From Dehalococcoidia bacterium (GTDB lineage: Bacteria > Chloroflexota > Dehalococcoidia > UBA2979): a stretch of DNA of 64,000 nt. The stretch is taken from positions 254,445-318,444 of the forward strand of contig CBDAOL010000009.1 in the NCBI GenBank assembly GCA_965198045.1. The letters run 5' to 3'. The notes below the pieces were generated by a model. The model did no database searches, was not told the DNA's origin, and worked only from the letters and a program-made list of their open reading frames with translations. Numbering within the stretch: position 1 is the stretch's first letter; each line of letters starts with the position of its first letter. The position numbers and the translations under genes were made by a program. Positions 1 to 64,000 of this stretch are shown one piece after another.

Positions 1-2214
1 ACGGGTCACGCCGTCTACGGCGCCGACGTGCGCCTCAACGGCATGCTCACCGGCCGCGTGCTGCGCAGCCCGCACGCACACGCCATCATCACGCGCCTGG
101 ACGCCTCGAAGGCGCTCGCCCTCCCGGGCGTCCATGCCGTCGTCACGTTCGAGGACTTCCCGGAGCCCGGCGAGCCGGTGATGCAGACGATGCGCGGCCC
201 GCAGCCGGCCGCCTGGGACGTTGAGCGCGTCATGGCGCGGCGCAAGGTCCTCTTCCGCGGCCACCCGGTCGCCGCCATCGCCGCCAGCGACCCGCACGTC
301 GCCGAGGACGCCCTCGAACTGATCGAGGTCGAGTACGAGGTGCTGCCGGCCGTGGTCAGCCTCGACGACGCGCTCGCACCGAACGCGCCGATCCTGCACG
401 ACGACGGCATGGCCGAACTCGTCAATGGCCTGTTCGAGCCCGTGGACGGCAAGCCCACGAACATCGCGCGCAGCTTCGAGCTGACGCTTGGCGACATCGA
501 TGCCGGGTTCGAAGAGGCCGAGGTCATCCTCGAGCGCGAGTACGGGACCTCGATGGCCCACCAGGGCTACATCGAGACGCACAACGGCACGGCGGTATGG
601 ACGGACGACGCCCGCGTCACGATCTGGACGAGCACGCAGGGCGCATTCGGCGTGCGTGGCATCGTCGCGCGGCTCCTCGACATGCCGCTGGGCGACATCC
701 GTGTCATCCCGGCGGAGATCGGTGGCGGTTTCGGCGCGAAGAACGTCGTCTACCTCGAGCCGATCGCCGTGCTGCTGGCGAAGAAGAGCGGACGGCCCGT
801 GCAGGTAACGATGAACCGCACCGAGGTCCTGGAGGCGACCGGACCGACATCGGGCACGCGCTCTCGGGTCCGGCTCGGCGCCAAGCGCGACGGCACCTTC
901 GTTGCGTGCGACATCCTGCTCGAGTACGAGGCTGGCGGGTACCCGGGATCGCCTGTGGCTGGCGGCGCACGCTGCGCCGTCGGGCCCTACACGGTGCCCA
1001 ACCAACGCGTGATCGGTCACGACGTGGTCGTCAACAAGCCGAAGGTCGCGGCGTACCGCGCTCCCGGCGCGCCCGCGTCCGAATTCGCGGTCGAGTCACT
1101 GATCGATGAGCTGGCGGAACGCCTCGAGATGGACCCGATGGAGCTGCGTCAGATGAACATGGCCCTCGAGGGCGGTTCGCGCACAGATGGCGCGGTCCAT
1201 GGTTCGCTCGGCGTACAGCAGGTGATGGAGGCCGTGGTCGCCCACCCGCACTACCGCGCAGAACTCTCCGGCGACAACGTCGGGCGCGGCGTGGCGATGG
1301 GATTCTGGCAGAACGGCGCCGGCGAGTCCAGCGCCTATGCCAACGTCCACGCGGACGGCCACGTCACGCTGGTCACCGGCTCGGTCGACATCGGCGGCCA
1401 GCGTGCCGCGCTCGCGATGCAATTCGCCGAGGCGATGGGCATCCCCTACGACCACATCCAGTCGCTCGTGGGCGACACCGACACGATCGGCTTCACCACC
1501 AACACCGGCGGCAGCCGCACCACGTTCGCAACGGGGTGGGCCGTATACCAGGCCGCCCTCGACGTGCGCGCGCAGCTCGAGGAACGCATCGCGCGCATCT
1601 GGAACGTCGAGGCGCACGAGGTGACGTACGACCCGGACGGCGCAGTGCTGCGTGGCCCGGCTGGCAACGAGATGACGTTCACGGACGCTGCGCGACGCCT
1701 GCCCGCCACCGGCGGGAACATCCAGGGCCGCGCCGACATCGTGGCCACGAACGTCGGCAAGGTCGGCGCTTGCTTCGGCGCGCACATCGCCGACGTCGAG
1801 GTCGACCTGGAGACCGGCAAGGTGACGGTGCTCCGCTATACGGCCATCCAGGACGTCGGCCGCGCCATTCACCCCGCCTACGTCGAGGGGCAGATCGAGG
1901 GCGGCGCTGTGCAGGGCATCGGCATGGCCCTGAACGAGGAGTACGTCTACGACGACGAAGGCCGGATGCTCAACTCGTCCTTCCTCGACTACCGCATGCC
2001 GGTCGCAAACGACCTGCCGATGATGGAGACGGTGCTCGTCGAGGTGCCGAATCCGGGCCACCCCTACGGCGTGCGCGGGGTCGGCGAGGTGCCGATCGTG
2101 CCGCCGCTCGGCGCGATCGCGAACGCCATCTACGACGCCGTCGGGGTCCGCATCACGCAGCTGCCGGCCACGCCTCCCGTGCTCCTCGCGGAGCTCGAGG
2201 CGGCGAAGTTGTAG
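1..2214 (+). CDS. xanthine dehydrogenase/aldehyde oxidase family molybdopterin-binding large subunit (5-prime end cut by window edge)
   Basis: Frame is open from base 1. The listed ORF 28..2214 starts at an internal Met. a/b-hammerhead then MoCo-binding order; GGGFG and C-terminal GVGE motifs are typical of CoxL/XdhB-type subunits. Confidence 0.8.
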   Translation, partial: TGHAVYGADVRLNGMLTGRVLRSPHAHAIITRLDASKALALPGVHAVVTFEDFPEPGEPVMQTMRGPQPAAWDVERVMARRKVLFRGHPVAAIAASDPHVAEDALELIEVEYEVLPAVVSLDDALAPNAPILHDDGMAELVNGLFEPVDGKPTNIARSFELTLGDIDAGFEEAEVILEREYGTSMAHQGYIETHNGTAVWTDDARVTIWTSTQGAFGVRGIVARLLDMPLGDIRVIPAEIGGGFGAKNVVYLEPIAVLLAKKSGRPVQVTMNRTEVLEATGPTSGTRSRVRLGAKRDGTFVACDILLEYEAGGYPGSPVAGGARCAVGPYTVPNQRVIGHDVVVNKPKVAAYRAPGAPASEFAVESLIDELAERLEMDPMELRQMNMALEGGSRTDGAVHGSLGVQQVMEAVVAHPHYRAELSGDNVGRGVAMGFWQNGAGESSAYANVHADGHVTLVTGSVDIGGQRAALAMQFAEAMGIPYDHIQSLVGDTDTIGFTTNTGGSRTTFATGWAVYQAALDVRAQLEERIARIWNVEAHEVTYDPDGAVLRGPAGNEMTFTDAARRLPATGGNIQGRADIVATNVGKVGACFGAHIADVEVDLETGKVTVLRYTAIQDVGRAIHPAYVEGQIEGGAVQGIGMALNEEYVYDDEGRMLNSSFLDYRMPVANDLPMMETVLVEVPNPGHPYGVRGVGEVPIVPPLGAIANAIYDAVGVRITQLPATPPVLLAELEAAKL

Positions 2215-2224
2215 GCACACGACC

Positions 2225-2494
2225 GTGCCGGTCGTCCACGTGCCGGCCGCCCTGCGCTCGCTGACGGACGGTCAGGATCGCTATGAGGTCGAGGGCGCGA
2301 CGCTGGGGCAGGTCTTCGCCGCCGTGGCCGAGGAGTGCCCGGGCCTCGTCGAACAGATCCTGGTCGACGGTGACCTGCGGCCGGAGATCGCCGTCGCCAT
2401 CGATGGCTCGATCCTGGACGGCAGCGGCCTGATCCACCCCGTCGGTCCCGACGCAGAGATCTACCTCGTGCCGCCGCTGAGTGGCGGGTCCTAG
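2225..2494 (+). CDS. MoaD/ThiS-family ubiquitin-like sulfur-carrier protein
   Basis: 89 aa, beta-grasp size. C-terminus is ...VPPLSGGS (Gly-Gly plus one extra Ser). Sits 10 nt downstream of the Mo-enzyme gene. Confidence 0.55.
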   Translation: MPVVHVPAALRSLTDGQDRYEVEGATLGQVFAAVAEECPGLVEQILVDGDLRPEIAVAIDGSILDGSGLIHPVGPDAEIYLVPPLSGGS

Positions 2495-4302
2495 CGGTAG
2501 GCCTCCGCCTGGATCGTGTTCAGCTCCGCGTAGCGACCGTTGAGGGCCATCAGTTCCTCGTGCGAGCCGATCTCTATCATCCGCGAGCCGTCCATCACCA
2601 GGATCAGGTCGGCCATGCGCACCGTTGAGAAGCGGTGCGAGACCAGGACCGTGATGCGCCCGCTGGCCCGGCCCTCGTCGGAGCTGGCCGCCTCGGCGTA
2701 GCGCTCGAACAGCTCGTGCTCGGTCTCGGCGTCCAGCGCCGCGGTCGGCTCGTCGAGGACCAGTACCAGCGGCTCGTCGCGCATAAAGTCGCGGGCGAGC
2801 GCCAGCTTCTGCCACTGGCCGAACGACGGCTCGACGCCGCCGTGCCAGGTCGGACCGAGCTGGGTGTCGAGGCCGTTCGGCAGCCCGCCCACGACATCCT
2901 CGGCGCCGGCCCGACCCACACCGACCTCGACGGCAGGCCGATCCTCCTCGCGCGGCAGATCGCCCAGCCCCACGGTGCGCTGCGCAAGGTACTCGAAGCG
3001 GAAGAAGTCCTGGAACGCCCCGGCGGTGCGCTCTCGCCACTGATCGGGGTCCATGCGCGAGAGAGGTACCCCGTCGGCGGTGATGACGCCCTCGGTGGGC
3101 TCGTACATGCGGCAGAGCAGCTTCACCAGCGTCGACTTTCCCGCGCCGTTCTCACCAACCACGGCCACCACTGTCCCCGCCGGCAGCTCGAAGTCGAGGT
3201 CGCGCAGCACCCACGGCTCGGAGCCGGGGTATCGGAACGACACATCCTCGAAGCGGATGCCGGCGGCGATGCGGTCGGGCGTCGGCACCTTCGCCTCCGG
3301 TATCTGCGCCGCGGCGTAGTTCTCGAGCCAGGCGAGGCGACGCGAGGCGTCGAGCCAGATGCCCCGCAGGAACGATGCCTCCTGCACCGTCTGGCCCACG
3401 TACTGGGAGAGCCGGCTGCCCGCGGCGAGGACCAGCAGCACCTCGGCGGCGGGCGCGTTGATGCCGACGCCGACGAAGACGATCGCGGCGACGTACGCGG
3501 AGGCGAAGACGCCCCAGCTCAGCGACTGCAATGTCGCCGTCACCCAGCGGGCGTGCGCGATCGGGTCGTACCAGCGACGCCAGGTCTTCGCGCGCTCCTC
3601 GACGAGGCGCGGGCTGACGCGGGCGACACGCACCTCTTTGCCGGTCGGCGCGCTCGTGCCGACGACGAAGAGGTGGCGCGCGAGGCGGAACTGGTCGCTG
3701 TATCGCTCCTGCACGTCACGCTCGACGCCGGCGCGCGAGGTCGACACCCAGATCGGCGGGATCGCGAACAGCGCGAGCAGCACCAGGGCCGGGTGCACCG
3801 ACATCAACAGTGCGAGCGTGAGCACCAGTCGCAGCGCGGCGCCGACCGTCGCGAACAGGGAGCTGTACATGTGGTTGAGCGCGAACACCTGGTCGCGCAG
3901 GACCGCGAGGCGGTCCAGGTAGTCCGGCCGCTCGTGGTGCTCGATGCTGGCGACCGAGGCCTGCAGGTGCGCCACATGCGATTCGATCACGACGGTCGCT
4001 CGGTCGGCGAACCGCCGGTTGACGCGCTCGCTCATCGTCTGCAGCACCCAGCCGCCGGTCGCGAGGCCCGCGAGGAAGAGCGCCGACACCACCAGCCGCG
4101 TCCGGTCGCCGGCAATGGCGCCCTCAGCGAAGAACTTCAGCCCGAGCGCGAACAGCGCGTCCGGGATGGCCGCTGCGACCGTCGTGGCGAACGCAATGAT
4201 GAGCAGCCGCGGCTCGGCACGGTACCCGAGTTTGATCGAGCGCCACATAGACTCGATCCAGCCGGGGAGCTCGTCGAAGCGGTCATCCGGGCGGGATGAC
4301 AT
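2491..4302 (-). CDS. ABC exporter, fused permease/ATP-binding protein (subunit 1 of heterodimer pair)
   Basis: 6-TM N-terminal region followed by Walker A (GENGAGKST), ABC signature (VSGGQWQ) and Walker B (LVLDEPTAALD). Start chosen at the internal ATG at 4302, preceded by GAGGAGG. Confidence 0.8.
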   Translation of the reverse strand: MSSRPDDRFDELPGWIESMWRSIKLGYRAEPRLLIIAFATTVAAAIPDALFALGLKFFAEGAIAGDRTRLVVSALFLAGLATGGWVLQTMSERVNRRFADRATVVIESHVAHLQASVASIEHHERPDYLDRLAVLRDQVFALNHMYSSLFATVGAALRLVLTLALLMSVHPALVLLALFAIPPIWVSTSRAGVERDVQERYSDQFRLARHLFVVGTSAPTGKEVRVARVSPRLVEERAKTWRRWYDPIAHARWVTATLQSLSWGVFASAYVAAIVFVGVGINAPAAEVLLVLAAGSRLSQYVGQTVQEASFLRGIWLDASRRLAWLENYAAAQIPEAKVPTPDRIAAGIRFEDVSFRYPGSEPWVLRDLDFELPAGTVVAVVGENGAGKSTLVKLLCRMYEPTEGVITADGVPLSRMDPDQWRERTAGAFQDFFRFEYLAQRTVGLGDLPREEDRPAVEVGVGRAGAEDVVGGLPNGLDTQLGPTWHGGVEPSFGQWQKLALARDFMRDEPLVLVLDEPTAALDAETEHELFERYAEAASSDEGRASGRITVLVSHRFSTVRMADLILVMDGSRMIEIGSHEELMALNGRYAELNTIQAEAYR

Positions 4303-6103
4303 CAGGCTCCTCCTCTGCGAATCGCGAAGCCTGTAGGTCGAACATCGTGCGGTAGCGACCACCGAGGGCCATCAGCTCCTCGTGCGAACCGAGCTCGATC
4401 ACGCGCCCTTCCTCAAGCACGCAGATACGGTCGGCGTAGCGGACCGTCGAGAAGCGATGCGAGATCAGGATCGTCGTGCAGTCGCGCGTCGCCGCCAGAA
4501 TGCGCTCGAAGATCTCGGATTCGCCCCGCACGTCGAGCTGCGCCGTCGGCTCGTCGAGGATCACCAGGCGCGCGCCGAGCTCGACCGCGCACAGCGCGCG
4601 CGCCAGCGCGATGCGCTGCCACTGGCCGCCCGAGACCTCGACGCCGCGGTCGTAGCCACGTGCCATCGGCGCGTCGAGGTCGGCGAGGTCGGCGGCGCCC
4701 GCCTCCTCCAGCGCGTGCATGATCACCTCGTCGGGCGCGCCGGTCGGGGCCACGTTGTCACGCAGCGACAGTTCGAAGCGGACGAAGTCCTGGAAGACCG
4801 GGGCGACCTGGCGACGCCAGTTCTCGGGCTCGAGTTCGCGCAGGTCGACGCCGTCGACCTCGATCGCTCCGTCCTGGGGGTCGTACAACCGCGTCAGCAG
4901 CTTCGCCATCGTCGTCTTGCCGGCGCCGTTCTGGCCGACGATCGCCAGCGAGGTCCCCGCGGGGATCTCGAGGTTGAACCCGTCGAGGACGCGCGCCGGG
5001 CTCGCCGCGTACTCGAACCCGACATCGTGGAAGCGGATGCTGGTGGCGGGCATGCCATCGCTTGACCGCGTGCCCGGCGCGATCGCTCCGACGGTCGCCA
5101 TCTCCTCCTCGAGGCGCACCACGACTGCGACGACCTGTGCGGCCATCGAGAGCGACCAGTTGAGCCCACCGAAGGCGAGCGCGCTGGTGCCGATCGCCGT
5201 CGCGGCGTACGTCACCGCCGCGCCCAGTGCGACACTGCCCGAGAAGACGTCGCCGGCGAGCAGCCAGAAGAACAGCGCGCTGGTGCCGAGGATGACGAGG
5301 AGCGTCCCGGCCACCGGACGCTCGCGCAGCCTCGTGGCCTGCCAGCGCAGGTCGACCAGGAGACGGCGACGGTCGGCGAAGCGATTGACCGTCCAGCCCG
5401 CGAGCCCGAACAGCCGCAGCTCCTTCGCGGCCGGTGGGTCGACCGCCAGCCGGTAGGTGTAGTCCGCGTGCCGTTGCGCCTCGAGCACCTCGGGCGTCTG
5501 CCGGTCCTGCCAGACCGAGCTCTCGCGCAGCAGCCAGTGCGTCGAGGCCCAAGCGCCGCCGATCAGGAACGGCGCCCACCAGGCGTATCGGAACAGCACG
5601 AGCGCGCTCGCGAGGCCGCCGACGATCATGACGAGGCCCGAGGCGATGAAGCCCATCGTGATCGACATCGGCGGGCCGGAGATCCCGAGGTCGAAGTCCC
5701 GGCCGAGCGTGAGGTCGTCGATCAGTTCCGGGCGCTCGAGGTGAGCCATCCCCGGTGGTGCGGTCGCGGCCTCGGTCAGTTTGCCCGCGAGCCAGTCCGA
5801 GATGCGATCGCCGAGGTTGGTACCAACCTGCGCGTGCAGCGGCGCGAGCACCTGCATCAGCACGAACGCTGCGCCGGCGAAGACGAGTGGTCCGGTGAGC
5901 GAGTCGCCTGCCTCGACGGCGCCGACCAGCGTCCCCATCGCGATCGCCAGCACCGCCGGCATCACGCCGAGCAGCGCCAGCAGCACCCACCAGATGATCG
6001 CCAGCGTCCGATCGGCGTGATGCAGCGACCCGAAGAACCTGATCTCTTCGCGCTCGCGCCACCAACGCGGGCGCAGCCAGCCGATGCTCAGTGTGTCGCC
6101 CAC
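4283..6103 (-). CDS. ABC exporter, fused permease/ATP-binding protein (subunit 2)
   Basis: TMD followed by NBD (GQNGAGKTT, LSGGQWQR, LVILDEPTAQLD). Its 3-prime end overlaps the partner gene by 20 nt. Confidence 0.8.
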   Translation of the reverse strand: MGDTLSIGWLRPRWWREREEIRFFGSLHHADRTLAIIWWVLLALLGVMPAVLAIAMGTLVGAVEAGDSLTGPLVFAGAAFVLMQVLAPLHAQVGTNLGDRISDWLAGKLTEAATAPPGMAHLERPELIDDLTLGRDFDLGISGPPMSITMGFIASGLVMIVGGLASALVLFRYAWWAPFLIGGAWASTHWLLRESSVWQDRQTPEVLEAQRHADYTYRLAVDPPAAKELRLFGLAGWTVNRFADRRRLLVDLRWQATRLRERPVAGTLLVILGTSALFFWLLAGDVFSGSVALGAAVTYAATAIGTSALAFGGLNWSLSMAAQVVAVVVRLEEEMATVGAIAPGTRSSDGMPATSIRFHDVGFEYAASPARVLDGFNLEIPAGTSLAIVGQNGAGKTTMAKLLTRLYDPQDGAIEVDGVDLRELEPENWRRQVAPVFQDFVRFELSLRDNVAPTGAPDEVIMHALEEAGAADLADLDAPMARGYDRGVEVSGGQWQRIALARALCAVELGARLVILDEPTAQLDVRGESEIFERILAATRDCTTILISHRFSTVRYADRICVLEEGRVIELGSHEELMALGGRYRTMFDLQASRFAEEEPDVIPPG

Positions 6104-6205
6104 ACGACCCCCTGAGTGTGAGTGCCTCTCGCTAGAGTCGCCGGACGCTCCGCATGAGCTTAGTGGCTCGACTACCAGTGCGGCACCGTGGCCGCGTCAC
6201 CGCCG

Positions 6206-7051
6206 CTAGTCGTCGCCGGCAGCGCGATCCTCGAACAACTCGGGGAAGCTGTAGCGCATCGCGCTGTCGACGTTGCTGAGGCGGCGCTGGTCGTCGAGGG
6301 AGCGGCCGCCGGCCGCATCCGCCGCCTCCGAGCGCAGCATGTACGCGGTGTGTGCGCCGACGATGGAGGTGCTGTACCCCTGCGCGTCCTGCGCCTGATT
6401 GACGGCAAGCTTGATCATCCGCAGCTGGAACGAGTCGTTTTCCGCCACCCGCTCCGCGTACGCCATCACCGCAGCCTCGAGGTTCGCGACCGGGTGCACC
6501 TCGGTCACGAGCCCAAGCTCTTTCGCCTCGTCGGCGAGGATGAAGCGATTCTCGAACAGGATCTCCTTCGCCTTGCGGAATCCGATGTCGAAGGGCACGG
6601 CGAAGTACTGGAAGAGGCTGGCGCGGAACTTCGCGTCGTCGGCGGCGAAGATCACATCGGCCGCCGAGGCAACCATCCAGCCGCCGTTGATGCACCAGCC
6701 CTGCACCGCTGCGATCACCGGCTTCGGCAGGTTGCGCCAGCGCAGGCCAAAGTCGACGTAGAGGTCGTAGCTCCGCTTGTAACGCCCTCGAACGCCCTGC
6801 TCGTAGGGTCGCTCCTGACGGTCGGCGGTCTCCTCCGGCGTGCCGAGGTCATGGCCACCCGAGAACGACTCACCCTCGCCGCGCAGCACGATCACGCGTA
6901 CGTCGGTGTCCTCCGCCGCCTCCGCGAAGGCAGCGTCGAGCTCCTCGAGCAGTTGCCGGCTCTGCGCGTTGCGATAGCGGGGCCGATCCAGGGTGACGAC
7001 GGCGATCCGTCCGTGGTGTGCGGTCTCGTAGCGGACCTGTTCGTAAGCCAT
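6206..7051 (-). CDS. enoyl-CoA hydratase/isomerase (crotonase family)
   Basis: N-terminus ...RIAVVTLDRPRYRNAQ...VIVLRGEGESFSGGHDLG is a crotonase-fold oxyanion-hole signature. Confidence 0.8.
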   Translation of the reverse strand: MAYEQVRYETAHHGRIAVVTLDRPRYRNAQSRQLLEELDAAFAEAAEDTDVRVIVLRGEGESFSGGHDLGTPEETADRQERPYEQGVRGRYKRSYDLYVDFGLRWRNLPKPVIAAVQGWCINGGWMVASAADVIFAADDAKFRASLFQYFAVPFDIGFRKAKEILFENRFILADEAKELGLVTEVHPVANLEAAVMAYAERVAENDSFQLRMIKLAVNQAQDAQGYSTSIVGAHTAYMLRSEAADAAGGRSLDDQRRLSNVDSAMRYSFPELFEDRAAGDD

Positions 7052-7071
7052 CGTGCACTCCTTTGCTTGAG

Positions 7072-7512
7072 TTACTCGCTCGCCCGCCAGGTGTTGACGC
7101 GGCGCGGCGTCAGCGCGATCAGCGGCCGCCCGGCGAGGTCCATCGACCGGTATTGCTCATACTTTGCGCGCAGCGCTTCGACGGCGCGGCCGTGCGAGGG
7201 CTCGTCGCCGTCGAGGACGCTCGCTTCGCCGCGCACCAGGACCCAGGCCAGCGCGGACCAGTCCTCGTTGTAGCGGTCGACGACCAGTGCGACGTTCGGA
7301 TTCGCTTCGATGTGGCGCAGTCGCGCGAGGCGGGTGGTCCGCTTCGGCTTCTCGTCCACGATCGAGTAGATGCGTCCGTCGCGCACCGCGTAGCAGACGG
7401 GGATCACGTGCGGAGCGCTCTCGGCGTCCGCGGTGGCGAGCCGACCCACGCGGCCATCCTCGAGGAGCGAGCGCGCCTCGGCGTCGAGCTTCGCCAGCGG
7501 ATCGTCTGGCAT
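7072..7512 (-). CDS. PPOX-class (pyridoxamine 5-prime-phosphate oxidase-like) probable F420-dependent enzyme
   Basis: 146 aa split-barrel family; ...GRVGRLATADAESAPHVIPVCYAVRDGRIY... matches the PPOX/F420 class. Confidence 0.65.
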   Translation of the reverse strand: MPDDPLAKLDAEARSLLEDGRVGRLATADAESAPHVIPVCYAVRDGRIYSIVDEKPKRTTRLARLRHIEANPNVALVVDRYNEDWSALAWVLVRGEASVLDGDEPSHGRAVEALRAKYEQYRSMDLAGRPLIALTPRRVNTWRASE

Positions 7513-7588
7513 CCCAGCCCCCTCCCCGGGGCCTGCATATCATGACGCCGGCTCCTCGCGCAGTGCGAGAGCTTGAGGGAGGTACTCG

Positions 7589-8512
7589 GTGACCGTCTTC
7601 GGAGCGCAGGTCAGCTGCTACCGGACCACGTGGGACGACATCCGCGCGGTCATCGAAGCCATGGAAGCGGGGCGCTGGTACAGCCTGTACCACGCCGACC
7701 ACTTCGTCCCGCCCAACTCGCCCCGCGAGGACGAGCCGCTGACGGCGTACGAGGGCTACTCGCTGATCGCGGCCGCCGCGGCGATCACGGAGCGGCTCCG
7801 CCTCGGGCACCTCGTGCTCGGCAACACGTACCGCAACCCGGCGCTGGTCGCGAAGATGGCCGGCACGATCGACCAGGTCTCGCACGGTCGGTTCACGCTC
7901 GGCATCGGCGCCGCCTGGTTCACGCGAGAGCACGAGGCGTACGGCTGGACGTTCCCTGAGATGCGCGAGCGCTCCGACCGGCTCGAGGAGGCGGCGCAGC
8001 TGATCCGGCAGCTTTTCACCGCCGACGGCCCCGTCACCTTCGAGGGCCAGTACTACCGCCTCGACGAGGCGCCGCTCTCGCCGAACGGCGTCCAGCAGCC
8101 CAACATCCCGATCCTGATCGGCGGCACCGGCCCGACGAGGACACTGCGCACGCTGGCGATGTACGGCGACGTCTTCAACCTCGATGGCTTCGCGCGGCGC
8201 GGCATGTCGACCGAGCTGCTCGACGAGAAGTGGGGCGCCCTCGAAAGGCACTGCGAGCGCATCGGCCGCGACATCGGCGAGATTCGGAAGACGATCCTGA
8301 TGCCGACGAAGCTGACCAGCGACCAGACCGAGGCGGACGCCTTCGTCGAGCTGATCGGACCGCGGACGGTAGCGGGGAACGCGAGCTACATCGTCGACCG
8401 CATCGGCGAGTTCGTCGAAGCGGGCGTCGACGAGATCATGTTCGGCCGCATCCCGAACGATGCGGCCGAGTTCCAACGGTTCGAGGAAGAGGTGATCGCC
8501 CAATTCGACTAG
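7589..8512 (+). CDS. LLM-class (luciferase-like) F420-dependent oxidoreductase
   Basis: TIM-barrel luciferase-like monooxygenase family sequence. GTG start preceded by GGAGG. Confidence 0.75.
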   Translation: MTVFGAQVSCYRTTWDDIRAVIEAMEAGRWYSLYHADHFVPPNSPREDEPLTAYEGYSLIAAAAAITERLRLGHLVLGNTYRNPALVAKMAGTIDQVSHGRFTLGIGAAWFTREHEAYGWTFPEMRERSDRLEEAAQLIRQLFTADGPVTFEGQYYRLDEAPLSPNGVQQPNIPILIGGTGPTRTLRTLAMYGDVFNLDGFARRGMSTELLDEKWGALERHCERIGRDIGEIRKTILMPTKLTSDQTEADAFVELIGPRTVAGNASYIVDRIGEFVEAGVDEIMFGRIPNDAAEFQRFEEEVIAQFD

Positions 8513-8678
8513 AGTTGGCGCACTGGCGACGATCTCGGAGAACGGAAGGGCCATTCCCAGAGCCGTCGAGGGCGACTATGACATCGAGGCGGTCCGAGCC
8601 GAGTGGCTCGGCACCAAGACCGCGCGCAAACGTGGGCGCTACCCCGTCGAGTTCGACCCGATCCGTCGCCACTGCCAC

Positions 8679-9086
8679 ATGGTCGAGGACGACAACCCAC
8701 TGTTCCTCGACCCCGAATTCGCCGCGGGCACCAGCTACGGCACGGTGATCTCGCCTCCGGTGCTGGCCGGGTACTTCGCCGGCAACGGCGTTTGGCCCAG
8801 CGTCAGTGAGCCGAACGTGATGGCGGATGTGCCGACGCGCGGCGAGCGGCTGATCAACATGAACGTGGCGTGGGAGTACCACGCACCGGTGCGTGTCGGA
8901 GATTGGCTCTCCTCCGAGTCGGAGCTGGTCGATCTGTTCGAGAAACCGATCCGCCTCGACCCCAGGGCCGTCTGGATCGTCACCGAGCGTCGCATCTACA
9001 ATCAGCGCGACGAGCTGGTCGCTACCAATCGCAACACGCTGCTGACCCATCGGCGTCCCGAGGCCGTGGCCGCCGACAGCGACTAG
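8679..9086 (+). CDS. hotdog-fold MaoC-type dehydratase, N-terminal-type subunit (true start may lie upstream, frame open from about 8496)
   Basis: Hotdog-fold sequence. In-frame upstream extension (...EGDYDIEAVRAEWLGTKTARKRGRYPVEFDPIRRHCH) looks coding but has no canonical start codon. Confidence 0.55.
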   Translation: MVEDDNPLFLDPEFAAGTSYGTVISPPVLAGYFAGNGVWPSVSEPNVMADVPTRGERLINMNVAWEYHAPVRVGDWLSSESELVDLFEKPIRLDPRAVWIVTERRIYNQRDELVATNRNTLLTHRRPEAVAADSD

Positions 9087-9116
9087 ACGAACCGGGCGAC
9101 CGCCGAGGAGGCGACC

Positions 9117-9560
9117 GTGACCACACAGACCGCACAGCGCTACTTCGAAGATGTGACGGACGGCGAGGAGCTGGCCGGGTTCGCGCTCGACCTCGACTGG
9201 ACCAAGATGGTCGAGCAGGTGTCGGGCTCGCAGGACTTCTACCCCGTGCACCATGATCCCGGGTTCGCCCGCGAGGCGGGGCACAGCGACATCTTCTACA
9301 ACACCGGCTTCACGCAGGCTGCGCTCACCCGCCTCCTCACCGACTGGGTCGGCGTCGAGGGCTGGGTGAAGAGCATGAGCTTCCAGATGCGGAAGATGAA
9401 CATGCCCGACGATCATGTGCGCGTGAAGGGGGTCGTGACCGGCACGTCCGAGGACGATGGCGGCATGGGCGCCGTCAGCATCGACCTCTGGCTCGAGAAC
9501 GACCGCGTCGGCATCACCACGCCCGCCGAGGCGGTGATCCTGCTGCCCCATCGAGGCTAG
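9117..9560 (+). CDS. MaoC-like (R)-specific hydratase/dehydratase hotdog subunit
   Basis: ...YFEDVTDGEELAGFALDLDWTKMVEQVSGSQDFYPVHHDPGFAR... is a MaoC dehydratase motif. Paired with the upstream hotdog gene, as in HadAB/PhaJ-type heterodimers. Confidence 0.7.
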   Translation: MTTQTAQRYFEDVTDGEELAGFALDLDWTKMVEQVSGSQDFYPVHHDPGFAREAGHSDIFYNTGFTQAALTRLLTDWVGVEGWVKSMSFQMRKMNMPDDHVRVKGVVTGTSEDDGGMGAVSIDLWLENDRVGITTPAEAVILLPHRG

Positions 9561-9611
9561 CCCCCGCGAGGGCGTAGAATCCGGCTACCGACAGCGACGA
9601 AGGAGACACCG

Positions 9612-10727
9612 ATGCAGGGCGACCCACTGCACACGAGACTGTGCGACGAGTACGGGTGCGAGGTGCCAGTCGTGGCCTTCGCGCACACCAAAGACGTGAT
9701 CGTGGCGGTCACGAACGCGGGCGGGATCGGCATCCTCGGCGGTGCCGGGCAGACGCCGGACCAGCTGCGCTCCAACATCCGCTGGATCAAGGAGCGTGTG
9801 GGCGACAAGCCGTTCGGCGTCGACCTGCTCGTCCCCGCCAGCTTCGTCGAGGGCAACAGCGAAGACCTCGAGCAAATGATCCCGCAGGCACACCGCGACT
9901 TCGTGGAGCGCCTGCACGAAGAGAATGAAATCCCGCGACCGGCCGAGCGCACCGAATCGCGCAGCACCGGGTCGCCGAACCTCCTCCGTTCCGCGCGAGA
10001 GGCACTGGACGTGGTCCTCGAGGAGCGCGTGCCGATCTTCGCCTCCGGCCTCGGCAGTCCCGCTTTCGTGATCGAGGAGGCGCACGCTGCTGGCACACGC
10101 GTATGGGGCCTGATCGGCCTGCCGCGCCAGGCGCGTCGCCAGGTCGAAGCCGGCGTCGACGTGGTGATTGCCCAGGGCTACGACTCGGGCGGGCACTCGG
10201 GTACGGTCGGCACGTTCACCCTCGTCCCCGAGGTCGTCGAGATCGCGCAGGGAAGCGACACCCTGGTGCTGGCAGCCGGCGGCGTGTCCAGCGGCAAGCA
10301 CCTCGCCGCCTCGCTGGCGATGGGCGCGGACGGCATCTGGACCGGCACCATCTGGCTCGCGACCCACGAGTCGGAGACCGAGATGTTCCTCAAGCAGCGC
10401 CTGATCGACGCCAAGGTCGAGGACGCGGTGCAGTCACGCGCGACCTCGGGCAAGCCGATTCGCCAGCTGCGTTCCAACTGGTCGGAGGCGTGGAAGCAGG
10501 AGGACGCTCCCGTGCCGCTGCAGATGCCGTTGCAGGGCATGCTCGTCCAGGAAGTGCTCACCGGCATCCGCGAGAAGCACCTCGAGGACTGGATGACGAC
10601 ACCGGCCGGCCAGGCAGTCGTCGGCATCCACGAGATCAAGCCCGCAGCCAAAGTCGTCTACGACCTCGTCGAGGAAGCGTTGGAGCAGTTCGACCGCGTC
10701 GTGGGCGAGCCGGTCGGCGACGACTAG
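9612..10727 (+). CDS. nitronate monooxygenase (NMO / 2-nitropropane dioxygenase / FabK-like FMN TIM-barrel) family protein
   Basis: ...VPVVAFAHTKDVIVAVTNAGGIGILG... and a C-terminal FMN-binding region typical of the NMO family. Confidence 0.75.
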   Translation: MQGDPLHTRLCDEYGCEVPVVAFAHTKDVIVAVTNAGGIGILGGAGQTPDQLRSNIRWIKERVGDKPFGVDLLVPASFVEGNSEDLEQMIPQAHRDFVERLHEENEIPRPAERTESRSTGSPNLLRSAREALDVVLEERVPIFASGLGSPAFVIEEAHAAGTRVWGLIGLPRQARRQVEAGVDVVIAQGYDSGGHSGTVGTFTLVPEVVEIAQGSDTLVLAAGGVSSGKHLAASLAMGADGIWTGTIWLATHESETEMFLKQRLIDAKVEDAVQSRATSGKPIRQLRSNWSEAWKQEDAPVPLQMPLQGMLVQEVLTGIREKHLEDWMTTPAGQAVVGIHEIKPAAKVVYDLVEEALEQFDRVVGEPVGDD

Positions 10728-10746
10728 CGCCCAGCGGTTCGAACGA

Positions 10747-11013
10747 GTGACCGGCGACCGGTACGAGGCGAAGCTGTCCTTCGACGACGACCTCGCGGGC
10801 CAGCGCGCGGAGGCGGACGGCGGCAGCCACGTGCCCGGCACCAACTTCGCCGCTCGCCAGGCGTTCACCGGGACGCTCACCGGGCGTCGCATGACGCAGG
10901 GCGATCCCCCGTGGCACTTCCTTGAACTCGCCGACCTCACCGACAAACCCGAGGGCTTCGAGCACGACTCGGTGTGGTGCCACGAGGATGACGTGTATAT
11001 CGATGACGCCTGA
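10747..11013 (+). CDS. hypothetical acidic protein (88 aa)
   Basis: High GC3 consistent with coding. No recognisable family and weak RBS. Confidence 0.35.
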   Translation: MTGDRYEAKLSFDDDLAGQRAEADGGSHVPGTNFAARQAFTGTLTGRRMTQGDPPWHFLELADLTDKPEGFEHDSVWCHEDDVYIDDA

Positions 11014-11028
11014 GCGAGGTTCGCGGAG

Positions 11029-11835
11029 ATGACCACACACATCCTCGTGTGCACCAAGCAGGTCCTCGACCCGGATGGGGTGAACAGCTACGCGCTGTGG
11101 GGCCGCCTCGAAGTGGACTCGACCGGGCGCGGGTTCGATGCGGGCGGCGCCATCCCTCAGATCATCAACGCCTACGACGAGCAGGCCGTCGAGGCGGCCC
11201 TGCGCCTCCGCGACGCGGGCGTCGACTGCACGATCACGGTCGCGGTCGTTGGTGATGAGGACGCCGCGAGCATCCTTCGTCGTTGCATCGCGATGGGCGC
11301 CGACCGCGCGATCCACGTCGTCGCCGACGAGGCGAAGACGGACGGTTTCCGCGTCGCACAGATCCTCGCGGGGCTCGTGAACGAACTGGCCAACGTCGAC
11401 CTCGTGCTCTGCGGCCGGCAGGGTTCGGACTTTGACCAGGGGACGGTTCCAGCGGTGCTCGCGGAGCACCTCAACTGGTCCTACGTCACCATGGCGGGCG
11501 ACGTGGCGATCGACGACGTGGCCCGCGTCACGCGCGCGACACCGTTCGGACCGGAGATCGTCGAAGCGGAGCTCCCCGCCGTGGTCACGGTCAGCAACGA
11601 GGTCGGCCAGGCGCGTTACCCGAGCAGCCGCCGCATGATGGCCGCGCGCCGCACCCCGCCCGAGATCATGGACGCGACCGCTCTTGCGGGGCCCGCGAGC
11701 GTCACGGTCGAGCTCGTCGAGCTGATGGTGCCGGAGGTGCAGGGCGGCTGCGAGATCATCGAAGGCGACTCGCCCGCCGCGAAGGCCCGCGCGCTGTTCG
11801 CACGCCTCGAAGAGTCGGGGGCGCTCGATGGCTGA
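11029..11835 (+). CDS. etfB: electron transfer flavoprotein beta subunit
   Basis: MTTHILVCTKQVLDPDGVN... is a typical ETF-beta N-terminus. Followed by the etfA gene with overlapping stop/start. Confidence 0.85.
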   Translation: MTTHILVCTKQVLDPDGVNSYALWGRLEVDSTGRGFDAGGAIPQIINAYDEQAVEAALRLRDAGVDCTITVAVVGDEDAASILRRCIAMGADRAIHVVADEAKTDGFRVAQILAGLVNELANVDLVLCGRQGSDFDQGTVPAVLAEHLNWSYVTMAGDVAIDDVARVTRATPFGPEIVEAELPAVVTVSNEVGQARYPSSRRMMAARRTPPEIMDATALAGPASVTVELVELMVPEVQGGCEIIEGDSPAAKARALFARLEESGALDG

Positions 11836-12802
11836 TGGCGTGCTCGTCGTCATCCCGCGTGTCGGCGGCGGCGGCCTCGGCAAGACCGGCGAGGAGGCGT
11901 TCGCGTTCGCGCGGGCGCTGGCGAGCGACCTCGACGCTGGATTTGACTGCGCCGTCGTGGGCGCGGACGCAGAGGCAGCGGCGACGGAGGCAGCCGAGCG
12001 GGGCGCTGACCGCGTGCTCGTGGTGCAAGGCGACCGCTTCGCGAACGGCGGGGACGAGCTGGTCGCCGCCAGTGTCGAGGCGGCTCGCATCGTCGATCCC
12101 GCACTCGTAGTGATCCCGCGCGGGTCGGAAGTCCTCGAGCTGACGCCGCGCCTGGCGGCACGCCTCGGCGGTGGTTCCGTGACCAGCGTGACGGGCGTGC
12201 GCCGCGGCGACGGCGACACCATCGAGGCGGTGGCCGCCGTGTTCGGCGGCGCAGCCCTCGCCGTCTACCGCTTCGCCGCCGAAGGACCGGCGGTCGTCGG
12301 CCTCGCACCCGCGCTCGTCGACCCACCAGCGCGCGAAGCGGGCCGCATGGCTGAGCGCGTCGATCTCGAAGTGCCCGAGACCGCCTCCCGAGTCAGGGTC
12401 GTCGAGGCGGCAGTCGACTCGGGCGTCGACCGACTGGAGGATGCGCGGATCGTCGTCTCGGGCGGCCGCGGGCTGCAGAGCGGCGAGCACTTCGGGCTGA
12501 TCCGCGACCTCGCATCGGCCCTCGGCGGCCTCCCCGGCGCCTCCCGCGCGATCGTCGATGACGCCTGGGCGCCGCCGGAACAGCAGGTCGGGCTCACCGG
12601 CGCCATCGTGACGCCGGACGTATACATTGCGGCCGGCATCAGCGGCGCGAGTCAGCACATGGCCGGCTGCTCGAACGCGCGCATCATCGTCGCCATCAAT
12701 AGTGACCCGAGTGCGCCGATTTTCCGCTACGCCCACCTCGGCATCGTCGACGACTGTCTCGACGTGTTGCCGGCACTGATCGAGGCGCGGGGCCGCGCAT
12801 GA
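11828..12802 (+). CDS. etfA: electron transfer flavoprotein alpha subunit
   Basis: C-terminal FAD-binding region ...IAAGISGASQHMAGCSNARIIVAINSDPSAPIF... is ETF-alpha. Confidence 0.85.
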   Translation: MADGVLVVIPRVGGGGLGKTGEEAFAFARALASDLDAGFDCAVVGADAEAAATEAAERGADRVLVVQGDRFANGGDELVAASVEAARIVDPALVVIPRGSEVLELTPRLAARLGGGSVTSVTGVRRGDGDTIEAVAAVFGGAALAVYRFAAEGPAVVGLAPALVDPPAREAGRMAERVDLEVPETASRVRVVEAAVDSGVDRLEDARIVVSGGRGLQSGEHFGLIRDLASALGGLPGASRAIVDDAWAPPEQQVGLTGAIVTPDVYIAAGISGASQHMAGCSNARIIVAINSDPSAPIFRYAHLGIVDDCLDVLPALIEARGRA

Positions 12803-12816
12803 GGACCGGTTGCTGA

Positions 12817-13536
12817 ATGGCGCGACCGACGGCGCATGACCCGCGGCGACTCCTCGACCCGGCTCACCTCGGCGATCCAGCCGAGGTCCGGCCAGCCGGG
12901 GGCACGGTCCTCGACCTCCACGCCCACAGCGCGCCCATCTCGCGTGACAGCGGCGTCAGCGCAGAGCGACTGGTGGCACAGGCGGCTCGCCGAGGCCTCG
13001 ACGGCGTTGTTCTTACTGAACATAACGCCATCTGGAGCGCGGAGGCTGCTCGCGAGCTCAGCGAGCGTCACGAGGTCTGTGTGCTACCGGGGATGGAGAT
13101 CGGCACCGATGTCGGTCACGTCCTCGTCTACGGCCTAGACCGCTTCACGCCTGAACTCCTCGAGATCGTCACGCTCCGGCGGGTCGCCGAGGCGGAGGGC
13201 GCGATGCTCGCGCTCGCCCATCCGATGCGCCCGTTCCACGGCCGCCACGCGCCCCGCGACCGCTACGTCGAGTGGTTCGATGCCCTCGAGGCGGTGAACG
13301 GCGACCACGCCGATACCGAAGGCGGCCCGTTCGAGCTCCTGGCGGGACGCATCGGGGTAGGGGCGATCGGCGGCAGCGATGTGCACAGCGAGCAGGCGGT
13401 CGGCCGCGTCGTCACCGCCTTCGACTCAACGGTCGAAGACATCGGCGACCTCGTCGACCACATCCGGACGCGGCTGACGCACGCTCGCGACCTCCGCCCG
13501 CGGGCTTCGTCGGGGACGGGTGCGCCCCAGATTTAG
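12817..13536 (+). CDS. PHP-domain metal-dependent phosphoesterase
   Basis: LDLHAHSAPISRDSG...VVLTEHNAIW...MEIGTDVGHVLVYGLD are PHP-domain metal-ligand motifs. Confidence 0.65.
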   Translation: MARPTAHDPRRLLDPAHLGDPAEVRPAGGTVLDLHAHSAPISRDSGVSAERLVAQAARRGLDGVVLTEHNAIWSAEAARELSERHEVCVLPGMEIGTDVGHVLVYGLDRFTPELLEIVTLRRVAEAEGAMLALAHPMRPFHGRHAPRDRYVEWFDALEAVNGDHADTEGGPFELLAGRIGVGAIGGSDVHSEQAVGRVVTAFDSTVEDIGDLVDHIRTRLTHARDLRPRASSGTGAPQI

Positions 13537-13580
13537 GCGGCCGCCTCGCGTACACTGCGTGCGTTCGAGGAGAGCGTGTC

Positions 13581-14630
13581 ATGCAGCAGGCCGTGACGAC
13601 CGAGGACCCCGCCAGTTTCGACATCGAAGAGTACGAGGACGGACCGCTCGGTCCGACCGACGTGCTGCTGCGCGTGCGCGCCACTGGGATCTGCGGCTCC
13701 GACCTGCACGCCTACCGGCAGAACGCCTGGCGCGGCGGCCGGGTCCTTGGACACGAGATCGCGGGCGAGGTCGCCGCGGTGGGTTCGGACGTTGGGCGCG
13801 TCGCTGTCGGCGAGCGTGTCGCGCTGCAACCTCGGACGTTCTGCGGCGAATGCAGTGAGTGCCGCGGCGGCCGCACGGAGCTCTGCACCACGGACGCGGC
13901 GCTCTACGGGTTGCAGTTGCCGGGAGGCTTCCGACAGACCCTCGTCGTGCCGCAACAGAACCTGTTCGTGGTCGACTCGACGCTCGACTACGCCGTGGCT
14001 GCGCTGGCAGAACCGCTCTCGGTCGCCATCCACGGCCACCGCGTGGCCGCGCAGCTCGACGCCGCGCGCCCAACGAACGGCGAGCGGGTGGTCGTCCTCG
14101 GCGCCGGACCGATCGGTCTGATGTCCGTCTTCTACGCCGCCCAGGCCGGCGCCCGCGACATCGCCGTCACCTGTCGCTACGAGCAGCAGGCCGAGGCCGC
14201 CAGTCGACTCGGCGCGACGCAAGTGTTCGCCGCCGACGAGGATGGCGAGGCGGCGTTACAGGCGTGGGCCCACGAGCACCCGGTCGATCTCGTGATGGAG
14301 ACGGTCGGCGGCGTCGCGCAGACACCAACGCAGGCCGCGCGCGTCGCCCGTCGAGGCGGGCGCATACTCATCCTCGGCGGATTCGCGATCGATGTGCCGC
14401 TCCCGGCCAACCTGGTGATGGGCAAGCAGCTCCGCGTCGCCGGCACGATTTTCTACGGCTACATCGGCATGAAGCACGACTACGAGATCGCGACCGAACT
14501 CCTGGACGCGCACCGCGAAGTGCTCGGCACGCTGATCACGCATCGCGTACCCCTGGAGGATGCAGCGCGCGGCATCGAGTACGCGGCGAACAAGGCGAGC
14601 GGGGCGGTGAAGGTCACCGTCGAGCCATAA
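13581..14630 (+). CDS. zinc-dependent alcohol dehydrogenase (MDR family, threonine/sorbitol dehydrogenase-like)
   Basis: GICGSDLHAY...GHEIAGEV...CGECSECRGG (structural Zn Cys cluster) and a Rossmann GAGPIGL. Start set at the ATG at 13581 after GAGGAG; the listed 452-aa ORF has an Arg-rich, non-coding-looking N-terminal extension. Confidence 0.8.
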   Translation: MQQAVTTEDPASFDIEEYEDGPLGPTDVLLRVRATGICGSDLHAYRQNAWRGGRVLGHEIAGEVAAVGSDVGRVAVGERVALQPRTFCGECSECRGGRTELCTTDAALYGLQLPGGFRQTLVVPQQNLFVVDSTLDYAVAALAEPLSVAIHGHRVAAQLDAARPTNGERVVVLGAGPIGLMSVFYAAQAGARDIAVTCRYEQQAEAASRLGATQVFAADEDGEAALQAWAHEHPVDLVMETVGGVAQTPTQAARVARRGGRILILGGFAIDVPLPANLVMGKQLRVAGTIFYGYIGMKHDYEIATELLDAHREVLGTLITHRVPLEDAARGIEYAANKASGAVKVTVEP

Positions 14631-14686
14631 ACGCTGCCGCTATCATGCGGCGGATCATCCTCGACCACCGCCTGTAGGGGGGAGCC

Positions 14687-15676
14687 ATGGAACACCGACG
14701 CATCGGCAACACCGACCTCGAGGTCTCGACCATCGGCTTCGGCACCTGGGAGATGAGCACCACCTCCTATGGCGCGATCGATGTCGGCGAAGCCTCCGAG
14801 GCGGTCGCGCAGGCGCTCGACCACGGGATCACGCTGTTCGACACCGCCGAGATCTATGGCCCGTACCACTCGGAGGAATTGCTGGCGAAAGCGCTGGGTC
14901 CGCGCCGCAGCGAGATCACGCTCGTCACGAAGGTGGGTCTCGACTACAACGACGAGCCGCGCGTGATCGGCCGCAACTCGAAGCGAGAGCACATCGTCGA
15001 GCGTACCGAGGGCTGCCTGCAACGCCTCGACACCGACGTGATCGACCTGATGCTGATCCACTGGCCCGACCACGACACCCCCTTCGAGGAGACGATGCGC
15101 GGTCTCGAAGACCTCGTCGCGGCGGGTAAGGTGCGCTACTACGGCGTCTCCAACTTCACCACCGAGATGATGGAGGAGTGCAACCGCCACGGCTCACTCG
15201 CGGCTAACCAGGTCGGCTACCACATGTTCGACCGGCGCATGGAGGCGGAGGTGCTGCCGTGGTGTCTGGCCCACGACACCGGGTACATGGCCTACGGCAG
15301 CCTCGGCTTCGGGCTGCTCTCGGGCGCCTTTACGCCGGAGACGAGCTTCGTCGATTGGGACTGGCGCTCCAGCGGCAAGGCGTTCGGTCTCCCGCTGTTC
15401 GAGGAGGAGTCGTTCGCGAAGGAGCTGCGTGTCGGCGAGCGGTTGAAGACCCTCGCCGCCGAGCATGACAAATCGTTGCCGCAGCTCGCAATCGCGTGGG
15501 TGCTCGACAATCCGGCGGTGTCGGTTGCCCTCGTCGGCATGCGCAACGAGCACGAGTTGCGTGAGAACGTCGCCGCCGCCGACTGGCGGTTGACCGATGA
15601 GATCCGAGGCGAGATCGACCGCGTGTTCGAGGAGGAGGGCGTGCCCACCTACCGCGACGCGCCGCAGGCGATCTAG
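14687..15676 (+). CDS. aldo/keto reductase
   Basis: IGFGTWEMS...FDTAEIYG...LVTKVG are AKR signature regions. Confidence 0.85.
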   Translation: MEHRRIGNTDLEVSTIGFGTWEMSTTSYGAIDVGEASEAVAQALDHGITLFDTAEIYGPYHSEELLAKALGPRRSEITLVTKVGLDYNDEPRVIGRNSKREHIVERTEGCLQRLDTDVIDLMLIHWPDHDTPFEETMRGLEDLVAAGKVRYYGVSNFTTEMMEECNRHGSLAANQVGYHMFDRRMEAEVLPWCLAHDTGYMAYGSLGFGLLSGAFTPETSFVDWDWRSSGKAFGLPLFEEESFAKELRVGERLKTLAAEHDKSLPQLAIAWVLDNPAVSVALVGMRNEHELRENVAAADWRLTDEIRGEIDRVFEEEGVPTYRDAPQAI

Positions 15677-15710
15677 CTCAGCGCTCCGCCGCGACCTCGA
15701 ACCAGGGACG

Positions 15711-16634
15711 CTACCTCGAACCGGGGACGACGCCTCGGACGGCCGTCTCCACGCTGTAGACGTTCGTGCCGGCGGCGAGGAACAGCGTCGAGAAGTCGAC
15801 GCCGCCGAACGTCAGGTTCGCGGCGTGCTCCTCCGTCTCGACCTGCCCGAGGCAGTGCCCGTCGGGCTCGTAGACGCTGACGCCGCCAGCGCCCGTCGTC
15901 CAGAGCCGGCCGTCCTCGTCGAGCTTCATGCCATCGGGGTTGCCTCGACGTTCGTCGCCACTCTGGTCGGCGAACAGCAGGCCAGCGGTCAGCGTGCCGT
16001 CCGAGGTGACGTCGTAGCGCCGGATGATCCCGTCCTGGGAGTCGCCGATGTAGAGCTGTGACTCGTCCGGCGAGAACGCGAGGCCGTTCGGCTGCGTGAA
16101 CTCGTCCGTCAGCATCGTGAGCGTGCCGTCGGGGTCGACGCGGTACACGCCGCGGAAGTCGAGCTCCGCGTACTGGCCCGGTCCGCCGAGCGGGTTCTCC
16201 TGTCCGGGCCGCGTCAGCCCGTAGGTCGGGTCGGTAAAGAAGATCGAGCCGGACGAGTGCCGCACGAGGTCGTTCGGGCTGTTGAACTGCTTGCCTTCGA
16301 ACGCCGCCGCGACGTCCTGGCCCGCGCTGTCGGGACCCTCGGCAACGTACGGCGCGCGCGAGACGCGACGGCCGGAGTGCTCGCAGGCGAGGAGGTGGTC
16401 GTCCGGGTCCAGCGTCAGGCCGTTCGAGTTGCCGCTCGGCTCCCGGTAGACCTCGGCGGTGTCGGTCCCAACGCGCCAGCGATGGATACGGTTGCCTGGG
16501 ATGTCGCTGAACAGCAGCGCGTTGTCGCTCGCGATCCAGATCGGGCCCTCCGTGAAGGCGAACCCGGTGCACAGCTTCGTCTCCGCCTCCGAGGTCAGCA
16601 GGGCGGACAGGCCCTCGTCGTTCTCGATGCGCAT
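15711..16634 (-). CDS. SMP-30/gluconolactonase/LRE-like beta-propeller protein
   Basis: FAFTEGPIWIASDNALLFSDIPGNRIHRW... is a gluconolactonase-family motif. Start trimmed to the ATG at 16634, preceded by GGAGG. Confidence 0.7.
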   Translation of the reverse strand: MRIENDEGLSALLTSEAETKLCTGFAFTEGPIWIASDNALLFSDIPGNRIHRWRVGTDTAEVYREPSGNSNGLTLDPDDHLLACEHSGRRVSRAPYVAEGPDSAGQDVAAAFEGKQFNSPNDLVRHSSGSIFFTDPTYGLTRPGQENPLGGPGQYAELDFRGVYRVDPDGTLTMLTDEFTQPNGLAFSPDESQLYIGDSQDGIIRRYDVTSDGTLTAGLLFADQSGDERRGNPDGMKLDEDGRLWTTGAGGVSVYEPDGHCLGQVETEEHAANLTFGGVDFSTLFLAAGTNVYSVETAVRGVVPGSR

Positions 16635-16788
16635 CGCGCCTCCTCTATGTTTCGTCGCGGCATCATAGGGCGCGTGGCTCGAAGAGTGGCAACGAGCAAC
16701 GAAGGGGCTCGTATCGTGCGGCCGGGGCGTTGATAATGCGCCAGCCACAGGCACCAGAGCTGGATCCGAAGCACGAGGGGCGGACGAG

Positions 16789-18429
16789 ATGAACACGTTG
16801 GAAGCGGTCGCGCAGATCCTGAAGCGCGAGGGCGTCGAGTGGGTGTCTTGCTTCCCCTCGAACAACCTGCTCGAAGAAGTGGCCAAGGTCGGTATCCGCC
16901 CGATCATGTTTCGCCACGAACGGGGCGCGCTCATGGCCGCCGACGGGTTCAGCCGCATGAACGACAGAAACGCCTTCGGCGTCGCGATCACGCAGGGCGG
17001 GCCGGGCTCCGAGAACTCGATGGGCGGACTGGCGCAGGCCTGGGCCGACAACGTCCCGATCCTCTATATGCCCGGCGGGGTCAGCCTCGCCGAGCGCGCC
17101 GTACCGCCCAACTTTGCGCCGGCGAAGACGTACGAGCCGGTCTCTGTTCACGCCGAGGCGATCATGACCGCTGACTCCGCGCCCGCCGTGATGCGTCGCG
17201 CGTTCCACGCGCTGCGCAACGGGCGGCCCGGGCCGGTCATCGTCGAGGTCCCCTCGGACGTTGCGGTAGCTGAGCTCTCCGCCGAGGAGCTGCGCTACCA
17301 GCCGCCGCGGCGCAGCCTCACCGCCCCCGCGGCGGACGATGTGCGCGACGCGGTGCGGGCGCTGCTTGGCGCAGAAAAGCCTGTCATCTGGTCCGGGCAG
17401 GGCGTGCTCATCTCTGGCGCCTCGGCGGCGCTCACCGAACTCGCCGAGCTGCTCGAGATCCCGGTGTACTGCTCGATGCCCGGCAAGTCTGGCTTCAACG
17501 AGCGCCACCCACTCGCCCTCGGCGCAGGCAGTGGCGCGACCACGCAGCAGGCGGGGACCTGGCTGCAGGAATCGGATGTGCTGCTGGCCCTCGGTTCGAG
17601 CCTCTCGCGGACGGGTTACGGACAGCCGATCCCGGCCGGCAAGGTGATCATCCAGAACACGCTGAACGTCGAGGACATCAACAAGGACCAGACGGTCGAC
17701 ATCGGCCTCCCGGGCGACGCCCGCCTCACGATCGAGATGTTGATCGCCGAGGTGAAGGCGCAGCTCGGCGAGAACGGCCGTCGCGGCGAGACGAACGTCG
17801 CCGAGGAAATCGCCGCGGTCCGCGAGGCGTGGTTGGCCGACTGGCAGGACGTGCTCACCTCGGACGAAAAGCCGATCAACACCTACCGCGTGATCGCCGA
17901 GCTGGAGCGCGTGCTCGACCACGACGAGAGCATCGTCACCCACGATGCCGGCGCGCCGCGCGACACGATCATGCCGTTCTACACGGCGACCACGCCGCAC
18001 AGCTACGTCGGTTGGGGGAAGTCGACGCACCTCGGCTACGGGATTCCGCTGATGATCGGGGCCAAGCTGGCGCGGCCGGAGAAGTTCTGCATCAACTTCA
18101 TGGGCGACGGCGCCTTCGGCATGTCTGGGCTCGACATCGAGACCTCGGTGCGGGCCGGTGCGCCGATCACCACCGTGGTGCTCAACAACGGTGGTATGGC
18201 CACCTATCCCGGCGGCTACCCGGTGTCGCGTGAGCTGTTCGGCACCACCGAGATGACCGGCAACTACGCCGAGGTCGCGCAGGGGCTGGGTGCGGTCGGC
18301 ATCGTCGTGACCGAGCCCGACGAGATCGCCGGGGCGATCGAGGCGGCGCGCCAGCACAATGCCGAAGGCCGCACGGTGCTCCTCGACATCCACTCGAACC
18401 TCGAGGGGCGGCGCTCCACCTTCCGCTGA
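16789..18429 (+). CDS. thiamine-pyrophosphate-dependent enzyme (acetolactate synthase large subunit-like)
   Basis: N-terminal Pyr domain, central domain and C-terminal PP-binding region (GDGAFGMSG...NNGGMAT). Confidence 0.8.
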   Translation: MNTLEAVAQILKREGVEWVSCFPSNNLLEEVAKVGIRPIMFRHERGALMAADGFSRMNDRNAFGVAITQGGPGSENSMGGLAQAWADNVPILYMPGGVSLAERAVPPNFAPAKTYEPVSVHAEAIMTADSAPAVMRRAFHALRNGRPGPVIVEVPSDVAVAELSAEELRYQPPRRSLTAPAADDVRDAVRALLGAEKPVIWSGQGVLISGASAALTELAELLEIPVYCSMPGKSGFNERHPLALGAGSGATTQQAGTWLQESDVLLALGSSLSRTGYGQPIPAGKVIIQNTLNVEDINKDQTVDIGLPGDARLTIEMLIAEVKAQLGENGRRGETNVAEEIAAVREAWLADWQDVLTSDEKPINTYRVIAELERVLDHDESIVTHDAGAPRDTIMPFYTATTPHSYVGWGKSTHLGYGIPLMIGAKLARPEKFCINFMGDGAFGMSGLDIETSVRAGAPITTVVLNNGGMATYPGGYPVSRELFGTTEMTGNYAEVAQGLGAVGIVVTEPDEIAGAIEAARQHNAEGRTVLLDIHSNLEGRRSTFR

Positions 18430-18442
18430 ACCGGTCGAGCAG

Positions 18443-18684
18443 CTAGACCTTGTAGCCGCCGTCGACGCTGATCACCTGACCGGTGATGCCGCCTGACTCC
18501 GGCGCCGCGAGCAGAGCGGCCATCGGTCCCAGCTGATCTCCCCGACGACGCTATCGAGCTGCGCCCTCGTGCGTGAGGACACAGCGACCGCGGCCCCCTC
18601 CCGCGCGAGTTCGAGCGCGATCGCTCGTCCGATACCGCGACCACCACCCGTTACTACCGCTTTCAAGCCGTCGAGCCGTGCCAT
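18443..18684 (-). pseudogene. short-chain dehydrogenase/reductase remnant with large internal deletion
   Basis: N-terminal Rossmann motif (KAVVTGGGRGIGRAIALELAREGAAV) reads almost directly into the SDR C-terminal tail (...AALLAAPESGGITGQVISVDGGYKV*) in another frame. The catalytic core of about 170 aa is missing. Confidence 0.55.
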
Positions 18685-18773
18685 GTCTTCCTCGTCTCAT
18701 GCGCCCTCGAGGGGCGTAGGCTGACCGCGATAATAGCGAGGGTCCGGGAGCGGGGTCCGGCGAGGGGCAACCG

Positions 18774-19769
18774 ATGTCCGACACCATGACGAAGCGGGAG
18801 CGGGTTCGCGCCGCCCTCGCAGGGCAGCCGGTTGACCGCGCGCCGGTCTCGATGTGGGGGCACGACTATCTGCGCGAGTGGTCCGCCGAGGACCTCGCCG
18901 CGGCCACGCTGGAGCAGTACCGCGAGTTCGATTGGGACTTCATCAAGCTCAACCCGCGCTGGACGCACTTCGCCGAGGCGTGGGGTGCGCGCTACGAGCC
19001 GCCCGACACCCAGCGCAACCCGCGGCCGCTGGCCCATCCGGTCGAGTTGATCGAGGACCTGCGATCGATCGAGCCGGTTGATCCGCTTGGCGGGCCCTTC
19101 GCTGAACAACTCGAGGGCCTGCGCACGCTCCTCGACGAGCTCGACGGCGAGGTCGACGTCATCCAGACGCTATTCTCGCCGCTTTCGATCATCGCCATGC
19201 TCTGCGGCCGGCCGGCGACGATCCAGGAGTTCGCCGCCGAGGACCCGGCCGCCGTCCATCGCGCCCTCGCCGCCGTCGCGGACACGCTCGGGCGCTACGC
19301 CGAGGCGACGATCGAAGCGGGCGCTTCCGGCGTGTTCTACGCGCCGCTCTTCTGGGCGAGCCGGGACACTTGCGACGAACGGTTCTACACCGAGTTCGGC
19401 CGCCCCTACGACCTGCAAATCCTCGATCACATCCGCGACACCGAGTTCAACGTGCTGCACGTCTGCCAGAACAACAACATGCTCGAGCTGCTCCTCGACT
19501 ACCCCGTTGCCGCGTTCAACTGGGACGACCGGGGCGAGGGCAACCGGACCCTCGAAGAGGCGCGCGCCCTGACTAACCGCGCGCTCATGGGCGGCATCGA
19601 GCGGGAGCAGCTGACGGACGACGGGGTAGCTGTCATCACCTCGAGGCTCGGCGAGCTGTCAGGAACGTCGCTCCCCGGACTGCTGCTCAGCGGTGGCTGC
19701 GCCGTCTCGCTTGGCAGCAGCGTCGCTGCACGTCACGCCGCCGCCGAGGCTGCTCGACGCGTGGCGTAG
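18774..19769 (+). CDS. uroporphyrinogen decarboxylase (URO-D) family protein
   Basis: URO-D/MtaA-like fold. The C-terminus is atypical. Confidence 0.55.
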   Translation: MSDTMTKRERVRAALAGQPVDRAPVSMWGHDYLREWSAEDLAAATLEQYREFDWDFIKLNPRWTHFAEAWGARYEPPDTQRNPRPLAHPVELIEDLRSIEPVDPLGGPFAEQLEGLRTLLDELDGEVDVIQTLFSPLSIIAMLCGRPATIQEFAAEDPAAVHRALAAVADTLGRYAEATIEAGASGVFYAPLFWASRDTCDERFYTEFGRPYDLQILDHIRDTEFNVLHVCQNNNMLELLLDYPVAAFNWDDRGEGNRTLEEARALTNRALMGGIEREQLTDDGVAVITSRLGELSGTSLPGLLLSGGCAVSLGSSVAARHAAAEAARRVA

Positions 19770-19843
19770 CGACCGATGGGCGATAGCTGACACGACGCCG
19801 CCGAGCCGTCCTCGAGCGCCCGCGCAGGGGGCAGGCCACTCCC

Positions 19844-20809
19844 TTAGACCGCGCGCGCCAGCCCGGCCGCGGCGAGGTCGGACCAGAGGGCGTCAGGCAC
19901 CTCGACGTCCATCATGGCGAGGTTTGTCTCGAACTCCTCGACGCTACGCGGACCCGGGATAACGGCTGCGACCGCGGGATGGCGGAGCGGGTACTGCAGC
20001 GCGGCCGCGCGCATGTCGGTGCCGTGGCGTTCGCAGATCGCCCGGATCGCCTCGGCGCGCTGCCAGCGCTCGTCGTCGACCGGGCGGTAGTCGTATGTTG
20101 CGCGCGCGCGATCGGCTGTCGCGAGCATGCCGCTGTTGTACGGCCCGCCGATGACGATAGAGACGTGGCGCTCCAGGCAGCGCGGCAGCAACTCGTCGAG
20201 CGCGTCCTGTTCGAGGAGCGTGAACCGCCCGGCCAGCAGGAAGACGTCGACATCGAAGAGGTCGAGCACGCTGTTGCAGACCTCCCACTCGTTCACGCCG
20301 AGGCCGAAGGCGCCGATCACGCCCTCGCGGCGGAGGTCGGCGAGCGCCGGGAGGATGCCCTTCACCGCCGTCTCGAACACGCCCGACTGCGACTCGCCAT
20401 GCGTCCATACGTCAATGTCGTGGCAGAAGAGGATGTCCACGCGCTCACGGCCGAGGCGGTCCAGGCTCGCCTCGAGCGAGGTCCGCGCGCCGGTGTAGCT
20501 GTAGTCGTAGCGGACAGTCGGATCACCCCCGCCCGAGGGGTCGAGCAGCCGGCCCACTTTGGTGGAGAGCAGGTACGCGTCGCGTGGAACAGCGGCGAGC
20601 CCGGTGCCGATGCGCCGCTCGCTGCGACCCACGCCGTAGAGCGGCGCGGTGTCGAAGTAGCGAATGCCCGCGTCGTAGGCCGTTCGCACGAGGGCGGCGG
20701 CGTCATCCTCGGCGATCGCATCCCCCAGCCCGCCGAGGGGCGCGCCACCGAAACCGAGTTCGGTGACCAGCAGGTCGGTCGCGCCGATCGTGCGTGTGCG
20801 TAGCGCCAT
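19844..20809 (-). CDS. aldo/keto reductase
   Basis: LGFGGAPLG...YFDTAPLYG... AKR signatures. Confidence 0.8.
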   Translation of the reverse strand: MALRTRTIGATDLLVTELGFGGAPLGGLGDAIAEDDAAALVRTAYDAGIRYFDTAPLYGVGRSERRIGTGLAAVPRDAYLLSTKVGRLLDPSGGGDPTVRYDYSYTGARTSLEASLDRLGRERVDILFCHDIDVWTHGESQSGVFETAVKGILPALADLRREGVIGAFGLGVNEWEVCNSVLDLFDVDVFLLAGRFTLLEQDALDELLPRCLERHVSIVIGGPYNSGMLATADRARATYDYRPVDDERWQRAEAIRAICERHGTDMRAAALQYPLRHPAVAAVIPGPRSVEEFETNLAMMDVEVPDALWSDLAAAGLARAV

Positions 20810-20929
20810 GCTGCCTCCCCGGACGGCGTCGTGAGGAGGAGTCTAAGCGGCCGAGCGGTCAGATGACCTCGCTCAGCGGATGGAGGTGACGATGCTGGTC
20901 CCGCCGATGCAGGAGCCGCTACCGGAGAC

Positions 20930-21670
20930 TCAGTCCCAGCTCTCGCTGCCATCGAGCCGTTCCATCGCGGGGTCGTACGTCAGCATGAACGTGACGGTCG
21001 TGATCCCCACACCATCGACCTTGCTGCCGCTAAACGTGATGTCGTTGCCGTCGAGCAGGCCAGTCCACGGGTCCACCTGCGATCCGTTGACGCCCACGAC
21101 CTGGATCTGGCTGCCCACGATCGTGACGGTGATGTTCTCGAGGTATGCCGCGGTGTCAGACGCTGAGGAGCAGATCCCGATCGGCAGCGGATCGACGGTC
21201 ATTCGCCACGCTCCGGCCATCGTCGGCGCAGGGGTCGCAGTAGGCGTCGCCGTCGCAGTCGGTGTCGGCGTCGGATTCGGCGTCGCCGTGGGGGTGGCTG
21301 TGGGCGTCGCCGTCGGCGCGGCCGTCGCCGTGGGGCTGGGCGTCGAGGCCGGAGTCGGTGCCTCAGTCGGCTCGGGCGTCGGGGACGGGGTGGGCGAAGG
21401 CGACGGCGACGGCGACGGCGTACTGGTGGGCGCCGGCGTCGGTGTGTCAGTCGCGGGAACGGCCGTAGGGGTGGCGGTCGATGTCGGGCTCGGCGCGCTC
21501 ACAAGCGGCTCGTCGTCGTCGCCGCTCGACAGGGCGAACACGGCGATCACGATCACCAGCAGCCGCGCGCCCGCGCCGCCGAGGAACCACCAGATGAAGA
21601 AGACGCGTCGACGGCGTCGTCGCTCCTCTTCCTCTTCGGGCCCGACAGGAGAGTCAGGTTGATCCGCCAT
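20930..21670 (-). CDS. single-pass membrane protein with about 110-aa Pro/Thr-rich linker and C-terminal globular domain
   Basis: EEEEERRRRRR cytoplasmic tip, one TM helix, PT/PS low-complexity repeats, then a C-terminal domain of about 100 aa. Confidence 0.6.
   Translation of the reverse strand: MADQPDSPVGPEEEEERRRRRRVFFIWWFLGGAGARLLVIVIAVFALSSGDDDEPLVSAPSPTSTATPTAVPATDTPTPAPTSTPSPSPSPSPTPSPTPEPTEAPTPASTPSPTATAAPTATPTATPTATPNPTPTPTATATPTATPAPTMAGAWRMTVDPLPIGICSSASDTAAYLENITVTIVGSQIQVVGVNGSQVDPWTGLLDGNDITFSGSKVDGVGITTVTFMLTYDPAMERLDGSESWD
21235..21480. repeat. degenerate codon-level tandem repeat (ACN CCN) encoding the PT-rich linker
   Basis: Runs of acg/ccg/acc/ccc triplets are visible directly in the sequence. 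Confidence 0.6.
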
Positions 21671-21784
21671 ACCCGTGCCTCACGCGGCAGCATACCCCTC
21701 GCGAACGGGCATGGAAACGACGCAACTGGCGCCTCGGCGGAGGTCCTAGGGCCTCGACGCGACCGGTGATAGCATCGCGCTCCC

Positions 21785-23112
21785 GTGACTGCCGTACCGC
21801 CGACCGACGCCCCGCCGCTTCGCGCGCCTCTCGCAGCGCGGATCGTGCCTGCGGGCGTGTTCTACGGCTGGGCCATCGCGGTGGCCATCGGCGCGCTGAT
21901 GATGGTCGTCGTCGGGATCGGGTACTACGGCCTCGCCGTCTTCCTGAACCCGCTACAGGAGGAGCACGGCTGGTCGAATGGGGCTGTGAGCGGAGCCGCC
22001 GCGCTCTACTTCATCGCCTCCGGTATCGCTTCGGCGCTCTTTGGACCATTGATCGACCGCCACGGACCGATGTGGCTCATGACAGCCGGATTCATCCTCG
22101 TTGGGCTCTCCGCGGTGCTCGTGGGGTTCGTCGAGGAGCTCTGGCACCTCTACGCGGTCTACCTGCTGCTGGCCATCGGGTTCGGCATGTCCTCGAACGT
22201 CGCGACCAACGCGATCATGACGCGCTGGTTCATGGTCCGCCGGGCGAGGGCGATGAGCGTTTCCGCGACGGGCATCTCGCTGGGCGGCGTCTTCCTCACT
22301 CCGCTGGGCGCGAAGCTGGTCGACATCGGCGGGCTGGAGCTCGCAGCGCCGGTGCTCGGCGGGCTGGTCCTCATCGTCACACTGCCAGTGCTCTGGGGTG
22401 TGATCGCGTACGACCCGCGACAGATGGGACTGCACCCGGACGGCGAGGATCCGGCGCTCAGTCTCGCTGCCGCCAGCACCCGCATCGACGCCGGCTCGCA
22501 GTTCCGGCCTGGTCGATCCCACAGGCGCTGCGCACGGTCTCGTTCTGGGGCATCGCCATCGCCTTCACGCTCGTGCTGATCGCGCAGACCGGCTTCGTCA
22601 TCCACCAGATCGCGTTCCTCGAGGACCGCCTCGGCAGCCGCAGCGCCGCAGCGTTGGCGCTGAGCACGACCGCCTTCGGCAGCATCGTCGCGAGGCTGAT
22701 CGTCGGCACCTTCGCCGACGCCGTGGACAAGCGCTGGCTCACCGTCGTGCTGTTCATCGTGCAGGGAGTGACCGTGCTGCTCGTACTCCGCACCGAGAGC
22801 GTGGTCGCCACCTACGCGCTGACGCTCACCTTCGGATTCACGATCGGGAACATCTACATGATGCAGGCGCTGCTGGTCGGCGAGATCTTCGGGATGGTCT
22901 CGTTCGGCGCGATCTTCGGGGTCGTGGCCATGAGTGGGCAGGCGGGGAGTGGGCTCGGCCCCCTGCTGGTCGGTTTGCTCGAGGATCGCAGCGGCAGCTA
23001 CGACCTCGCGTTCACGGTCACGGCGCTGATCACGTTCGCTGCCGCCGGGCTTGTGCTCTTCGCACGACCGATCGAGGGCCTCGGCAGCGCTGCGTCACCC
23101 GCCGAGGGCTGA
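21785..23112 (+). CDS. MFS transporter, interrupted by a frameshift near 22490-22510
   Basis: N-terminal six TM helices are in ORF 21785..22579. C-terminal six TM helices are in a different frame (21766..23112 track ORF). Confidence 0.65.
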
Positions 23113-23115
23113 GCC

Positions 23116-23979
23116 TCAGCCGGTCTCGATCGGCAGAGCCGGGTCCGCCGCCCACTCTGACATCGATGCGTCATAGATCGAGACGTTCTCGACGCCGAGC
23201 ATCTTCAGCACGAACGCGTCGCTGCTCGCGGCGATACCCCCGCCGCAGTAGGTGATCACGCGCTCGCCGTCGGTGGCGCCGACGCCGGCGAACTGTGTGC
23301 GCAGCTCCTCGAGCGGTCGATACGCCCCGGTCTCCGCGTCGACGAGGCCGAACGCCGGCACGTTGACGCTCGAAGGGATGTGGCCGGGCCGGCCGTATGG
23401 CGACACCTCGCCGCTGTGCTGATCCGCGCCGAGGGCGTTGAGGATGCACGTGTCGCCGTCCTCGATGCTCGCCAGTACATCGTCGCGGTCCGCGAACAGC
23501 TCAGGCCGCGGCTGCGGCACGAACGTCGCCTCCGGGTAGGTCGACGGCTCCGTCGAGGTCGGGCGACCCTCGGCGGTCCACTTCGTCCAGCCGCCGTTGA
23601 GGACTGCCGCGTCGTCGAAACCCGTGGCGCGCAGCATCCACCAGATACGCGTCGCCCACATGTGGCCTGCGCGGTCGTAAAGCACGACGCGCGTGCCTTC
23701 GCCGACGCCGTAGCGGCCCATCGCCGCCGCGAACTCCTCGGCGGGGGGCATCATGAAGCGGAGTTCCGAGTTGCGGTCGGAGAGATCCCCCGGCAGGTCG
23801 GCGAAGCCGCTGCCCGGGATGTGCGAGGCAGCCCACTCCTCCCGCGCCGCGTCGGCGTTGAACCCACCGCCCTCGCGCGGTCGCAGGAACACCGTGCAGT
23901 CCAGGACTCGCAGGTCCGGATCCTCGAGCTGTGCTTCGAGCCAGTCGGTTTCAGCCAGCGGTGTCTCGAACGCGCTCAT
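23116..23979 (-). CDS. two-domain rhodanese: thiosulfate/3-mercaptopyruvate sulfurtransferase (SseA-like)
   Basis: Tandem rhodanese domains with the catalytic motif ...VITYCGGGIAAS... in the second domain. Start set at the ATG preceded by GAAGGG. Confidence 0.8.
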   Translation of the reverse strand: MSAFETPLAETDWLEAQLEDPDLRVLDCTVFLRPREGGGFNADAAREEWAASHIPGSGFADLPGDLSDRNSELRFMMPPAEEFAAAMGRYGVGEGTRVVLYDRAGHMWATRIWWMLRATGFDDAAVLNGGWTKWTAEGRPTSTEPSTYPEATFVPQPRPELFADRDDVLASIEDGDTCILNALGADQHSGEVSPYGRPGHIPSSVNVPAFGLVDAETGAYRPLEELRTQFAGVGATDGERVITYCGGGIAASSDAFVLKMLGVENVSIYDASMSEWAADPALPIETG

Positions 23980-24018
23980 CTCATCACCCTTCACGCTCGG
24001 CGATGATAGCCGCAGCGC

Positions 24019-25188
24019 TCACCGTTCGTAGACGACGCCCCCGGTGCGGTGGGCTGCGATGTAGTCGTGGCCGATCTCAACGCCAAGGCCCGGCCCCTCG
24101 GGCGGCTGCACGCAACCCTGATCGTCGATGGACTCGAGCTGCTCCTCGTAGTTGAGGAACACCGGCGGCCGCGACAGCTTCAGCCGAGGGTGCACCAGGC
24201 CCATCTCGTAGTAGTTCGTGTTGCGGATCGCGGCCATCAAGTGCCGGCGCGTCGGGCCGGGTGAGTGCAGTTCCGCGTCGAGGCCGAAGCCCTCAGCGGC
24301 GTGCGCCACCTTGAGGCCGCCCGTGATGCCGCCGTCGTAATCGGGGTCGACCCGCACGAAGTCGGTACCGTCCGCGACGATGAAATCGACGTGCATCTCC
24401 ACGCCTCGGATGTGCTCGGTCTGAAGCAGCGGCGTGCTGATCAGCTGTCGCAGCTTCCGGTGACCGAACGCCGAGACGCCGCCGTCGCGGTAGGGATCCT
24501 CGAGCCAGAGATAGCCGTACTCGTCGCATGCCTTGCCGACCTTGTAGGCGTCGGCGAACGTCATGAGCGTGCTCGCCGGGTCGAGCATCATGTCCATCTT
24601 CCCGCCGACCCGCTTCGCCACGGCCTCTAGGAGGTCGAGCCGCTTCTGGAGGGTCGCGTCGCGCCACCAGTGGATCTTGTACGCGGGGTAGCCCATCTCC
24701 AGGCACTGCTCGGCGAAGTCGGCATAGGCCTCGGGCGTGCTCAGGCCATCGGGCTCGTCGTCTCCCACCGTCGTGCTGGCGTAGCACGGGAGGTCGGTGC
24801 GGAACTCGCCGAGCAGCTGGTAGACCGGTGCGTCGAAGAACTTGCCGGCGATGTCCCAGAGCGCCATGTCGACCTGCGACATCCCCATCCGCGCCTGTTG
24901 CTTCAGCGACAGCTTGGCGTCGTTGTAGAAGCGTTCGCGTGCCAGCGCGCTGCGCCCGAGCAACGCATGCGCGACGTTGGCCACGCCCGCGAGTTCCGAG
25001 GCGTTCCCACCCACGTATTCGCCGGTGATGCCAAGGTCCGTCTCGACGGACAGCAGACGCCCGGTCCGCGTAAGCGTGCCACCCTTGCGATACATCGGCA
25101 TGCGTGTCTCGCGGTGCGGTTCGATGTCCTGGAGCTCGTAGCTGAACTCGGTGATCTCGATCTTCGTGACGATCGGGGGCTGATCCAT
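24019..25188 (-). CDS. enolase-superfamily enzyme (mandelate racemase / muconate lactonizing enzyme family)
   Basis: Capping domain plus TIM-barrel with acidic metal ligands (...MDMMLDPASTL..., ...LWLEDPY...). Confidence 0.8.
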   Translation of the reverse strand: MDQPPIVTKIEITEFSYELQDIEPHRETRMPMYRKGGTLTRTGRLLSVETDLGITGEYVGGNASELAGVANVAHALLGRSALARERFYNDAKLSLKQQARMGMSQVDMALWDIAGKFFDAPVYQLLGEFRTDLPCYASTTVGDDEPDGLSTPEAYADFAEQCLEMGYPAYKIHWWRDATLQKRLDLLEAVAKRVGGKMDMMLDPASTLMTFADAYKVGKACDEYGYLWLEDPYRDGGVSAFGHRKLRQLISTPLLQTEHIRGVEMHVDFIVADGTDFVRVDPDYDGGITGGLKVAHAAEGFGLDAELHSPGPTRRHLMAAIRNTNYYEMGLVHPRLKLSRPPVFLNYEEQLESIDDQGCVQPPEGPGLGVEIGHDYIAAHRTGGVVYER

Positions 25189-25244
25189 GGTTCGACTCCG
25201 TGCTGCGAGTGATCTGTGGCATCAGCGCACCCTAGCGGAGTCTG

Positions 25245-26219
25245 CTACTCCTCGGCCGCTCGCGTCTCTCGCTCCCAGGCGATCGTGCGCCGCAGCGCTG
25301 CTCGGAACGGCACGCGTTCTGCGTAGCCCAACTCGCGCCGGATCCTCGAGGAGTCAGCCGCCATCTGCTGGCGGTAGTCAATCGGCGCACGGCGGTCAGG
25401 CGCGATCTGCTCGTCCGGCACGACCTCGGTCGTCCCGGACCAGCCGGCCTCCTCGCCCAGCGCCGTGACGAGATCCTGGCGCGTTCGCGTGTCCTGCTCA
25501 GCCACGTGGTACACGCCCTCGGCGGCCGGGTGAGTCGCGGTCAGCGCCAGCGCGCGTCCGATGTCCTCGACGTAGCCCATCGCGAAGCGCCAGGCCGCTT
25601 CGGACGCGCCGAGGGTGAGCGTCGCGTCACCGCGGTCCATCGCGGCCAGGTCGCGTGCCAGCCGGTGCTGGGCGTCGCGCGGTCCATAGACCGCCGGCAG
25701 ACGCAGCGCGACCGCTTCGAGGTTGGGCCACTCGAGCACCGCGTGCTCGACCTCGATCTTCTCGTAGTCGTCGATCGGGAACGCCGACTCGCGGCCGCTC
25801 CCCCGGTATGGATAGAGGTGACGCCGCAGCGGAGAGTCTTCGGTCAGTGCACCCTCGAGCGGCGGCCCGTCCTCGCGGCCCTGCAGGTGGTCGTAGGCGC
25901 GGTAAACGTCCACGCTGCTCGCGACCACCCAGCGTCGAACGTCGCCGGCGATCGCCTCGAGGGCCGCCCGCGCCGACGCGCTCGTCATCGCAAACATGTC
26001 AACGACGACCTCCGGCCGCCAGCCCGCCAGCTCGGGGGCGTGCGCCGCGATGTCGTTGCGATCGAGCAGCAGCTCGTCGACACCGCTGGGGACTCCGGCG
26101 TCGCCACCACCGGCGGCCGCACCGCGGTGCACGACGGCGATGTCGTGGCCGTCCTCGAGGAGCGCTGCCACCAGGGCGCGACCGATAAACCGCGTGCCGC
26201 CGAGGACCATCACCCGCAT
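25245..26219 (-). CDS. NAD-dependent epimerase/dehydratase family protein
   Basis: MRVMVLGGTRFIGRALV is an N-terminal Rossmann motif of extended SDRs. Confidence 0.75.
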   Translation of the reverse strand: MRVMVLGGTRFIGRALVAALLEDGHDIAVVHRGAAAGGGDAGVPSGVDELLLDRNDIAAHAPELAGWRPEVVVDMFAMTSASARAALEAIAGDVRRWVVASSVDVYRAYDHLQGREDGPPLEGALTEDSPLRRHLYPYRGSGRESAFPIDDYEKIEVEHAVLEWPNLEAVALRLPAVYGPRDAQHRLARDLAAMDRGDATLTLGASEAAWRFAMGYVEDIGRALALTATHPAAEGVYHVAEQDTRTRQDLVTALGEEAGWSGTTEVVPDEQIAPDRRAPIDYRQQMAADSSRIRRELGYAERVPFRAALRRTIAWERETRAAEE

Positions 26220-26272
26220 GCGGCGACGCTACCACCTCGGCGCTACGCTGCACCTCGTGATGGAGGTGAGGC

Positions 26273-26728
26273 GTGGCAGCGTGGCGTGAGTTCGAGGAGC
26301 AGGCGCCGGAGCTGGCCGCCGCGGGCCGGCGCATCTGGGGCGAGATCGACCTCGCCTACATCGGTACCGTTTCGGCGAGCGGCTGGCCTCGAATCCACCC
26401 GATCGTCGTCGTCTTTGTCGGCGACGACCTCGAGTTCTCGATTGGCCGCCAGACGCCGAAGTTCGGCGACCTCCAGCGCGACGCTCGCTGCGCGCTCCAC
26501 TCGCCGCATCTCAACGCCGACGACGAGGAGTTCTTCGTGCGCGGCCGGGTCCTCCCGCGGAACGACGAGGCGGGGCGCGCGCGTTTCGATGCGGCGGCGC
26601 CATACGCGCTCAAGGAGCACGAGTTCGTCTACGCGATGGACCTCGATCGGGTGCTCTGGACGCGCTGGTTCCATCCGGGACAACCCGACACGCACCCGAT
26701 CCGCGAGCTGTGGCGTGACGAGGGGTGA
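26273..26728 (+). CDS. PPOX-class / pyridoxamine 5-prime-phosphate oxidase-like split-barrel protein
   Basis: 151 aa. GTG start after GGAGGTGAG. Family assignment by overall pattern only. Confidence 0.45.
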   Translation: MAAWREFEEQAPELAAAGRRIWGEIDLAYIGTVSASGWPRIHPIVVVFVGDDLEFSIGRQTPKFGDLQRDARCALHSPHLNADDEEFFVRGRVLPRNDEAGRARFDAAAPYALKEHEFVYAMDLDRVLWTRWFHPGQPDTHPIRELWRDEG

Positions 26729-26747
26729 GCGTGCGCGTCGTCGACGG

Positions 26748-27326
26748 CTAGTCCGGGAGGTGTGCCAGCGTCTCTTCGAACGACTGTACGTCCTGGTGCA
26801 TGACGAGCAGGTCATACGTCGTGCCGTCGGTATCCACGACCTGGTCCGCTAATACCGCGAGCGGGACGAAGCCGAGGCGGCGGAACACCCGGATGGCCGC
26901 CAGTTGGTCCAGCGTCATGTTCGCGATTACGCGGCGCACGCCGAGGTCGGCGGCGACTCGGAACGCCTCGGTGGTGAGCTGGCGACCGAGGCCGAGGCCG
27001 CGCGCTGCCTCGCCGACGACCACGCGGATCTCCGCCACGTGTCGGTTCCATGATGTCGGCGCGCGCACGACGGATCCGAAGCCGAGGATGCCCTCGTCGC
27101 CCTCGGCCAGGATGACGCCGGCGTAGCCCATGAGGATCTCGTCGATCCAGCTGTTCAGCCCCTCGATCTCTGTGATGTCGGTGGGCAGGAACATCAGATC
27201 GTGCACCGGTACGGAACGCACGAACGCGAGCAACGCCTGAGCATCGTCGCTGTTCATGTAGCGCAGGTTCACGCTGCGGCCATTGATGTCAGCTGAGCGT
27301 AGGCTCGCAGTCGGCCGGTCAGTCAT
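26748..27326 (-). CDS. GNAT family N-acetyltransferase
   Basis: ...RVVVGEAARGLGLGRQLTTEAFRVAADLGVRRV... is the acetyl-CoA binding motif A. Start trimmed to the ATG at 27326. Confidence 0.75.
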   Translation of the reverse strand: MTDRPTASLRSADINGRSVNLRYMNSDDAQALLAFVRSVPVHDLMFLPTDITEIEGLNSWIDEILMGYAGVILAEGDEGILGFGSVVRAPTSWNRHVAEIRVVVGEAARGLGLGRQLTTEAFRVAADLGVRRVIANMTLDQLAAIRVFRRLGFVPLAVLADQVVDTDGTTYDLLVMHQDVQSFEETLAHLPD

Positions 27327-27490
27327 GGCAATGGTCCCCTCGACGCCAGGCGGGGCAGCGATGGGTCGCCAGCACCTTACTGCACCGGACGCTCCGCGCG
27401 GTCGGCCGCAGTGCTCAAGACCCTTGGCACCTATGCTGCGCCGAGGCTTCGACCAGGCGGAGCCGTCGATCAGACGTCGAGGAGGACGCA

Positions 27491-28238
27491 ATGCTGCAGG
27501 ATCTGACCGGGCAGGTCGCATGGATCACGGGCGCCGGCACCGGGATCGGCGAAGCCGGCGCGATCAAGCTCGCCGAGGCTGGCTGCAAGGTCGTGCTCTC
27601 CGGCCGGCGCGCTGAGCACCTCGAGCGTGTCGCGCAGCAGATCAAAGCCGCCGGCGGCGAGGCAGTAGTCGAGCCGCTCGACGTCCTCTCGCAGCCTGCC
27701 GTTGCAGCCGTCGTCGACCGCATCGTCGAACGCTTCCGCCGCCTCGACATCGGTGTCTTCAGCGCTGGTGTGAACGTCAAGGACCGCAACTGGCCAGTGG
27801 TCACACCCGACGGCTGGAACCAGGTGATCGGCATCGACCTCGACGGCGCGTTCTACTGCATGTCATGCGGTGCTGCCCGTGATGCGCGAGCAGGGCGGCG
27901 GCCTCGTGATCAACATCTCCTCGATGGCCGCGAAGGGCGTCAGTCCCCTCACCGGGCCCGCCTACACCGCTGCGAAGCACGCCATGAACGCGATGACGGC
28001 GTCGCTCCTGATCGAGGAGCGCAACAACGGCATCCGCGCGACCGCGATCTGTCCCGGCGAGGTCGCCACGCCGATCCTCGACCAGCGGCCGGTGCCCGTC
28101 AGCGCCGAGGATCAGGCGCGCATCCTCCAGGGCGAAGACCTCGGCGACTTGATCCTCTTCGTCGCGCAGCAGCCGCCCTCGGTCACGCTCAACGAAGTGC
28201 TGATCACGCCGACCTACAACCGCTTCGCTGCCGGATAG
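27491..28238 (+). CDS. SDR family oxidoreductase, disrupted by a 1-bp insertion frameshift near 27858
   Basis: TGAGTGIG Rossmann motif in frame 2 up to ...GAFYCM. Continues as ...LPVMREQGGGLVINISS...YTAAKHA (catalytic Y-x3-K) in frame 0. The consensus ...FYCMHAVLPVM is restored by deleting one t in atgTcatgcgg. Confidence 0.7.
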
Positions 28239-28272
28239 CCTCGGCGGCGTGCGTTCGGCGCGTCGCCGCGCG

Positions 28273-29475
28273 CTATGGCGCCTCCTCGTCGGGTGTGGTC
28301 ACCACCCCGGCGTCGAGGAGCGCGTCGACCTCGTCGTCGGCGAAGCCGGCCTCCGCCAGGATCGTCCTCGAGTGCTCTCCCGGATGGACAGGCGCGTGCG
28401 TGCGCACCGACGCCGGGCTCGCGGAGAACTGCGCCGGAGGTCCGTGCGTGGCGATCGAGCCCCAGAGCGGGTGGTCCGTCTCCTGGACGTAGCCGTTGGC
28501 GATCGCCTGCGGGTCGTGCCGGATCGCCTCGTAGTCCTGCACGATCGTGCACGGGATGTCAGCTTCCCTTAACCGCTCGATCCACTCGTCGGCGGGGTGC
28601 TGGATCACCTGCGCGTCGATGCGCTCCACCAGCGCGCCGATGTTGGCGCCGCGTGCCTCGGGCGTGGCGAAACGCTCGTCGCTGACGAGCTCCTCGAGGT
28701 CCAGCGCGGCCGCCAATCTCGGATAGTGACGGGCCTCGAGGAACCCGAACGCGATCCAGCGGCCGTCGAGACAGAGCGCGCGATGGCTCAGCACGCCCGA
28801 CGATCTGCCCGGCGGTGAGAGTTCGTGGTCGTTCCAGACGCGTGCGACGTGGATGCCTTGTAGCGCGATCTGCGATCCGTAGAGCGAGACGTCGACCTTC
28901 TGTCCCTCGCCGGTGCGCAGGCGGTGGACCAACGCCGCGAGCACGCCGTAGGCCAGCATCGAGCCGCCGGTCTGGTCGGCGATGCCCGGCTGCGCGCCGT
29001 GCGGTGTCTCGCCCTCGGTCGTGGTGAACGCCATCAGACCGCCGGCCGCCTGCGCAATGTGGTCGTAGCCGGGGTCGAACGCTCGCGGCCCCCGTGGCCC
29101 GTACATGCTGCCCGAGGCAAAGATGAGGTCGGGTCGCAGCTCCCGTAGCCGCTCGTATCCGATGCCGAGGCGGTCCATCGTGCCCGGCCGGAAGTTCTCA
29201 GCGACGACATCGACGTGCGGCGCGAGCCGCTCCACCACCTCGACACCGCCGGGGCGCGAGAGGTCGAGGCAGAGGCTGCGCTTGTTGCGGTTGAGCGACT
29301 CGAAGTACGAGGAGTACCCGCTGAGGTGGCGCCCCAGCGTGCGGCCCGGGTCGCCGCCCGGCTGTTCGATCTTCCAGATGTCCGCGCCCAGGTCCGCTAG
29401 CTGCACGGTGCCGAACGTGCCCTGCTGGAAACGCGTGAAGTCGAGGATGCGCACGCCGTCAAGGGGGCCGCTCAT
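28273..29475 (-). CDS. CaiB/BaiF family III CoA-transferase
   Basis: ...VRILDFTRFQQGTFGTVQLADLGADIWKIEQPGGDPGR... is a family III CoA-transferase N-terminal signature. Confidence 0.85.
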   Translation of the reverse strand: MSGPLDGVRILDFTRFQQGTFGTVQLADLGADIWKIEQPGGDPGRTLGRHLSGYSSYFESLNRNKRSLCLDLSRPGGVEVVERLAPHVDVVAENFRPGTMDRLGIGYERLRELRPDLIFASGSMYGPRGPRAFDPGYDHIAQAAGGLMAFTTTEGETPHGAQPGIADQTGGSMLAYGVLAALVHRLRTGEGQKVDVSLYGSQIALQGIHVARVWNDHELSPPGRSSGVLSHRALCLDGRWIAFGFLEARHYPRLAAALDLEELVSDERFATPEARGANIGALVERIDAQVIQHPADEWIERLREADIPCTIVQDYEAIRHDPQAIANGYVQETDHPLWGSIATHGPPAQFSASPASVRTHAPVHPGEHSRTILAEAGFADDEVDALLDAGVVTTPDEEAP

Positions 29476-29521
29476 CGTCCGCCTCCTCGATCGTGTGCGC
29501 GTGGAGCCCGGGTGGTCGCTC

Positions 29522-30784
29522 CTATCCTAGCCGCCGAGGCGTCACCCGCAGCGGCAGAGAGCGCAGTCCCCGGAACGCGCCGCCACCACGCCATTCGAGC
29601 CGGTGGTAGGGCACGGCCAGTTCGATCTCCTCGTAGCGCTCGAACAACCGCTCCAGGCCGATCCGCGCCTCGTTCCGTGCCAGCGTCGCGCCGAGGCAGA
29701 AGTGGATGCCGCCGCCGAACGACTGGTGAGGGATGGCCTCGCGCGTCACATCGAACTCGTGTGGATCCTCGAAGAAATCGGGGTCGCGATTCGCGCCCAT
29801 CAGCGACACGTTCACGCTCGCGTGCTCCGGCAACGGGCAGCCGCCCACCTCGCCGCTCGCTCCCGTCATGCGTCCGCTCTCCAGCACCGGCGGGGTGTAG
29901 CGGAGCATCTCCTCGACGGCGTTCGCCATGACCGAGGGGTCTTCGCGCAGCTTCGCGACCTCGTCCGGATGCGGCAGGAGGACCGCGAGGCCGTTGCCCA
30001 TCAGATCCGTGGTCGTCAGGTTCCCGGCGAGAAGCAGCAGGTTGAGCATCGTCAGCACTTCGCCGTGCGACATGCGGTCGCCCTCGTCTTCGGCCTCGAT
30101 CAGCGCCGACATCAGGTCATCGCGCGGGTCCTCGCGACGTTCACTGACGGCACGATCGAAGTACGAGCGGAGTGACTCGGTCGCCGTGCGCCCGATACGA
30201 ATGCGCTCCACGTCCTCCGGGTCGATCGTCGAGTTGTTGATGGCGAGCGACCACTCCTTGAACTGATCGCGCTCCTCCGGCGGGACACCGAGCATCGTCG
30301 CGATCACCATCGCCGGGAGCGGGTCCGCGACCGCGCGCATGAAGTCGATCTCGGCCTCGTCCTCAACCTCGTCGAGCAGCCCGTCCGCGATCTCCTCGAT
30401 CTGCGGCGACATCGCGTCTACCGCGCGTGGCGTGAACGCGCGGTTCACGAGGTTACGCAGCCGCCCGTGCTCCGGGTCGTCGAGGCCGAGGATGCTGGGC
30501 TGCTCGCCCAGCCGCTCGTTCTCCTCGGGCAGCACGCCGAGGCGACGCGGGTCCTCAGCGCCGAGCTTGCGCACGTCGAGGAAGTTGTCGCGGTCGCGGA
30601 GGAGGCTCCGTACGTCTTCGTAGTGCGTCATCACGTACCGCGTCGTGCCGAGGCGGTCGATGCGATGGTGGATGCGACCATCGGCATGCATTTCCTGTAG
30701 CGCGCCGTGCGGGTCGGCGACGTAGTCAACGCTCTCCGGCTCATAGCCGTTCGGGACATGCGGTGCTCGCGCGTCGTCGGTCAT
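29522..30784 (-). CDS. cytochrome P450
   Basis: Heme-binding loop FGGGIHFCLGATLA and the EXXR region. Confidence 0.85.
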   Translation of the reverse strand: MTDDARAPHVPNGYEPESVDYVADPHGALQEMHADGRIHHRIDRLGTTRYVMTHYEDVRSLLRDRDNFLDVRKLGAEDPRRLGVLPEENERLGEQPSILGLDDPEHGRLRNLVNRAFTPRAVDAMSPQIEEIADGLLDEVEDEAEIDFMRAVADPLPAMVIATMLGVPPEERDQFKEWSLAINNSTIDPEDVERIRIGRTATESLRSYFDRAVSERREDPRDDLMSALIEAEDEGDRMSHGEVLTMLNLLLLAGNLTTTDLMGNGLAVLLPHPDEVAKLREDPSVMANAVEEMLRYTPPVLESGRMTGASGEVGGCPLPEHASVNVSLMGANRDPDFFEDPHEFDVTREAIPHQSFGGGIHFCLGATLARNEARIGLERLFERYEEIELAVPYHRLEWRGGGAFRGLRSLPLRVTPRRLG

Positions 30785-30836
30785 CGTTGGCTCCGATCCC
30801 TCGTTGAGCCGAATCTGCGCGAACGATTGCGGGATG

Positions 30837-32126
30837 TCAACGAACGTGTTCGCTCGCGGCCGGCGCCTCGGCGCCCCGCTGCAGCGCTTCGCGGTGCTCG
30901 CCGAGCCGCCACAGCTCGGGCGTCAGCGTCGAGAGCGCGGCGATCGAGGCGGCGAGCAGCACTCCCGCGATCAGGGTCGTTGTCTCGACACCGATCTGCG
31001 CCGCGACTGCTCCCTGCCCGAGCAGCGCGAAGGGGAGGACGCCGATGGACAGCATCAGCACGCCCATCACACGACCACGCATCTCCTCGGGCGACTGCAG
31101 GAGGATCAGCGTGCTCTGCAGCACGCCGAAGCCGGCGCCAGCGATGCCGACGAGGAACATCAGCAGCACGCCGAAGAGGAAGAGGTCGAGCAGCGCGAAC
31201 GCTGCGAGCAGCACACCGAACGCTGCCGTCGCGCCGAGGAACAACCGCCCCTTGCGTGCGAAGTCGCCGAGCCCGGCGATGGCGAGCGCACCGACGAGTG
31301 CCCCGATGCCGTTCGCTGCCACCAGCACCCCGAGGCCGGTCGCGCCGATGTCGTAGATCTCCTCCGCGAAGACGGGCATGAAGCCCTGCACCACTGGCCA
31401 CGCGAAGAGGTTGGCGGCGACGCTGGCCAGCAGCACGGTGGCGATGCCGCGGTGCGATACGGCGAACCGGAAGCCCTCGGCGAGGTCGGCGAGGACGTGG
31501 TGCGTCACTGTGGTGGTGGAGCGCTCGAGCTCCCGGAGCGGCAGCAGGAACAGCAGCCCCGGCACATACCAGGCGGCCGAGAACCACAGCGCCACGTCCG
31601 CCCCCGCCTCGCTGATGACCCAGCCGGCGAGGGCCGGCGCGACGATGCGGCTGCCGAACAGCGCTGCCATGTTGAGCCCGTTCGCGCTCGACAGGCGCTC
31701 GGGGCCGACGAGGTCCATGATCAGCGTGAAGCGCACCGGCTGCAGCGGCGACTGCATCGATCCGATGAGCAGGCCGGCCAGCAGGACCTGCCAGAACTGC
31801 ACCTCGCCGAAGGAAGCCAGCGCTGCGATCGCGACGCCGATGCCCAGCGCGATGGCGACTGAGGTACGGAGCGCCCTCGGGCGGTCCAGCCGGTCGGCGA
31901 TCATGCCGCCGATCGGACCGGTGAGCATCGGCGCGAACCGCGCGGCCGCGAACGCGGCGACCGCGAACTCCGAGTCGGTGATCTCGAACGCGAGCCAGCC
32001 CAGGACCACGGTCTGCGCCCAGAAGCCGCTGAAAAAGAACGTGCTGCTGAGCCAGAGGCTGCGGAACGCCGGATCGGCAAGCGGCGCCAACGCCGAAGTC
32101 GTGCCGAGCCTCCTTCGCATGTCCAC
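30837..32126 (-). CDS. MFS transporter
   Basis: 12 predicted TM helices with the MFS loop motif ...GMIADRLDRPR... Confidence 0.8.
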   Translation of the reverse strand: MDMRRRLGTTSALAPLADPAFRSLWLSSTFFFSGFWAQTVVLGWLAFEITDSEFAVAAFAAARFAPMLTGPIGGMIADRLDRPRALRTSVAIALGIGVAIAALASFGEVQFWQVLLAGLLIGSMQSPLQPVRFTLIMDLVGPERLSSANGLNMAALFGSRIVAPALAGWVISEAGADVALWFSAAWYVPGLLFLLPLRELERSTTTVTHHVLADLAEGFRFAVSHRGIATVLLASVAANLFAWPVVQGFMPVFAEEIYDIGATGLGVLVAANGIGALVGALAIAGLGDFARKGRLFLGATAAFGVLLAAFALLDLFLFGVLLMFLVGIAGAGFGVLQSTLILLQSPEEMRGRVMGVLMLSIGVLPFALLGQGAVAAQIGVETTTLIAGVLLAASIAALSTLTPELWRLGEHREALQRGAEAPAASEHVR

Positions 32127-32168
32127 TGGTTCGTCCGTCCGTTCGATTGTCGAGTCCCAGAGCGAGCC

Positions 32169-33336
32169 CTAGGGCGTGGCCGTCTCCGCAGGCTTGCGCA
32201 GCTCCTCGATCGCGGCGATCACGAATAGCCCTAGCGCCACCACGCCCAGCACCATCAGGGGCTCCTTGTTGCGCACGAGATAGGGCGCGGCGGAGAGCAG
32301 CGCCAGCACACCAAGTCGAGGCCAGAGCAACCGTCGTGCCGTGCACAGCCAGGCGAGCACGCCGGACCCGACGAAGAGCGCGACGCCCCCGCCGAGGGCC
32401 AGCATGCTGCCCGGCTCGAGGTGCTCGCCCGGGTGCAGCGCCATCGCCTCGAAGGCCACGGCCACGCCGATCACGCCCCCGACCCACAGGAAGTGGAGGA
32501 GGCTGTATACGTCACGCGCGAGTATCACCACGTTCGCGCTCGGTTCGCGCTCGAGGTGTGCCTCGAGCGCCGTCCTTGAGCCAGCCGAAGTATGTCCACC
32601 AGAGCATCGAAGTGACGACGACCGCGCCGAGCGCCACGCGCAGGATCTCGCCGGTGCGTTCCCCGTCCGCGACGATGATCCCAACGATGATCAGCGACTC
32701 GCCGAGGGCAATGATGACGAACAGTCCGTGGCGCTCCGCAAAGTGCGCGGTGCGTAGCCCCAAGTCTTCGAAGGTCGCGGCGACTGCCGTGGCTGCGATG
32801 TCGAGCACGACGGCAGCGAACCACCACCAGCCTCGTACGTCGGCGTCTGCGAAGCCGCCCACGATCACGAGAACCATGGCTGGGATCGAAGCGATGGTGA
32901 AGCGCCGAATCGCAATCAACTGCTCGCTGTCGTAGCGGGCGACGACGAAGTAGATCCCCATGCCGAGCGCGCGGACTGCGACGTACGGCACCGCGAACCA
33001 GAGGCCACGGTCACCCTCGAACGCTTGCTCCACGGACGCAGCCATCAGGAATGCCACCGCCGTCGCCACCAGGGTGGTCACTCGCAGGAACCGATGGTCG
33101 GTATTCGAGGGGTTGAGAGCCCAGGTCCACTGCGTCCACGCCCACCAGACCATCCAGAAGAGCAGCAGCGACCTCGCCGCGCCCTCCCAGTCGAGGTGCT
33201 CGACACTCAGTGCCGTCACTTCGGTTAGCGCGAAGACGAAGACGAGGTCGAAGAACAGCTCGACGAAGGCGACGCCCTGGCCCTCTGGCGCGAGCAGCGG
33301 CCCCTCGGCGGGAAGGGCGGTCTGTGGCTGTGACAC
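32169..33336 (-). CDS. LtrA (low-temperature-requirement A) family membrane protein, frameshift near 32575
   Basis: N-terminal part (VELFFDLVFVFALTEV motif) in ORF 32512..33336. C-terminal TM helices are in a different frame (32169..32684). The junction region ...GWLKDGA/LEAHLE... fits a 1-bp indel. Confidence 0.65.
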
Positions 33337-33339
33337 GAG

Positions 33340-34269
33340 CTAGACGTCGCCGACGAGGCTCGCGAGCAGCTCGCTGGTGCGTTCGATGGACGCCGAGGCG
33401 TCGTCGCCCACCGGGTAGATCGCTGCGATCAGGTCCGTCGCGCCCGCCTCCGCGTAGGCGGCGATGTGTTCCGCAACCTGCGACTCGTTGCCAACGATCG
33501 CGACATCCTGCGGCCCGCCGAGCTCGCCGCGATCGAGGATCCGCCGGTAGTTGGTCAGCTGGCCGTAGACCTCGAACGTCTCCGCCGCAGCGGCGCGCCC
33601 TGCCTCGACGTCGTCCGTCACTGCGACGGGCACACCGGTGACCACCCGAGGCGCCGGCCGGCCGGCGTCGGCGGCCGCGGCGTTGATGCGCGGCGTCACG
33701 TGCCGACTCAACGCGGTCGGCCCGGCCATCCAGGTGATTGTGCCGTCGGCGACCTCGCCGGCCACGCGCAGCATCAGCGGGGCGAGCGCCGAGACCAAGA
33801 TCGGGAACGGCGAGGCGCCCGCGAGGGCATAGCCGGACGCCATGCGGTAGTAGTCGCCTCGGTGGCGGGCCACGCCCTCGGTCGTCAACGCCCGCAGGAT
33901 CTCGGCGTATTCGCGGATGTGCACGGCCGGCCGGTCGTACTCGAGTCCGAGGCGCTCCACGATCGGCTGGTGTGACGGACCAATGCCGAGGTGCAACCGT
34001 CCGCCCGTCGCCTGATTCACGGTCGACGCCTGCTGGGCGAGCACGCTGGGGTGCCGCGTGTAGGTCGGGATCACAGCCGTCCCGAGCGCGATGCGCTCGG
34101 TCTCAGGCCCGGCCAGCGCCAGTGTCGTCAGCACGTCCGTTTCGCCGACCTGCGCGAACCAGATGCTCTCGAAGCCGCGGCGCTCGGCGTCGACGATCAT
34201 CGCGACCTGCTCCTGGGTCGTCCGACCCGTCGGCAGCGCACCCACGAACAGTCCGAGCTGCATCGGCAC
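33340..34269 (-). CDS. LLM-class F420-dependent oxidoreductase
   Basis: Luciferase-like TIM-barrel family, 309 aa. Confidence 0.75.
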   Translation of the reverse strand: MPMQLGLFVGALPTGRTTQEQVAMIVDAERRGFESIWFAQVGETDVLTTLALAGPETERIALGTAVIPTYTRHPSVLAQQASTVNQATGGRLHLGIGPSHQPIVERLGLEYDRPAVHIREYAEILRALTTEGVARHRGDYYRMASGYALAGASPFPILVSALAPLMLRVAGEVADGTITWMAGPTALSRHVTPRINAAAADAGRPAPRVVTGVPVAVTDDVEAGRAAAAETFEVYGQLTNYRRILDRGELGGPQDVAIVGNESQVAEHIAAYAEAGATDLIAAIYPVGDDASASIERTSELLASLVGDV

Positions 34270-34443
34270 CCCTCCTAGCGAAGCGACAGGCTGTGAGCCT
34301 ACCGCGCCGCCGACGTGTGCGCGGCAGCCTCGACGATCGCCGCCCGACCGGCGCGGCTCGCGGGTCGCGGGGTGCCAGCGGTCATACGGATACGGAACGA
34401 GTGGTGCCTCGACATCAAGTGCTCGGGGAGGGCGGTGCGCTCG

Positions 34444-35148
34444 TCAGGCGAACGTCGGTACCTCGGCGTCGCGGGGCACCCAGTAGAAGACACGCCCGAA
34501 GAATGGCGCACTCTCAGCGCCGGGGATCGACGCTGCGGTGATGTTTCCGAGGTTGGCGAGTTTCGATCCGCCGAGGGCACGGCGGGCGGCCGTCGCCTCT
34601 GCTTCGCTCTCGCTCCGCGCAAACTCGCCGAGGAGCTCCTCGACCGTCGGATTGAGATCGCTCGAGGCGAGGCCACGGAAGATGGCAAGACGCGAGCGGG
34701 GTCGGTCGGTCAATTCACGGAGCACGTCGCGGACCGCCGCCGAGGAGTGGCGCGCGTGCGCGAGCGTGAACAGCGCCTGCCCGCGGAGCCGCCTCATCTC
34801 CTGCTCGTCCTCGAACAGCTCGCGCAGCCGCAGCACGACTTCGTCGCTGGTGAGGAACCAGGCGGACGCCTTAATCGCCACGGCACGGACGCGCCGCTTG
34901 TCATCGCTCAGCGCATCGAGCACCCGCGCGCCCGCGCGCGCCGACTGCATCTCGTCGAGGCGATCCGCGCGGCCGAGGTGCGTCACGAGTCGCAATCCGG
35001 CGACGCGGACATTGCGGTCGGCCTCGCCGAGGGCGCGCTCGGCCGCCTCGAGGGCCTCGAGAGGGGGTGCATCGTGCAGGCCAGCGAGGTCAGCGTTCAT
35101 CGTCGGCTCCGAGGGTGGTGTAGCGAGCGAGGTCGAGACGACGGGCAC
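34444..35148 (-). CDS. HEAT-repeat protein (alternative start ATG at 35100)
   Basis: Repeated ...RVRAVAI..., ...AAVRDVLRELTD... alpha-solenoid units. The track start at 35148 is GTG; the ATG at 35100 has a better GGAG spacing. Confidence 0.5.
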   Translation of the reverse strand: MPVVSTSLATPPSEPTMNADLAGLHDAPPLEALEAAERALGEADRNVRVAGLRLVTHLGRADRLDEMQSARAGARVLDALSDDKRRVRAVAIKASAWFLTSDEVVLRLRELFEDEQEMRRLRGQALFTLAHARHSSAAVRDVLRELTDRPRSRLAIFRGLASSDLNPTVEELLGEFARSESEAEATAARRALGGSKLANLGNITAASIPGAESAPFFGRVFYWVPRDAEVPTFA

Positions 35149-35156
35149 CCTGTTTG

Positions 35157-35252
35157 GACTCGATACATCTCAGACTCTTTAGCAATGAGCCCCCGCATGG
35201 GGCGATCTGTCTCGACTCGGGACATTTCAGACTCTTTAGCAATGAGCCCCCG
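35157..35252. repeat. two 39-bp imperfect direct repeats (4 mismatches) separated by 18 bp, locally AT-rich
   Basis: GACTCGATACATCTCAGACTCTTTAGCAATGAGCCCCCG and GACTCGGGACATTTCAGACTCTTTAGCAATGAGCCCCCG. They lie in the 160-bp intergenic region just upstream of the HEAT-repeat gene start. Confidence 0.6.
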
Positions 35253-35307
35253 TCGCCTCGGTCGCTACCGATCGAGGATATGCCAACCGTGGTCGGTGGC
35301 AACTCAC

Positions 35308-35799
35308 CTAGCCGCCCTCGCGGCCGCCGGTTTCGATGTAACGGATGTGCGAGAGGTAGTGCGGCGCGAGGATGTCGTCGGCGGCCCAGCGCCCGTACTC
35401 GGCCCAGAGTTCGGGCGGCATGGTGAGGCACAGCGCAGACTCCTCGCGGGTCGTCGCATCGCACCAGTCGCGCGCCTGCTCGTGCGTGAGCGCGCGGTCC
35501 TCCGCGGCCCAGCGTTCGTTCGTCACGTTCTCGGCCTCCCCACGCGACGGCCAGAGTTCACCGATCGCCAGGAGGCGCTGGATGTGGCGAATGTTCGAGG
35601 ACTGGTAGCGGGCGAAGTGCGCGTAGATTGCGCGGCTGCTCCAGGGCGTGCCCTCGGGATCGTGGAGGTTGTGGCGGTCGGCGTGCTCCTCGAGGAGTGC
35701 TCGCAGCTTTGTCCAGGCCTCCGCGCCGTCAGCGAGCACCCGCTGCCGATGTGCCACCGGGTGTTCGCCCTCGCGCGCCGCTGCGATGTCGTTTGCCAC
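35308..35799 (-). CDS. ClbS/DfsB-family (DinB-like four-helix-bundle) protein
   Basis: ...GTPWSSRAIYAHFARYQSSNIRHIQRL... resembles the DUF1706/ClbS signature. Moderate confidence. Confidence 0.45.
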   Translation of the reverse strand: MANDIAAAREGEHPVAHRQRVLADGAEAWTKLRALLEEHADRHNLHDPEGTPWSSRAIYAHFARYQSSNIRHIQRLLAIGELWPSRGEAENVTNERWAAEDRALTHEQARDWCDATTREESALCLTMPPELWAEYGRWAADDILAPHYLSHIRYIETGGREGG

Positions 35800-35945
35800 C
35801 GTGACCTCCCCCCCCGAATCAGCATTCCGGTGGAGAGGATACCCGCAGCACGCGGCGGCCAGCGACGGTCGCTATCATCGCCCTGCCCGTTGGAAGCGGA
35901 CTCGACGATCCATCCATTGCCCTTCCAGCAGCAGGGAGCATCACC

Positions 35946-36758
35946 ATGACCACCGGCCCTCGCTACGGCACACCCGACCGCGACTATGGACTCAAGCTGG
36001 CCACCACATCGCCCGAGGACGATGGTCCGGTCTGGATGGTGAACCTGATGAAGTACCGCGAACGGGCCGACTATGCCGACGGTCGCGATACCTCGATCAG
36101 CGGACGCGCGGCCGACGAGCTCTACGCGCCGCTGGGGCCGCTCGCCGCCATTGGCGCCGAGATCGTGTTCGCAGGCGAGGTCGAGGAGCAGCTCCTCGGC
36201 GCTGAGCCGCAATGGGATCGCATCGCCGTCGTGAAGTACCCCACGCGCCGCGCGTTCATCGAGATGCAGTCGCGCCCGGACTTCCAGCAGCTGCACGTGC
36301 ACAAGGACGCAGGGATGCAGGAGACGATCGTGATGGGCTGCCTCCCGATCGACCTGCCCTCGGGCGCGGGATCAGGCATCGACTGGGAGGACGTACCTCA
36401 CCCGCCGACCGACGAGGACGGCCCGGTTGTCCTGCTCCACGTGCTGCGCTTCGAGGATGGCGGCGCGGAGGGCGAGATGCGCGAGTACCAGTCGACCGCC
36501 GGCGAGGTCGCTGCGCCGCACGGTGTGCGTATCTCCGGGTGGTTCACCGTCGAGGGGACCATCATCGGTGACGGCCGGACCTGGGATCAGGTGCGCTTCA
36601 ACTCGTTCCCGAGCAAGCGCGCGTTCATGGCCGTGGCTGGCGACGCGACTCGCCGCGAGGCGGAATCACACCGCCGCGCCGCCATCGCCGACACCTACAC
36701 GATGATCGTCCGCCCAGCTCTGAACGCCCTCGCGGCCTCGGTCGAGGCCGCGCGCTAG
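35946..36758 (+). CDS. tandem DUF1330-like (dimeric alpha+beta barrel) domain protein
   Basis: Two repeats of an MVNL...ADY...RIAVVKYPTRRAF / ...VLLHVLRF...VRFNSFPSKRAFMA pattern of about 95 aa each. Confidence 0.5.
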   Translation: MTTGPRYGTPDRDYGLKLATTSPEDDGPVWMVNLMKYRERADYADGRDTSISGRAADELYAPLGPLAAIGAEIVFAGEVEEQLLGAEPQWDRIAVVKYPTRRAFIEMQSRPDFQQLHVHKDAGMQETIVMGCLPIDLPSGAGSGIDWEDVPHPPTDEDGPVVLLHVLRFEDGGAEGEMREYQSTAGEVAAPHGVRISGWFTVEGTIIGDGRTWDQVRFNSFPSKRAFMAVAGDATRREAESHRRAAIADTYTMIVRPALNALAASVEAAR

Positions 36759-36783
36759 GACCTCGCGGCCTGCGCGGTCGCGG

Positions 36784-38391
36784 TCAGCTCGAAGCCTCGT
36801 AGTTCGCGGCGGCGACTTCGTCGCACTTCTTGCGGTAGTTGCCGACGCCGCCGCTGTACGGCATGAAGACGCGCGGCTTCCCGGGGATGTTGGCGCCGAG
36901 GTACCAGGAGTCGGCGAGCGGGAAGAGCGTCTTCTCCGAGAGCTCGTTCACGTGTACGACCCACGCCTCCTCGGCGTCCGCGTTGGCCTCGACGACCTCG
37001 ACGCCGTGCTCGTGCGAGTACTCGACGAGGTCGGCGATCCACTCGACGTGCTGCTCGATGGACACGGGCATGTTGCTGAGGACCGACGGCGACCCAGGCC
37101 CGGTGATCATGAACATGTTCGAGAAACCGACGACCGAGAGCCCGAGGTAGGTCTTTGGCCCGGCCTCCCAGTGCTCCGTGAGCGGCTCGTCGTTGCGCCC
37201 GCGGATGTCCATGCGGGAGAAGCTGCCCGTCATCGCATCGAACCCCGTCGCGAAGACGATGATGTCGAGCTCGTATTCGGCCTCCGCGGTGCGGATGCCG
37301 GCGTGCGTGATCTCCTCGATCGGCGCCGAGCGGATGTCGACGAGCTCCACGTTGTCGCGGTTGTAGGTCTCGAAGTAGTTCGTGTCGATCAGCGTCCGCT
37401 TCGAGCCGAGCGGATGGTCATAGGGGGTCAGCCGCTCTGCCGTATCCGGGTCCTCGACTGTCTCGCGAATCCGGTCCCGGATGAAGTCCGCGGCCGTCGC
37501 GTTCGCCTCGAGGTTGATGCCGATGTCGGTGAACGACCCGTTGAAGCGGAACCCACCGAGGGCCCACCGATCCTCGAAGACCGCCTGCCGCTCCTCATCG
37601 GTGACCTCGAGGGCCGACTGGGTCGCGGCCTCGTACGGGAACCCGGCGATCGAGTGGCGGGCGACGTCCCAGACCTCGTCGTAGCGCTGCTTGACGTCGT
37701 CGAGGTAGTGCCGGTCCACGGTGTGGTGACGGGCCGGGACGGTGAACTGCGGGGTGCGCTGGAAGACCGTGAGGTGCTCCGCCTGCTGGGCGATCACGGG
37801 AATCGACTGGACGCCGCTGGAGCCCGTGCCGATCACGCCGACGCGCTTCCCGGCGAGGTCGACACCGTCGTGCGGCCAGGCGCCGGTGTGGAACGATTCG
37901 CCCTCGAACGCGTCGCGGCCCGGGATGTCGGGGATCTGACCGGCGGAGAGGCAGCCGATGCCGGTGATCAAAAACTGTGCGCTGACGTGGTCGCCCTGGT
38001 CGGTCTCGACCTCCCAGCGATTGCGCTCTTCGTTGAAGTGCGCAGCCGTCACGCGGGTGTTGAACTGGATGCCGCTGCGCAGGTCGAAGCGGTCAGCGAC
38101 GTGCTGGAGGTACTTCAGGATCTCCGGCTGCTCGGGGTACTTCCCGCTCCAGTTCCACTCCTGGAGCAGATCCTCGTCGAAGGAGAAGCAGTACACGTAC
38201 GCCTCGGAGTCGCAGCGCGCACCCGGGTAGCGGTTCCAGTACCAGGTGCCACCGACGTCGTCAGCAGCCTCGAAGACCTGCGCGGTGAGCCCGAGGTCGT
38301 CACGCAGCTTCTTGAGCATGTAGAGCCCGGAGAACCCGGCGCCGATCACGACCGCATCGACCTCGGTCATCTTCGCTGCCGGATCCATCAA
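36784..38391 (-). CDS. Baeyer-Villiger (cyclohexanone-type) flavin-containing monooxygenase
   Basis: FAD GxGxxG (VVIGAGFSG), BVMO fingerprint FEGESFHTGAWP and a second Rossmann (GVIGTGSSG). GAGGAGG precedes the ATG. Confidence 0.85.
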   Translation of the reverse strand: MMDPAAKMTEVDAVVIGAGFSGLYMLKKLRDDLGLTAQVFEAADDVGGTWYWNRYPGARCDSEAYVYCFSFDEDLLQEWNWSGKYPEQPEILKYLQHVADRFDLRSGIQFNTRVTAAHFNEERNRWEVETDQGDHVSAQFLITGIGCLSAGQIPDIPGRDAFEGESFHTGAWPHDGVDLAGKRVGVIGTGSSGVQSIPVIAQQAEHLTVFQRTPQFTVPARHHTVDRHYLDDVKQRYDEVWDVARHSIAGFPYEAATQSALEVTDEERQAVFEDRWALGGFRFNGSFTDIGINLEANATAADFIRDRIRETVEDPDTAERLTPYDHPLGSKRTLIDTNYFETYNRDNVELVDIRSAPIEEITHAGIRTAEAEYELDIIVFATGFDAMTGSFSRMDIRGRNDEPLTEHWEAGPKTYLGLSVVGFSNMFMITGPGSPSVLSNMPVSIEQHVEWIADLVEYSHEHGVEVVEANADAEEAWVVHVNELSEKTLFPLADSWYLGANIPGKPRVFMPYSGGVGNYRKKCDEVAAANYEASS

Positions 38392-38574
38392 CGCCTCCTC
38401 GGCGCCCCACGATGCCGCCTGCGGCGGCCACGGGGTGACCGCGACAATCCTCGTGCGGTGCTCGACTCCTCGAGGTCGGATGGTAGCAGGGGCTTCCCTA
38501 CGGTCCTCGGTTGTACGCCAGCGACGCTGTCCTGCCGTTTCCTCTGCATTTCGTGCGTGGTACGCTTCGTGAGG

Positions 38575-38600
38575 CCGGGGGTTAGCTGAAGGCGCTAACT
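38575..38600 (+). promoter_or_regulatory. perfect 6-bp inverted repeat GTTAGC-N7-GCTAAC enclosing the presumptive Shine-Dalgarno (GAAGG) directly upstream of the membrane-protein start
   Basis: ggttagctgaaggcgctaactATG is seen in the sequence. Operator or SD-sequestering hairpin; the function is inferred. Confidence 0.3.
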
Positions 38601-39332
38601 ATGTTTCCCGTGCCCGATGTCGGTCCGCCTGCTGATCCAGTAGGCATCTTCTTTCTCGTGCTCCTGCTTTGGGTTCCAGCAGCGTGGGTCTATATCGACG
38701 CTGAACAGCGAGGTCACTCGGCCTACCTCTGGGGAGGCCTGACGCTCCTCGGCAGCGTGGTTGCGCTGATCTTCTACTACCGGCGCCGCTCGCAAGTGGG
38801 CGACCCGGCGGAGCTCAACTACGGGCGCGGTCGTGTCTACATCCACGTCGCGCTGCTCACGTTCTACGGCGTCATCTTCGTCAGCGCGCTGATCCTGGCG
38901 TCGGCGTTGATCGACTACATCCGTGGCGAGGATCCGCTGTCGGAGTCGCTCCTCGGACGCGGCACCGATCTGCGTCGGGCCGTCGCCCTGGTGGTCGCGC
39001 TCTCTGTAATCGCGCTGCCGATGCTGGCCGCTCACTACGAGATGATGCGACGCAGGATCGCCTCCCTGGCGATGCTCGAGCGAGGGCGCTTCGCCCGCAT
39101 CGAGCGGGCCAATGTCAACCTCGTACGGGTGATCAGCGGCCTGACGTCACTGCTGGCGGCCACGATGCTGGTCTTCGAGGTGACCGGGCGCCTGTTCGAC
39201 GTGGGTGGTATCGGACGCGACGCCTCGACCTTCGGTCTCAGCGCGTTGATCGTCAGCCTGCTCTCGCTGGCGGCGATGTACGTCTACGCCCGCACCCCCG
39301 AGTACCGGCGCGGCAGCAACGCGATCGCGTAG
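38601..39332 (+). CDS. integral membrane protein (multi-pass), unknown function
   Basis: Multiple hydrophobic helices. No family recognised. Confidence 0.5.
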   Translation: MFPVPDVGPPADPVGIFFLVLLLWVPAAWVYIDAEQRGHSAYLWGGLTLLGSVVALIFYYRRRSQVGDPAELNYGRGRVYIHVALLTFYGVIFVSALILASALIDYIRGEDPLSESLLGRGTDLRRAVALVVALSVIALPMLAAHYEMMRRRIASLAMLERGRFARIERANVNLVRVISGLTSLLAATMLVFEVTGRLFDVGGIGRDASTFGLSALIVSLLSLAAMYVYARTPEYRRGSNAIA

Positions 39333-39455
39333 CGCCGAGGCCTCGAACGAGGGACGCCCGGCGGCCAAAGGGCCGCCGGGCGGTAAGGGTCGGCCCGGAC
39401 GCGCGCTCTCGACACTCCGCCGCCAGTCCGCGAAGCTGCGGCGGAGGTCGAGGGG

Positions 39456-39923
39456 GTGGCGATGAGTCTGAGCATGACGCGAGCCGAGCGAGAGCAGTTC
39501 CTGGCCGACGTGCACGTCGGCTTCGTAAGTGTCGAGGAGTCGGGGCGCGGTCCCCTCGCGGTGCCGATCTGGTACTCGTACGAGGTGGGCGGCGATCTGT
39601 ACTTCGGCACGGGCGCCGGGTCACAGAAGGCGCGGCTGTTCAACGCCGCGGGCCGGGCGACGCTCGTAGCGCAGACCGAGACCGCGCCGTACCAGTACGT
39701 GAGCGTCGAAGGCCCGATCCGCGTCTACGAGGGAGCGCTGCCCGAGCCACCGATGCCGGTGCGATACCTCGGCGAGGAGGCGGGCCGCGCCTACATCGCG
39801 AATCAGGGCGGTGGTGGCAGCGGCGTCACGTACGCCCTCACGCCTGAACGCTGGACTACTCGAAGCGCTAGCGCGAGGCCGGCCGGCGGCCGCGCCCGGC
39901 TGGAGACGCAAGGGAACCACCGG
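39456..39923 (+). CDS. PPOX-class F420-dependent enzyme family protein (no stop codon before the following gene)
   Basis: ...VGFVSVEESGRGPLAVPIWYSYEVGGDLYFGTGAGSQKARL... split-barrel family. The frame continues uninterrupted into the downstream AKR. Confidence 0.6.
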
Positions 39924-40956
39924 ATGCTCGATTCCATCCAGCTCGGTCGCAATAGCGGTCTCTTGGTCTCCGAGCTCTGCCTCGGCACGATGAACTTCGG
40001 CGAGCCGGGCCGAGGCCATCAGGGCGACTGGACGCTGGACATCGACCAGGCCCGACCGATCTTCAAGTCGGCGATCGAGCAGGGGCTCTACTACTTCGAT
40101 TGCGCCGATGTGTACGGGCAGGGCGCCTGCGAGCGTGTCGTGGGCTCGCTGCTGCGCGAGCTGGCCCCTCGCGATCAGTACGTGATCGCCACCAAGATCT
40201 CGGGGGCGATGGGCGAGCACCTGAATCAGCGAGGGCTCTCCCGCAAGCACATCATGGAAGCGGTCGACGCCAGCCTCGAACGGCTCGGGCTCGACTACGT
40301 CGACCACCTCGTCATCCACCGCCACCCGCACGGCGTACGGGGCAGCCTAGAGGTGCCGATCGAGGAGACGCTCGAGGGCCTGCACGATGTGGTGAAAGCC
40401 GGGCAAGGTGTTATACCTCGGCGCCTCGTCGATGTTCGCGTGGCAGTTCGCGGAGCTGCAGCACACGGCCGAGCAACATGGCTGGACGAAATTCGTCTCG
40501 ATGCAGAACCACTACAACCTCGTCTATCGCGAGGAGGAGCGAGAGATGAACCCCTACGCGCCGAAGACCGGCGTGGCGCTGATGCCGTGGTCACCCCTCG
40601 CGCGCGGCATCCTCACCGGCTCGTATCAGGGCGGCTTCGACGAGGGCGCTACCGACCGCTCGCAGGGGCGAGATCGGATGCGGACCGAGAGCCTCTACCA
40701 CGGCGCGGCGACGTTCCAGATTGCCGATCGCGTGGCCGAGGTCGCGCAGAAGTACGAGAAGGCGCCGGCGCAGATCGCGCTCGCCTGGCTGGCGAACAAA
40801 CCGGAGATCACCGCTCCGGTGGTCGGCGTCTCGAAAGTCTCGCAGCTGGAACAGCTCGTCGAGGCCACGGACATCACGCTCGCCGACGAGGATGTGACCT
40901 ATCTCGAGGAGCTCTACCAGCCGGTCGAGAACTTGCTCTCGTTCGGGACCTCGTAG
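39924..40956 (+). CDS. aldo/keto reductase, disrupted by a 1-bp insertion near 40398
   Basis: Own RBS (AAGGGA) plus ATG at 39924. N-terminal AKR motifs up to ...LHDVVKAGQ. C-terminal AKR part (...LYLGASSMFAWQ...) is in the next frame (ORF 40408..40956). gccgGGcaagg has an extra g relative to the expected ...AGKVLYLG. Confidence 0.7.
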
Positions 40957-40998
40957 CGCCGCCCGAGACGCACACGGGTGGCCGGGGTGAGCGGGCGC

Positions 40999-42063
40999 CT
41001 AGGGCTGGTCGTAGACGATGATCGAGCGGCCCTCGATCTCGCCGTTCTCCAGCGCACGCACGCCCTCGTTGATCTGGTCGAGGTTGTCGTACCTCGTCGA
41101 CACGAGCTTCTCGAGGGGCAGCTTGCCCTCCTTGAACCACTCGATGTAGTTTGGCATGACGTGACCCGGCCGCGCTGAACCGCCCATCGAGCCAATGATG
41201 GAGCGCTCGCCGAAGGGGAACAGGCGCGGCAGCGGCAGGTCGCCCTGGCCGATGCCAACGATGACGGCGGTACCGCCTCGGCGGACCCCGAGCACGCCCG
41301 ACTTCACGCTCTCGACGGACTGCAGGAACGCCGCTTCAACGCCGATGGCGTCGAAGGCATAGTCGACGCCGCCACCGGTGAGTTCCTTCACGGCATCGGG
41401 GGCGTGGACCTCTGAACCATTCACCGTGTGCGTGGCGCCCAGCTCCCTCGCGTAGCCGAGCTTCCCCTCCTCGAGGTCGACCGCGATGATCGGGTCAGCG
41501 CCGGCGATCTTCGCGCCAGCCACGACGTTGGCGCCCACCCCACCGACGCCGAACACCGCGACGGAGTCTCCCGGCTGCAGCTCGGCGGTGTACAGCGCCG
41601 CGCCCGCACCGGTGATCACGGCGCAGCCGACGATCGCCGTGATATCGGTCGGCACATCGTCGGGCAGCGGCACGACCATCTGCTCGTTCAGCAGCGCATG
41701 CTCGGCCCAGGTGTAGACGCCGGCCTCGTACTCCTCGCCCTGCCAGCGGTACTTCGTGCGATCCGCGGTGGTCATGCCCTCGGGCAGGTCGCGCGGCACG
41801 AACTGGATCATCACGCGCTCGCCCTCGCTGACGTGCTCGACCTTCGAGCCAGCCTTGAGCACCACGCCGGTGCCTTCGTGGCCGAGGAGGGTGGGGACAG
41901 GGCCGTCGGGGTTGTGGATCTGGTGTAACTGCGAGTGGCAAATGCCGGTCGCGAACAGCTTGACCAGCACTTCCTCGTCGCCGGGGTCTTCGAGCTCGAT
42001 CTCGTCCACCAGCAGCGGCTCGCCGAACTTGGCTTTGATCGCCGCGCGTGTCTTGGTCGTCAT
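40999..42063 (-). CDS. class III-type zinc-dependent alcohol dehydrogenase (formaldehyde/thiol-dependent dehydrogenase-like)
   Basis: GICHSQLH...GHEGTGVV... catalytic Zn ligands and a GVGGVG Rossmann. Start trimmed to the ATG at 42063 after GAGGAGG. Confidence 0.8.
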   Translation of the reverse strand: MTTKTRAAIKAKFGEPLLVDEIELEDPGDEEVLVKLFATGICHSQLHQIHNPDGPVPTLLGHEGTGVVLKAGSKVEHVSEGERVMIQFVPRDLPEGMTTADRTKYRWQGEEYEAGVYTWAEHALLNEQMVVPLPDDVPTDITAIVGCAVITGAGAALYTAELQPGDSVAVFGVGGVGANVVAGAKIAGADPIIAVDLEEGKLGYARELGATHTVNGSEVHAPDAVKELTGGGVDYAFDAIGVEAAFLQSVESVKSGVLGVRRGGTAVIVGIGQGDLPLPRLFPFGERSIIGSMGGSARPGHVMPNYIEWFKEGKLPLEKLVSTRYDNLDQINEGVRALENGEIEGRSIIVYDQP

Positions 42064-42322
42064 CGGGTCGAACCTCCTCGTGCAGCCGTCGGTGCGAGCA
42101 GAGTAGGGACCGCAGCGCTCCGCGTCACCGGCCGAGGTCGGGCGGCGAGCCGGGGTGGCGGCTGCGGCGGCTGCATCGCGCATTCACCCTTCGCAGTTGA
42201 CGGCGTAAGATCGTGGCTACCTCGCCGGTCACGCGCGGTGTTGGTGGATCCGCCAGCGCACGCGCCGACCCTATCTTTGATCGGTCGAGGTCGCGGTCGG
42301 CGGGTGATCTGAGGAGGGCCGG

Positions 42323-42427
42323 ATGGCGTCCAAAGACAAAGGCGGCAAAAACGTAAAGAAGGCTGCCGCCACAAGCCTCAAGGAGAAGCGCAAGGCGAAG
42401 AAGGCGAAGAAGGCGGCGCGCAGCTAA
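42323..42427 (+). CDS. small lysine-rich basic protein (34 aa: MASKDKGGKNVKKAAATSLKEKRKAKKAKKAARS)
   Basis: Not in the ORF track (too short). Strong GAGGAGG 5 nt upstream of the ATG. Atypically A-rich codons in a 70% GC genome. Confidence 0.4.
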   Translation: MASKDKGGKNVKKAAATSLKEKRKAKKAKKAARS

Positions 42428-42443
42428 CGCTCGCCCGCCACGC

Positions 42444-43148
42444 CTACCGGCTCGCGTTCTCCTGCAGGACTCGCTCGTCGCTGAGCAGCACCAGGCCGAG
42501 GCAGCGTCCGGCCTCGCTCGGTTCGCGCGCGGTCAGGATGACCCGCTGGTAGCGGGTGTCGCGCAGGCCCTCGACGAGGTCGTGGAGGAACGTGTCCGGC
42601 TTCTCTGTCCCCGGCGCCGTGCGCATCACCTCGCCGATCTCGGTATCGGGATCGACGTCCGCCGGCATGCCGTCGACCCGTCCGAGGAGCACCCCTCGCT
42701 CGTCGACGACGAGGCAGAGGTCGAGCGGTGCATCGGTCATCTCAGGAGCCACGTCGCGGATCCGCCGGTCGGGTGGGACGGTGAGCACGTCCGTGCGCGC
42801 GACGTCGATCGCACGCCGGCGGCCGGCGGTCCGGCCCTCGGTCGGCAGCCCGTGGATCGCCCAGTCGGCCTTACCCGGGGCGTAGTCGTAGACGCTGGCG
42901 AATCCGAGGCTTTCGAGCCGCGCCGCGGCTCGTGGGCTGGCGTCTCACTCCAGGTCGTAGCAATAGACGATGATCGGCTGTGCGCGGTCGAGGTGCGCAG
43001 TGGTGTTGGCCGCAATCTCGGCCAGCGGGACGTTCACCGCGCCGAGTAGATGCTCCTCGGCGAACTCCTCGCGCGCGAGTGCCTCGAGGAGCTGCGCCCC
43101 ATCAGCGAGCATTCGCTGGACCTGGCCACGGTCGATCACCGCCGGCAT
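42444..43148 (-). CDS. rhodanese-domain plus CBS-domain ORF interrupted by one in-frame TGA (42945..42947) at or near the rhodanese catalytic loop
   Basis: Track ORFs 42945..43148 (rhodanese N-terminal part ...PIIVYCYDLE*) and 42444..42788 (CBS-like) are in the same frame. The 156 nt between them translate without stops to DASPRAAARLESLGFASVYDYAPGKADWAIHGLPTEG..., a typical rhodanese C-terminal half. Confidence 0.55.
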
Positions 43149-43175
43149 ACTTGCCCCCTCCGGGTCGCCTGGCTG

Positions 43176-44834
43176 CTAGACGCCGAACTCCTGCAGCCGC
43201 TCCTGGACGAAGTTGACGGCCATCGCACCCTCGTTCACGGCCGTGACCACGCGCTTCGTATTGCCGTGACGGACGTCACCGCTGACGTACACGCCGGGCA
43301 GGCTCGTCTCGAGCAGGTACGGCTCACGGTCGAGCGGCCAGGCGTGCTCCGCGCCCTGCAGGTCGTGACCCGCGAGCACGAACCCACGCTCATCCCGGGC
43401 GACGAGGTCGCCCAACCACTCGGTTCCCGGCTTCGCGCCGACGAAGATGAAGAGCGCGTTCGCCGCCGCTGTCTCCTCCTGTCCCGTGTCCGAGTGCGCG
43501 AGCGCCAGGGATTCGAGGTTCCTCGTCCCGTTGGCCTGCTTGATCTCGGTGTTCAGCATCACGTGGATGTTCTCGCCCGCATGGATCCGCTCAACGAGGT
43601 AGTTCGCCATGCTTTTGCCGAGCGAGTCGCCGCGCACGAGGATCGTCACGGAGTTGGCGAATTGCGCGAAGTAGAGTGCCGCCTGGCCCGCCGAGTTCGC
43701 GCCGCCGGCGATGAATACATCCTCGCCGCGGATCGACCGCCCCTCGATCATGGCTGCTCCGTAGTAGACGCCCGCGCCGGTGAGCTCGGCGACGCCGGGC
43801 TGCTCCAGCCGGCGGTACTCGACGCCCGTCGCGACCAGCACGGAGTAGCTCCGCAGCTCAGCGCCGTCGGCGAGCCTCACGCCGCGGTAGGAATCTGCTG
43901 CTGTCAATTCAACGACCTCGGACGTCGACAGGAACTCGGCGCCCAGCCGGGTCGCCTGCGTCACGGCCCGTCGTGCCAGGTCGCCGCCGGAGAGCCCGAC
44001 CGGAAATCCGAGGTAGTTCTCGATGCGGGCGCTCATGCCGGCCTGACCGCCGGGCGCTTCGCGCTCGATGATGAGGGTGCGGAGCCCAGCCGCCGCGCCG
44101 TAGACGCCGGCTGAGAGGCCCGCGGGCCCTCCACCGACGACGATCAGGTCGTAGAATGGCTGCTCCGCCTGCGTCCGCAGCCCCAGCTGCTCCGCGATGT
44201 CGCGGTTGTTCGGAGCCTCGAGGGCGACGCCGTCGGGGAACACGACCAGCGGCAGCGTCGGGTTCGGCTTCGCGACCCGCTCGAGGACGGCTGCGACGTC
44301 CTCGTCGCTATCGATGTCGAGCCAGCGGAACGGCACCTGGTTGCGCGCCAGGAAGTCCTTGACCGCATGCGAATCAGGCGACCAGCGGTCGCAGATGACG
44401 CGCACGCCTTCGAACGGTGGATGGAACGAGGCCTGCCAATCGTCGAGCAGGTCGTCGAGCGTGGGGTAGAGCCGCTCCTCCGGCGGGTCCCAGGGCTTCA
44501 TCAAGTAGTGGTCCAGGCGCACATCGTTGATCGCCCTGATGGCCACGTCGGTGTCGGCGTAGGCGGTCAGCAGCGTGCGCTTCGCCTCGGGGTAGACCTC
44601 GGCCACCCGGTCGAGGAACTCGATACCGGTCATGCCCGGCATGCGCTGGTCCGAGAGGAAGAGCGCGATCGCATCGCCACGGTTGCGCAGCTCCTCGGCC
44701 AGGCTCAGACCCTCGGCGCCGGAGTCAACGCCCATGATCCGGTAGTCGTCGCCGTAGTGGACGCGCAGGTCCTGCTGAACGGAGCTGAGCACGGACTGAT
44801 CGTCGTCGATGCTCAGCAGAACCGGTTTGTTCAT
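43176..44834 (-). CDS. response-regulator receiver (REC) domain fused to a thioredoxin-fold domain and a cysteine-free thioredoxin-reductase-like FAD/NAD(P) oxidoreductase
   Basis: N-terminal REC (conserved Asp in ...FLSDQRMPGMTG..., ...LLTAY...), a middle Trx-like segment with a single Cys (VICDRWSPDS), and a C-terminal TrxB-like two-Rossmann flavoprotein (DLIVVGGGPAGLSAG...) with no CxxC. Confidence 0.75.
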   Translation of the reverse strand: MNKPVLLSIDDDQSVLSSVQQDLRVHYGDDYRIMGVDSGAEGLSLAEELRNRGDAIALFLSDQRMPGMTGIEFLDRVAEVYPEAKRTLLTAYADTDVAIRAINDVRLDHYLMKPWDPPEERLYPTLDDLLDDWQASFHPPFEGVRVICDRWSPDSHAVKDFLARNQVPFRWLDIDSDEDVAAVLERVAKPNPTLPLVVFPDGVALEAPNNRDIAEQLGLRTQAEQPFYDLIVVGGGPAGLSAGVYGAAAGLRTLIIEREAPGGQAGMSARIENYLGFPVGLSGGDLARRAVTQATRLGAEFLSTSEVVELTAADSYRGVRLADGAELRSYSVLVATGVEYRRLEQPGVAELTGAGVYYGAAMIEGRSIRGEDVFIAGGANSAGQAALYFAQFANSVTILVRGDSLGKSMANYLVERIHAGENIHVMLNTEIKQANGTRNLESLALAHSDTGQEETAAANALFIFVGAKPGTEWLGDLVARDERGFVLAGHDLQGAEHAWPLDREPYLLETSLPGVYVSGDVRHGNTKRVVTAVNEGAMAVNFVQERLQEFGV

Positions 44835-46646
44835 CAGGCGCCCTCCTGCTGCGCTCCTAGCTCGGGTGGTCCCGCCAACGGTAGTCGCACCTGGAACCGG
44901 GTGTCGCCGGGCTCGGAGTGGACCTCGATGCTGCCGCCGGAGCGGTCCGTCACGATGCGCCTGACCACGTCGAGGCCCAGGCCAGTCCCCTGGCCCACCT
45001 CCTTCGTGGTGAAGAACGGGTCGAAGATGCGTGACTGGATCTCGACCGGGACGCCCGGCCCGTCGTCGCAGATCTCGACAAGCGCGTGATCGCCATCGAG
45101 GGCGGTACGCAAAGTGATCCCTCCCTCCGAGCCGACGGCGTCGATGGCGTTGTCGAGCAAGTTCGTCCAGACCTGGTTCAGCTCGCCAGCGAGGACTGAG
45201 AACTCCGGGATCTGCGGGTCGAAGTCGCGGACGATCTCGACGTTGTCGCCCAGCTTGTGCCGCAGGATGCGCAGCGTGCTCTCAAGCCCTTCGTGGATGT
45301 CGACCTCCTGCTGGGCCGCCTGGTCCATGTAGGAGTAGCTCTTCACCGCCCCGACGAGCTCCGACATGCTCGTCTTCGTCGTGAGCGTGCCGAGGAGTTC
45401 GCCGGCCGTGAGCGATTCGCTCAGCCAGGCCACTGCCGAGGGCACGGCTGACCCGGGCATGCCCGCCGTCACTTCCTCCAGGGTCGATCCCTCGATGCCC
45501 GCGGCGACGAGCGGAGGTGCGAGCTGCCACGCGTTGTCGACGTTGTGCGAGCCGAGCCAGCCCGCCAGCTCCTCCTCGCGGTCGGCCCGTTCGAGGGCGC
45601 TCAGCGTCGCCGAGGTTGCCGCGTCGACCTCGACCGCGCGCGCGAGCCCCGCCCACTGCTCCGTCGTCAGCCCCTGCTCGCCCAGCTGAACGGCCGCAAC
45701 CGAGAGACGTTCGAGGGTGTCGCGAAGCTGCGACGAGGCTCGTTGCGCGGCCGCGGCCGGGTTGTTGAGCTCGTGTGCGAGCCCAGCGGAGAGCTTACCC
45801 AGCGCGGCCAGTTTCTCGCTCTGACGCAACTCCTCCTCCGCCTGTTCGCGCTCGGTCGAGTCGAAGAATGCGACGACGCAGCCGGCCAGTTCGCCGTTTA
45901 CTCGCAACGGCGAGGCCCAGTACTCCGCCGGGAAGCTCGTGCCGTCAGACCGCCAGACGATCTCGTCGCGGACGTTCGTGTCCCGGTCCTCGCGGAACGC
46001 CTGGTAGATGCGGCAGTCCTCGACGGGGTAGTGCCCGCCGGTCGGACGCGCGTGGTGGATCAGCTCGTGCGCGTTGCGACCGAGCAGCTCCGCGTCGCTC
46101 TCGTAGCCAAGCAGTGCGACACAGGCGGGGTTCGCGAACGTGAAGTCGCCGTTCATATCGGTACCGTAGATGCCCTCGCCGGTGGCGTTCAGCAGCGCGC
46201 GCACCATCGCTTCCTGTTCGTGGATCTCCGCCTCGGCCGCCAGGCGTTCGCTGATGTCGACGAACGAGACGACGCTGCCGATCAGGTGATCCTCGTGGCG
46301 CACCGGGTACGACCAGTACTCGACGGGGCGTGCCATCCGCGCGCCAAACGATCTCGTCGCCGAGGTGCATGCCGCGTTCCTCGCGGTGCGCCTGGTAGAT
46401 CTGGCAGTCTTCGACTGGATAGGGCTCGCCGTCCTGCCGCGTGTGGTGGATCAACTGGTGCATGTTGTGTCCGAGCAGCTCCGCCTCGGTTTCATAGCCG
46501 AGCAGCTCGACGCAGGCCGGATTCGCGAACGTGCAATCACCGTCGAGGTCGACGCCGTAGACGCCCTGGCCGGTGGCGTTGAGGAGCGAGCTGACCAGCT
46601 GCTCGCTGTGTTCGAGTTCGTGGGCTGGCTGTTGGCTCGAAGTCAT
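44834..46646 (-). CDS. PAS-PAS sensor histidine kinase, frameshift near 46337
   Basis: Two homologous PAS domains (...NATGQGVYGVDLDGDCTFANPACVELLGYETEAELLG... and ...NATGEGIYGTDMNGDFTFANPACVALLGYESDAELLG...). HisKA (LSAGLAHELNNP) and HATPase (DDGPGVP...GTGLGL) follow. PAS1 is in track ORF 45945..46646, in a different frame from the rest. Confidence 0.75.
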
Positions 46647-46891
46647 CGCCGTGCCTCGATCCGATGCGCCATCATCACGTCGGCGACCTTAACGAAGCCA
46701 GCGGTGTTTCGCATCTCGGACGCGGTCGACGTCGGCGTCGTGCCTGACGCGCAGCACGTGGAGGTCACGCTGATCGACTCGATGCGCTCTTCGCGGTACT
46801 GACGGTCTCCGAGCATTCGCCGACCCACGCGCGGCGCTCGGGCCTTCCTCCAGCGGCCCGAGCAGCCCCCTCAACCAGAGCCGGCAGCCAT

Positions 46892-47542
46892 CTAGCTCCC
46901 GATCTCAGCGACCGCCTCGTCGGTCGTCATCACCGCGCTCGCGATGAATCGGAAGTTCGTCATCGCCGCCTCGTAGCCGCCGCCCAGTTCGGGGTGCTGG
47001 GCCGCGGCCGTCGCGTCGGCGACCACCGCGACCTCGAAGCCGTCCTCCGTCAGCTCGCGCAGATGCGCCTCTGTGCAGAGGTTGGCCGACATGCCGGCGA
47101 GCAGGATGTTGGTCTTCCCGCGCTTGCGAAGCTGCAGCGCAAGGTCGATCGACTCCGGCCCATACACCTTGTGCGGGCCCGCGATGACGGTCTTGCCGTC
47201 CTCGATCAGCGGCTTGTATTGCTCGAGCCAGCCGGCGCCCGAGCCCTCGAAGCCGTCAGTCGTGAGCGAGCCCTTGCGGTCGAACATGCCGATCTCGTGC
47301 ATCATCTGCTCGACGGTGCTGCCGAACTCCCAGCCCGAGTCGGTCGGGTAGTAGTAGTGCGGTGAGATGAACACGTCGTAGCCGTTGGCCGTCGCGGCCG
47401 ACATCAGTTGTTCGATGTGTTCAACGGTCCCGTGCTCCTCGACGCTGGCGCCCACGAGCCCCCAGGTGACGCCCTCGGGACTGAGGAAGTCGTTCTGCGG
47501 ATCAGTGATCACGATCGCGGTGTTACCGCTGCTGATGTCCAT
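46892..47542 (-). CDS. isochorismatase-family hydrolase
   Basis: ...NTAIVITDPQNDF... and a Cys-containing ...LLAGMSANLCTE... isochorismatase-like catalytic region. Start trimmed to the ATG after AGGGGG; the upstream part of the track ORF is Arg-rich non-coding-looking. Confidence 0.7.
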   Translation of the reverse strand: MDISSGNTAIVITDPQNDFLSPEGVTWGLVGASVEEHGTVEHIEQLMSAATANGYDVFISPHYYYPTDSGWEFGSTVEQMMHEIGMFDRKGSLTTDGFEGSGAGWLEQYKPLIEDGKTVIAGPHKVYGPESIDLALQLRKRGKTNILLAGMSANLCTEAHLRELTEDGFEVAVVADATAAAQHPELGGGYEAAMTNFRFIASAVMTTDEAVAEIGS

Positions 47543-47652
47543 GGAACCCCCTGGAGTATTCGCCATGTGATTCGCGTGCACAGAGTAGACGAACAGCTCA
47601 GTGATCTGCGTTCCGGATAGTCTCTGGAGGGCGGCCGAGTGGGCCGAGTGGG

Positions 47653-48807
47653 CTACGGCCAGAGCGCGAGCAGTTCGCGCTCCACGTCCTCCTTCTCGCG
47701 TCGGTAGGACGCGCTCGGCGGATCCATCGCGACGCTCGGCGCAGGCAAGCCGTAGAAGTCGCCGCCAGCGTGTGCGGCCAGCCCTCCGCCGAGTTCGACG
47801 TAGCATTCGCCGCGCCCGGAGAACACGGTCGATTCGCCGTCGCCGGTCAGTTCTGCCGCGATCGCCGTCGCGACCACGCGCCCCTGGGCGTCGGCGAAGA
47901 CGCCCGCCTTCGGCAAGTACATGCCGTTCGCGAGTCTGATCGCGGTGGCGTCACCGATGGCGAACACGCGCTCGAAGCGGGTCGCGAGGGTCTGCGCGTC
48001 AACCGGCACCCAGCCCGAGGCATCGGCGAGCCCCGCCTCTTTCAGGACCGGGGGCACCACGTGCGGCGGCACCCCCACGAGGAGGTCGAACGTGGTGTCG
48101 TGCAGTTCGAACAGGATCCGACTGGCCGCCGGATCGATCTTCATCGCGATCTGCTCCCAGTGGAGTTCGATGCCCCGCTCCTCGAGCATCTCGATCAACG
48201 CCGTCCCGATGTGCTCACCGGCCACCAGCATCGGACGGTCTTCCGGTGTGTAGAGCGCCAGCTCCGTCTGATCACGCACCCCGCGCTCGCGGAGCAGGGA
48301 GTCGATCATGAAGGCCGCCTCGTACGGTGCGGCCGGGCAGGAGTAAGGCGTGCGAGCGATCAGGATCACCAGCCGCCTTCCAGTGAAGTCCTGGAGGGCA
48401 CGCTGGATGTCCTCTGCGCCGTCCCACTCGTAGAGGTTGTGCGCAGCCTCGGCGAAGCCGGGCACGGCATCGGCATCCCGCTTGGCGCCGAGGGCGACGC
48501 AGAGGTAGTCGCCCTCGAAGGTGCCGGCCGAGGTCTCGACGGTGCGTGCGCTCGGGTCGATCGCCGTGACCTCCGCCTCCACCACCTCGATACCGAGAGC
48601 GGCCAGGTCGGCGAGTGAACGCTCGCCCTCGCTCCGGTCGGCGCGCTCGCCCGTCATCACCCAGAGCTTCGACAGGCCGGCCGCGAAGCGCTGCTCTCGC
48701 TCGATCACCACGATGCGGTGGTCGTCCGGCGTCAGCCGGCGCAGCTGGGTCGCGAGGGTGAGCCCGCCGATCCCTCCGCCGAGCACCAATGTTGTCGCGT
48801 CGGCCAC
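47653..48807 (-). CDS. sulfide:quinone oxidoreductase-like FAD-dependent pyridine-nucleotide-disulfide oxidoreductase
   Basis: N-terminal FAD GxGxxG (LVLGGGIGGLTLA). Conserved Cys in ...TPYSCPAAPYEA... and ...GRGECYVELGG.... C-terminal amphipathic tail. SQR versus type-II NADH dehydrogenase cannot be resolved by eye. Confidence 0.5.
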   Translation of the reverse strand: MADATTLVLGGGIGGLTLATQLRRLTPDDHRIVVIEREQRFAAGLSKLWVMTGERADRSEGERSLADLAALGIEVVEAEVTAIDPSARTVETSAGTFEGDYLCVALGAKRDADAVPGFAEAAHNLYEWDGAEDIQRALQDFTGRRLVILIARTPYSCPAAPYEAAFMIDSLLRERGVRDQTELALYTPEDRPMLVAGEHIGTALIEMLEERGIELHWEQIAMKIDPAASRILFELHDTTFDLLVGVPPHVVPPVLKEAGLADASGWVPVDAQTLATRFERVFAIGDATAIRLANGMYLPKAGVFADAQGRVVATAIAAELTGDGESTVFSGRGECYVELGGGLAAHAGGDFYGLPAPSVAMDPPSASYRREKEDVERELLALWP

Positions 48808-48816
48808 GCCGGGCTC

Positions 48817-49140
48817 CTATCCGAAGCTCACAACCCGATCCGCTTCTTCAGTCAGCCGTACGAGGTCGTCCATGGTGGACATCGGACAGAGGGCGCTCGC
48901 GTCCATCTCCCGAAGGCGCAGGCAGGTACCGCAGCTCAGCGCGACGCCCCCCAGCTCATCGAACCGGACGAGCAACGACTGGACGTCGAAGCGCTCGCTT
49001 CCCATCTGCTCGATGTCGACGGCCTGCCCGAGCAGGAACGCGCTCACCTCATGCCAACGCGAGAGCGCGGCGGAACCGAAGCGGAACGCGTTCCACACGG
49101 TCTCAGTCTCGTCCGTGTTGATCACCAAGGCGTAATTCAT
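48817..49140 (-). CDS. DsrE/DsrF-like sulfur-relay family protein
   Basis: 107 aa; ...VALSCGTCLRLREMD... Cys-containing DsrE-like motif. 9 nt upstream of the SQR-like gene. Confidence 0.6.
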   Translation of the reverse strand: MNYALVINTDETETVWNAFRFGSAALSRWHEVSAFLLGQAVDIEQMGSERFDVQSLLVRFDELGGVALSCGTCLRLREMDASALCPMSTMDDLVRLTEEADRVVSFG

Positions 49141-49286
49141 GGGCGTCTCCTCGGGCGGCGTCGCGGCGCCAACAGGCTCGGCGCTTCAGGATAGCGCTGC
49201 AATGGCGAGCGCAGACGGCGCCGGCAACCGCCAGGCGAGGAAGTTGATCGCGAGCGCGCGCTGGGCCTGAGCTGCAGCGTAGAGGG

Positions 49287-49800
49287 CTAGTCGTCGCTCG
49301 GCTCGTACGGGTGCTGGCGGAAGAGATCCGACATGCGCTGCCCGATCAGCTGCATCCGCAGGTCGTCATCGAGCCCGTGGAAGATCGAGCGGTTGATCGA
49401 CTCCTTGATCACGCCGATGTAGCCGTGGCTGTTCCGACCAAGCTCCGCGAGACGCTCCGCCAGTTCGTTCACCTCGTCTTCGAGCGCCCCCGGCGCCGCG
49501 ACCTTCGTGATCAACCCCAGCTCGGCAGCCTCCTCCGCGCTGGTGAAGCCGTCGTCGAGGATCAGCCGCATCGCATGCTTGAGCCCGACGTACCGGGGCA
49601 AGAACGCGGTCGCGCCGATCACCATGCGCAGCTGGCTGTCACGGGTCGGCAATCGCGAAGTCGGATGCCAGCATCAGGTCGAATCCCGATCCCATGCAGT
49701 AGCCATGCACCTCCGCGATCACCGCCTGCGGGATGCGCCGCAACAGCGTCTGCAGGCGGAAGTACGGATGCCGCTCGAGCCTGTGCGCCCCTGCGCTTCG
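49287..49800 (-). pseudogene. enoyl-CoA hydratase remnant (N-terminally truncated, internal frameshift or stop)
   Basis: The crotonase middle region (...QAVIAEVHGYCMGSGFDLMLASDFAIADP*) ends at a TGA. The C-terminal part (TTG-initiated ORF 49287..49652) is in another frame. There is no room for the N-terminal 100 aa before the upstream gene. Confidence 0.55.
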
Positions 49801-49852
49801 CCCTGTGGTGTCGGACCCGACGGCATATTACATCCGTGTGCGACCGACGGGG

Positions 49853-50680
49853 TCAGGCGAAGCGGCCGAACCGGGCGCGCAACCGTTCCTGGTAGTCAGC
49901 GTCGACCACCCGCGCCTTGACCGGGTAGGTCCACGTGCTGAGCGAGGTGCGTGCGGGCAGGTCCTGCTTCGGCGGGATGGCGGCCGCCGCGGCCGGGACC
50001 GTCCCAAAGGTCCCTTCGGCCTCAAGTGCCTCGAACTCCTCGTCGCTGAAGCCCATCAGCCGGGTCGCGATCTCACCGTTGTGTTCGCCGAGCAGCGGCG
50101 CGCGAGAGACGAGCCGCGCGGGCGTCGAGGTGAGGTGCACGCCGGAGCCGGGGAAGGCGCGCACACCCACTCGCTCCTGTGTGGCATCGTGCTCGACGAG
50201 CCAGAAGAAGTCGCGGTCGCGTAGCTGCTCGTTGAGCAGCAGGTCGCGGATGTCGTTCGCGGGCGACGCCGCCACGCCCGCGGCTTGCAGCGCCTCCGCC
50301 GCTTCCGCCGGTGGCCGGGCTAAAGACCACCGTTCGAGGCCCGCTCGTACTCCGGCGATGTCGCTGCCCTCGGTGTGACCAACGATGTCAGCGACGCGCT
50401 CGCACTCCTCCTGGGTGCGCACCGAGACGGCCAGCCAGCGGGCGTCGCCCGCCCCGGCAAAGCAGCCGGAGATCAGCTCGTCCGCACGCTCGCTGCCCGC
50501 GCGTTCGACCGGTACGCCCAGCGCCTCGCTGACGTAGAGGTCGCCGACCAGGTTGACGCCGATCTCGTACTGCGCGACGTCGATCCAGGCGCCCTCGCCG
50601 GTGCGATCGCGGCGCTCGAGGGCCGCGAGGATCAGGAACGCGATGTGGTACGCGACGACGTGGTCCATGATCGGCGGATT
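49853..50680 (-). pseudogene. family III CoA-transferase C-terminal remnant
   Basis: Homology starts at ...NPPIMDHVVAYHIAFLILAALERRDRTGEGAWIDV... (CaiB mid-region). The N-terminal 160 aa of the family are absent. Confidence 0.55.
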
Positions 50681-50689
50681 GCCGCGGCG

Positions 50690-51029
50690 AAAGGAAGCGG
50701 ACCCCACCGGCCTCTGCCCCCCAGGTCGCCGCCTGTTCGAAGCGAGACGACAGCGCGAGGATGTCGTCGAGGCTGGCCACGCTCCCACCACCACCCGGCG
50801 TCGCGGGCCCATCGGTGCCGTAGCTGCCGTCGGCTTCGTACCCGTACTCGCCGTAGCTGCTGTCAGCAGCTGCGGTCGCGGCGGCAACTCCCTGGTCTGC
50901 GCCCGTCTCGGCTGCTGCGATCGCGGAATCGTCGCGATCGTCGGCGCCTCCACAGGCGGCCGCCAGCAGCAGTACAGGAACCACAAGCAATCGAGTAAGG
51001 AACCGGATCTTGCGCCCATGGTCCGTCAT
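50690..51029 (-). CDS. putative lipoprotein (signal peptide, lipobox LAAC, Gly/Tyr/Asp-rich); its frame runs on into the CoA-transferase remnant
   Basis: MTDHGRKIRFLTRLLVVPVLLLAAACGGADD... is a signal peptide with a lipobox. The 3-prime boundary is uncertain. Confidence 0.35.
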
Positions 51030-51267
51030 CGGTCCACCTCGATTCGGTGGGGGCGTCTCATCTGTGATCGCGATCCTACGCCGCTCTCAGGAACTCACAA
51101 CCGTGGGCGAAGCTGCGGTCCGACCGCCCGGCTCAGGTCTGCCGGTGAGCCACCGGGTCGATCATCGGCCGCGATGGCTGGCCGGCGACATCCTCGATGT
51201 CTCGGCGCGCGCGCCCTCGTCCGAGGGTTCGGCGCGTGCCTGCGTGACTTGGAAAGCGGCCAGAGCT

Positions 51268-51456
51268 TTAGTCGTCGCTCGACAGGGGGCCTGGTGTCAC
51301 GTTGGGAGCCGGAACTGGGGTTGGGTCCGAGACGGGGGCCGCGGCCTCGGCGGAGCCTTTGCGCGCAGCACGGGCTGCTCTCTTCGCCGCGCGCTTCGCG
51401 GCTTTGTCGCGCTCGCGCTGCGACCGTTCAAACGAGAAGTTGGAGCGACGGGCCAC
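51268..51456 (-). CDS. small basic protein (62 aa: MARRSNFSFERSQRERDKAAKRAAKRAARAARK...)
   Basis: GTG start with a GAAGGAG RBS. Sits 35 nt downstream of the tRNA on the same strand. Confidence 0.4.
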   Translation of the reverse strand: MARRSNFSFERSQRERDKAAKRAAKRAARAARKGSAEAAAPVSDPTPVPAPNVTPGPLSSDD

Positions 51457-51490
51457 GAGATCTCCTTCGGTGGGTCCGATTAGGTCAAGG

Positions 51491-51565
51491 TGGTAGCAGG
51501 GGCCGGATTTGAACCGGCGACCGACGGCTTATGAGTCCGTTGCTCTGCCACTGAGCTACCCTGCC
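51491..51565 (-). tRNA. tRNA-Met (anticodon CAT); could alternatively be the lysidine-modified tRNA-Ile2
   Basis: GGCAGGGTAGCTCAGTGGCAGAGCAACGGACTCATAAGCCGTCGGTCGCCGGTTCAAATCCGGCCCCTGCTACCA folds as a cloverleaf: acceptor 7 bp (G1-U72), D arm GCTC/GAGC, anticodon loop CTCATAA, T loop TTCAAAT, encoded CCA. Confidence 0.8.
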
Positions 51566-51601
51566 ACACCTCGGATTGTCGCGTGGCGTCGAGGGCGCTG
51601 T

Positions 51602-52924
51602 CTAGCGGGCGGCGTCCGAGACGGCTTGCAGCGTCGACGTGATGTCGACCGGGTACGGCTCATCGGTCGGCGCGGTCGTGCGCAGCGTCGACGAGAGTGT
51701 GGCGCGCGCCGCGATCGTACGGTCGCGTGCAGCGTCGAGGGGTTCGCGGGGTTCGAGGCGGCGACCGCCGCGCATGACCGGTCGCAGCAGCGGCTCACCG
51801 TCGACGGTCTCTTCGGTAAGCGCGATGGTGTCGCCGCTGGCGATGCCGGTCGCGTCGTAGAGGCGGCAGACCTGCTTGCGCCCGCCGAGGGTCGCCTTTT
51901 CCTCCGAGCGCTTGGCGCGGGCGACACCGTCGTAGGCGGCGAGCTTGTACACAGCTTCGAGACTCGGTGCGTCGGCGGAGTTGTGCACAGCAGTGCCAAC
52001 GCCGAAGGCGTCGACCGGAGCCCCCGAGGCAACGAGCGCAGCGATGCTGTACTCGTCGAGGCCCCCGCTCGCGACGATGCGGACCTCGTCGAGCCCGGCG
52101 GCGTCGAGGAGCCCTCGGGCCTCAAACGCGTGAGCGGCGAGGTCGCCTGAGTCGAGCCGGATCGCTCGCACCGTAAAGGCGTCGCCCAGCTCCTCCGCTA
52201 GCGCAATCACCCGTTCGACGCCCTCGATCGTGTCGTACGTGTCGACGAGGAGCGTGGTCTCCGCATGCGTCTCGGCGAAGCTGCGGAACGCCGCCGCCTC
52301 GTCGCCGTACGCCTGGACGTAGCTGTGCGCCATCGTCCCCGCGGCGGGGATCCCGTAGGTGACGCCGGCCAGCACGTTCGAAGTGGCGTCGAAGCCCGCG
52401 AGGTAGAGCGTGCGGGCCGCCGTCATCGCAGCCTCGGTGCCGTGGGCTCTGCGCGCGCCGAAGTCGATCAGCGAGCGCCCCGCCGCCGTCTCCACCACCC
52501 GCGCGGCCTTCGAGGCGAGCATGGTCTGTAGATGCATCTGGACGAGTACGTAGGTCTCGACGAGCTGGGCGACCGGTAGCGGCGCCTCGACCCGCAGCAG
52601 CGGCTCGTCGGCGAAGACGGGCGTGCCCTCGGGCATCGCATCGACATCGCCCTCGAAGCGCAGCGCGGCGAGCCAGCGGAGGTCGTCGGCGCTGAGCACG
52701 CCGAGTGCCTCGTGTTGGCCGAGCGCCTCGTCAGTGAAGTGCAGCCCCTCGAGATAGTCGAGCACGTCTTCGATCCCGCCGGCGATGAGGTAGCTGCGCT
52801 CGGGCGGCAGCGACCGGATCGTGAGGTCGAAGACGGCGCTACGCGTAAGCCCGTGCTCGCGATAGGCGCGGAGCATCGTCAGCTCGTAGAGATCGGTGAA
52901 GAGCGCCTGCTCGTGCGGCTGCAC
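51602..52924 (-). CDS. pncB: nicotinate phosphoribosyltransferase
   Basis: ...ALFTDLYELTMLRAYREHG... NAPRTase N-terminus. GTG start overlaps the pncA stop; the long Arg-rich upstream extension in the track ORF is rejected. Confidence 0.8.
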   Translation of the reverse strand: MQPHEQALFTDLYELTMLRAYREHGLTRSAVFDLTIRSLPPERSYLIAGGIEDVLDYLEGLHFTDEALGQHEALGVLSADDLRWLAALRFEGDVDAMPEGTPVFADEPLLRVEAPLPVAQLVETYVLVQMHLQTMLASKAARVVETAAGRSLIDFGARRAHGTEAAMTAARTLYLAGFDATSNVLAGVTYGIPAAGTMAHSYVQAYGDEAAAFRSFAETHAETTLLVDTYDTIEGVERVIALAEELGDAFTVRAIRLDSGDLAAHAFEARGLLDAAGLDEVRIVASGGLDEYSIAALVASGAPVDAFGVGTAVHNSADAPSLEAVYKLAAYDGVARAKRSEEKATLGGRKQVCRLYDATGIASGDTIALTEETVDGEPLLRPVMRGGRRLEPREPLDAARDRTIAARATLSSTLRTTAPTDEPYPVDITSTLQAVSDAAR

Positions 52925-53520
52925 TACGCCGTGCTCTCGACGAGGGCCACTCCTGCCGCGCTCAGCTCCTCGAGGCGGCGCGCGGAGTCGCCCGGCTCGA
53001 GGTCGACGCCGCGGATGGCGTCGGTGAGTACCGTCGTGCCGAAGCCCAGGCGTGCCGCGTCGAGGGCGCTCCCGTGGACGCAGTAGTCCGTCGCCAGCCC
53101 GGCGACCACGACGCGCGCGATGCCACGCTCGCGCAGCAACCCTTCGAGGGCTGTCGCCCTCGTCGCATCGCTCTCTGGGTCCCGCATGGTGAAGCCTGAG
53201 TAGCCGTCCTCGCCGCCGGTGCCCTTGCGGACCACCTCGCCCTCCACGGTGAGGTCGGGGTGGAACTCCGCGCCCCAGGTGTCGCGAACGCAGTGGACCG
53301 GCCAGATGCCGCCGTCCTGCTCGAAGTGGGGCGTGTGTGGCGGGTGCCAGTCCTGCGTGTAGGCGACGAAGGCGCACGCCGCCACAGCTCGCGACACCTC
53401 GCCGTTGATCACGGGGACCACCGCTTCGCCGTCGCGAACGCAGAGCCCGCCGGGCGGGTCGGCGAAGTCGTTCTGGACATCGACGACCAGGAGGGCGGTT
53501 GCGGCGTCGTAGTCGACCAT
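52924..53520 (-). CDS. pncA: nicotinamidase/pyrazinamidase (isochorismatase family)
   Basis: ...ALLVVDVQNDF..., metal-binding ...DWHPPHTPHF... and catalytic Cys in ...GLATDYCVHGSALDA.... Confidence 0.75.
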   Translation of the reverse strand: MVDYDAATALLVVDVQNDFADPPGGLCVRDGEAVVPVINGEVSRAVAACAFVAYTQDWHPPHTPHFEQDGGIWPVHCVRDTWGAEFHPDLTVEGEVVRKGTGGEDGYSGFTMRDPESDATRATALEGLLRERGIARVVVAGLATDYCVHGSALDAARLGFGTTVLTDAIRGVDLEPGDSARRLEELSAAGVALVESTA

Positions 53521-53538
53521 CTCGCCGCTCCTCACCGG

Positions 53539-55593
53539 CTAGCGGCGGAGCTGGCGCTGGATCGGCAGCTCACGATGGCGCTCGCCGGTGGCGGAGAACA
53601 CTGCGTTCGAGATCGCCGGAGCGGTCGGCACGATGCCCGGCTCACCCGCACCCGTCGAGGCCGTCTCGGCGTCACCGACCAGCGCGACGCTGATCGAGGG
53701 CGTGTCGACGATGCGCGGGACGCGGTAGCGCGCGAGGTTGGCGTTGAGCAGACGCCCCTGTTCAAAGTCGATCGCTTCGAACAAGGCGTTGCCGATGCCC
53801 ATCACGATCGCCCCCTCCATCTGGTTGACCGCGCCGTCCGGTTTGACCGTCAGGCCGCAATCGAGCGCCGAGGCCATGCGCTCCACCCGCACCTCGGCGG
53901 GCTGCGCATCCGCCTGCAAGCAGACCGCCGAGTAGGACCCCACGTCGAGGCCGATCCCGACGCCGCTGCCAGCACGGCCGTCCCAGCCGAAGTCCTCGGC
54001 GGCACGTTCGAGGACGCGACGGTAGCGCGGCTCGGCGAGGTGACGCAGGCGCAACTCGACCGGGTCGGCATCGACCGCGTCCGCGATCTCGTCCATGTGC
54101 ACCTCGCGTGCGAAGTGGTTCACAGCGCCGCCGAGCGAGCGGTAGCTTCCCGCGGCCAGCGGGCTGTCGGAGCGTGCGACCGTCACGCGGGCGTGTGGTG
54201 TCGTATAGGGCGAGTCGGAGCCTCGACGCCCGATCATCGCGCGCTCGCCAGCGTGGAACGCATCGCACTGCCATGCGGTCAGCGTGCCGTCGTTGCGGAA
54301 CCCGCTCTTGATCTGGATCAGCGCCGCCGGGCGGAATGTAGCCCACGTCTGCTCCTCGGCTCGTGTGTACGCAACCCGCACCGGGCGCCCGGCCACCCGC
54401 GCGAGGCGTGCCGCCTCCGCGGCCGGAGCGAAGATCGACTTGCCACCGAAGCCGCCGCCGATGTCCGGCGTCAGCACGCGCACCGATGATTCGTCGAGGT
54501 CGAACCTCGAGGCGAGTTCGCTGCGCAGCCCGAACGGCCGCTGGGCCCCCGCCCAGACCGTCAGGGCGTCGCCGCCCCACTTGGCGACCGCCGCGCGCGG
54601 TTCCATCGGTGTGATCGAGATGTACGGGATGTAGTACATCGCCTCGAGGATCTGGTCCGCCTCGCCGAACCCGTCGTCGAGGTCGCCGGCCTCCTGCGTA
54701 ACGAAGTGGTCCTGCGCCGAGTCGATGAGGAGCTGCGGCATGTCCCAGCGCCCCGGCTGGCCGGCCTCTTCCTCCCACTGCGCGTCGACCAGCGACGCTG
54801 CGCGCTCGGCCGCCTCGTCGCTCTCGCCGAGCACTGCAACGAGGTCGCCGTCGCGCACAACGTCGATAACGCCGGGCAACTGTTCGGCGATGCTCGAATC
54901 CACCTCGACCAGCCGCGCACCGTACGAGGGTGGCCGCACGACGGCGGCGAACGCCATGCCGTCACGCAGCACGTCGCGCGTGAAGGTGGTCTCGCCGGTC
55001 ACCCGCGCGACGGCATCGACGCGCTCGGCGTGCTCGCCCATCACCGTGAACTCGTCCGACGACGTCAGGGCGGCGTCATCGTCGATTTCGAGCTCGATTT
55101 CGCGGCCGGCGAGGAGTTCCGCGTAGCTCACCGATGCACCAGCCTCGGACGCGACGACCCCCTCGCGCGCCGCGAGGTCCGCGACCGGGAGGTCGAGGTG
55201 GTCAGCGGCCAGTGCCAACAGCGCCTCGCGCGCCGTGGTCGCGGCCCGGCGCAGCTGCGGGCCGACGCGCGCCGTCGACTGGCTGCCGAACGTGTCCATG
55301 TCCCACGGCACCTGCGCCGTGTCGCCGAGGATCACGTCGACGGCGTCGAGGGGCAGGCGCAGCTCGTCCGCAACCTCCACCGCGAACCCGGTGCGAATGC
55401 CCTGTCCGTACTCGACCTTGCCTGCGTAGACCGTGACTGTGCCGTCCTCGTGCAGGCGCAGCCAGGTCGCGCGCTCCGTCTGCGGCTCGGTGTTGCCGTA
55501 CGTGACCCGCCCGTACCCGGTGAGTGACACTGGGAAGCCCACGGTCACGTCACCGACGATTGCGAGGCCAGCCGTCGAGGTCGTCGCCGTCAC
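53539..55593 (-). CDS. xanthine dehydrogenase family molybdopterin-binding subunit (IorB/aldehyde-oxidoreductase beta-like arrangement)
   Basis: MoCo-binding segments (...GGGFGGKS..., ...GSQSTARVG...) in an order unlike the classical large subunit at 1..2214. Start overlaps the 2Fe-2S gene stop. Confidence 0.75.
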   Translation of the reverse strand: MTATTSTAGLAIVGDVTVGFPVSLTGYGRVTYGNTEPQTERATWLRLHEDGTVTVYAGKVEYGQGIRTGFAVEVADELRLPLDAVDVILGDTAQVPWDMDTFGSQSTARVGPQLRRAATTAREALLALAADHLDLPVADLAAREGVVASEAGASVSYAELLAGREIELEIDDDAALTSSDEFTVMGEHAERVDAVARVTGETTFTRDVLRDGMAFAAVVRPPSYGARLVEVDSSIAEQLPGVIDVVRDGDLVAVLGESDEAAERAASLVDAQWEEEAGQPGRWDMPQLLIDSAQDHFVTQEAGDLDDGFGEADQILEAMYYIPYISITPMEPRAAVAKWGGDALTVWAGAQRPFGLRSELASRFDLDESSVRVLTPDIGGGFGGKSIFAPAAEAARLARVAGRPVRVAYTRAEEQTWATFRPAALIQIKSGFRNDGTLTAWQCDAFHAGERAMIGRRGSDSPYTTPHARVTVARSDSPLAAGSYRSLGGAVNHFAREVHMDEIADAVDADPVELRLRHLAEPRYRRVLERAAEDFGWDGRAGSGVGIGLDVGSYSAVCLQADAQPAEVRVERMASALDCGLTVKPDGAVNQMEGAIVMGIGNALFEAIDFEQGRLLNANLARYRVPRIVDTPSISVALVGDAETASTGAGEPGIVPTAPAISNAVFSATGERHRELPIQRQLRR

Positions 55594-56059
55594 GAGCTCG
55601 CCCCGTTCGCCCGTACCTCAGCCGCGGCACGCAGGACCGCTCGCTCGATCCGCACATACGTGCCGCCGCGGCAGAGATGCTCCGACAACGCCTCGCGCAC
55701 CTGTTCCGCCGAGGGCTCGGTCTCGCGGCTGAGCAGCCCGGCGGCGCCCATGATGAGGAAATGCAGTACCCGCATTGCATCGCGTTCTCATCGACGAACG
55801 CGCGCTGTACCGGATGCAGGTCCTCGGCGGTGCCGAGGCCCTCGATCGTGGTGACGCTGCCCCCGGTGACGGCGCCAACCGTGGTCATGCAGGCTCGCAG
55901 CGCCTGGCCGTCGACGAGGACCGTGCATGCGCCGCACAGCCCCTCACCGCAGCCGTATTTCGTCCCGGTCAGGCCCAGGTCGAACCGCAGGTAGCTCAAC
56001 AGATTGCGGTCGCCCCGTTCGAGGTCTCGCGACTCGCCGTTCACGGTCAGGCTGGGCAC
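55590..56059 (-). CDS. (2Fe-2S)-binding small subunit of the Mo-hydroxylase, frameshift near 55775
   Basis: Plant-type and second 2Fe-2S motifs (...GCGEGLCGACTV..., ...QCGYC...). The C-terminal ...IMGAAGLLSRETEPSAEQVREALSEHLCRGGTYVRIERAV is in another frame (track ORF 55590..55775). The GTG start coordinate is approximate. Confidence 0.65.
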
Positions 56060-56100
56060 GACCACCTCGTTTCCGCATGCGTCGCCGGATGATACCGCCC

Positions 56101-56682
56101 TCAGGCGCGGCGCTCGCCACCGATCTCGATCGCCACGGCCGGCCGTCGAGGTGACCCTCCGACGTCGAAGAGCGAACAGCCGGGACGCTTCCGCCCCCAG
56201 CGTGTGCATGTGCGCGTGTTCGATCGCGTCCAGCGCCAGCGACGCGACGGCCCTCCATCGAGGGGACTCGCGCCGAAGGCAAGCGTGCGCAGCTCCAGCG
56301 GCATCAACTCGGTGTCGTCAACGAGGTGGAAGTGCAGCTGCCCGACCGTCTGGAACTCGCCCACGTTGGTGACCAGCACCGGACGTTCGATCCCGCGTTC
56401 GCGTGCCACCGAGGCTGCGAGCGCGACCACGTCAGCCAGCTCCTCGACGGTGACCCCCGCGAGGAAGTCGCGGCAGGCGCGCCGCGCGACAGCGACGAGG
56501 TGTGTGCGGTAGGCGGGGAGCGGGTGACGGATCAGCACGAAGTGACGGCTCGATCCGCTGCGCAGCGGAGGTGGGATCAGCCTTGTCGCCAGCGCCAGCA
56601 GCGTGGCTGGCGTGCGCTTGGTCGGGACCGAAAGGAGGTGCCCGAGGCGCTGCCGCAGCGGCTCATTCGCCATCGATTGCAC
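56101..56682 (-). CDS. HIT (histidine triad)-like family protein
   Basis: ...RHFVLIRHPLPAY...VGQLHFHLVDD... is a HIT-like motif. The C-terminal 40 aa look non-conserved. Confidence 0.5.
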   Translation of the reverse strand: MQSMANEPLRQRLGHLLSVPTKRTPATLLALATRLIPPPLRSGSSRHFVLIRHPLPAYRTHLVAVARRACRDFLAGVTVEELADVVALAASVARERGIERPVLVTNVGEFQTVGQLHFHLVDDTELMPLELRTLAFGASPLDGGPSRRWRWTRSNTRTCTRWGRKRPGCSLFDVGGSPRRPAVAIEIGGERRA

Positions 56683-56747
56683 AGCCCTCGCACGACTGGT
56701 CGCTGGAGCCTCCGACGATCACATCGTAGCGTCGGTCCTCGGAGGCG

Positions 56748-57674
56748 GTGCAGGCAATGACTGATGAGCGCGCGCGACGGCCCGAGGACGAACAGCCGGT
56801 CGAGCGCCGCGTCACCGCGAACGGCGTGGGACTGGCCTACTTCGATTGGCCGGGCGAAGGCCCGCCGTTGCTGTTCTTCCACGCCACGAGCTTCCATGCG
56901 CGTTGCTGGGACGAGGTCATCCGCTCGCTCCCCGGCCGGCGCGCGATCGCCGTCGACATGAGGGGTCACGGACGCAGCGATCGCCCGGATCCGCCGTACG
57001 GCTGGGATCGCTACGGCGAGGACGTGACGGACCTCGCGCGCCAGCTCAACCTGGACGGCGCGGTGGGTGTCGGGCACTCGATGGGCGGTCACTCGCTGAC
57101 CTATGCCGCCGGCCGTGAGCCGCAGCGCTTTGCCGGACTGCTCCTCGTCGACCCGACGATCGCCCCGCCCGAGGCGTACGCCGACCGTCGGGGACAGGCG
57201 CCGCCGGGCACCGGTGGCAACCTCGAGTACATCGAACGCCGTCGCGACGAATGGGCCTCGTGGGAGGCGATGGTCGAACGTTTTGGCGACCGCTTCCCCT
57301 TCGCGGTCTGGGACCGACAGGTGCTCGAGGACTACTGCCGGTACGGGCTGCTGCCGGACGAACACGACCCAGCGTTGCTTCGGCTCGCCTGCCCGCCGGC
57401 CGTCGAGGCGGACACCTACCGGCAGGGCGGACGTGCCGACGTCTACGACGTGATCCCGAACATCGAGGCGCCGGTGCGCGTTGTTCGCGCGGCGCCGCCC
57501 GACCCCGACGATCGTGGTGCGGCCTTCAGCGCCTCACCATGCTGGCGCGGCCTGGCCGGCCAGTTCGCAAGCGCCACCGATGTGCTGCTCGCGGACCACA
57601 CACACTTCATCCCCATGCAATCGCCCGCGCTCGTAGCCGAACACGTCGCGGCGCTCCTCGAGGAGCTGGCCTGA
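56748..57674 (+). CDS. alpha/beta-fold hydrolase
   Basis: ...LLFFHATSFHARCW..., nucleophile elbow GVGHSMGGH, and a C-terminal ...DHTHFIP catalytic His. Confidence 0.75.
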   Translation: MQAMTDERARRPEDEQPVERRVTANGVGLAYFDWPGEGPPLLFFHATSFHARCWDEVIRSLPGRRAIAVDMRGHGRSDRPDPPYGWDRYGEDVTDLARQLNLDGAVGVGHSMGGHSLTYAAGREPQRFAGLLLVDPTIAPPEAYADRRGQAPPGTGGNLEYIERRRDEWASWEAMVERFGDRFPFAVWDRQVLEDYCRYGLLPDEHDPALLRLACPPAVEADTYRQGGRADVYDVIPNIEAPVRVVRAAPPDPDDRGAAFSASPCWRGLAGQFASATDVLLADHTHFIPMQSPALVAEHVAALLEELA

Positions 57675-57753
57675 CCTCGAGGGCATTGCGTGCTAGCGCT
57701 GCTCTGGGGATGACGTAACATGCTCCCGAGGCCCATCCGGACCGGAGGATTCC

Positions 57754-58362
57754 ATGGCCGACGAAGCCAACGAACAGCCCCCCGTCATCAGCTTCACCGA
57801 CCAGGCGTCGCTGAAGCTGCACGAGGTGATTAACAACCACCCGAATCCCGTGGCGGGCCTGCGCCTTCAGATTCTCGGGCGCACCGACGAGGGCTTCCAG
57901 CACGTGCTTTCGCTCGTCGAGGAGGGCGCCGAGATCGACGACGACATCGTCGTCGAGGCCGCCGACATCCGCGTGTACGTCGAGACCCGCAACACGCGCT
58001 ACCTCGATGGCATCGAGGTCGACTTCGAGGACAAGGGGCCTGACCAGAGCGGCCTCGAATTCACGAACCCGAACCCGCAGTGGTTCGACGAGCGCGAGGC
58101 GCAGATCCACACCTTGTTCGAGCAGCAGATCAACCCGCAGATCGCCTCGCACGGCGGAATGATCTCGCTGCTCGAGGTGCGCGGACGGACGGCCTACGTG
58201 GAGTTCGGCGGCGGCTGCGTCGGCTGCGGGATGCTCGACGTCACGCTCAAGCAGGGCGTCGAGGTGGCTGTGAAGCAGCAGGTCGCAGACATCGACGAGA
58301 TCGTCGACACGACCGACCACGCCTCGGGCAACAACCCGTACTACAAGCCCGCGAAGAAGTAG
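57754..58362 (+). CDS. nfuA: Fe-S cluster biogenesis protein, NfuA-type (degenerate A-type-carrier N-domain plus Nfu C-domain)
   Basis: N-terminal ...ISFTDQASLKLHEVI...GLRLQILG.... C-terminal Nfu domain with CxxC (...VEFGGGCVGCGMLDVTLKQGVE...). Confidence 0.7.
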   Translation: MADEANEQPPVISFTDQASLKLHEVINNHPNPVAGLRLQILGRTDEGFQHVLSLVEEGAEIDDDIVVEAADIRVYVETRNTRYLDGIEVDFEDKGPDQSGLEFTNPNPQWFDEREAQIHTLFEQQINPQIASHGGMISLLEVRGRTAYVEFGGGCVGCGMLDVTLKQGVEVAVKQQVADIDEIVDTTDHASGNNPYYKPAKK

Positions 58363-58368
58363 CCGCGG

Positions 58369-59595
58369 CTACTCGATCTCGAACGTCAACGCGGCATGCG
58401 CGTCGCGCAGCGCCTGCTCGACCTCGGCCGGAGCGCCGCCGCGCGCGAAGATGAACCCGAGGTACTCCGAGCCCTCGGGCAGCGGGATCACCTCGTTGCC
58501 CGGCCGGACCTCGATCGTCACCGACTCGATCAGCGGGCCCGCCTCGGCCGCCTCGACGCCCGCGACGGAGCGCAGCGTGCCCGCGCGCGGGATCGGGATC
58601 ATCATCACCCCAGCCGCTGCCAGCGCGCGTTCGTACGAGGGCACGCCAGCGCCGGTCGCATGGCGCAGGATCAGCTCCTCGAGCGACATGCCGGTGCCGA
58701 ACGACAGCGTGCGGGAGCAGAGGCCCCCGATCGAGCGGGCGGCAATGTCGACCGCATAGATCGCGTTGTCGTTGAGTCGCAGCTCGGCGTGGACCGCGCC
58801 GTCGGTCAGCCCGAGGGCGCGGCAGGCCGCCTCGGACGCTTCGGCGATGGCCCGCTGATCGGCATCCGGTAGTCGCGAGGGCGTGACGTAGCTCGTCTCC
58901 TCGAAGTAGGGCCCCTCGAGAGGGTCGGGTTTGTCGAAGAGCGCGAGTACCTGTAGCCGGCCATCCTCGAGCAGTCCCTCGACCGAGACCTCGACGCCCG
59001 GGATGTACTCCTCGATCAGCACGCGGTCGGCCAGCTCGGGTCCGCACTCCGCGTGCGCGCTCGGCGTCGCGAGGATGTTGCGGACCCGCCCGAACGCGAC
59101 GGCGAACTCGGCCGCGTCGTTCGCGCGGATCACGCCGCGGCTGGCCGAGAGCGCCAGCGGCTTGACCACCAGCGGATACGTCAGGCCCTCGATCGCCGCC
59201 GGATCTGCGTCGGTCGGACAGACCCGGTAGCGCGGCGAAGGCAGGCCGGCCTCGGCGATGCGGGCGCGCAGCTCAGCCTTGTTGCGTGTCGCCTCCACAG
59301 CCGCGACGGGGTTGTGCGGCAGCTCGAGTCGGCGGGAGGCGCGGGCGGCCAGCACCGCGCCGCCGTCATCGACGGCGATGATCGTGTCGAGGGGATGGCG
59401 GTTCGCGAACTCCTCGATCTCCTCGGCGCCGCGTTCGGCATCGACGAAGCTGAAGGCGACGAGGCCCGAGTCGTCGGCCAGCGGGTTGCGACGGTCGGAG
59501 CCGACGACGACCTCGACATCGAGCTTCGTCGCCGCCGCCATGAAGTCGGGGGCGCGGTAGCTGGCGCTTGGGATCAGCAGCAGCACACGTGACAT
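58369..59595 (-). CDS. ATP-grasp enzyme (L-amino-acid-ligase / carboxylate-amine-ligase-like)
   Basis: Central ATP-grasp region ...LTYPLVVKPLALSASRGVIRANDAAE...LIEEYIPGVEVSVEGL.... Start trimmed to the ATG at 59595. Confidence 0.65.
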   Translation of the reverse strand: MSRVLLLIPSASYRAPDFMAAATKLDVEVVVGSDRRNPLADDSGLVAFSFVDAERGAEEIEEFANRHPLDTIIAVDDGGAVLAARASRRLELPHNPVAAVEATRNKAELRARIAEAGLPSPRYRVCPTDADPAAIEGLTYPLVVKPLALSASRGVIRANDAAEFAVAFGRVRNILATPSAHAECGPELADRVLIEEYIPGVEVSVEGLLEDGRLQVLALFDKPDPLEGPYFEETSYVTPSRLPDADQRAIAEASEAACRALGLTDGAVHAELRLNDNAIYAVDIAARSIGGLCSRTLSFGTGMSLEELILRHATGAGVPSYERALAAAGVMMIPIPRAGTLRSVAGVEAAEAGPLIESVTIEVRPGNEVIPLPEGSEYLGFIFARGGAPAEVEQALRDAHAALTFEIE

Positions 59596-59683
59596 CGGTG
59601 CTGTTCCTTCGTCCGCGGCGAGATCAGCAACGGCCGGCCTGGTGGCCGGCCGTTCGCCTCGATGGTGTGCCGGTCGGAGCGGG

Positions 59684-60028
59684 CTAGCTGCAGCCGCAGC
59701 CGCCGCCACCACCTCCGCCGCCGCCGAGCAGCGAGGCGTTCGGCGCGTCGATCGAGAAGCCCTGCTGCATCACGTCGTTGACGTAGTCGATGGAGGCGCC
59801 CTCGAGGGCCAGCGCCAACGCCGGCTCCGCGATGATCTTGAGCGTCCCGACCTCGATGATCTGGTCCGTCGCGGACGCCTCGTCGAGGCCCATCCCGAAG
59901 CCGGGGCCACTGCACGCGCAGCCGCCGCCCTGCTGGGCAAAGATGCGGACCGCCGTCGGGCCCTCGTCGCGTCCGGACAGCAGTGTCGTCAATTGCTCGC
60001 GCGCGCCGTCAGTGACGGTGAGGTTCAT
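59684..60028 (-). CDS. IscA/HesB-like A-type Fe-S carrier with a Gly9 insertion before the C-terminal CGC motif
   Basis: MNLTVTDGAREQL...FAQQGGGCACSGPGFGMGL...LLGGGGGGGGGCGCS*; first Cys and terminal CGC spacing like IscA/SufA. Confidence 0.6.
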   Translation of the reverse strand: MNLTVTDGAREQLTTLLSGRDEGPTAVRIFAQQGGGCACSGPGFGMGLDEASATDQIIEVGTLKIIAEPALALALEGASIDYVNDVMQQGFSIDAPNASLLGGGGGGGGGCGCS

Positions 60029-60140
60029 GCCTGCTCCCTCGTGACCTCGCGACCGCGAGGTGAAAATCCTATGGCTCAGCCGCGATGCGCCCAAGCGGAC
60101 TCCCATGATAGCGCGAAGTGTTCTCGGACGCTGCGAGGCG

Positions 60141-62339
60141 TCACTCGGCCGTCGCAAGCACGCGCAGCAGATCGTCGCCGAAGCGCGCCACCCGTGACTC
60201 GCCGAGGCCCCACACCTCGAGCAGTTGCGCGCGCGAGCCGGGGCGGGCGGCCACCAGCTCTCGCAGTGTGCGATCGGAACAGATCGTATACGCGGGCACG
60301 CCCTGGTCGCGCGCCTGCTCCGAGCGCCATGCCCGCAACGCCTCGAACAGCGGGTCGTCAGGCGTGATCGCGGCGGACTGCTCGCCCTCGCCGGGAGCCG
60401 CACGCAGGCGGGGTTGCAGCGAGGCCACGCGTGGAGCCGCCTCGGGATGCTCCGCCTCCCAGTCGGCGATCAGCCGGAGCAGCTCGCGGCCGAACCGGTC
60501 GACACGCGTCGCGCCGATGCCCCAGACGCGCAACAGCTCCTCGCGGTCACGCGGACGCTGCGAGGCGAGTTCGCGCGCGGTACGGTTCTCAAACACGAGG
60601 TAGGGGTCGCGCCCGCCGGTGCGCGCGATCTGCTCGCGCAGGTCGAGGATCGCGTCCACCAGATCGTCCAGCTCGCCGTCAGCCGCGTCCGCCGCCGTGT
60701 CGGTGCAGCGATCGCAGGCGTCGCAGCGCTCAGGTGGGTCCTCGCCGAAGTAGCGCAGCACGAGCGCGCGCCGGCACGAGGTCGTTTCGGCGTACTCGGT
60801 CATCTCGCGTAGTCGGGCCTCGGCGTGCGCGCGGTGCCGAGCAATGCCGGAGACATCGATCGGCGCCTCGGGGTCGAATGAGGTGAGGCGGAGCGCCACC
60901 TGGTCGAGCAAGCTCGACTGCCGGAGCGCGCCGACGACGAGGGCGAACGTCTCCTGCTCACCCGCGCCTAAGTCCGCGGGCAGTTGTCCCTCCGGACCGG
61001 CCATCGCCACCCAGCGCCGCCACATCTCGCGCACCGCCTCTGGCTCCGGGTGCGCCTCCTCGATGAAGTGCTGTTGGTAAACACGATCGCGGCGGCCGTA
61101 GAGCAGCGTGCACTCGGCCGGATCGCCGTCGCGGCCGGCGCGACCGGCCTCCTGGTAGTAGGCTTCGAGGCGTCCGGGCAGGTTGAGGTGGATGACATAA
61201 CGCACATCTGGTTTGTCGATGCCCATGCCGAAGGCGTTCGTTGCAACGATCACCCGCACCGTACCGAGCGTGAACCTGCGCTGGATCGAGGTGCGGTCTT
61301 CCCGTCTGAGGCCCGCGTGGTACGGCGCCGCCTCGATGCCTGCGGCGACGAGGTCGTTCGCCAGCTCCTCGACGCTACGCCTCGTGCGCACGTAGACGAT
61401 GCCGGCGTCGTCCGGACGTTCGCGGGCGTAGTCCACGACCCAGCGCCGCCGCGCTTCCAGCTGGCTCACCGGCACCACCGCGAAGTGCAAGTTGGGCCGA
61501 TCGACGCTGGTCACCACCTCAGCCGCGTCGCCGGCGATGCCCAGCCGCACGGCGATGTCGCGCCGCACCTGCGGGTTCGCCGTCGCGGTCAGCGCCAGCG
61601 TGCGAGGGCTCCCGAGCCGCTCGCGCACCACACCTAGCTGGAGGTAGTCGGGGCGAAAGTTGTGCCCCCACTCTGAAATGCAGTGCGCCTCGTCGATCGC
61701 CAGCAGGTGCACCCCGGCGCGCCGCAGCCCCGCGGTGAACCCTGGGTTTTGGAAACGCTCGGGCGCGACGAAGAGGAGGTCCGTTCGGCCCTCGACGAAA
61801 TCGCGATAGCGACGATTCTGCTCGTCGCGACCCAGGTTCGAGTTGATGAACGTCGCCGCCACGCCCGCGCCCTGGAGCGACTCGACCTGGTCCTGCATGA
61901 GGGCGATCAGCGGAGAGACCACCAGCGTGCGCCCGACCTCGAGGGCGGGCAGGGCGTAACAGAGGCTCTTGCCGCTGCCGGTCGGCATCACGGCCAGCGT
62001 GTCGCGCGACGCGAGCGCGGTCAGGACATCGGCCTGGCCGTCGCGGAAGTCGGGGAACCCGAAGGTGTCGCGCAGTTGCTGGCGGTACCTCGAGAGCTCG
62101 CTCGGCAGGCGCACCGCCGGCGAAGGTGGTGTCGCCTCGGCGGGCGTGGGCGCTGGTACCGCCGACGAGGGCGGTCGGATCCGCGTCCGTGGCTCGGCCG
62201 GGCGCTCCGCCCCCATCGGCGGCGGACCGTCCTCGAGGCGTGCCCCGCACTCGTGGCAGAACGCGGCCTCGTCGACGAGGGTCGCGCCGCACTCGTCGCA
62301 GCCCTCGGCGGGGGCGGTGTCCATCGCTCGTGCTTCCAC
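60141..62339 (-). CDS. recQ: ATP-dependent DNA helicase RecQ with N-terminal zinc-ribbon and two C-terminal HRDC domains
   Basis: N-terminal CDECG...CHECG. Helicase motifs I (MPTGSGKSLCY), II (DEAH), the RecQ Zn-binding region, and two HRDC-like repeats (...LLRVWGIGATRVDRFG..., ...LLEVWGLGESRVARFG...). Confidence 0.85.
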   Translation of the reverse strand: MEARAMDTAPAEGCDECGATLVDEAAFCHECGARLEDGPPPMGAERPAEPRTRIRPPSSAVPAPTPAEATPPSPAVRLPSELSRYRQQLRDTFGFPDFRDGQADVLTALASRDTLAVMPTGSGKSLCYALPALEVGRTLVVSPLIALMQDQVESLQGAGVAATFINSNLGRDEQNRRYRDFVEGRTDLLFVAPERFQNPGFTAGLRRAGVHLLAIDEAHCISEWGHNFRPDYLQLGVVRERLGSPRTLALTATANPQVRRDIAVRLGIAGDAAEVVTSVDRPNLHFAVVPVSQLEARRRWVVDYARERPDDAGIVYVRTRRSVEELANDLVAAGIEAAPYHAGLRREDRTSIQRRFTLGTVRVIVATNAFGMGIDKPDVRYVIHLNLPGRLEAYYQEAGRAGRDGDPAECTLLYGRRDRVYQQHFIEEAHPEPEAVREMWRRWVAMAGPEGQLPADLGAGEQETFALVVGALRQSSLLDQVALRLTSFDPEAPIDVSGIARHRAHAEARLREMTEYAETTSCRRALVLRYFGEDPPERCDACDRCTDTAADAADGELDDLVDAILDLREQIARTGGRDPYLVFENRTARELASQRPRDREELLRVWGIGATRVDRFGRELLRLIADWEAEHPEAAPRVASLQPRLRAAPGEGEQSAAITPDDPLFEALRAWRSEQARDQGVPAYTICSDRTLRELVAARPGSRAQLLEVWGLGESRVARFGDDLLRVLATAE

Positions 62340-62510
62340 GCTGCTCCCGGCACTGCTACCGCACCCGCGCGTGGGAGCGCGCGAGGCGAAGTCGGACCCG
62401 ATCGCGTCTCGGCTGGGGTGCGCTGATCCTAGCAGCGCGGCCGCCTTCGACGGAGCGCGATGGCCGTTCCGCCGAGGTCCGCGGATAATGCAGGCGCGGG
62501 CGGGTGAGAG

Positions 62511-63113
62511 TTGGTGGTCCGAGTGTCTCGTCGCGCCCCAGCTCGCCTGGCGCCTGCGCGCCTCGGCGGTCTCGCATTGCTGACGCTCGCCCTCGTGCTC
62601 GTCGCCTGCGGCGACGACGCCAGCGAGGCGACGCCGACGCCGACGCCACCGACACCGACCGACCCCGAAGCGACGCCGCTACCGCCGGACTGGCCGAGCG
62701 ACTTGCTGACGCTCGCCGAGGCGGATTTCGGCGCCCTGCCTATCCTCGACGAGCTGCAGCGGCTATCGAACGGCGGGTCTGTTCCCCAGGAACGTGTCGC
62801 CCTGTACGACCTGATCGGCGAGGACGACGTACTCGAGGCGATGGTCTTTGTTGAGTCCGGCGGCACGCTCGGCGACCTGGGCCTCGCGATCTACGAACTC
62901 CTCGACGGCGGTCCGCGCCTCGTGACCTACATCGAGACCGCCGGGCGCATCGAGTTCAACCAGGACCTTGAGCTGTTCTTCTCGTTCGAGGGCAGCTACG
63001 AGGCCGGCGATGCCGAATGCTGTCCCTCGAAGCTTCGCGAGATCGCCTACGGGTGGAACGGCGAGCGGTTCGAGGTGGTCAGCGACCAGACGGTGGACAA
63101 CCCCGACCGTTAG
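62511..63113 (+). CDS. secreted lipoprotein, unknown function
   Basis: Signal peptide with lipobox LVLVACG, Pro/Thr linker (TPTPTPPTPTDPEATP), then a globular domain. Confidence 0.5.
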   Translation: MVVRVSRRAPARLAPARLGGLALLTLALVLVACGDDASEATPTPTPPTPTDPEATPLPPDWPSDLLTLAEADFGALPILDELQRLSNGGSVPQERVALYDLIGEDDVLEAMVFVESGGTLGDLGLAIYELLDGGPRLVTYIETAGRIEFNQDLELFFSFEGSYEAGDAECCPSKLREIAYGWNGERFEVVSDQTVDNPDR

Positions 63114-63122
63114 CGCGCCGCG

Positions 63123-63668
63123 CTAGGCATCGGGCGTCTCGCGGGCATCGGCGGCTGCCGCCAGCTCGCCCAGCTCCAGGGCCGCGAGGTGAGTCTCCAG
63201 GCTCTGCGCGCATCGCGCGGGCTCGGCGATGGCGATCTCCGTGAGCAGCTGGCGCAGCGTACCGAACTGGAACGCCGTGTGGTGCGTCTCTTCGAGCCGC
63301 GCCTCCAACGCTCGAGCCAGCGAGGCCAGCTGCCGGCGGTCCTGCTCGAGCCGCGCGAGCAGCCCGTCGAGGTCGGGCGTGGCGTACATCAGCGAGGCGA
63401 TGGCGAGCGGCGCCTGATCGCCGCGCTCCGGGACCGCGGGAGCTCCGGCGCCGATCGCGGCCAGCGACTGCGCAGCCAGCTCCAGCGTCGAGGCCAACGC
63501 GGTCACCCGCCAGCGCGGTGTCACGCCCGTCTCGTCCTCTTCGTCAGCCCGTGATTCACCGACGCGGCGCAGCGCGCTGCCGAGGCGCCGGTGCAACTCG
63601 CCCGACGCCTCTTCGAGCATCTCGAGCGGCAGCGCGTCGAACTCTGCGCGTGCGGGGTCACTGGTCAT
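63123..63668 (-). CDS. hypothetical protein (181 aa, Ala/Leu/Glu-rich helical)
   Basis: ORF with genome-typical codon bias. No family recognised. Confidence 0.4.
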   Translation of the reverse strand: MTSDPARAEFDALPLEMLEEASGELHRRLGSALRRVGESRADEEDETGVTPRWRVTALASTLELAAQSLAAIGAGAPAVPERGDQAPLAIASLMYATPDLDGLLARLEQDRRQLASLARALEARLEETHHTAFQFGTLRQLLTEIAIAEPARCAQSLETHLAALELGELAAAADARETPDA

Positions 63669-63709
63669 CGTGTCGCCGGTCCTGTTGCGCCGTACGAGCC
63701 CGCCGTACC

Positions 63710-63982
63710 GTGGAGGGCGTGAACGGCATCGGTCTTGGTACCCATCTTCTGATCTTCGGGGCGCTCGTCGTCAACCTCTGGTTCGCCGGCGACCTGGTCG
63801 AGGCGGTCACGACACACCAGGTGCGCGGTCTCTTCGAGCTCACGCTGATCCTCGGCTGGCTCTGGTTCGTGATCGGAATGCAGGTACCGCTGCCGGGCAG
63901 CAAACGCTGGCGCGAGCGTCGCCAGCTACTCCGCGAACTCGACGACGAGCGACGTGAGGCCGAGGAGCGTGACCGACGCTAA
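63710..63982 (+). CDS. small two-TM membrane protein with charged C-terminal tail (start uncertain)
   Basis: ...GIGLGTHLLIFGALVVNLWFAG...LILGWLWFVIGMQVP.... A GTG start near 63710-63719 is inferred. Confidence 0.3.
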   Translation: MEGVNGIGLGTHLLIFGALVVNLWFAGDLVEAVTTHQVRGLFELTLILGWLWFVIGMQVPLPGSKRWRERRQLLRELDDERREAEERDRR

Positions 63983-64000
63983 GGCGAGAAGGTGCTCGGC

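Follow-up and report, generated by a model that had tools for sequence, protein, structure and literature searches.

The accumulation of pseudogenes under relaxed selection is classical in Yersinia pestis, Salmonella Typhi, Shigella and Mycobacterium leprae. For SAR202 and related Dehalococcoidia, ancient paralogue expansions of catabolic enzymes have been described (PMC5395668, PMC6946804). Long-read assemblies carry indels of their own, about 4 per 100 kb for well-covered genomes in ONT metaFlye and nanoMDBG assemblies (PMC13087279). All three bodies of work bear on the stretch of 64,000 nucleotides analysed here (the window), which comes from an uncultured, high-GC member of the Dehalococcoidia that is SAR202-like in gene content, a description that implies no membership of SAR202 proper.

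An earlier note on this DNA had reported an unusually high density of disrupted genes and had offered real decay or an indel-prone assembly as explanations, making no choice between them. We examined the frame breaks by GC3 frame plots, three-frame translations and Pfam scans, and all seven, together with the three truncated remnants, proved to be present. At 7 of 7 sites the frame switches on the same strand within a single domain (MFS transporter, ~22508; SDR, 27860; LtrA, 32570; AKR, 40401; PAS histidine kinase, 46329; crotonase, 49641; 2Fe-2S subunit, ~55760). Pfam halves in different frames, or a truncated profile, were found for the MFS transporter, two SDRs, LtrA, the AKR, the histidine kinase, the crotonase, the CoA-transferase and the 2Fe-2S subunit. 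Two further lesions extend the list, namely a 10-bp deletion at 39852 that produces a PNPOx-AKR fusion and a lipoprotein stump at 50690-51029. About 10 of the roughly 36 genes in 18.4-56 kb are affected, versus 0 of about 23 in the flanks (1-18.4 kb and 56-64 kb), so that the reported density stands and is far above chance. The block is made up of accessory redox and catabolic genes, most of them with paralogues elsewhere in the window, and nearly all of the broken ones are matched by an intact paralogue there. A tRNA-Met gene (51491..51565, minus strand; ARAGORN and Rfam) lies 0.8 kb from a deletion junction, at the right edge of the decaying block.

The sequences used for comparison were three independent contigs nearly identical to the window and a sister species. 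ENA contig_28 is ~99.9% identical to the window; two low-coverage metaMDBG contigs (3x and 4.45x), ctg345300 (L085) and ctg473896, are ~99.6% identical; and the sister species, represented by Dehalococcoidia MAG contig L001, is 93% identical. Between contig_28 and the window there are ~70 SNPs, an inversion of a 4-bp hairpin loop, a differing tandem-repeat array and lesions private to one or the other; those of contig_28 alone are a +G in an NMO gene, a nonsense codon in an ABC-transporter gene and a 169-bp deletion in the AKR gene. Contig_28 thus represents a different strain, assembled independently, and lesions that it has in common with the window are inherited. In their overlap the two low-coverage contigs match at all 28 SNPs. 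Even so, the TPP-enzyme gene of ctg473896 contains two 1-bp insertions not found in ctg345300, and the low-coverage sister contigs do contain errors.

Comparison of orthologues, as the earlier note had proposed, divided the lesions into two groups. Three of the seven frameshifts recur base for base in contig_28, as do all three remnants and also the 10-bp deletion, and this comparison shows that at least eight lesions of the window are inherited. The other four frameshifts are private to the window. Wherever a site could be compared with ctg345300 and/or L001, an intact orthologue was found.

Among the inherited lesions, the SDR remnant (18443..18684, minus strand) results from a 545-bp internal deletion with its junction at 18534/18535; its translation retains ~50 N-terminal and 25 C-terminal residues, the catalytic core being lost. 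At this locus ctg345300 is longer by 545 bp, and its adh_short gene is intact (261 aa). The deletion is found in the window and in contig_28 only, with not one indel between these two across 16178-21322; the site lies outside L001 coverage. The LtrA pseudogene (32169..33336, minus strand) has a +C at 32570. It is split into 274 and 120 aa in contig_28 as well, is intact in ctg345300 and L001 (388-389 aa), and has gathered four nonsynonymous and no synonymous recent changes. The 10-bp deletion at 39851/39852 fuses a PNPOx-like gene to the AKR gene (39456..40956, plus strand). Contig_28 has in addition lost 169 bp of the same AKR (window 39901-40069), and ctg345300 has a GAG to TAG nonsense codon at 40002; the AKR of L001 is intact. 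The break in the PAS histidine-kinase pseudogene (44834..46646, minus strand), previously placed in a C-run, is a 5-bp deletion at 46328/46329 that contig_28 shares. L001 has an intact 740-aa ORF, and ctg345300 retains the 5 bp and has a -C of its own at 46117.

A 315-bp N-terminal deletion (junction 49778/49779) left the crotonase remnant (49287..49827, minus strand; ECH_1 profile positions 55-206). The window, contig_28 and ctg345300 all have this deletion, and L001 has an intact ORF of 281 aa. Next to it lies the C-terminal remnant of a family III CoA-transferase (49853..50689, minus strand), which covers Pfam profile positions 159-366 of 366. Homology to the full-length enzyme of ctg345300 and L001 stops exactly at the breakpoint, 50689, a junction also present in contig_28. 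Abutting it is the lipoprotein N-terminal stump (50690..51029, minus strand), translated as ~113 aa with a signal peptide and lipobox and identical in contig_28; it is the other edge of the multi-gene deletion that truncated the CoA-transferase. The CoA-transferase truncation, the LtrA +C, the 5-bp kinase deletion and the 10-bp PNPOx deletion are confined to the window and contig_28, being absent from ctg345300 and L001. Finally, the pseudogene of a 2Fe-2S small subunit of the IorA/CoxS type (55590..56065, minus strand) has a deletion of ~7 bp near 55761, which removed the residues between QCGYC and FLIM, and a Cys-to-Gly replacement (GGC at 55665-55667) in the CRCG cluster motif. Here the ancestral state was taken from PDB homologues in place of an outgroup contig: alignments with 5y6q, 8gy3 and 1sij have Cys at the Gly position and 'PG' between QCGYC(T) and (Q)IM. 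The window and contig_28 do not differ at a single position in 49642-59639, which covers this gene.

The inherited lesions thus include deletions of 5, 7, 10, 315 and 545 bp, a two-ended gene deletion and the loss of a Cys that serves as cluster ligand, all of them of a kind not generated by read noise. This bears directly on the proposal that all or most of the disruptions are consensus errors of a low-coverage or unpolished long-read assembly. The proposal draws on the four 1-bp frameshifts private to the window, on the 3x and 4.45x sister contigs, each of which has private 1-bp indels, some of them unshared within one lineage, and on the benchmark rate, whose order of magnitude fits: at ~4 indels per 100 kb, ~2.5 errors would be expected in 63 kb. 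Yet at least seven lesions, among them deletions of 5-545 bp, the two-ended deletion and the Cys-to-Gly change, are exactly the same in a different strain. Moreover, homopolymers are stable. Over the 42 kb compared, 1 of 53 runs of at least five bases differs between assemblies (an intergenic C8), and 0 of 52 runs of 5-6 bases do, so the disruptions are not concentrated in homopolymers; no lesion falls within a run of at least five bases, where two of the seven had been assigned to homopolymers. Over the 63 kb compared there are at most five window-private small indels (~8 per 100 kb), which sets an upper bound of ~8e-5 per base on indel error, and the assembly does not behave like an indel-prone one built from uncorrected long reads. 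Of the 6 inter-strain indels in the constrained flank, 3 are intergenic although intergenic sequence makes up 4.5% of it (p ~0.002), which indicates that selection filters indels there. Together with the substitution counts of the flank given below, this excess argues that differences between the assemblies are mostly selected biological variants. As a complete explanation, assembly error is refuted, and we consider it very improbable that it accounts for even most of the disruptions. Of the two alternatives left standing by the earlier note, decay applies to the lesions found in contig_28, and assembly error survives for the four private sites alone.

The four private sites are a 1-bp deletion at 22508 (CCC to CC) in the MFS transporter gene (21785..23112, plus strand), a +A at 27860 in an SDR gene (27491..28238, plus strand; previously read as an inserted t at 27858), a +G at 40401 (GG to GGG) in the already fused AKR (within 39456..40956, plus strand) and a +A at 49641 in the crotonase remnant (within 49287..49827, minus strand). 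In contig_28 and ctg345300 the extra C is present and the MFS gene is intact at 442 aa; both also lack the A in the SDR gene, which is intact at 248 aa. Every sister contig is in fact intact at all four positions. These frameshifts may be the newest events of the same decay, or consensus errors, and for each one taken singly we put the chance that it is real close to even, from somewhat below to slightly above.

A stronger claim is that all eleven lesions are real and that this strain has simply gone four steps further in neutral decay. The ratio of indels to SNPs is alike on the shared branch (~5 per 26 SNPs) and among window-private changes (5 per ~30), and the four private lesions are matched by three in contig_28. 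Moreover, 5 of 5 window-private small indels, the fifth being an intergenic poly-C, fall in the relaxed 30 kb, the remaining 33 kb having none ((30/63)^5 = 0.02), a distribution that speaks against random placement, though with only five events; and two of the four private frameshifts hit genes that were already dead. Against this, the A inserted at 27860 and at 49641 is non-templated, duplicating neither neighbour, whereas all other 1-bp insertions in any lineage duplicate an adjacent base; the private frameshifts sit at run lengths of 0, 0, 2 and 3. These two +A insertions seem the least credible of the four, resembling consensus errors more than slippage mutations, and the one in the crotonase lies in a 17-kb stretch that has no window-private SNP. 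None of the private lesions is present in a second assembly. That all eleven are real is accordingly possible but rather doubtful.

We next consider substitutions, for which dN/dS, a check the earlier note had called for, was computed on the window. Recent changes in 18.5-50.7 kb number 60 nonsynonymous to 20 synonymous (N:S), at the neutral expectation of 2.99:1. The left flank has 22:24, and differs both from the block (Fisher p = 0.003) and from neutrality (p = 1e-4). Thus, the block evolves neutrally and the left flank, still under selection, does not, a contrast that random errors cannot produce. Within the block, recent N:S is 22:3 in lesion-bearing genes and 38:17 in genes intact in all strains; on the branch common to the window and contig_28 it is 18:4. 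Over the longer term, between the window and L001, intact genes have a dN/dS of 0.12 and broken ones a dN/dS of 0.14, and this low value in broken genes too indicates that the decay is recent. Values of dN/dS near 1 are general between very young clones, so part of the signal reflects time-dependence and not loss of function.

The same counts speak to whether decay runs through the whole genome as a consequence of host restriction or a bottleneck, that is, of a small effective population size. On such a reading one can point to dN/dS of ~1 on all recent branches in the block, to the flank value of ~0.3, which still exceeds the long-term 0.12, and to broken flank genes in contig_28 (the NMO frameshift and the ABC-transporter nonsense codon). 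However, N:S in the flank (22:24) and in RecQ (1:3) differs from the 60:20 of the block, none of the window's genes is broken in ~26 kb of flank, no IS elements were seen, and the closest relatives are labelled as free-living aquatic MAGs. We therefore regard genome-wide decay as unlikely. The host restriction proposed earlier finds no support, because the relaxation is regional and not uniform.

One feature formerly counted as a disruption should be removed from the list. The TGA had been attributed to the rhodanese gene, but the two-domain rhodanese (23116-23979) is intact and its TGA is a normal stop. The in-frame TGA (42945-42947) belongs to a rhodanese-CBS fusion gene (42444..43148, minus strand). 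In alignments with PDB 3nhv and 3o3w, the residue opposite this TGA is the second Cys of their CxxxxC loop (CwgpaC). L001 keeps the TGA and the full 234-aa frame in a protein that is 94% identical, and dN/dS is similar upstream (0.165) and downstream (0.185) of it, about 0.17-0.19. A hairpin, possibly SECIS-like, with an 8-bp G+C stem and a 3-nt loop follows 13 nt downstream; 59 of 60 nt of this region are identical in L001. Searches for selA, selB, selC and selD found none in the window or in 65 kb of contig_28, which is part of a genome, and tRNA-Met is the sole tRNA there. Given its alignment to Cys, its conservation in a second species and the hairpin behind it, the TGA is a selenocysteine candidate, most likely read as such, and it is not to be counted as a disruption. 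Selenoproteins related to rhodanese sulfurtransferases have been described (PMC1976440, PMC2398784), and the present gene resembles them in having an in-frame UGA at the homologues' Cys and a downstream hairpin. It differs in two respects, since the candidate residue corresponds to the second Cys in the CxxxxC loop and a CBS domain is fused to the rhodanese domain.

This TGA behaves like a recoded codon, and it could be asked whether the remaining breaks are likewise functional recoding, by programmed frameshifts or stop read-through, and not damage. The frameshift sites, however, have no slippery heptamers, the frameshifts are absent from sister strains and the sister species, multi-base deletions are among the lesions, and neutral substitution patterns coincide with them. 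The chance that recoding explains the breaks is therefore negligible.

Our preferred explanation, which we consider probable, is that a block of ~32 kb is decaying after a recent loss of purifying selection, with at least eight inherited lesions and with the private four falling either way. The relaxation appears to be both regional and recent. The relaxed segment would span roughly 18.5-50.7 kb, ending near tRNA-Met, and the nearby IorA gene would be decaying as well. Nonsynonymous SNPs, templated 1-bp slips, deletions of 5-10 bp and 169-545 bp, and one multi-gene deletion would be accruing in approximately neutral proportions. Sister strains gather lesions of their own independently, the AKR being hit in three ways in three strains and the histidine kinase twice.

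Gene decay of this kind is an ordinary phenomenon, well resolved in this case. Somewhat more tentatively, and with less than even confidence, we suggest an en-bloc switch, in which ~32 kb of one free-living SAR202-like species passed from dN/dS of 0.12 to effective neutrality over its most recent ~0.2-0.4% of sequence divergence, with coexisting strains inactivating the same genes independently. The trigger could be loss of the block's PAS-kinase/response-regulator pair, or disappearance of a substrate. If so, the window would capture in nature how a pathway is lost en bloc, in the 'death' phase of the birth and death of paralogues by which these genomes are thought to be shaped.

The locus resembles the classical pathogens in having numerous young pseudogenes that arose through small indels, nonsense codons and deletions, in a dN/dS that is close to 1 on the recent branches and low on the deep ones, and in the independent inactivation of the same genes in sister strains. 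Unlike in those pathogens, the signal is regional (~32 kb) and comes without IS expansion, the relatives are free-living aquatic Dehalococcoidia and not pathogens or symbionts, and the sequences are metagenome consensus and not isolates. Private single-base indels that split intact genes, at ~1 per 10-15 kb, and low-coverage contigs of the same lineage that disagree are what long-read frameshift errors look like (IDEEL-type truncated ORFs; PMC13087279). However, most lesions here are shared or multi-base, homopolymers are stable and the lesions track the relaxed region, so that at most 4-5 events fit that pattern. In gene content the likeness is to SAR202, with luciferase-like flavin monooxygenases, a Baeyer-Villiger monooxygenase, enolase-superfamily enzymes, a P450, family III CoA-transferases, SDRs, AKRs and crotonases. 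In contrast to the ancient expansion that the SAR202 papers describe, what is seen here is the death side of gene birth-and-death.

The window has a G+C content of 69% throughout and, because spurious ORFs are so abundant, genes were delineated by third-position GC and frame plots. All relatives found through the Zn-dependent alcohol dehydrogenase were MAGs labelled Dehalococcoidia or Chloroflexota. Pfam matches revealed luciferase-like monooxygenases, a Baeyer-Villiger monooxygenase, an enolase-superfamily enzyme, family III CoA-transferases, SDRs, AKRs, crotonases, a P450 and PNPOx-like proteins, the same repertoire as described for SAR202-type Dehalococcoidia (PMC5395668, PMC6946804). Both flanks are clean, with full-length domain matches in ~16 genes on the left (1-18.4 kb) and ~7 on the right (56-64 kb). 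No transposase or integrase that might account for deletions was found in the window. A tRNA was the sole match of an Rfam scan of the window; an ARAGORN 'tRNA-???' at 25134-25211 was rejected, as it lies within the enolase-family gene and has no Rfam support.

The earlier note had offered two explanations for the many disrupted genes, genuine decay or an indel-prone assembly. To compare strains, we used three near-identical ENA contigs recovered by exact-protein look-ups: contig_28 (ERZ25071987, 271 kb; loci L082-L084, L086, L087 and L089), covering window positions 1-62924; ctg345300_3x (ERZ25766727; L081, L085), covering 16817-50689; and ctg473896_4.45x (ERZ26167216; L088), covering 1-17507. 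A GTDB MAG of a sister species (L001, CBDDEC010000004.1), 93% identical, is collinear over 31020-50689. Look-ups with the products of 28273-29475, 19844-20809 and 18774-19769, each of which has one amino-acid change private to the window, gave no match in the collection; the window's own assembly is therefore not among its records. The HEAT-repeat protein returned contig_28 alone. Window and contig_28 are different strains: ~70 SNPs separate them, as do a 4-bp hairpin-loop inversion, a tandem-repeat array and lesions private to each. The inversion (59640-59643; TGGT in the window, ACCA in contig_28) is the loop of an intergenic terminator-like palindrome (59629-59654) with perfect 11-bp arms (AACGGCCGGCC / GGCCGGCCGTT). 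Substitutions and small indels also distinguish all strains in an ORF (20930-21670) that lacks a Pfam match and carries imperfect GTCGCC-type tandem repeats of 6, 12 and 18 bp.

All seven reported frame breaks are present, and at each of them a single Pfam domain switches frame but not strand. Programmed frameshifting was ruled out, since the sites are not conserved. Three lesions, a C insertion in the LtrA gene (32570), a 5-bp deletion in the PAS histidine-kinase gene (46329) and a 10-bp deletion at 39852, are common to the window and contig_28 and missing from ctg345300 and L001. The kinase break had been placed in a C-run; the 10-bp deletion, previously overlooked, takes out the stop codon of a gene for a PNPOx-like protein, joining that gene to an AKR gene. 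The SDR at 18443-18684 has indeed lost its core, retaining only the Rossmann N-terminus and the last 25 residues. The responsible 545-bp deletion is shared with contig_28, while ctg345300 encodes an intact 261-aa SDR; L001 coverage ends short of the site. The crotonase and CoA-transferase (49287-50689) do lack their N-terminal parts. A 315-bp crotonase deletion is common to the window, contig_28 and ctg345300 but does not occur in L001. The CoA-transferase is cut short at a breakpoint (50689) found in the window and contig_28 and in neither ctg345300 nor L001. At this junction the CoA-transferase remnant is joined to an N-terminal lipoprotein stump (50690-51029), also missed before. A tRNA-Met lies 0.8 kb from the junction; the adjoining DNA (50690-51565) showed neither an integrase nor an IS element. 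The gene for the 2Fe-2S subunit IorA (55590-56065, minus strand) is disrupted as claimed, though not by a simple frameshift: a ~7-bp deletion removes residues between QCGYC and FLIM, and the CRCG cluster motif carries a Cys-to-Gly change at a position where the three PDB homologs with displayed alignments all have Cys. These lesions are shared with contig_28, with no outgroup at the site. At least eight of the window's pseudogenes are genuine and should be annotated accordingly. The estimate of about one affected gene in six holds, becoming one in seven if only verified lesions are counted. Six genes carry more than one lesion; random placement would give ~5, so the excess is not significant and was not counted as evidence.

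The sister strains are decaying in parallel. Lesions private to contig_28 include a G insertion in the nitronate monooxygenase gene (10281), a nonsense codon in an ABC transporter gene (3737) and a 169-bp deletion abolishing the AKR start. In ctg345300 we found an AKR nonsense codon, a C deletion in each of the histidine-kinase and epimerase genes, two lesions in the Baeyer-Villiger monooxygenase gene, an 8-bp duplication in the HEAT-repeat gene, and G and A insertions in a TPP-enzyme gene. The GTDB representative MAG L001 carries a pair of 1-bp deletions, separated by 19 bp, in a luciferase-like monooxygenase gene that is otherwise 95% identical (2644-2662 of its reverse complement; window 33665-33684); a local assembly error is the probable cause. 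The codon at 3737, in the ABC transporter gene 2491-4302 (minus strand), is TCG (Ser) in the window, TAG (stop) in contig_28 and TGG (Trp) in ctg473896, which could reflect a nonsense mutation with partial reversion or three independent changes.

Substitution patterns tell decay from assembly noise. Between the window and L001, dN/dS is 0.12 for intact and 0.14 for broken genes (dS ~0.2), so that both were strongly constrained until recently. Among the close lineages, coding differences in the block of accessory redox and catabolic genes at 18.5-50.7 kb comprise 60 nonsynonymous and 20 synonymous changes, against a neutral expectation of 2.99:1 derived from site counts. The ratio is 22:3 in genes lesioned in any strain and 38:17 in block genes intact everywhere. 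In the left flank (1-17 kb) it is 22:24 (p = 1e-4 versus neutral; Fisher p = 0.003 versus the block), and in RecQ, on the right side, 1:3. Since random consensus errors would produce a uniform 3:1, the contrast between block and flank indicates that the differences are mostly biological. Moreover, three of the six inter-strain indels in the flank are intergenic, although intergenic DNA makes up 4.5% of the sequence (p ~0.002), so selection filters indels there too. The branch common to the window and contig_28 has a ratio of 18:4, and its changes cannot be assembly noise.

Three further features of these differences deserve mention. The flank's nonsynonymous changes fall mostly in two ABC genes. 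On the branch shared with contig_28, an isochorismatase-family gene (46892-47545, minus strand) acquired five nonsynonymous and no synonymous changes in 411 bp, ~9 times the local density, which could represent early decay or positive selection. The TPP-enzyme gene (16817-18534; L085, L088) of ctg345300 and ctg473896 is 4.3% diverged from the window, nearly all at third codon positions, beside DNA that is ~99.6% identical; this allele looks like a homologous-recombination import.

Four single-base frameshifts are private to the window: a C deletion in the MFS gene (22508) and an A insertion in the SDR gene (27860), both genes intact at these sites in contig_28 and ctg345300, and a G insertion in the AKR gene (40401) and an A insertion in the crotonase gene (49641), of which contig_28, ctg345300 and L001 are free. 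They may be real mutations. All five window-private small indels, the fifth being a length change in an intergenic poly-C tract (35808), fall within the 30 kb under relaxed selection, out of 63 kb compared ((30/63)^5 = 0.02), and two of the four frameshifts hit genes already killed by verified lesions. Window-private indels relative to SNPs (~5 per 30) match those on the verified shared branch (~5 per 26), and private lesions, three of them, are also found in contig_28. Equally, they may be consensus errors: none occurs in any other assembly; both inserted As match neither neighbor, whereas all other 1-bp insertions, in any lineage, are templated duplications; and the 17 kb around the crotonase insertion has no window-private SNP. 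Good ONT metagenome assemblies are published to retain ~4 indels per 100 kb (PMC13087279), a rate that also counts for errors. Low-coverage contigs do contain errors, as ctg473896 has two insertions missing from ctg345300 despite all 28 SNPs in their overlap being common. Neither transition/transversion ratio nor GC-to-AT bias separated errors from mutations. These four frameshifts should be annotated as provisional; if all were wrong, only the MFS and SDR genes would be rescued.

With an indel error rate of at most ~8 per 100 kb, the window is not at the level of uncorrected long reads; its accuracy, no worse than ~1 indel per 10-15 kb, means that gene content and synteny can be trusted. Two of the seven breaks had been assigned to homopolymers; we found no lesion within a homopolymer of five bases or longer. 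The only long homopolymer varying between assemblies is a poly-C at 35808-35815 (C8 in the window, C7 in contig_28, C6 in ctg345300, interrupted in L001). It lies close to the minus-strand gene 35308-35799, upstream of its start at 35799, in a spacer shared with a divergent gene from 35946.

One listed disruption should be removed. The in-frame TGA (42945-42947) lies in a rhodanese-CBS fusion gene (42444-43148, minus strand), which gene callers cut into pieces of 67 aa and 98 to 115 aa; the two-domain rhodanese gene at 23116-23979, considered as its carrier, is intact. The TGA aligns with a Cys of PDB 3nhv and 3o3w, the second one in their CxxxxC active-site loop, the codon is kept together with the entire frame in L001, dN/dS is below 0.2 on each side, and an 8-bp G+C hairpin begins 13 nt 3′ of it. 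Because rhodanese-related sulfurtransferases are also a recognized selenoprotein family (PMC1976440, PMC2398784), these sequence features make the fusion a likely selenoprotein candidate, and the TGA is better annotated as a possible Sec codon than as a stop.

The disruptions thus have mainly one cause, genuine, recent and regionally concentrated gene decay, parallel in sister strains, with the four private single-base events going either way. As a general approach, a sister contig combined with the nonsynonymous:synonymous ratio can tell decay from assembly errors even where reads are lacking. The decay is of an already known kind; here, regional and strain-parallel gene loss is documented in a lineage known chiefly for expanding its gene families.

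Follow-up and report, generated by a model that had tools for sequence, protein, structure and literature searches.

Rhodaneses of the GlpE/PspE type typically have a six-residue active-site loop of the CX5 kind, basic or neutral in character. Five rhodanese selenoprotein forms are listed in a 2026 review, with the motifs UxxS (form 1), UxxG (form 2), CxU (form 3; NF041203, "LYCAU"), UxxG (form 4), and UxxxxU (form 5, TsoB; NF045694) (PMC13188914). In four of these five, selenocysteine (Sec) occupies the position of the catalytic cysteine, which it does not in the family described here. The general features of bacterial SECIS elements have been described (PMC1088965). The SAO (selenocysteine-assisted organometallic) system groups selenoprotein genes together with genes for a MerB-family lyase and a regulator of the metal type (bioRxiv 10.1101/2022.07.06.499078). 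Dehalococcoidia metagenome-assembled genomes (MAGs) with 46 to 49 selenoprotein genes have been reported (PMC13326102), and Rubrobacter is a Sec user (PMC1794560).

We analyzed a rhodanese-CBS gene in a window of Dehalococcoidia DNA, by which we mean the whole stretch of 64,000 nucleotides. The gene runs on the minus strand from an ATG at 43148..43146 to a TAG at 42446..42444, and the TGA at 42947..42945 is the sole internal stop among its 234 codons (Table 1). The Pfam Rhodanese and CBS matches share one frame across this TGA. The next possible start is a GTG at 42788, and none of the 52 codons between is a stop. The initial annotation had placed the rhodanese and CBS halves in one frame split by a single TGA, with 52 stop-free codons between the two predicted ORFs, the TGA within 5 residues of the catalytic cysteine, and an 8-bp hairpin starting 13 nt after the TGA. 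Reading of the sequence, joined by the Pfam matches for the shared frame, bore out each of these points: the cysteine is residue 63, the TGA is codon 68, and the hairpin lies where it was described. The active-site loop of the protein would thus be C-Y-D-L-E-U-D, with U68 at +5 from Cys63. From the sequence evidence set out below, we predict that the TGA is a Sec codon and that an intact rhodanese-CBS selenoprotein of 234 residues is made from the gene, a reading to which we give a probability of about 0.88.

Table 1. Features of the rhodanese-CBS locus in window coordinates
Feature	Position	Strand	Details
Rhodanese-CBS gene, complete, predicted selenoprotein	42444..43148	-	234 sense codons; Sec = codon 68
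Shine-Dalgarno-like GGAGGGGG (GGAGGGG)	43154..43161	-	5 nt 5' of ATG; read off the sequence
Rhodanese homology domain, residues 9-97	42858..43124	-	Pfam PF00581, 43.2 bits vs cut-off 22.2
TGC, Cys63, canonical rhodanese catalytic position	42960..42962	-	End of beta-strand; residue 1 of active-site loop
In-frame TGA, candidate Sec codon (U68)	42945..42947	-	Aligns with Cys of Cys-type homologues; motif C-x4-U
SECIS-like hairpin in coding region	42914..42932	-	12-nt spacer after UGA; encodes R73-A-A-A-R-L-(E)
C-terminal CBS pair (Bateman module), about residues 113-228	42465..42812	-	Pfam PF00571, two stretches, 36.9 bits vs 24
Receiver + glutaredoxin-like + thioredoxin-reductase-like flavoprotein	43176..44834	-	Pfam Response_reg, Glutaredoxin, Pyr_redox_2
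PAS-domain histidine kinase, heads gene string	44834..46336	-	Pfam PAS, HATPase_c

An alignment of the TGA column with rhodanese homologues, which had been suggested as a check, placed cysteine there in 97 of the 105 aligned proteins that cover it, with W in 7 and R in 1, and relatives were found to keep the TGA. Of the W proteins, we checked one (P0003, locus L092), and its W proved to be a TGA translated by a gene caller with another genetic code. Full-length homologues read VYCxDxxC-DxSPRAA, the second Cys lying exactly in the TGA column, and the Cys63 column was Cys in all 105 aligned homologues covering it. The catalytic position was likewise Cys in 72 of 74 TGA forms; two Chloroflexota paralogues (L050 and L082) have Sec codons at both positions (U-x4-U). 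At the DNA level, the site was TGA in 69 of 80 species-representative genome loci and TGC or TGT in the other 11, with the loci drawn from Chloroflexota, Actinomycetota, Methylomirabilota, and Acidobacteriota. When genomes and protein look-ups were counted together, 80 of 91 gene copies had the TGA. A metagenome scan for the TGA-plus-hairpin pattern returned at least 120 contigs, and among the matches listed, 120 of 120 were in frame with U-D-x-[SA]-P-R-A-A (117 of them distinct). By the genome and metagenome counts, this is a widespread family. In all, at least about 200 orthologues, from soil bacteria, had the TGA and the hairpin, with coding conservation on both sides of the TGA.

These counts bear directly on the possibility that a TGC or TGT cysteine codon has mutated to TGA and left a dead nonsense pseudogene. 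TGA is one substitution away from either codon, and cysteine codons do stand at this site in 11 genome loci. However, the same "mutation" would have had to recur or persist in about 200 orthologues in at least four phyla while the frame stayed open on both sides. Residues after the TGA are invariant (D69, S71, P72, R73, A74, A75, and L78, among others) under free synonymous change, with Ser+3 encoded by AGC, AGT, TCG, TCT, or TCA and Pro+4 by all four of its codons. Furthermore, the window gene carries no other lesion, and its protein is 94% identical to that of an orthologue in a Dehalococcoidia MAG (L012) that has the same TGA. With the hairpin codons described below also frozen only in TGA forms, we consider a pseudogene highly improbable.

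The eight closest database proteins (64 to 74% identical) are all C-terminal fragments. The DNA 5' of each reads in frame into the same TGA, and upstream lies a 67-codon rhodanese ORF wherever the contig reaches its start. In all assemblies examined, gene callers cut the gene into a 67-residue stub and a CBS protein, so that databases in effect do not show the whole protein. It could be argued from this uniform splitting by automatic annotation that the locus makes two products, with the rhodanese fragment of 67 residues ending at the TGA and translation of a CBS protein starting anew downstream. Yet the 52 codons after the TGA encode one of the segments that the family conserves best, the helix capping the active-site loop of the rhodanese lies within it, a 67-residue fragment would lack half of its domain, and the called downstream starts vary among orthologues. 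We regard two separate products as the least probable of the explanations considered.

The hairpin consists of a 5' arm CGAGCCGC (42932..42925), a GGC loop (42924..42922), and a 3' arm GCGGCTCG (42921..42914). A search for the composite pattern, TGA followed by the hairpin, gave one hit in the window and none in 100 shuffles. Single-sequence folding of the 61-nt region gave an energy that is ordinary for G+C-rich sequence (z = -0.37), and because the lone sequence is not unusual in this respect, the hairpin gains meaning only through its relatives. Among 74 distinct TGA forms, Ala+6 was GCC in 74 of 74, Ala+7 was GCG in 74 of 74, Arg+9 was CGG in 73 of 73, and Leu+10 was CTC in 73 of 74. These four frozen codons carried 0 to 0.1 bit, against 1.2 to 1.9 bits for Ala, Arg, and Leu codons elsewhere in the alignment, and the same four codons (+6, +7, +9, and +10) were variable in the Cys forms. 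All 7 core stem pairs were present in 68 of 73 TGA forms versus 4 of 10 Cys forms, the latter retaining 4 to 7 of the 7. Two Cys forms (L022 and L033) are recent Sec-to-Cys converts and retain an intact hairpin, while older Cys forms are without it; those of Streptomyces are among the Cys forms with decayed hairpins.

The loop codon varies among relatives (GCG, TGG, TGC, TCG, TGT, GTG, and TTG) while both arms remain complementary. Because the arms are invariant, the stem shows only A-U to G-U changes, without compensatory covariation. In addition, the conserved R-A-A-x-R-L-E peptide pre-encodes part of the stem, its codons being nearly palindromic to begin with. Rfam returned no match to a SECIS or any other family at the TGA/hairpin site. 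The loop had been noted as unlike a canonical SelB-binding loop. At the family level this worry eases: the loop is CG plus one variable codon, a G is always present, and CGU.. occurs in 53 of 73 sequences. As judged from sequence comparison, a shared in-frame TGA with conserved protein sequence on both sides and frozen hairpin codons is what one typically sees in bacterial selenoprotein genes that carry their SECIS within the coding region.

In some bacteria, UGA has been proposed to be recoded to Cys with the help of SECIS-like elements. In the present case, UGA might be decoded as something other than Sec, for example, as Cys through a pathway that involves SelB or a tRNA(Sec)-like molecule, or by near-cognate readthrough as Trp or Cys. 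The comparative evidence shows that the codon is translated and the hairpin required, not which residue is inserted, and homologues have Cys in this column. On the other hand, Sec is the sole established outcome of a bacterial UGA with a hairpin at this spacing, the TGA forms sit in documented Sec-user lineages, the hairpins of the Streptomyces Cys forms have decayed, and elsewhere in the window TGA terminates ORFs in the usual way. Thus, we consider non-Sec decoding very unlikely, if somewhat less so than a pseudogene.

Taken together, these results favor Sec because the column is Cys in Cys-type homologues, the TGA is kept in about 200 orthologues, and the hairpin codons are frozen only in TGA forms. 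The initial annotation had held Sec and a plain nonsense mutation to be equally possible, a balance that the comparative evidence from the column, the orthologues, and the hairpin codons overturns. It had also cited many disrupted genes in the window in favor of a nonsense mutation, but we found no support for such disruption. A scan for in-frame stops with coding-like flanks gave only ordinary gene junctions, among them an in-frame TGA near 11011 on the plus strand, which we rejected as a second selenoprotein because it is the junction of adjacent genes; the same scan found no further selenoprotein genes in the 64-kb window. Much of the window is covered by long ORFs with a clean codon-position G+C signal, with some gaps. 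TGA terminates 16 of the 45 long ORFs in the window, and because it is thus an ordinary stop in this genome, recoding at codon 68 would be site specific. With ARAGORN, run on the window and every related locus to look for tRNA-Sec, and with SelA, SelB, and SelD motif scans, we found no selA, selB, selD, or tRNA-Sec in the 64-kb window or in 1.63 Mb of related loci. Because sel genes need not be linked to a selenoprotein gene, this absence is uninformative.

By the established bacterial mechanism and the comparative evidence, SelB carrying Sec-tRNA(Sec) would bind the 7- to 8-bp hairpin 12 nt 3' of the UGA, within codons R73-A-A-x-R-L-E, and, competing with release factor 2, would bring Sec to the ribosome. 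In the resulting protein, Cys63 and Sec68 would lie in the loop, with two invariant residues (Asp65 and Asp69) and the helix cap S-P-R-A-A on their flanks. Their most likely role is that of a thiol/selenol pair that is redox active or binds metal(loid)s and may cycle via a selenylsulfide, and a classical thiosulfate sulfurtransferase role appears less likely. The C-terminal CBS pair may be a ligand-sensing or dimerizing module. A peroxiredoxin is fused C-terminally in two homologues (P0037 and P0057), and these fusions, the U-x4-U variants, and the DF, MerB-like, and ArsR neighbors described below support a redox or metal role.

The structural picture comes from an AlphaFold model of a Cys-form homologue (P0002) that is 46% identical to the window protein (pLDDT 92.3). 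The model has a strand at 59-62, a loop at 63-69, and a helix at 70-80, with Cys63 directly after the strand. It superposes on PDB 3NHV with an rmsd of 1.5 A over 106 columns (Foldseek E 5e-10), and the CBS pair fold matches the CBS pairs of CBSX1/2, MgtE, and AcuB.

The selenoprotein gene is the last of three, after the PAS kinase and the flavoprotein. It is probably co-transcribed with the flavoprotein gene, from which a 27-nt gap separates it. The flavoprotein scored 211.8 against TIGR01292, under the cut-off of 343, and has no CxxC redox pair, the CATC of E. coli TrxB aligning with non-Cys residues. Therefore, we rejected it as a classical thioredoxin reductase partner. The flavoprotein gene is syntenic in L012, L004/L005, L006, L010, and L011, and the kinase gene is syntenic in L012 and L004/L005, with a remnant form in L001-L003. 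Synteny with a kinase or regulator is confined to the closest clade and was discarded as a family-wide trait. The three-gene string suggests a signal-controlled redox module; more speculatively, the selenoprotein may supply the redox pair that the flavoprotein lacks.

Operons that combine the orthologue with an ArsR regulator, a DF-family (seleno)protein, and a MerB-like lyase occur in Gaiellales and other Actinomycetota. These operons point to handling of thiol-reactive metals or organometals in the wider family. The three neighbors occurred together in 17 of the 111 loci with enough upstream DNA, and 58 of the 111 had none of the neighbors tested. The DF-family neighbor matched NF049942 (107.9 bits) and carries its own TGA in L046; the MerB-like neighbor matched PF03243 (E 8e-34). 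The window locus differs from the MerB-type clades in having a two-component neighborhood without ArsR, DF, or MerB-like genes. Genes near some family members also encode a DsbD_2 membrane protein and an ArsR regulator with weak similarity to TsoR.

It is conceivable, though we would sooner doubt than expect it, that this family is uncatalogued, is common in aerobic soil Actinomycetota and Chloroflexota, and acts with the DF (seleno)protein and the MerB-like lyase under an ArsR-type regulator in selenium-assisted handling of organomercurials or thiol-reactive metal(loid)s. The Cys/Sec pair would then accept the metal from a partner or resolve that partner's persulfide or selenylsulfide, and the window clade would have been rewired to a two-component system with a TrxR-like output domain without redox cysteines. 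The link to MerB-like, DF-family, and ArsR genes does give a testable hypothesis of selenium in metal and organometal detoxification. To our knowledge, which covers a limited set of papers, soil Actinomycetota and Chloroflexota are little discussed in the selenoprotein literature, and the family would extend selenoprotein biology into both. With a SECIS that would be built on a peptide motif with nearly palindromic codons, it also makes a clean natural experiment for the study of Sec/Cys exchange. With a single profile and a single motif, annotation pipelines could recover hundreds of truncated genes.

How does the window protein compare with systems already described? Among solved structures, the closest both by sequence (E 4e-15) and by fold is that of Bacillus halodurans BH2092 (PDB 3NHV and 3O3W), a single-domain rhodanese from structural genomics with the same C-x4-C loop spacing (YCWGPAC) followed by an AA-containing helix. 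BH2092 differs in having Cys for Sec, no CBS pair, a loop that is not acidic, and no assigned function. The loop of the window protein contains two invariant Asp residues and is acidic, unlike those of characterized rhodaneses. Membership in the classical thiosulfate sulfurtransferases was rejected on the scores for GlpE (19.8 versus 102) and PspE (20.2 to 20.3 versus 102 to 126) and on this acidic loop. No NCBIfam model reached its cut-off for the window protein, and no paper in the collection searched combined selenoprotein, rhodanese, and "CBS domain".

The family clusters resemble the SAO and mer operons in holding ArsR, DF, MerB-like, and putative rhodanese-CBS(Sec) genes, occasionally with a MerA-like flavoprotein. 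They differ in that the SAO description names no rhodanese or CBS protein (bioRxiv 10.1101/2022.07.06.499078), and the MerB-like gene of these clusters has CC in place of CU, its scores falling under the MerB and SaoL cut-offs.

The SECIS of fdhF in E. coli has a spacing of 11 nt. As in bacterial coding-region elements of this type, the window hairpin is a stem-loop directly 3' of the UGA and inside the ORF, and the two share a spacing of about 11 to 12 nt and a small apical loop with a G, often GU. The putative SelB site of the window family is unlike the fdhF type in being short (7 to 8 bp), in having arms that are invariant across phyla, and in overlying R-A-A-x-R-L-E.

The five known rhodanese selenoprotein forms have in common with the window family a rhodanese domain and Cys homologues, and in all of them Sec falls within the active-site loop or beside it. 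Forms 1, 2, and 4 (UxxS and UxxG) were rejected as matches since they have Sec at the catalytic position, where the window gene has TGC and its Sec codon at +5. Form 3 was rejected at 22 bits versus 115, its CxU motif differing from C-x4-U. TsoB was rejected at 28.7 bits versus 805, over residues 28-112 only, and the window protein would have one Sec. TsoB is a rhodanese/DsbD fusion, whereas the partner domain here is a CBS pair; its U-x4-U motif has the same five-residue spacing, which the two U-x4-U paralogues of the window family share. As compared with the 2026 review (PMC13188914) and NCBIfam, the fusion of C-x4-U with CBS is outside the five listed forms. It would make a sixth rhodanese selenoprotein form, with Sec at +5 from a retained catalytic Cys and a fused CBS pair.

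The in-frame TGA that an initial annotation had pointed out in the rhodanese-CBS gene is real: the 234-codon frame is otherwise open and holds both Pfam domains in one frame, with GGAGGGGG ahead of the ATG and 52 stop-free codons from the TGA to the next candidate start, a GTG at 42788. The 8-bp hairpin described after the TGA was also found exactly as claimed. This composite of TGA and hairpin was matched a single time in the window and never in 100 shuffles. The local fold at the site did not exceed shuffled sequence in stability (z = -0.37), and because its own folding energy is unremarkable, the meaning of the hairpin must come from comparison with relatives.

Table. Features of the rhodanese-CBS gene and of the gene upstream (positions in the window)
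Feature	Position	Strand	Remarks
Response regulator with glutaredoxin-like and TrxR-like output	43176..44834	-	77-96% identical in closest relatives
Rhodanese-CBS gene	ATG 43148..43146 to TAG 42446..42444	-	234 sense codons, read from sequence
Rhodanese domain	residues 9-97	-	Pfam 43.2 bits vs. cut-off 22.2, TGA read as sense
CBS repeats	same frame as rhodanese	-	Pfam 36.9 bits vs. cut-off 24, TGA read as sense
Canonical rhodanese Cys, codon 63 (TGC)	42962..42960	-	loop C-Y-D-L-E-U-D
Internal stop TGA, codon 68	42947..42945	-	sole internal stop of the gene
Hairpin	CGAGCCGC 42932..42925, loop GGC, GCGGCTCG 42921..42914	-	12 nt from TGA to stem

Of the 45 long ORFs in the window whose coding signal is clear, 16 end in TGA, which is therefore not reassigned in this genome. 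The recoding is site-specific; no other gene in the window has an in-frame TGA between coding-like flanks. The 45 stops comprise 28 TAG, 16 TGA, and 1 TAA, and this dominance of TAG is unusual because TGA is usually the commonest stop in genomes of 69% G+C. Neither tRNA-Sec nor selA, selB, or selD was found in the window or in 1.63 Mb of related loci, which is not informative since linkage to selenoprotein genes is not required. Sec decoding is documented at the lineage level: Dehalococcoidia metagenome-assembled genomes (MAGs) with 46 to 49 selenoprotein genes rank with the richest known (PMC13326102), and Sec use has long been recognized in Rubrobacter (PMC1794560). ARAGORN called a "tRNA-???" whose anticodon has four bases (cgtg) at 25134..25211 (+); it had no Rfam tRNA match even at permissive thresholds and is probably spurious.

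All eight of the closest database proteins (64 to 74% identical) are C-terminal fragments of 133 to 150 residues. The DNA upstream of each reads in frame into the same TGA, and on contigs that reach back to the gene start, a 67-codon rhodanese ORF precedes the TGA. When one genome per species was scanned, this codon was TGA in 69 of 80 loci and TGC or TGT in 11, the latter including two Streptomyces. TGA forms were found in Chloroflexota (Dehalococcoidia, Anaerolineae, Thermomicrobia, and Chloroflexia), in Actinomycetota (Gaiellales, Thermoleophilia, Solirubrobacterales, Rubrobacter, and a Micromonospora), and further in Methylomirabilota and Thermoanaerobaculia. The best match, L012 from a Dehalococcoidia MAG, is 94% identical and has the TGA; its neighboring genes are 93 to 98% identical to those of the window, which therefore comes from a close relative. 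In metagenomes, at least 120 contigs carry the exact TGA-plus-hairpin pattern, and among the matches listed, 120 of 120 (117 distinct) are in frame with U-D-x-[SA]-P-R-A-A. A plain nonsense mutation, which the annotation had held equally possible, is ruled out by this conservation; we reject the pseudogene reading because the same TGA is kept across relatives and both coding flanks are conserved.

Next, we examined which residue occupies this column in homologous proteins. A search of a protein collection gave 528 relatives, and the full-length ones (40 to 47% identical) share VYCxDxxC-DxSPRAAxRLExLGF, with Cys exactly at the TGA column. Among the 105 sequences that cover the column in a 113-sequence alignment, C occurs in 97, W in 7, and R in 1. 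The W of P0003 (locus L092) is a TGA in the DNA: the gene had been called under a TGA=Trp code in an organism that uses code 11, and a later, genuine TGA stop was likewise read through. The other proteins with Trp here are P0007, P0016, P0053, P0063, P0066, and P0096, DNA having been compared for P0003 only. Judged by this alignment, the TGA column is a Sec/Cys pair.

Codon usage was compared across 74 distinct TGA forms whose alignment around the site is gap-free. Residues 3' of the TGA are invariant (D69, S71, P72, R73, A74, A75, L78, and others), and their codons vary freely (AGC, AGT, TCG, TCT, or TCA for Ser+3 and all four codons for Pro+4); therefore, selection acts on the protein through and past the TGA. 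The stem codons are fixed: GCC for Ala+6 and GCG for Ala+7 in 74 of 74 forms, CGG for Arg+9 in 73 of 73, and CTC for Leu+10 in 73 of 74. Elsewhere in the alignment, Ala, Arg, and Leu codons have entropies of 1.2 to 1.9 bits, and in ten Cys forms the four stem codons vary (GCC, GCG, GCT; CGG, CGC, AGG; CTC, CTG). All seven core stem positions are paired in 68 of 73 TGA forms versus 4 of 10 Cys forms. The codons of the conserved peptide R-A-A-x-R-L-E are nearly palindromic and so supply some of the stem at no cost. No compensatory covariation was seen among the TGA forms, whose arms are invariant and remain complementary around a variable loop codon +8 (GCG, TGG, TGC, TCG, TGT, GTG, or TTG). The loop contains G in every sequence and reads CGU.. 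in 53 of 73, which fits the field's picture of the bacterial SECIS, in which a small, guanosine-bearing apical loop comes directly after the UGA (PMC1088965). These comparisons indicate that codon 68 is translated and that the hairpin is under selection, and we regard the TGA as a strongly supported candidate selenocysteine codon, with a probability of about 0.88.

Two of the four fully paired Cys forms, L022 and L033, have TGT and a perfect Sec-type hairpin, which suggests that they changed from Sec to Cys recently. Stem codons have drifted in other Cys forms (L042, L049, L076, and L085), both Streptomyces being among the drifted ones; set against L022 and L033, they trace the decay of the SECIS as a small time series.

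We modeled P0002, a Cys form 46% identical to the window protein, with AlphaFold and a 104-sequence alignment. The model is confident (pLDDT 92.3) and runs from a strand (59-62) through the loop C63..C68-D69 into a helix (70-80) formed by the S-P-R-A-A-x-R-L-E segment. Its N-terminal half superposes at 1.5 Å on BH2092 (PDB 3NHV), a structural-genomics rhodanese of no assigned function that shares the C-x4-C loop (YCWGPAC); its C-terminal half is a CBS pair resembling CBSX, MgtE, and AcuB. We did not assign the protein as a classical sulfurtransferase because the loop is acidic, with D65 and D69 invariant, and scores fall far under the cut-offs of the GlpE and PspE thiosulfate sulfurtransferase models. 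Paralogues in two MAGs, L050 (Chloroflexi CAJXNA01) and L082 (Chloroflexota JADFRV01), have TGA at both Cys positions (VY-U-MDGL-U-DMSPRAA), which gives a U-x4-U motif as in TsoB, and the same MAGs also have C-x4-U copies (L013; L015 and L039). One metagenome contig has a stop codon, not necessarily TGA, at position -5. In the U-x4-U forms, the two UGA codons lie 15 nt apart with the first 27 nt ahead of the hairpin, and one SECIS may serve both. In two metagenome proteins, P0037 and P0057 (394 and 396 amino acids), the C-x4-C rhodanese and CBS pair are followed at the C terminus by a peroxiredoxin domain with a PVCS motif; in the Rosetta-stone sense, these fusions hint at a connection with thiol peroxidase chemistry.

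Both in the window and in its closest relatives, a PAS histidine kinase is followed by the response regulator and, after a 27-nt gap, by the rhodanese-CBS gene. The regulator is unusual in its output: the glutaredoxin-like domain has SPDS where CxxC is expected, and the TrxR-like flavoprotein scores under the TrxR cut-off and, compared with E. coli TrxB, lacks the CxxC and has no redox-active cysteines. On the other side, a 34-codon lysine-rich ORF at 42323..42427 (+) (MASKDKGGKNVKKAAATSLKEKRKAKKAKKAARS), with a GAGGAGG ribosome-binding site, is convergent with the selenoprotein gene and nearly identical in L012. Where upstream DNA extended to 1.7 kb or more (111 loci), we found an ArsR/SmtB regulator in 34, a small NF049942 "DF family (seleno)protein" in 36 (107.9 bits vs. 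70), and a MerB-family lyase in 22 (PF03243, E 8e-34; equivalog cut-offs for MerB and SaoL not reached). All three occur together in 17, mostly on the same strand directly upstream of the rhodanese-CBS gene; 58 loci have none of the surveyed neighbor types, and a MerA-like flavoprotein, a MerR regulator, and a DsbD_2 membrane protein are occasional neighbors. In a Rubrobacter MAG (L046), the DF gene too carries a TGA in frame, at the second of its conserved Cys positions (GWGFG-U-RTY), which is Cys in all other loci examined. It lies about 200 to 400 nt upstream of the rhodanese Sec codon, so that two selenoprotein genes adjoin. Given the U-x4-U variants, the peroxiredoxin fusions, and these neighbors, we infer, with low to moderate confidence in the chemistry, that the Cys/Sec pair is redox-active or metal(loid)-binding and is regulated or assembled via the CBS pair.

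A 2026 review distinguishes five rhodanese-type selenoprotein forms: UxxS, UxxG, CxU (NF041203), a further UxxG, and TsoB (UxxxxU, NF045694) (PMC13188914). The C-x4-U form with CBS is absent from these five and CBS is not mentioned in that review, nor did the literature searched yield a paper combining selenoprotein, rhodanese, and "CBS domain." No NCBIfam model (June 2026 release) reached its cut-off (TsoB, 28.7 bits vs. 805; LYCAU, 22 vs. 115), which fits the truncation of the gene by every gene caller. The family thus falls outside TsoB, with which it has the five-residue spacing in common. This widespread family of selenoproteins appears to be uncatalogued; an unpublished or database-only record of it is possible. 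Selenoproteins adjoining a MerB-like lyase are a theme in common with the SAO system, to which the family was found not to belong. Gaiellales-type loci (for example L045 at 2033..2674, L024, L051, L061, and L036) have a conserved string of four genes, ArsR, DF-family protein, MerB-family lyase (MCAIDALG and GCC motifs), and rhodanese-CBS selenoprotein, which looks like an actinobacterial mer operon to which two thiol/selenol proteins have been added. Reports of new selenoprotein families are regular, and this one is best described as a variant among the known rhodanese selenoproteins, distinguished by how abundant it is in soil lineages, by its unusual Sec position, by a pre-adapted SECIS, and by its linkage in operons to DF and MerB-like genes.

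Follow-up and report, generated by a model that had tools for sequence, protein, structure and literature searches.

A TrxB-type response regulator with glutaredoxin-like and thioredoxin reductase-like domains that have lost their redox cysteines

The gene at 43176..44834 of the window (the whole 64-kb stretch of DNA that was analysed) encodes a TrxB-type response regulator (RR), in which a receiver domain (REC), a glutaredoxin (Grx)-like domain and a flavoprotein domain resembling thioredoxin reductase (TrxR) follow one another. Judged from its sequence, this RR cannot be a disulfide reductase of the dithiol type; the TrxR-like domain holds no redox-active disulfide, so no electrons would pass to thioredoxin or to a disulfide by the dithiol mechanism of TrxR. 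Far from being a rarity, the RR belongs to a known family of very large size. The distribution of the fusion, which the original prediction had left to be checked, was found to cover at least 600 species in many phyla, and the TrxB class of RRs (REC with Pyr_redox_2) has been catalogued (PMC5847659, PMC9953108, PMC9739842). New here are the clade-wide loss of CxxC and the SxxS motif of the Grx-like domain, with the FAD/NAD(P)H and REC residues kept; also new are the exchange of REC for a cNMP-binding domain, the adjacent kinase of a single family and a Cys-bearing relative (P0173). Neither a class-wide loss of CxxC nor an SxxS Grx-like domain is stated in the accessible literature on the TrxB class. 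The expectation that the architecture would be present in databases and uncharacterised biochemically was correct: for REC-TrxB or cNMP-TrxR fusions, only census listings and expression data on SCO7298 were found in the literature.

Architecture of the response regulator

The RR and its parts are located as follows.

43176..44834, minus strand: TrxB-type RR gene (REC, Grx-like and Cys-less TrxR-like flavoprotein; 552 aa), from the ORF, Pfam and NCBIfam domains, homologs and dN/dS
44472..44825, minus strand: REC, aa 4-121, from PF00072 (E=3.9e-14), invariant residues and the CheY alignment
44412..44471, minus strand: helical linker from REC to the Grx-like domain, aa 122-141, LYPTLDDLLDDWQASF, from AF2 helices and conservation
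44169..44411, minus strand: Grx-fold domain without redox Cys, aa 142-222, from Pfam, NCBIfam, AF2 topology and motif conservation
43179..44159, minus strand: TrxR-like two-Rossmann FAD/NAD(P)H domain, Cys-free, aa 226-552, from Pyr_redox_2 (E=1.9e-32), structures and motifs

That the RR gene is real and is kept by strong purifying selection is concluded from dN/dS values of 0.08 and 0.18 (against orthologs of 96% and 80% identity, respectively), from the lack of any indel relative to the ortholog and from thousands of homologs, the full-length matches being 57-96% identical; across phyla the identity is about 57%. An AGGAGG lies 7 nt upstream of the ATG. Pfam places Response_reg at 7-118, Glutaredoxin at 153-199 and Pyr_redox_2 at 228-536 of the 552-aa protein. 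The predicted combination of REC with a TrxB-like FAD/NAD(P) domain was thereby recovered, and the N-terminal fusion of REC to a Pyr_redox_2/TrxB-like domain is that of TrxB-type RRs.

The receiver is well formed, with a PF00072 score of 53 bits against a cutoff of 30. The acidic pocket D10/D11/D12, the phospho-acceptor D62 (codon 44649-44651), T90 and K113 show no variation among the 52 family members compared, and BLASTP aligns D57 of CheY with D62 and K109 with K113. The original prediction would have fallen if the phospho-acceptor Asp had been missing on careful alignment; D62 and the other signature residues are intact. Behind REC, AF2 places linker helices at 118-121 and 123-136, and W133 is invariant. 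This linker is confined to the REC-fused forms, as the alignment with the cNMP-fused forms starts at about aa 142.

The second domain had been described as a thioredoxin-fold linker with a single Cys. It is a Grx-fold domain, with a Pfam Glutaredoxin (PF00462) score that is weak, yet above the cutoff (26.4 against 22.9 bits), an NCBIfam mycoredoxin score under the cutoff (36 bits) and the beta-alpha-beta-alpha-beta-beta-alpha topology of Grx at 144-217 in the AF2 model. The count of one Cys was exact, C148 being the only Cys of the whole protein. It stands three residues upstream of the motif W151-S-P-D-S155-H (codons 44370-44384), which replaces the expected WCPDC with both Cys changed to Ser, so that the CPYC or CxxS active site of Grx is absent. 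C148 was rejected as a redox residue since it is outside the motif and its position is Gly in 98 of 119 close relatives; on these alignments it is idiosyncratic and non-conserved, and the true Grx motif is the Cys-free SxxS. W151, S152, S155, H156 and P195 are kept in at least 90% of family members. P195, the putative cis-Pro before strand 3, is invariant.

In the TrxR-like domain, the former CxxC site reads Y357-Y-G-A-A-M-I-E364 (codons 43743-43766), and YYGAAMIEG aligns with YCAA-CDG of solved TrxRs. The domain scores 211.8 bits with TIGR01292 (thioredoxin-disulfide reductase, EC 1.8.1.9), for which the equivalog cutoff is 343.45, and the redox-active CxxC (CATC/CAxC) of that family is missing. 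The FAD motifs are preserved. Residues G234/G236/G239, G262-G263-Q264, G337 and G519-D520 of the TrxR FAD motifs are invariant; conservation of the FAD motifs (GGGPAG, E257, GGQ, IENY, ATG, GD), and likewise of GG[GA]NSAGQAA with R401 in the NAD(P)H site, is 90% or more, up to invariance, also when a diverse set is included, which argues for retained cofactor chemistry. Nothing else in the protein is conserved across phyla as well as the motifs of the two Rossmann folds. In the RR of the window the NAD(P)H motif is GGANSAGQAA, and VRGDSLGKSM stands for HRRDxxR. The second Gly of GxGxxA is Ala here and Gly or Ala across the family, and the HRR of the NADPH site of TrxR is reduced to a single Arg (R401), so that the binding of NAD(P)H and its specificity are uncertain. 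A family-specific insertion of about 20 aa, WPLDREPYLLET, precedes the GD motif. Residues that are invariant specifically in this clade are Y357, Y358, E364, Q384, R401, M409-S410, W499, R503, E509, R522, K527 and R528.

The nearest solved structures are canonical TrxRs (1e-46). The AF2 model superposes best on the flavin-reducing (FR) conformation of 5mh4 (TMt 0.90) and at about 0.6 on FO structures; model confidence is very low in the most conserved FAD loop (260-282), and the last TrxR helix (529-550) ends just short of the C-terminus at residue 552.

That the flavoprotein part has no Cys, and hence no CxxC, had been read from the single gene, and it was found to hold for the clade: CxxC is absent in 149 of 150 representatives (at most 50% identity). 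None of 120 members from Streptomyces, Kitasatospora and Catenulispora has it, and these share the Cys-less signature HRWSARS, GxGVYYGS and GGANSAGQAA. A sequencing artefact, a doubt raised beforehand, was rejected as the cause because the loss is clade-wide, there are no indels relative to the ortholog and dN/dS is 0.08-0.18. Two columns that might have hidden a conserved Cys elsewhere were also rejected; column 329 is a non-catalytic position common to E. coli TrxR, and column 368 holds Cys in only 38% of the diverse set and never in the lineage of the query. In about 60% of the diverse members, none of the semi-conserved positions is Cys.

The relative P0173 retains all four Cys (WCPDC and CATC) and a canonical NADPH motif. 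It aligns motif for motif, with WCPDC at the site of the Grx motif, at 42% identity over the module. Since P0173 keeps the four Cys, the clade descends from a redox-competent Grx-TrxR fusion. The Grx-TrxR-like module is a cassette behind a REC or a cNMP-binding domain; among the 150 representatives the N-terminal domain is REC in about 64, cNMP-binding in about 48 and absent in about 28, a pattern typical of regulated enzymatic output domains.

Kinase and gene neighbourhood

The genes next to the RR are the following.

44834..46336, minus strand: cognate histidine kinase, 3' ORF, 500 aa (end of PAS1, PAS2, DHp, HATPase_c/CA), from the ORF, Pfam and six-frame translation
45945..46646, minus strand: the same kinase, 5' ORF, 233 aa (PAS1, other frame), from six-frame translation and blastn against L001
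42444..43148, minus strand: rhodanese-CBS gene, about 234 aa, same operon, 27-nt gap after the RR, from the frame that continues through a TGA and from Pfam
46892..47542, minus strand: isochorismatase-family gene upstream of the kinase, from PF00857

The start codon of the RR had been reported to overlap the stop of a PAS-PAS kinase. The overlap is real, ATG and TGA having one base in common (TGATG), and the window thus has an adjacent cognate kinase, though its gene is frameshifted: a 5-nt deletion at about 46327-46328, seen by blastn against the 93%-identical ortholog of the related locus L001, splits it. The 5' ORF is genuine coding sequence only down to about 46328. In L001 the kinase is a single intact PAS-PAS-HK of 606 aa. 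The H-box of the DHp domain in the window is SAGLAHELNNPAAA. An adjacent kinase of the same DHp/CA family occurs in 71 of 80 related loci, which bears out the proposed two-component pairing.

Besides the kinase, the neighbours vary (isochorismatase, glyoxalase, rhodanese-CBS, Trx/Grx, EgtB/EgtD, zf-UBP). At the 80 loci no DNA-binding regulator is consistently present, and apart from the kinase there is no conserved neighbour that would point to a substrate; zf-UBP (11 loci), EgtD/EgtB (6-7) and a LuxR-type RR (7) recur at a minority of the loci. The isochorismatase gene is a lineage-specific context, shared by the window, L001, L005 and L007. Pfam also identifies DsrE and SQR-like genes upstream, and Trx, Grx and EgtB/EgtD are neighbours in L006 and in Acidobacteria.

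The rhodanese-CBS gene contains an in-frame TGA at 42945-42947, which probably encodes selenocysteine in a C-x4-U motif. Read-through gives a complete Rhodanese domain and CBS by Pfam, dN/dS past the TGA is 0.11-0.25, and the position is Cys in 103 of 112 full-length homologs. The TGA is retained in L001, L002 and L007, where the flanking codons differ. A hairpin 15 nt downstream is conserved and is a bSECIS candidate, with a stability no greater than that of shuffled GC-rich sequence (z ~ -0.5). No tRNA-Sec was found within the 64-kb window; a 'tRNA-???' call by ARAGORN at 25134 was discarded, as it was without Rfam support. Among about 85 loci, the rhodanese neighbour is confined to a narrow lineage (the window, L001/L002 and L007).

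Possible activities

The original prediction had considered an NAD(P)H:acceptor reductase more probable than a disulfide reductase. The doubt about a disulfide reductase is borne out by the missing CxxC; a catalytic output of the acceptor-reductase type is only plausible, since the cofactor motifs are invariant but no acceptor can be named. We tentatively favour, at somewhat below an even chance, a phosphorylation-gated NAD(P)H:acceptor flavoenzyme as the final output of a two-component pair dedicated to it. The kinase would phosphorylate D62, and phosphorylated REC, acting through the helical linker and the Grx domain as a kind of pseudo-substrate, would change how the dimer or the domains of the flavoprotein are arranged. 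Such a rearrangement would include rotation of the NAD(P)H domain, which could gate hydride transfer from NAD(P)H to FAD and on to a non-disulfide acceptor. Candidate acceptors are O2, a quinone, a metal chelate, a small redox protein and possibly sulfane-sulfur species. With hydride transfer gated in this way, the output of the pathway would be a changed redox reaction and not transcription. Several points speak against the flavoenzyme: its acceptor cannot be named from sequence or context, the neighbours other than the kinase vary, the changes in the NAD(P)H motifs leave nucleotide binding and specificity uncertain, a simple diaphorase would hardly account for a strictly conserved Grx domain without Cys, the FAD loop 260-282 is modelled with very low confidence, and the cognate kinase of the window is frameshifted.

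The main rival, which we consider possible but doubtful, is a pseudoenzyme or sensor for which FAD and NAD(P)(H) would serve as ligands alone, in sensing redox charge for instance, and which would signal by conformational change or protein contacts; the RR would then integrate phosphorylation with redox state. The donor CxxC and the acceptor CxxC (now SxxS) were lost together, and the Grx fold is still highly conserved. The Ser-for-Cys exchanges resemble classical dead-enzyme substitutions, no substrate-related neighbour is conserved, and the module is placed behind sensory or regulatory domains, as in many signalling pseudoenzymes. Pseudoenzymes, however, usually let their cofactor motifs decay, and here those of both Rossmann folds are conserved best; nor is there a conserved interaction partner or DNA-binding output nearby save the kinase.

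It is unlikely that the RR is a TrxR-type ferredoxin/flavodoxin-NAD(P)+ oxidoreductase (FNR) of the YumC/Chlorobaculum kind under two-component control. TrxR-type FNRs are known Cys-less enzymes of the TrxR fold and occur among the solved relatives (3ab1 at 7.7e-20, 2zbw, 5xhu, 5twb); at the former CxxC position, YumC and the FNRs presumably carry the aromatic pair HY, against YY in the RR. The TrxRs are far closer (1e-46) than the FNRs (1e-20 or weaker), and neither group has NAD(P)H motifs like those of the RR (NSAGQAA, VRG...MS). There is no room for the C-terminal FAD-stacking extension, the Grx-like domain is foreign to FNRs, and the conserved neighbours include no gene for ferredoxin or flavodoxin. 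A place among the TrxR-type FNRs was rejected on the similarity values (7.7e-20 or weaker against 1e-46) and the absent extension.

A disulfide or persulfide reductase that borrows the thiol or selenol of a partner (the Sec/Cys rhodanese-CBS here, Trx or Grx elsewhere) seems improbable. To our knowledge, every flavoprotein disulfide reductase needs one or more Cys of its own. Some 60% of the diverse members are free of semi-conserved Cys, and the rhodanese neighbour is restricted to its narrow lineage among the 85 or so loci. This reading draws on the rhodanese-CBS with C-x4-U downstream in the same operon, on the upstream DsrE and SQR-like genes and the Trx, Grx and EgtB/EgtD genes near the L006 and Acidobacteria members, and on the reported induction of SCO7298 (S. 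coelicolor) by polysulfide (PMC9952706).

A canonical phospho-regulated NADPH-thioredoxin reductase, or a decaying or artefactual gene, is very improbable and refuted as far as sequence can tell: the JGI label 'thioredoxin reductase (NADPH)', the TrxRs as best PDB matches and the assembly frameshifts in two neighbouring genes are outweighed by the clade-wide lack of CxxC, a score of 211.8 against the TIGR01292 cutoff of 343 and an intact, indel-free gene under strong purifying selection.

More broadly, TrxB-type RRs and their cNMP-fused sisters might make up a single large clade that is an unrecognised class of signalling output, a proposal of which we are far from confident. They would be former Grx-TrxR fusions that lost four Cys and kept the FAD/NAD(P)H sites, working as a non-thiol flavoenzyme gated by phosphorylation or by a ligand, or as a flavin/NAD(P)H-sensing pseudoenzyme, in the present case perhaps with a Sec rhodanese-CBS. 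TrxB-type RRs are among the few RR output classes that are still completely uncharacterised; their chemistry would show signalling wired straight into a redox reaction, bypassing transcription, and the REC/cNMP exchange together with the redox-competent P0173 gives a clear evolutionary frame. The label 'thioredoxin reductase (NADPH)' stands on hundreds of genomes from many phyla, among them the model organisms Streptomyces, Nostoc/Anabaena and Chitinophaga. As the sequence rules out a thioredoxin reductase, this annotation misleads redox-network reconstructions; an S. coelicolor paper, for example, counts "trxB3" within the thioredoxin system.

Comparison with known systems

The TrxB-type RRs (Galperin, the 'TrxB' class of P2CS/P2RP), such as SCO7298 with its kinase SCO7297, have the same architecture and the same adjacent-kinase layout. 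From its Streptomyces homologs, SCO7298 would belong to the Cys-less clade; its reported inducers are polysulfide (PMC9952706) and acid shock (PMC2631018). Nothing essential differs; the partner kinase here is PAS-PAS, not the commoner cNMP-binding sensor, and is frameshifted. The cNMP-Grx-like-TrxR-like proteins are the sister architecture in the clade, with the same Cys-less module and motifs. They are a one-component version in which a cNMP-binding domain takes the place of REC and the REC-specific linker helix is missing. We take their NCBI name to be 'cyclic nucleotide-binding domain-containing thioredoxin-disulfide reductase'.

With TrxB (TIGR01292; 7jyp, 7aaw, 1tde) the RR shares the fold, the FAD motifs and about 30-38% identity, and its invariant E364 is found at the acid-catalyst position of TrxR, beside the former CxxC. 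Unlike TrxB, it has no CxxC, carries NSAGQAA and VRG...MS for NSAVEEA and HRRDxxR, has the insertion of about 20 aa before GD and the extra REC and Grx-like domains, and scores below the cutoff.

AhpF, NTRC and P0173 are fusions of a Trx fold with TrxR, and the domain order of the RR (Trx/Grx fold, then TrxR) matches that of AhpF and P0173. In all three, each domain has its CxxC and electrons pass between the two; in the RR, which has none of the four Cys, such an intramolecular dithiol relay is impossible. The AhpF model (TIGR03140) gives 147 bits against a cutoff of 503, the RR having a single Grx fold without Cys where AhpF has a double Trx fold, and global superposition on AhpF is poor (rmsd 18-25 Å). 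The TrxR-type FNRs (B. subtilis YumC, C. tepidum FNR 3ab1) are likewise Cys-less flavoenzymes of the TrxR fold, in which NAD(P)H supplies electrons to an acceptor other than a disulfide. They differ in being more distant in sequence and in having the C-terminal FAD-stacking extension and neither Grx-like nor REC domains.

Domains and integrity of the response regulator

The gene under study lies at:
43176..44834, minus strand, response-regulator open reading frame, 552 aa

The original prediction, an N-terminal receiver (REC) domain and a thioredoxin reductase (TrxR)-like FAD/NAD(P) domain, agrees with Pfam searches of the query, which gave a receiver at aa 7-118 (E = 3.9e-14), a Pyr_redox_2 domain spanning aa 228-536 (E = 1.9e-32) and a Glutaredoxin (Grx) match at aa 153-199 (26.4 bits), weak yet above threshold. 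The NCBIfam thioredoxin-reductase equivalog reached 211.8 bits, far under its cutoff of 343. The phospho-acceptor aspartate, whose absence had been named beforehand as refuting, is present: D10, D11, D12, D62, T90 and K113 of the receiver are invariant in a 52-member family alignment, and BLASTP places D57 of CheY on D62 and K109 on K113.

The start codon overlaps the kinase stop as TGATG, just as predicted, with AGGAGG 7 nt 5' of the ATG; the GC content (about 68-69%) is unremarkable. Compared with L001, a locus on a 2.99-Mb metagenomic contig whose regulator is 96% identical, the gene shows zero indels and a dN/dS of 0.08; against the 80%-identical ortholog at L007 the ratio is 0.18. Because of this, an artefactual origin of the Cys-free state was ruled out.

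Redox cysteines, cofactor sites and predicted structure

The sole cysteine of the protein is C148. The predicted thioredoxin-fold linker with a single cysteine was recovered with glutaredoxin topology, and its cysteine is not conserved, 98 of 119 close relatives having Gly there. At the glutaredoxin motif position stands W151-S-P-D-S155-H, both serines of which are kept in at least 90% of family members. The TrxR-like part had been noted beforehand to lack CxxC, and on alignment with solved TrxRs the segment 'YYGAAMIEG' falls on the CxxC segment 'YCAA-CDG'. The Grx-like and TrxR-like module (aa 131-552) was searched against 1.84 billion cluster representatives and the best 150, 38-57% identical, were classified.

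Architectures among the best 150 module representatives
REC-Grx-like-TrxR-like: about 64
cNMP-binding-Grx-like-TrxR-like: about 48
Grx-like-TrxR-like alone: about 28
TrxR-like domain only: about 11

The TrxR CxxC is absent in 149 of the 150, which share the signature G.GV[YF]YGA..EA, GG[GA]NSAGQAA and VRG..L...MS, and no family-wide conserved Cys column besides these sites was found among the relatives examined. The sole exception is P0173, a metagenomic representative of 407 aa with WCPDC, FCATCDG and the canonical GGGNSAAEEG. Judged from its sequence, it is presumably an active stand-alone Grx-TrxR fusion and likely models the ancestor of the Cys-less clade; since its WCPDC is the residue-for-residue counterpart of WSPDS, the clade appears to derive from a redox-competent fusion through loss of all four cysteines. 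The query is left without means for dithiol-disulfide exchange, and the name 'thioredoxin reductase' is therefore a misannotation.

Querying 5.8 billion proteins yielded 120 full-length matches of about 553 aa (57-96% identity). Their sources are cyanobacteria, Rubrobacter, other Actinomycetota and Bipolaricaulia, and most carry the label 'FAD-dependent oxidoreductase', 'response regulator' or 'thioredoxin reductase (NADPH)'. The phylogenetic distribution of the fusion, proposed earlier as a check, is wide: a scan of GTDB species genomes gave at least 600 loci, and those listed fall in Cyanobacteria, Chloroflexota, Acidobacteriota, Bacteroidota, Gemmatimonadota, Actinomycetota, Planctomycetota and Dormibacterota, with one gammaproteobacterium. 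Mean column identity in the 52-member alignment is 75%, and the FAD motifs (GGGPAG, E257, GGQ, IENY, G337, G519-D520), R401 and most of the NAD(P)H motif GGANSAGQ are invariant; even across the diverse best-150 set the cofactor motifs are at least 90% conserved.

An AF2 model built from the 52 sequences (mean pLDDT 82.5, pTM 0.67) gave aa 144-217 the classic beta-alpha-beta-alpha-beta-beta-alpha glutaredoxin topology, with WSPDS opening helix 1 and P195 preceding strand 3. The FAD loop 260-282 was poorly modelled despite being the segment of highest conservation. Foldseek matches of the model in the PDB were TrxRs; the closest superposition was on L. lactis TrxR in its FR (flavin-reducing) conformation (5mh4, TMt 0.90, rmsd 2.8 Å), as against about 0.6 on FO structures, and whole-protein superposition with AhpF was poor. 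No solved structure from the Cys-less clade was found in the PDB, where the top sequence match is a canonical TrxR (1e-46).

Partner kinase and gene neighbourhood

At L001 the ortholog of the upstream PAS-PAS histidine kinase of the original prediction is one uninterrupted PAS-PAS-HATPase_c protein of 606 aa, with the identical stop/start overlap; the kinase of the window is frame-split. Six-frame translation placed its parts as follows:
45945..46646, PAS1 in its own frame, 233-aa ORF
44834..46336, remainder of the kinase in another frame, 500-aa ORF

Alignment with the 93%-identical L001 ortholog revealed a 5-nt deletion at about 46327-46328 (GGCACGAGCTGTCCC -> GGCACG--C---CCC), either a real pseudogene/truncation or an assembly error. 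An aldo-keto reductase is also split into two frames, by a 1-nt insertion relative to L001 near 40399, through real pseudogenisation or assembly error; its region comprises plus-strand ORFs 39456-41021 and 40408-40956, an upstream PNPOx-like ORF runs into it, and the break lies within about 6 kb of that in the kinase. The kinase ortholog at L007 (4157-6004) was annotated in three pieces of 320, 99 and 157 aa, so metagenomic contigs of this lineage show a recurrence either of broken kinase genes or of assembly prone to indels.

A kinase of one homologous family adjoins the regulator at 71 of 80 loci, directly downstream on the same strand at 51 and directly upstream at 16. The typical partner has 450-470 aa, a cNMP_binding domain, a DHp with 'AALGK.SAGLAHELNNPAAA' and HATPase_c; the window kinase carries two PAS domains ahead of the shared DHp/CA core. 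The N-terminal CAP-like cNMP_binding sensor is usual (L003 9674-11056, L006 3924-5333, L087 and about 45 other loci). By eye, the L003 kinase (GEISLLTGRPAIAT) seems to lack the phosphate-binding-cassette Arg, so what it binds may be something other than a cyclic nucleotide. Across the 80 loci, no DNA-binding output recurs consistently, which makes the flavoprotein module the output of the system.

Downstream lies a rhodanese-CBS gene with orthologs at three related loci:
42444..43148, minus strand, rhodanese-CBS gene 27 nt downstream of the regulator, one frame broken by TGA at 42945-42947
L001 11689-12396, ortholog with the TGA
L002 2637-3344, ortholog with the TGA
L007 7703-8428, ortholog with the TGA

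Gene callers split it into a 67-aa rhodanese and a separate CBS protein, and its closest relatives are called as C-terminal fragments only. Translation across the TGA gives a complete rhodanese domain and then a CBS domain. The TGA is conserved even in the more divergent L007 while flanking codons differ; the same column holds Cys in 103 of 112 full-length homologs, inside a conserved VYC-x-D-x-x-C-D-x-SPRAA (C-x4-C) motif, and codons past the TGA are under purifying selection (dN/dS 0.11-0.25). A conserved 8-bp hairpin from 15 nt past the TGA is statistically indistinguishable in GC-rich sequence, and no tRNA-Sec was found within the 64-kb window. On these sequence features the protein is a strong candidate for, and probably, a selenocysteine protein; selenoproteins of the rhodanese type are familiar from marine metagenome surveys. 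ARAGORN called a 'tRNA-???' with a four-base anticodon (cgtg) at 25134-25211 (plus strand); it was missed by the Rfam tRNA model and is therefore probably a false positive in GC-rich DNA.

Two genes lie just upstream of the isochorismatase-kinase-regulator-rhodanese cluster, an arrangement kept in L001 that would give the neighbourhood a sulfur-metabolism flavour:
48817-49140, minus strand, DsrE-family gene
47653-48807, minus strand, sulfide:quinone-oxidoreductase-like flavoprotein (Pyr_redox_2 + FCSD_central)

The isochorismatase neighbour is that of the query's lineage. Other lineage-specific neighbours are a glyoxalase, a LuxR-type response regulator, a small zf-UBP zinc-finger protein (11 loci), thioredoxin and glutaredoxin genes, which flank the L006 copy, and ergothioneine-biosynthesis-like genes at 6-7 loci (L006 7810-10623, L072 and other Acidobacteriota), encoding EgtB (DinB_2 + FGE-sulfatase) and EgtD (Methyltransf_33).

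Function and relation to known TrxB-type regulators

The query belongs to the TrxB-type response regulators; its receiver is intact, and its flavin and nicotinamide-nucleotide motifs are retained. The earlier observation is confirmed. The proposal drawn from it, a catalytic two-component output acting as an NAD(P)H:acceptor reductase, is supported in part, catalysis and transfer to an acceptor being its conjectural side. REC phosphorylation would gate electron flow from NAD(P)H through FAD to an acceptor, ligand binding doing so instead in the cNMP-fused forms, and the signal would be relayed by the linker, by the Grx domain, which resembles a pseudo-substrate, and by rotation of the NAD(P)H domain. 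The chief competing view makes the protein a pseudoenzyme that binds cofactors, or a redox sensor; this accounts better for the strong conservation of the Cys-less Grx fold and less well for how extremely conserved both dinucleotide sites are. An FNR-like role, or a mechanism that relies on a partner's thiol or selenol, is a lesser alternative. A canonical TrxR is excluded by the missing dithiol chemistry.

As anticipated, the architecture is already catalogued (PMC5847659): 'TrxB' is a standard class in P2CS/P2RP-based surveys (PMC9953108), and in S. coelicolor the TrxB-type regulator SCO7298 is paired with the kinase SCO7297, both unnamed (PMC9739842). No biochemical or structural study of the family or its cNMP-fused sisters was found in the literature. 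SCO7298 ('trxB3') was reported to be induced by polysulfide and acid shock (PMC9952706, PMC2631018). Streptomyces, Kitasatospora and Catenulispora homologs (558-565 aa) bear the same Cys-less signature, with CxxC in the TrxR-like part of 0 of 120, and SCO7298 is very probably, by this likeness, a member of the clade. Within its catalogued but uncharacterised family the query gene is ordinary; with the clade-wide loss of redox cysteines, the kept cofactor sites and the REC/cNMP cassette logic, the old question of what TrxB-type regulators do is now directly testable.
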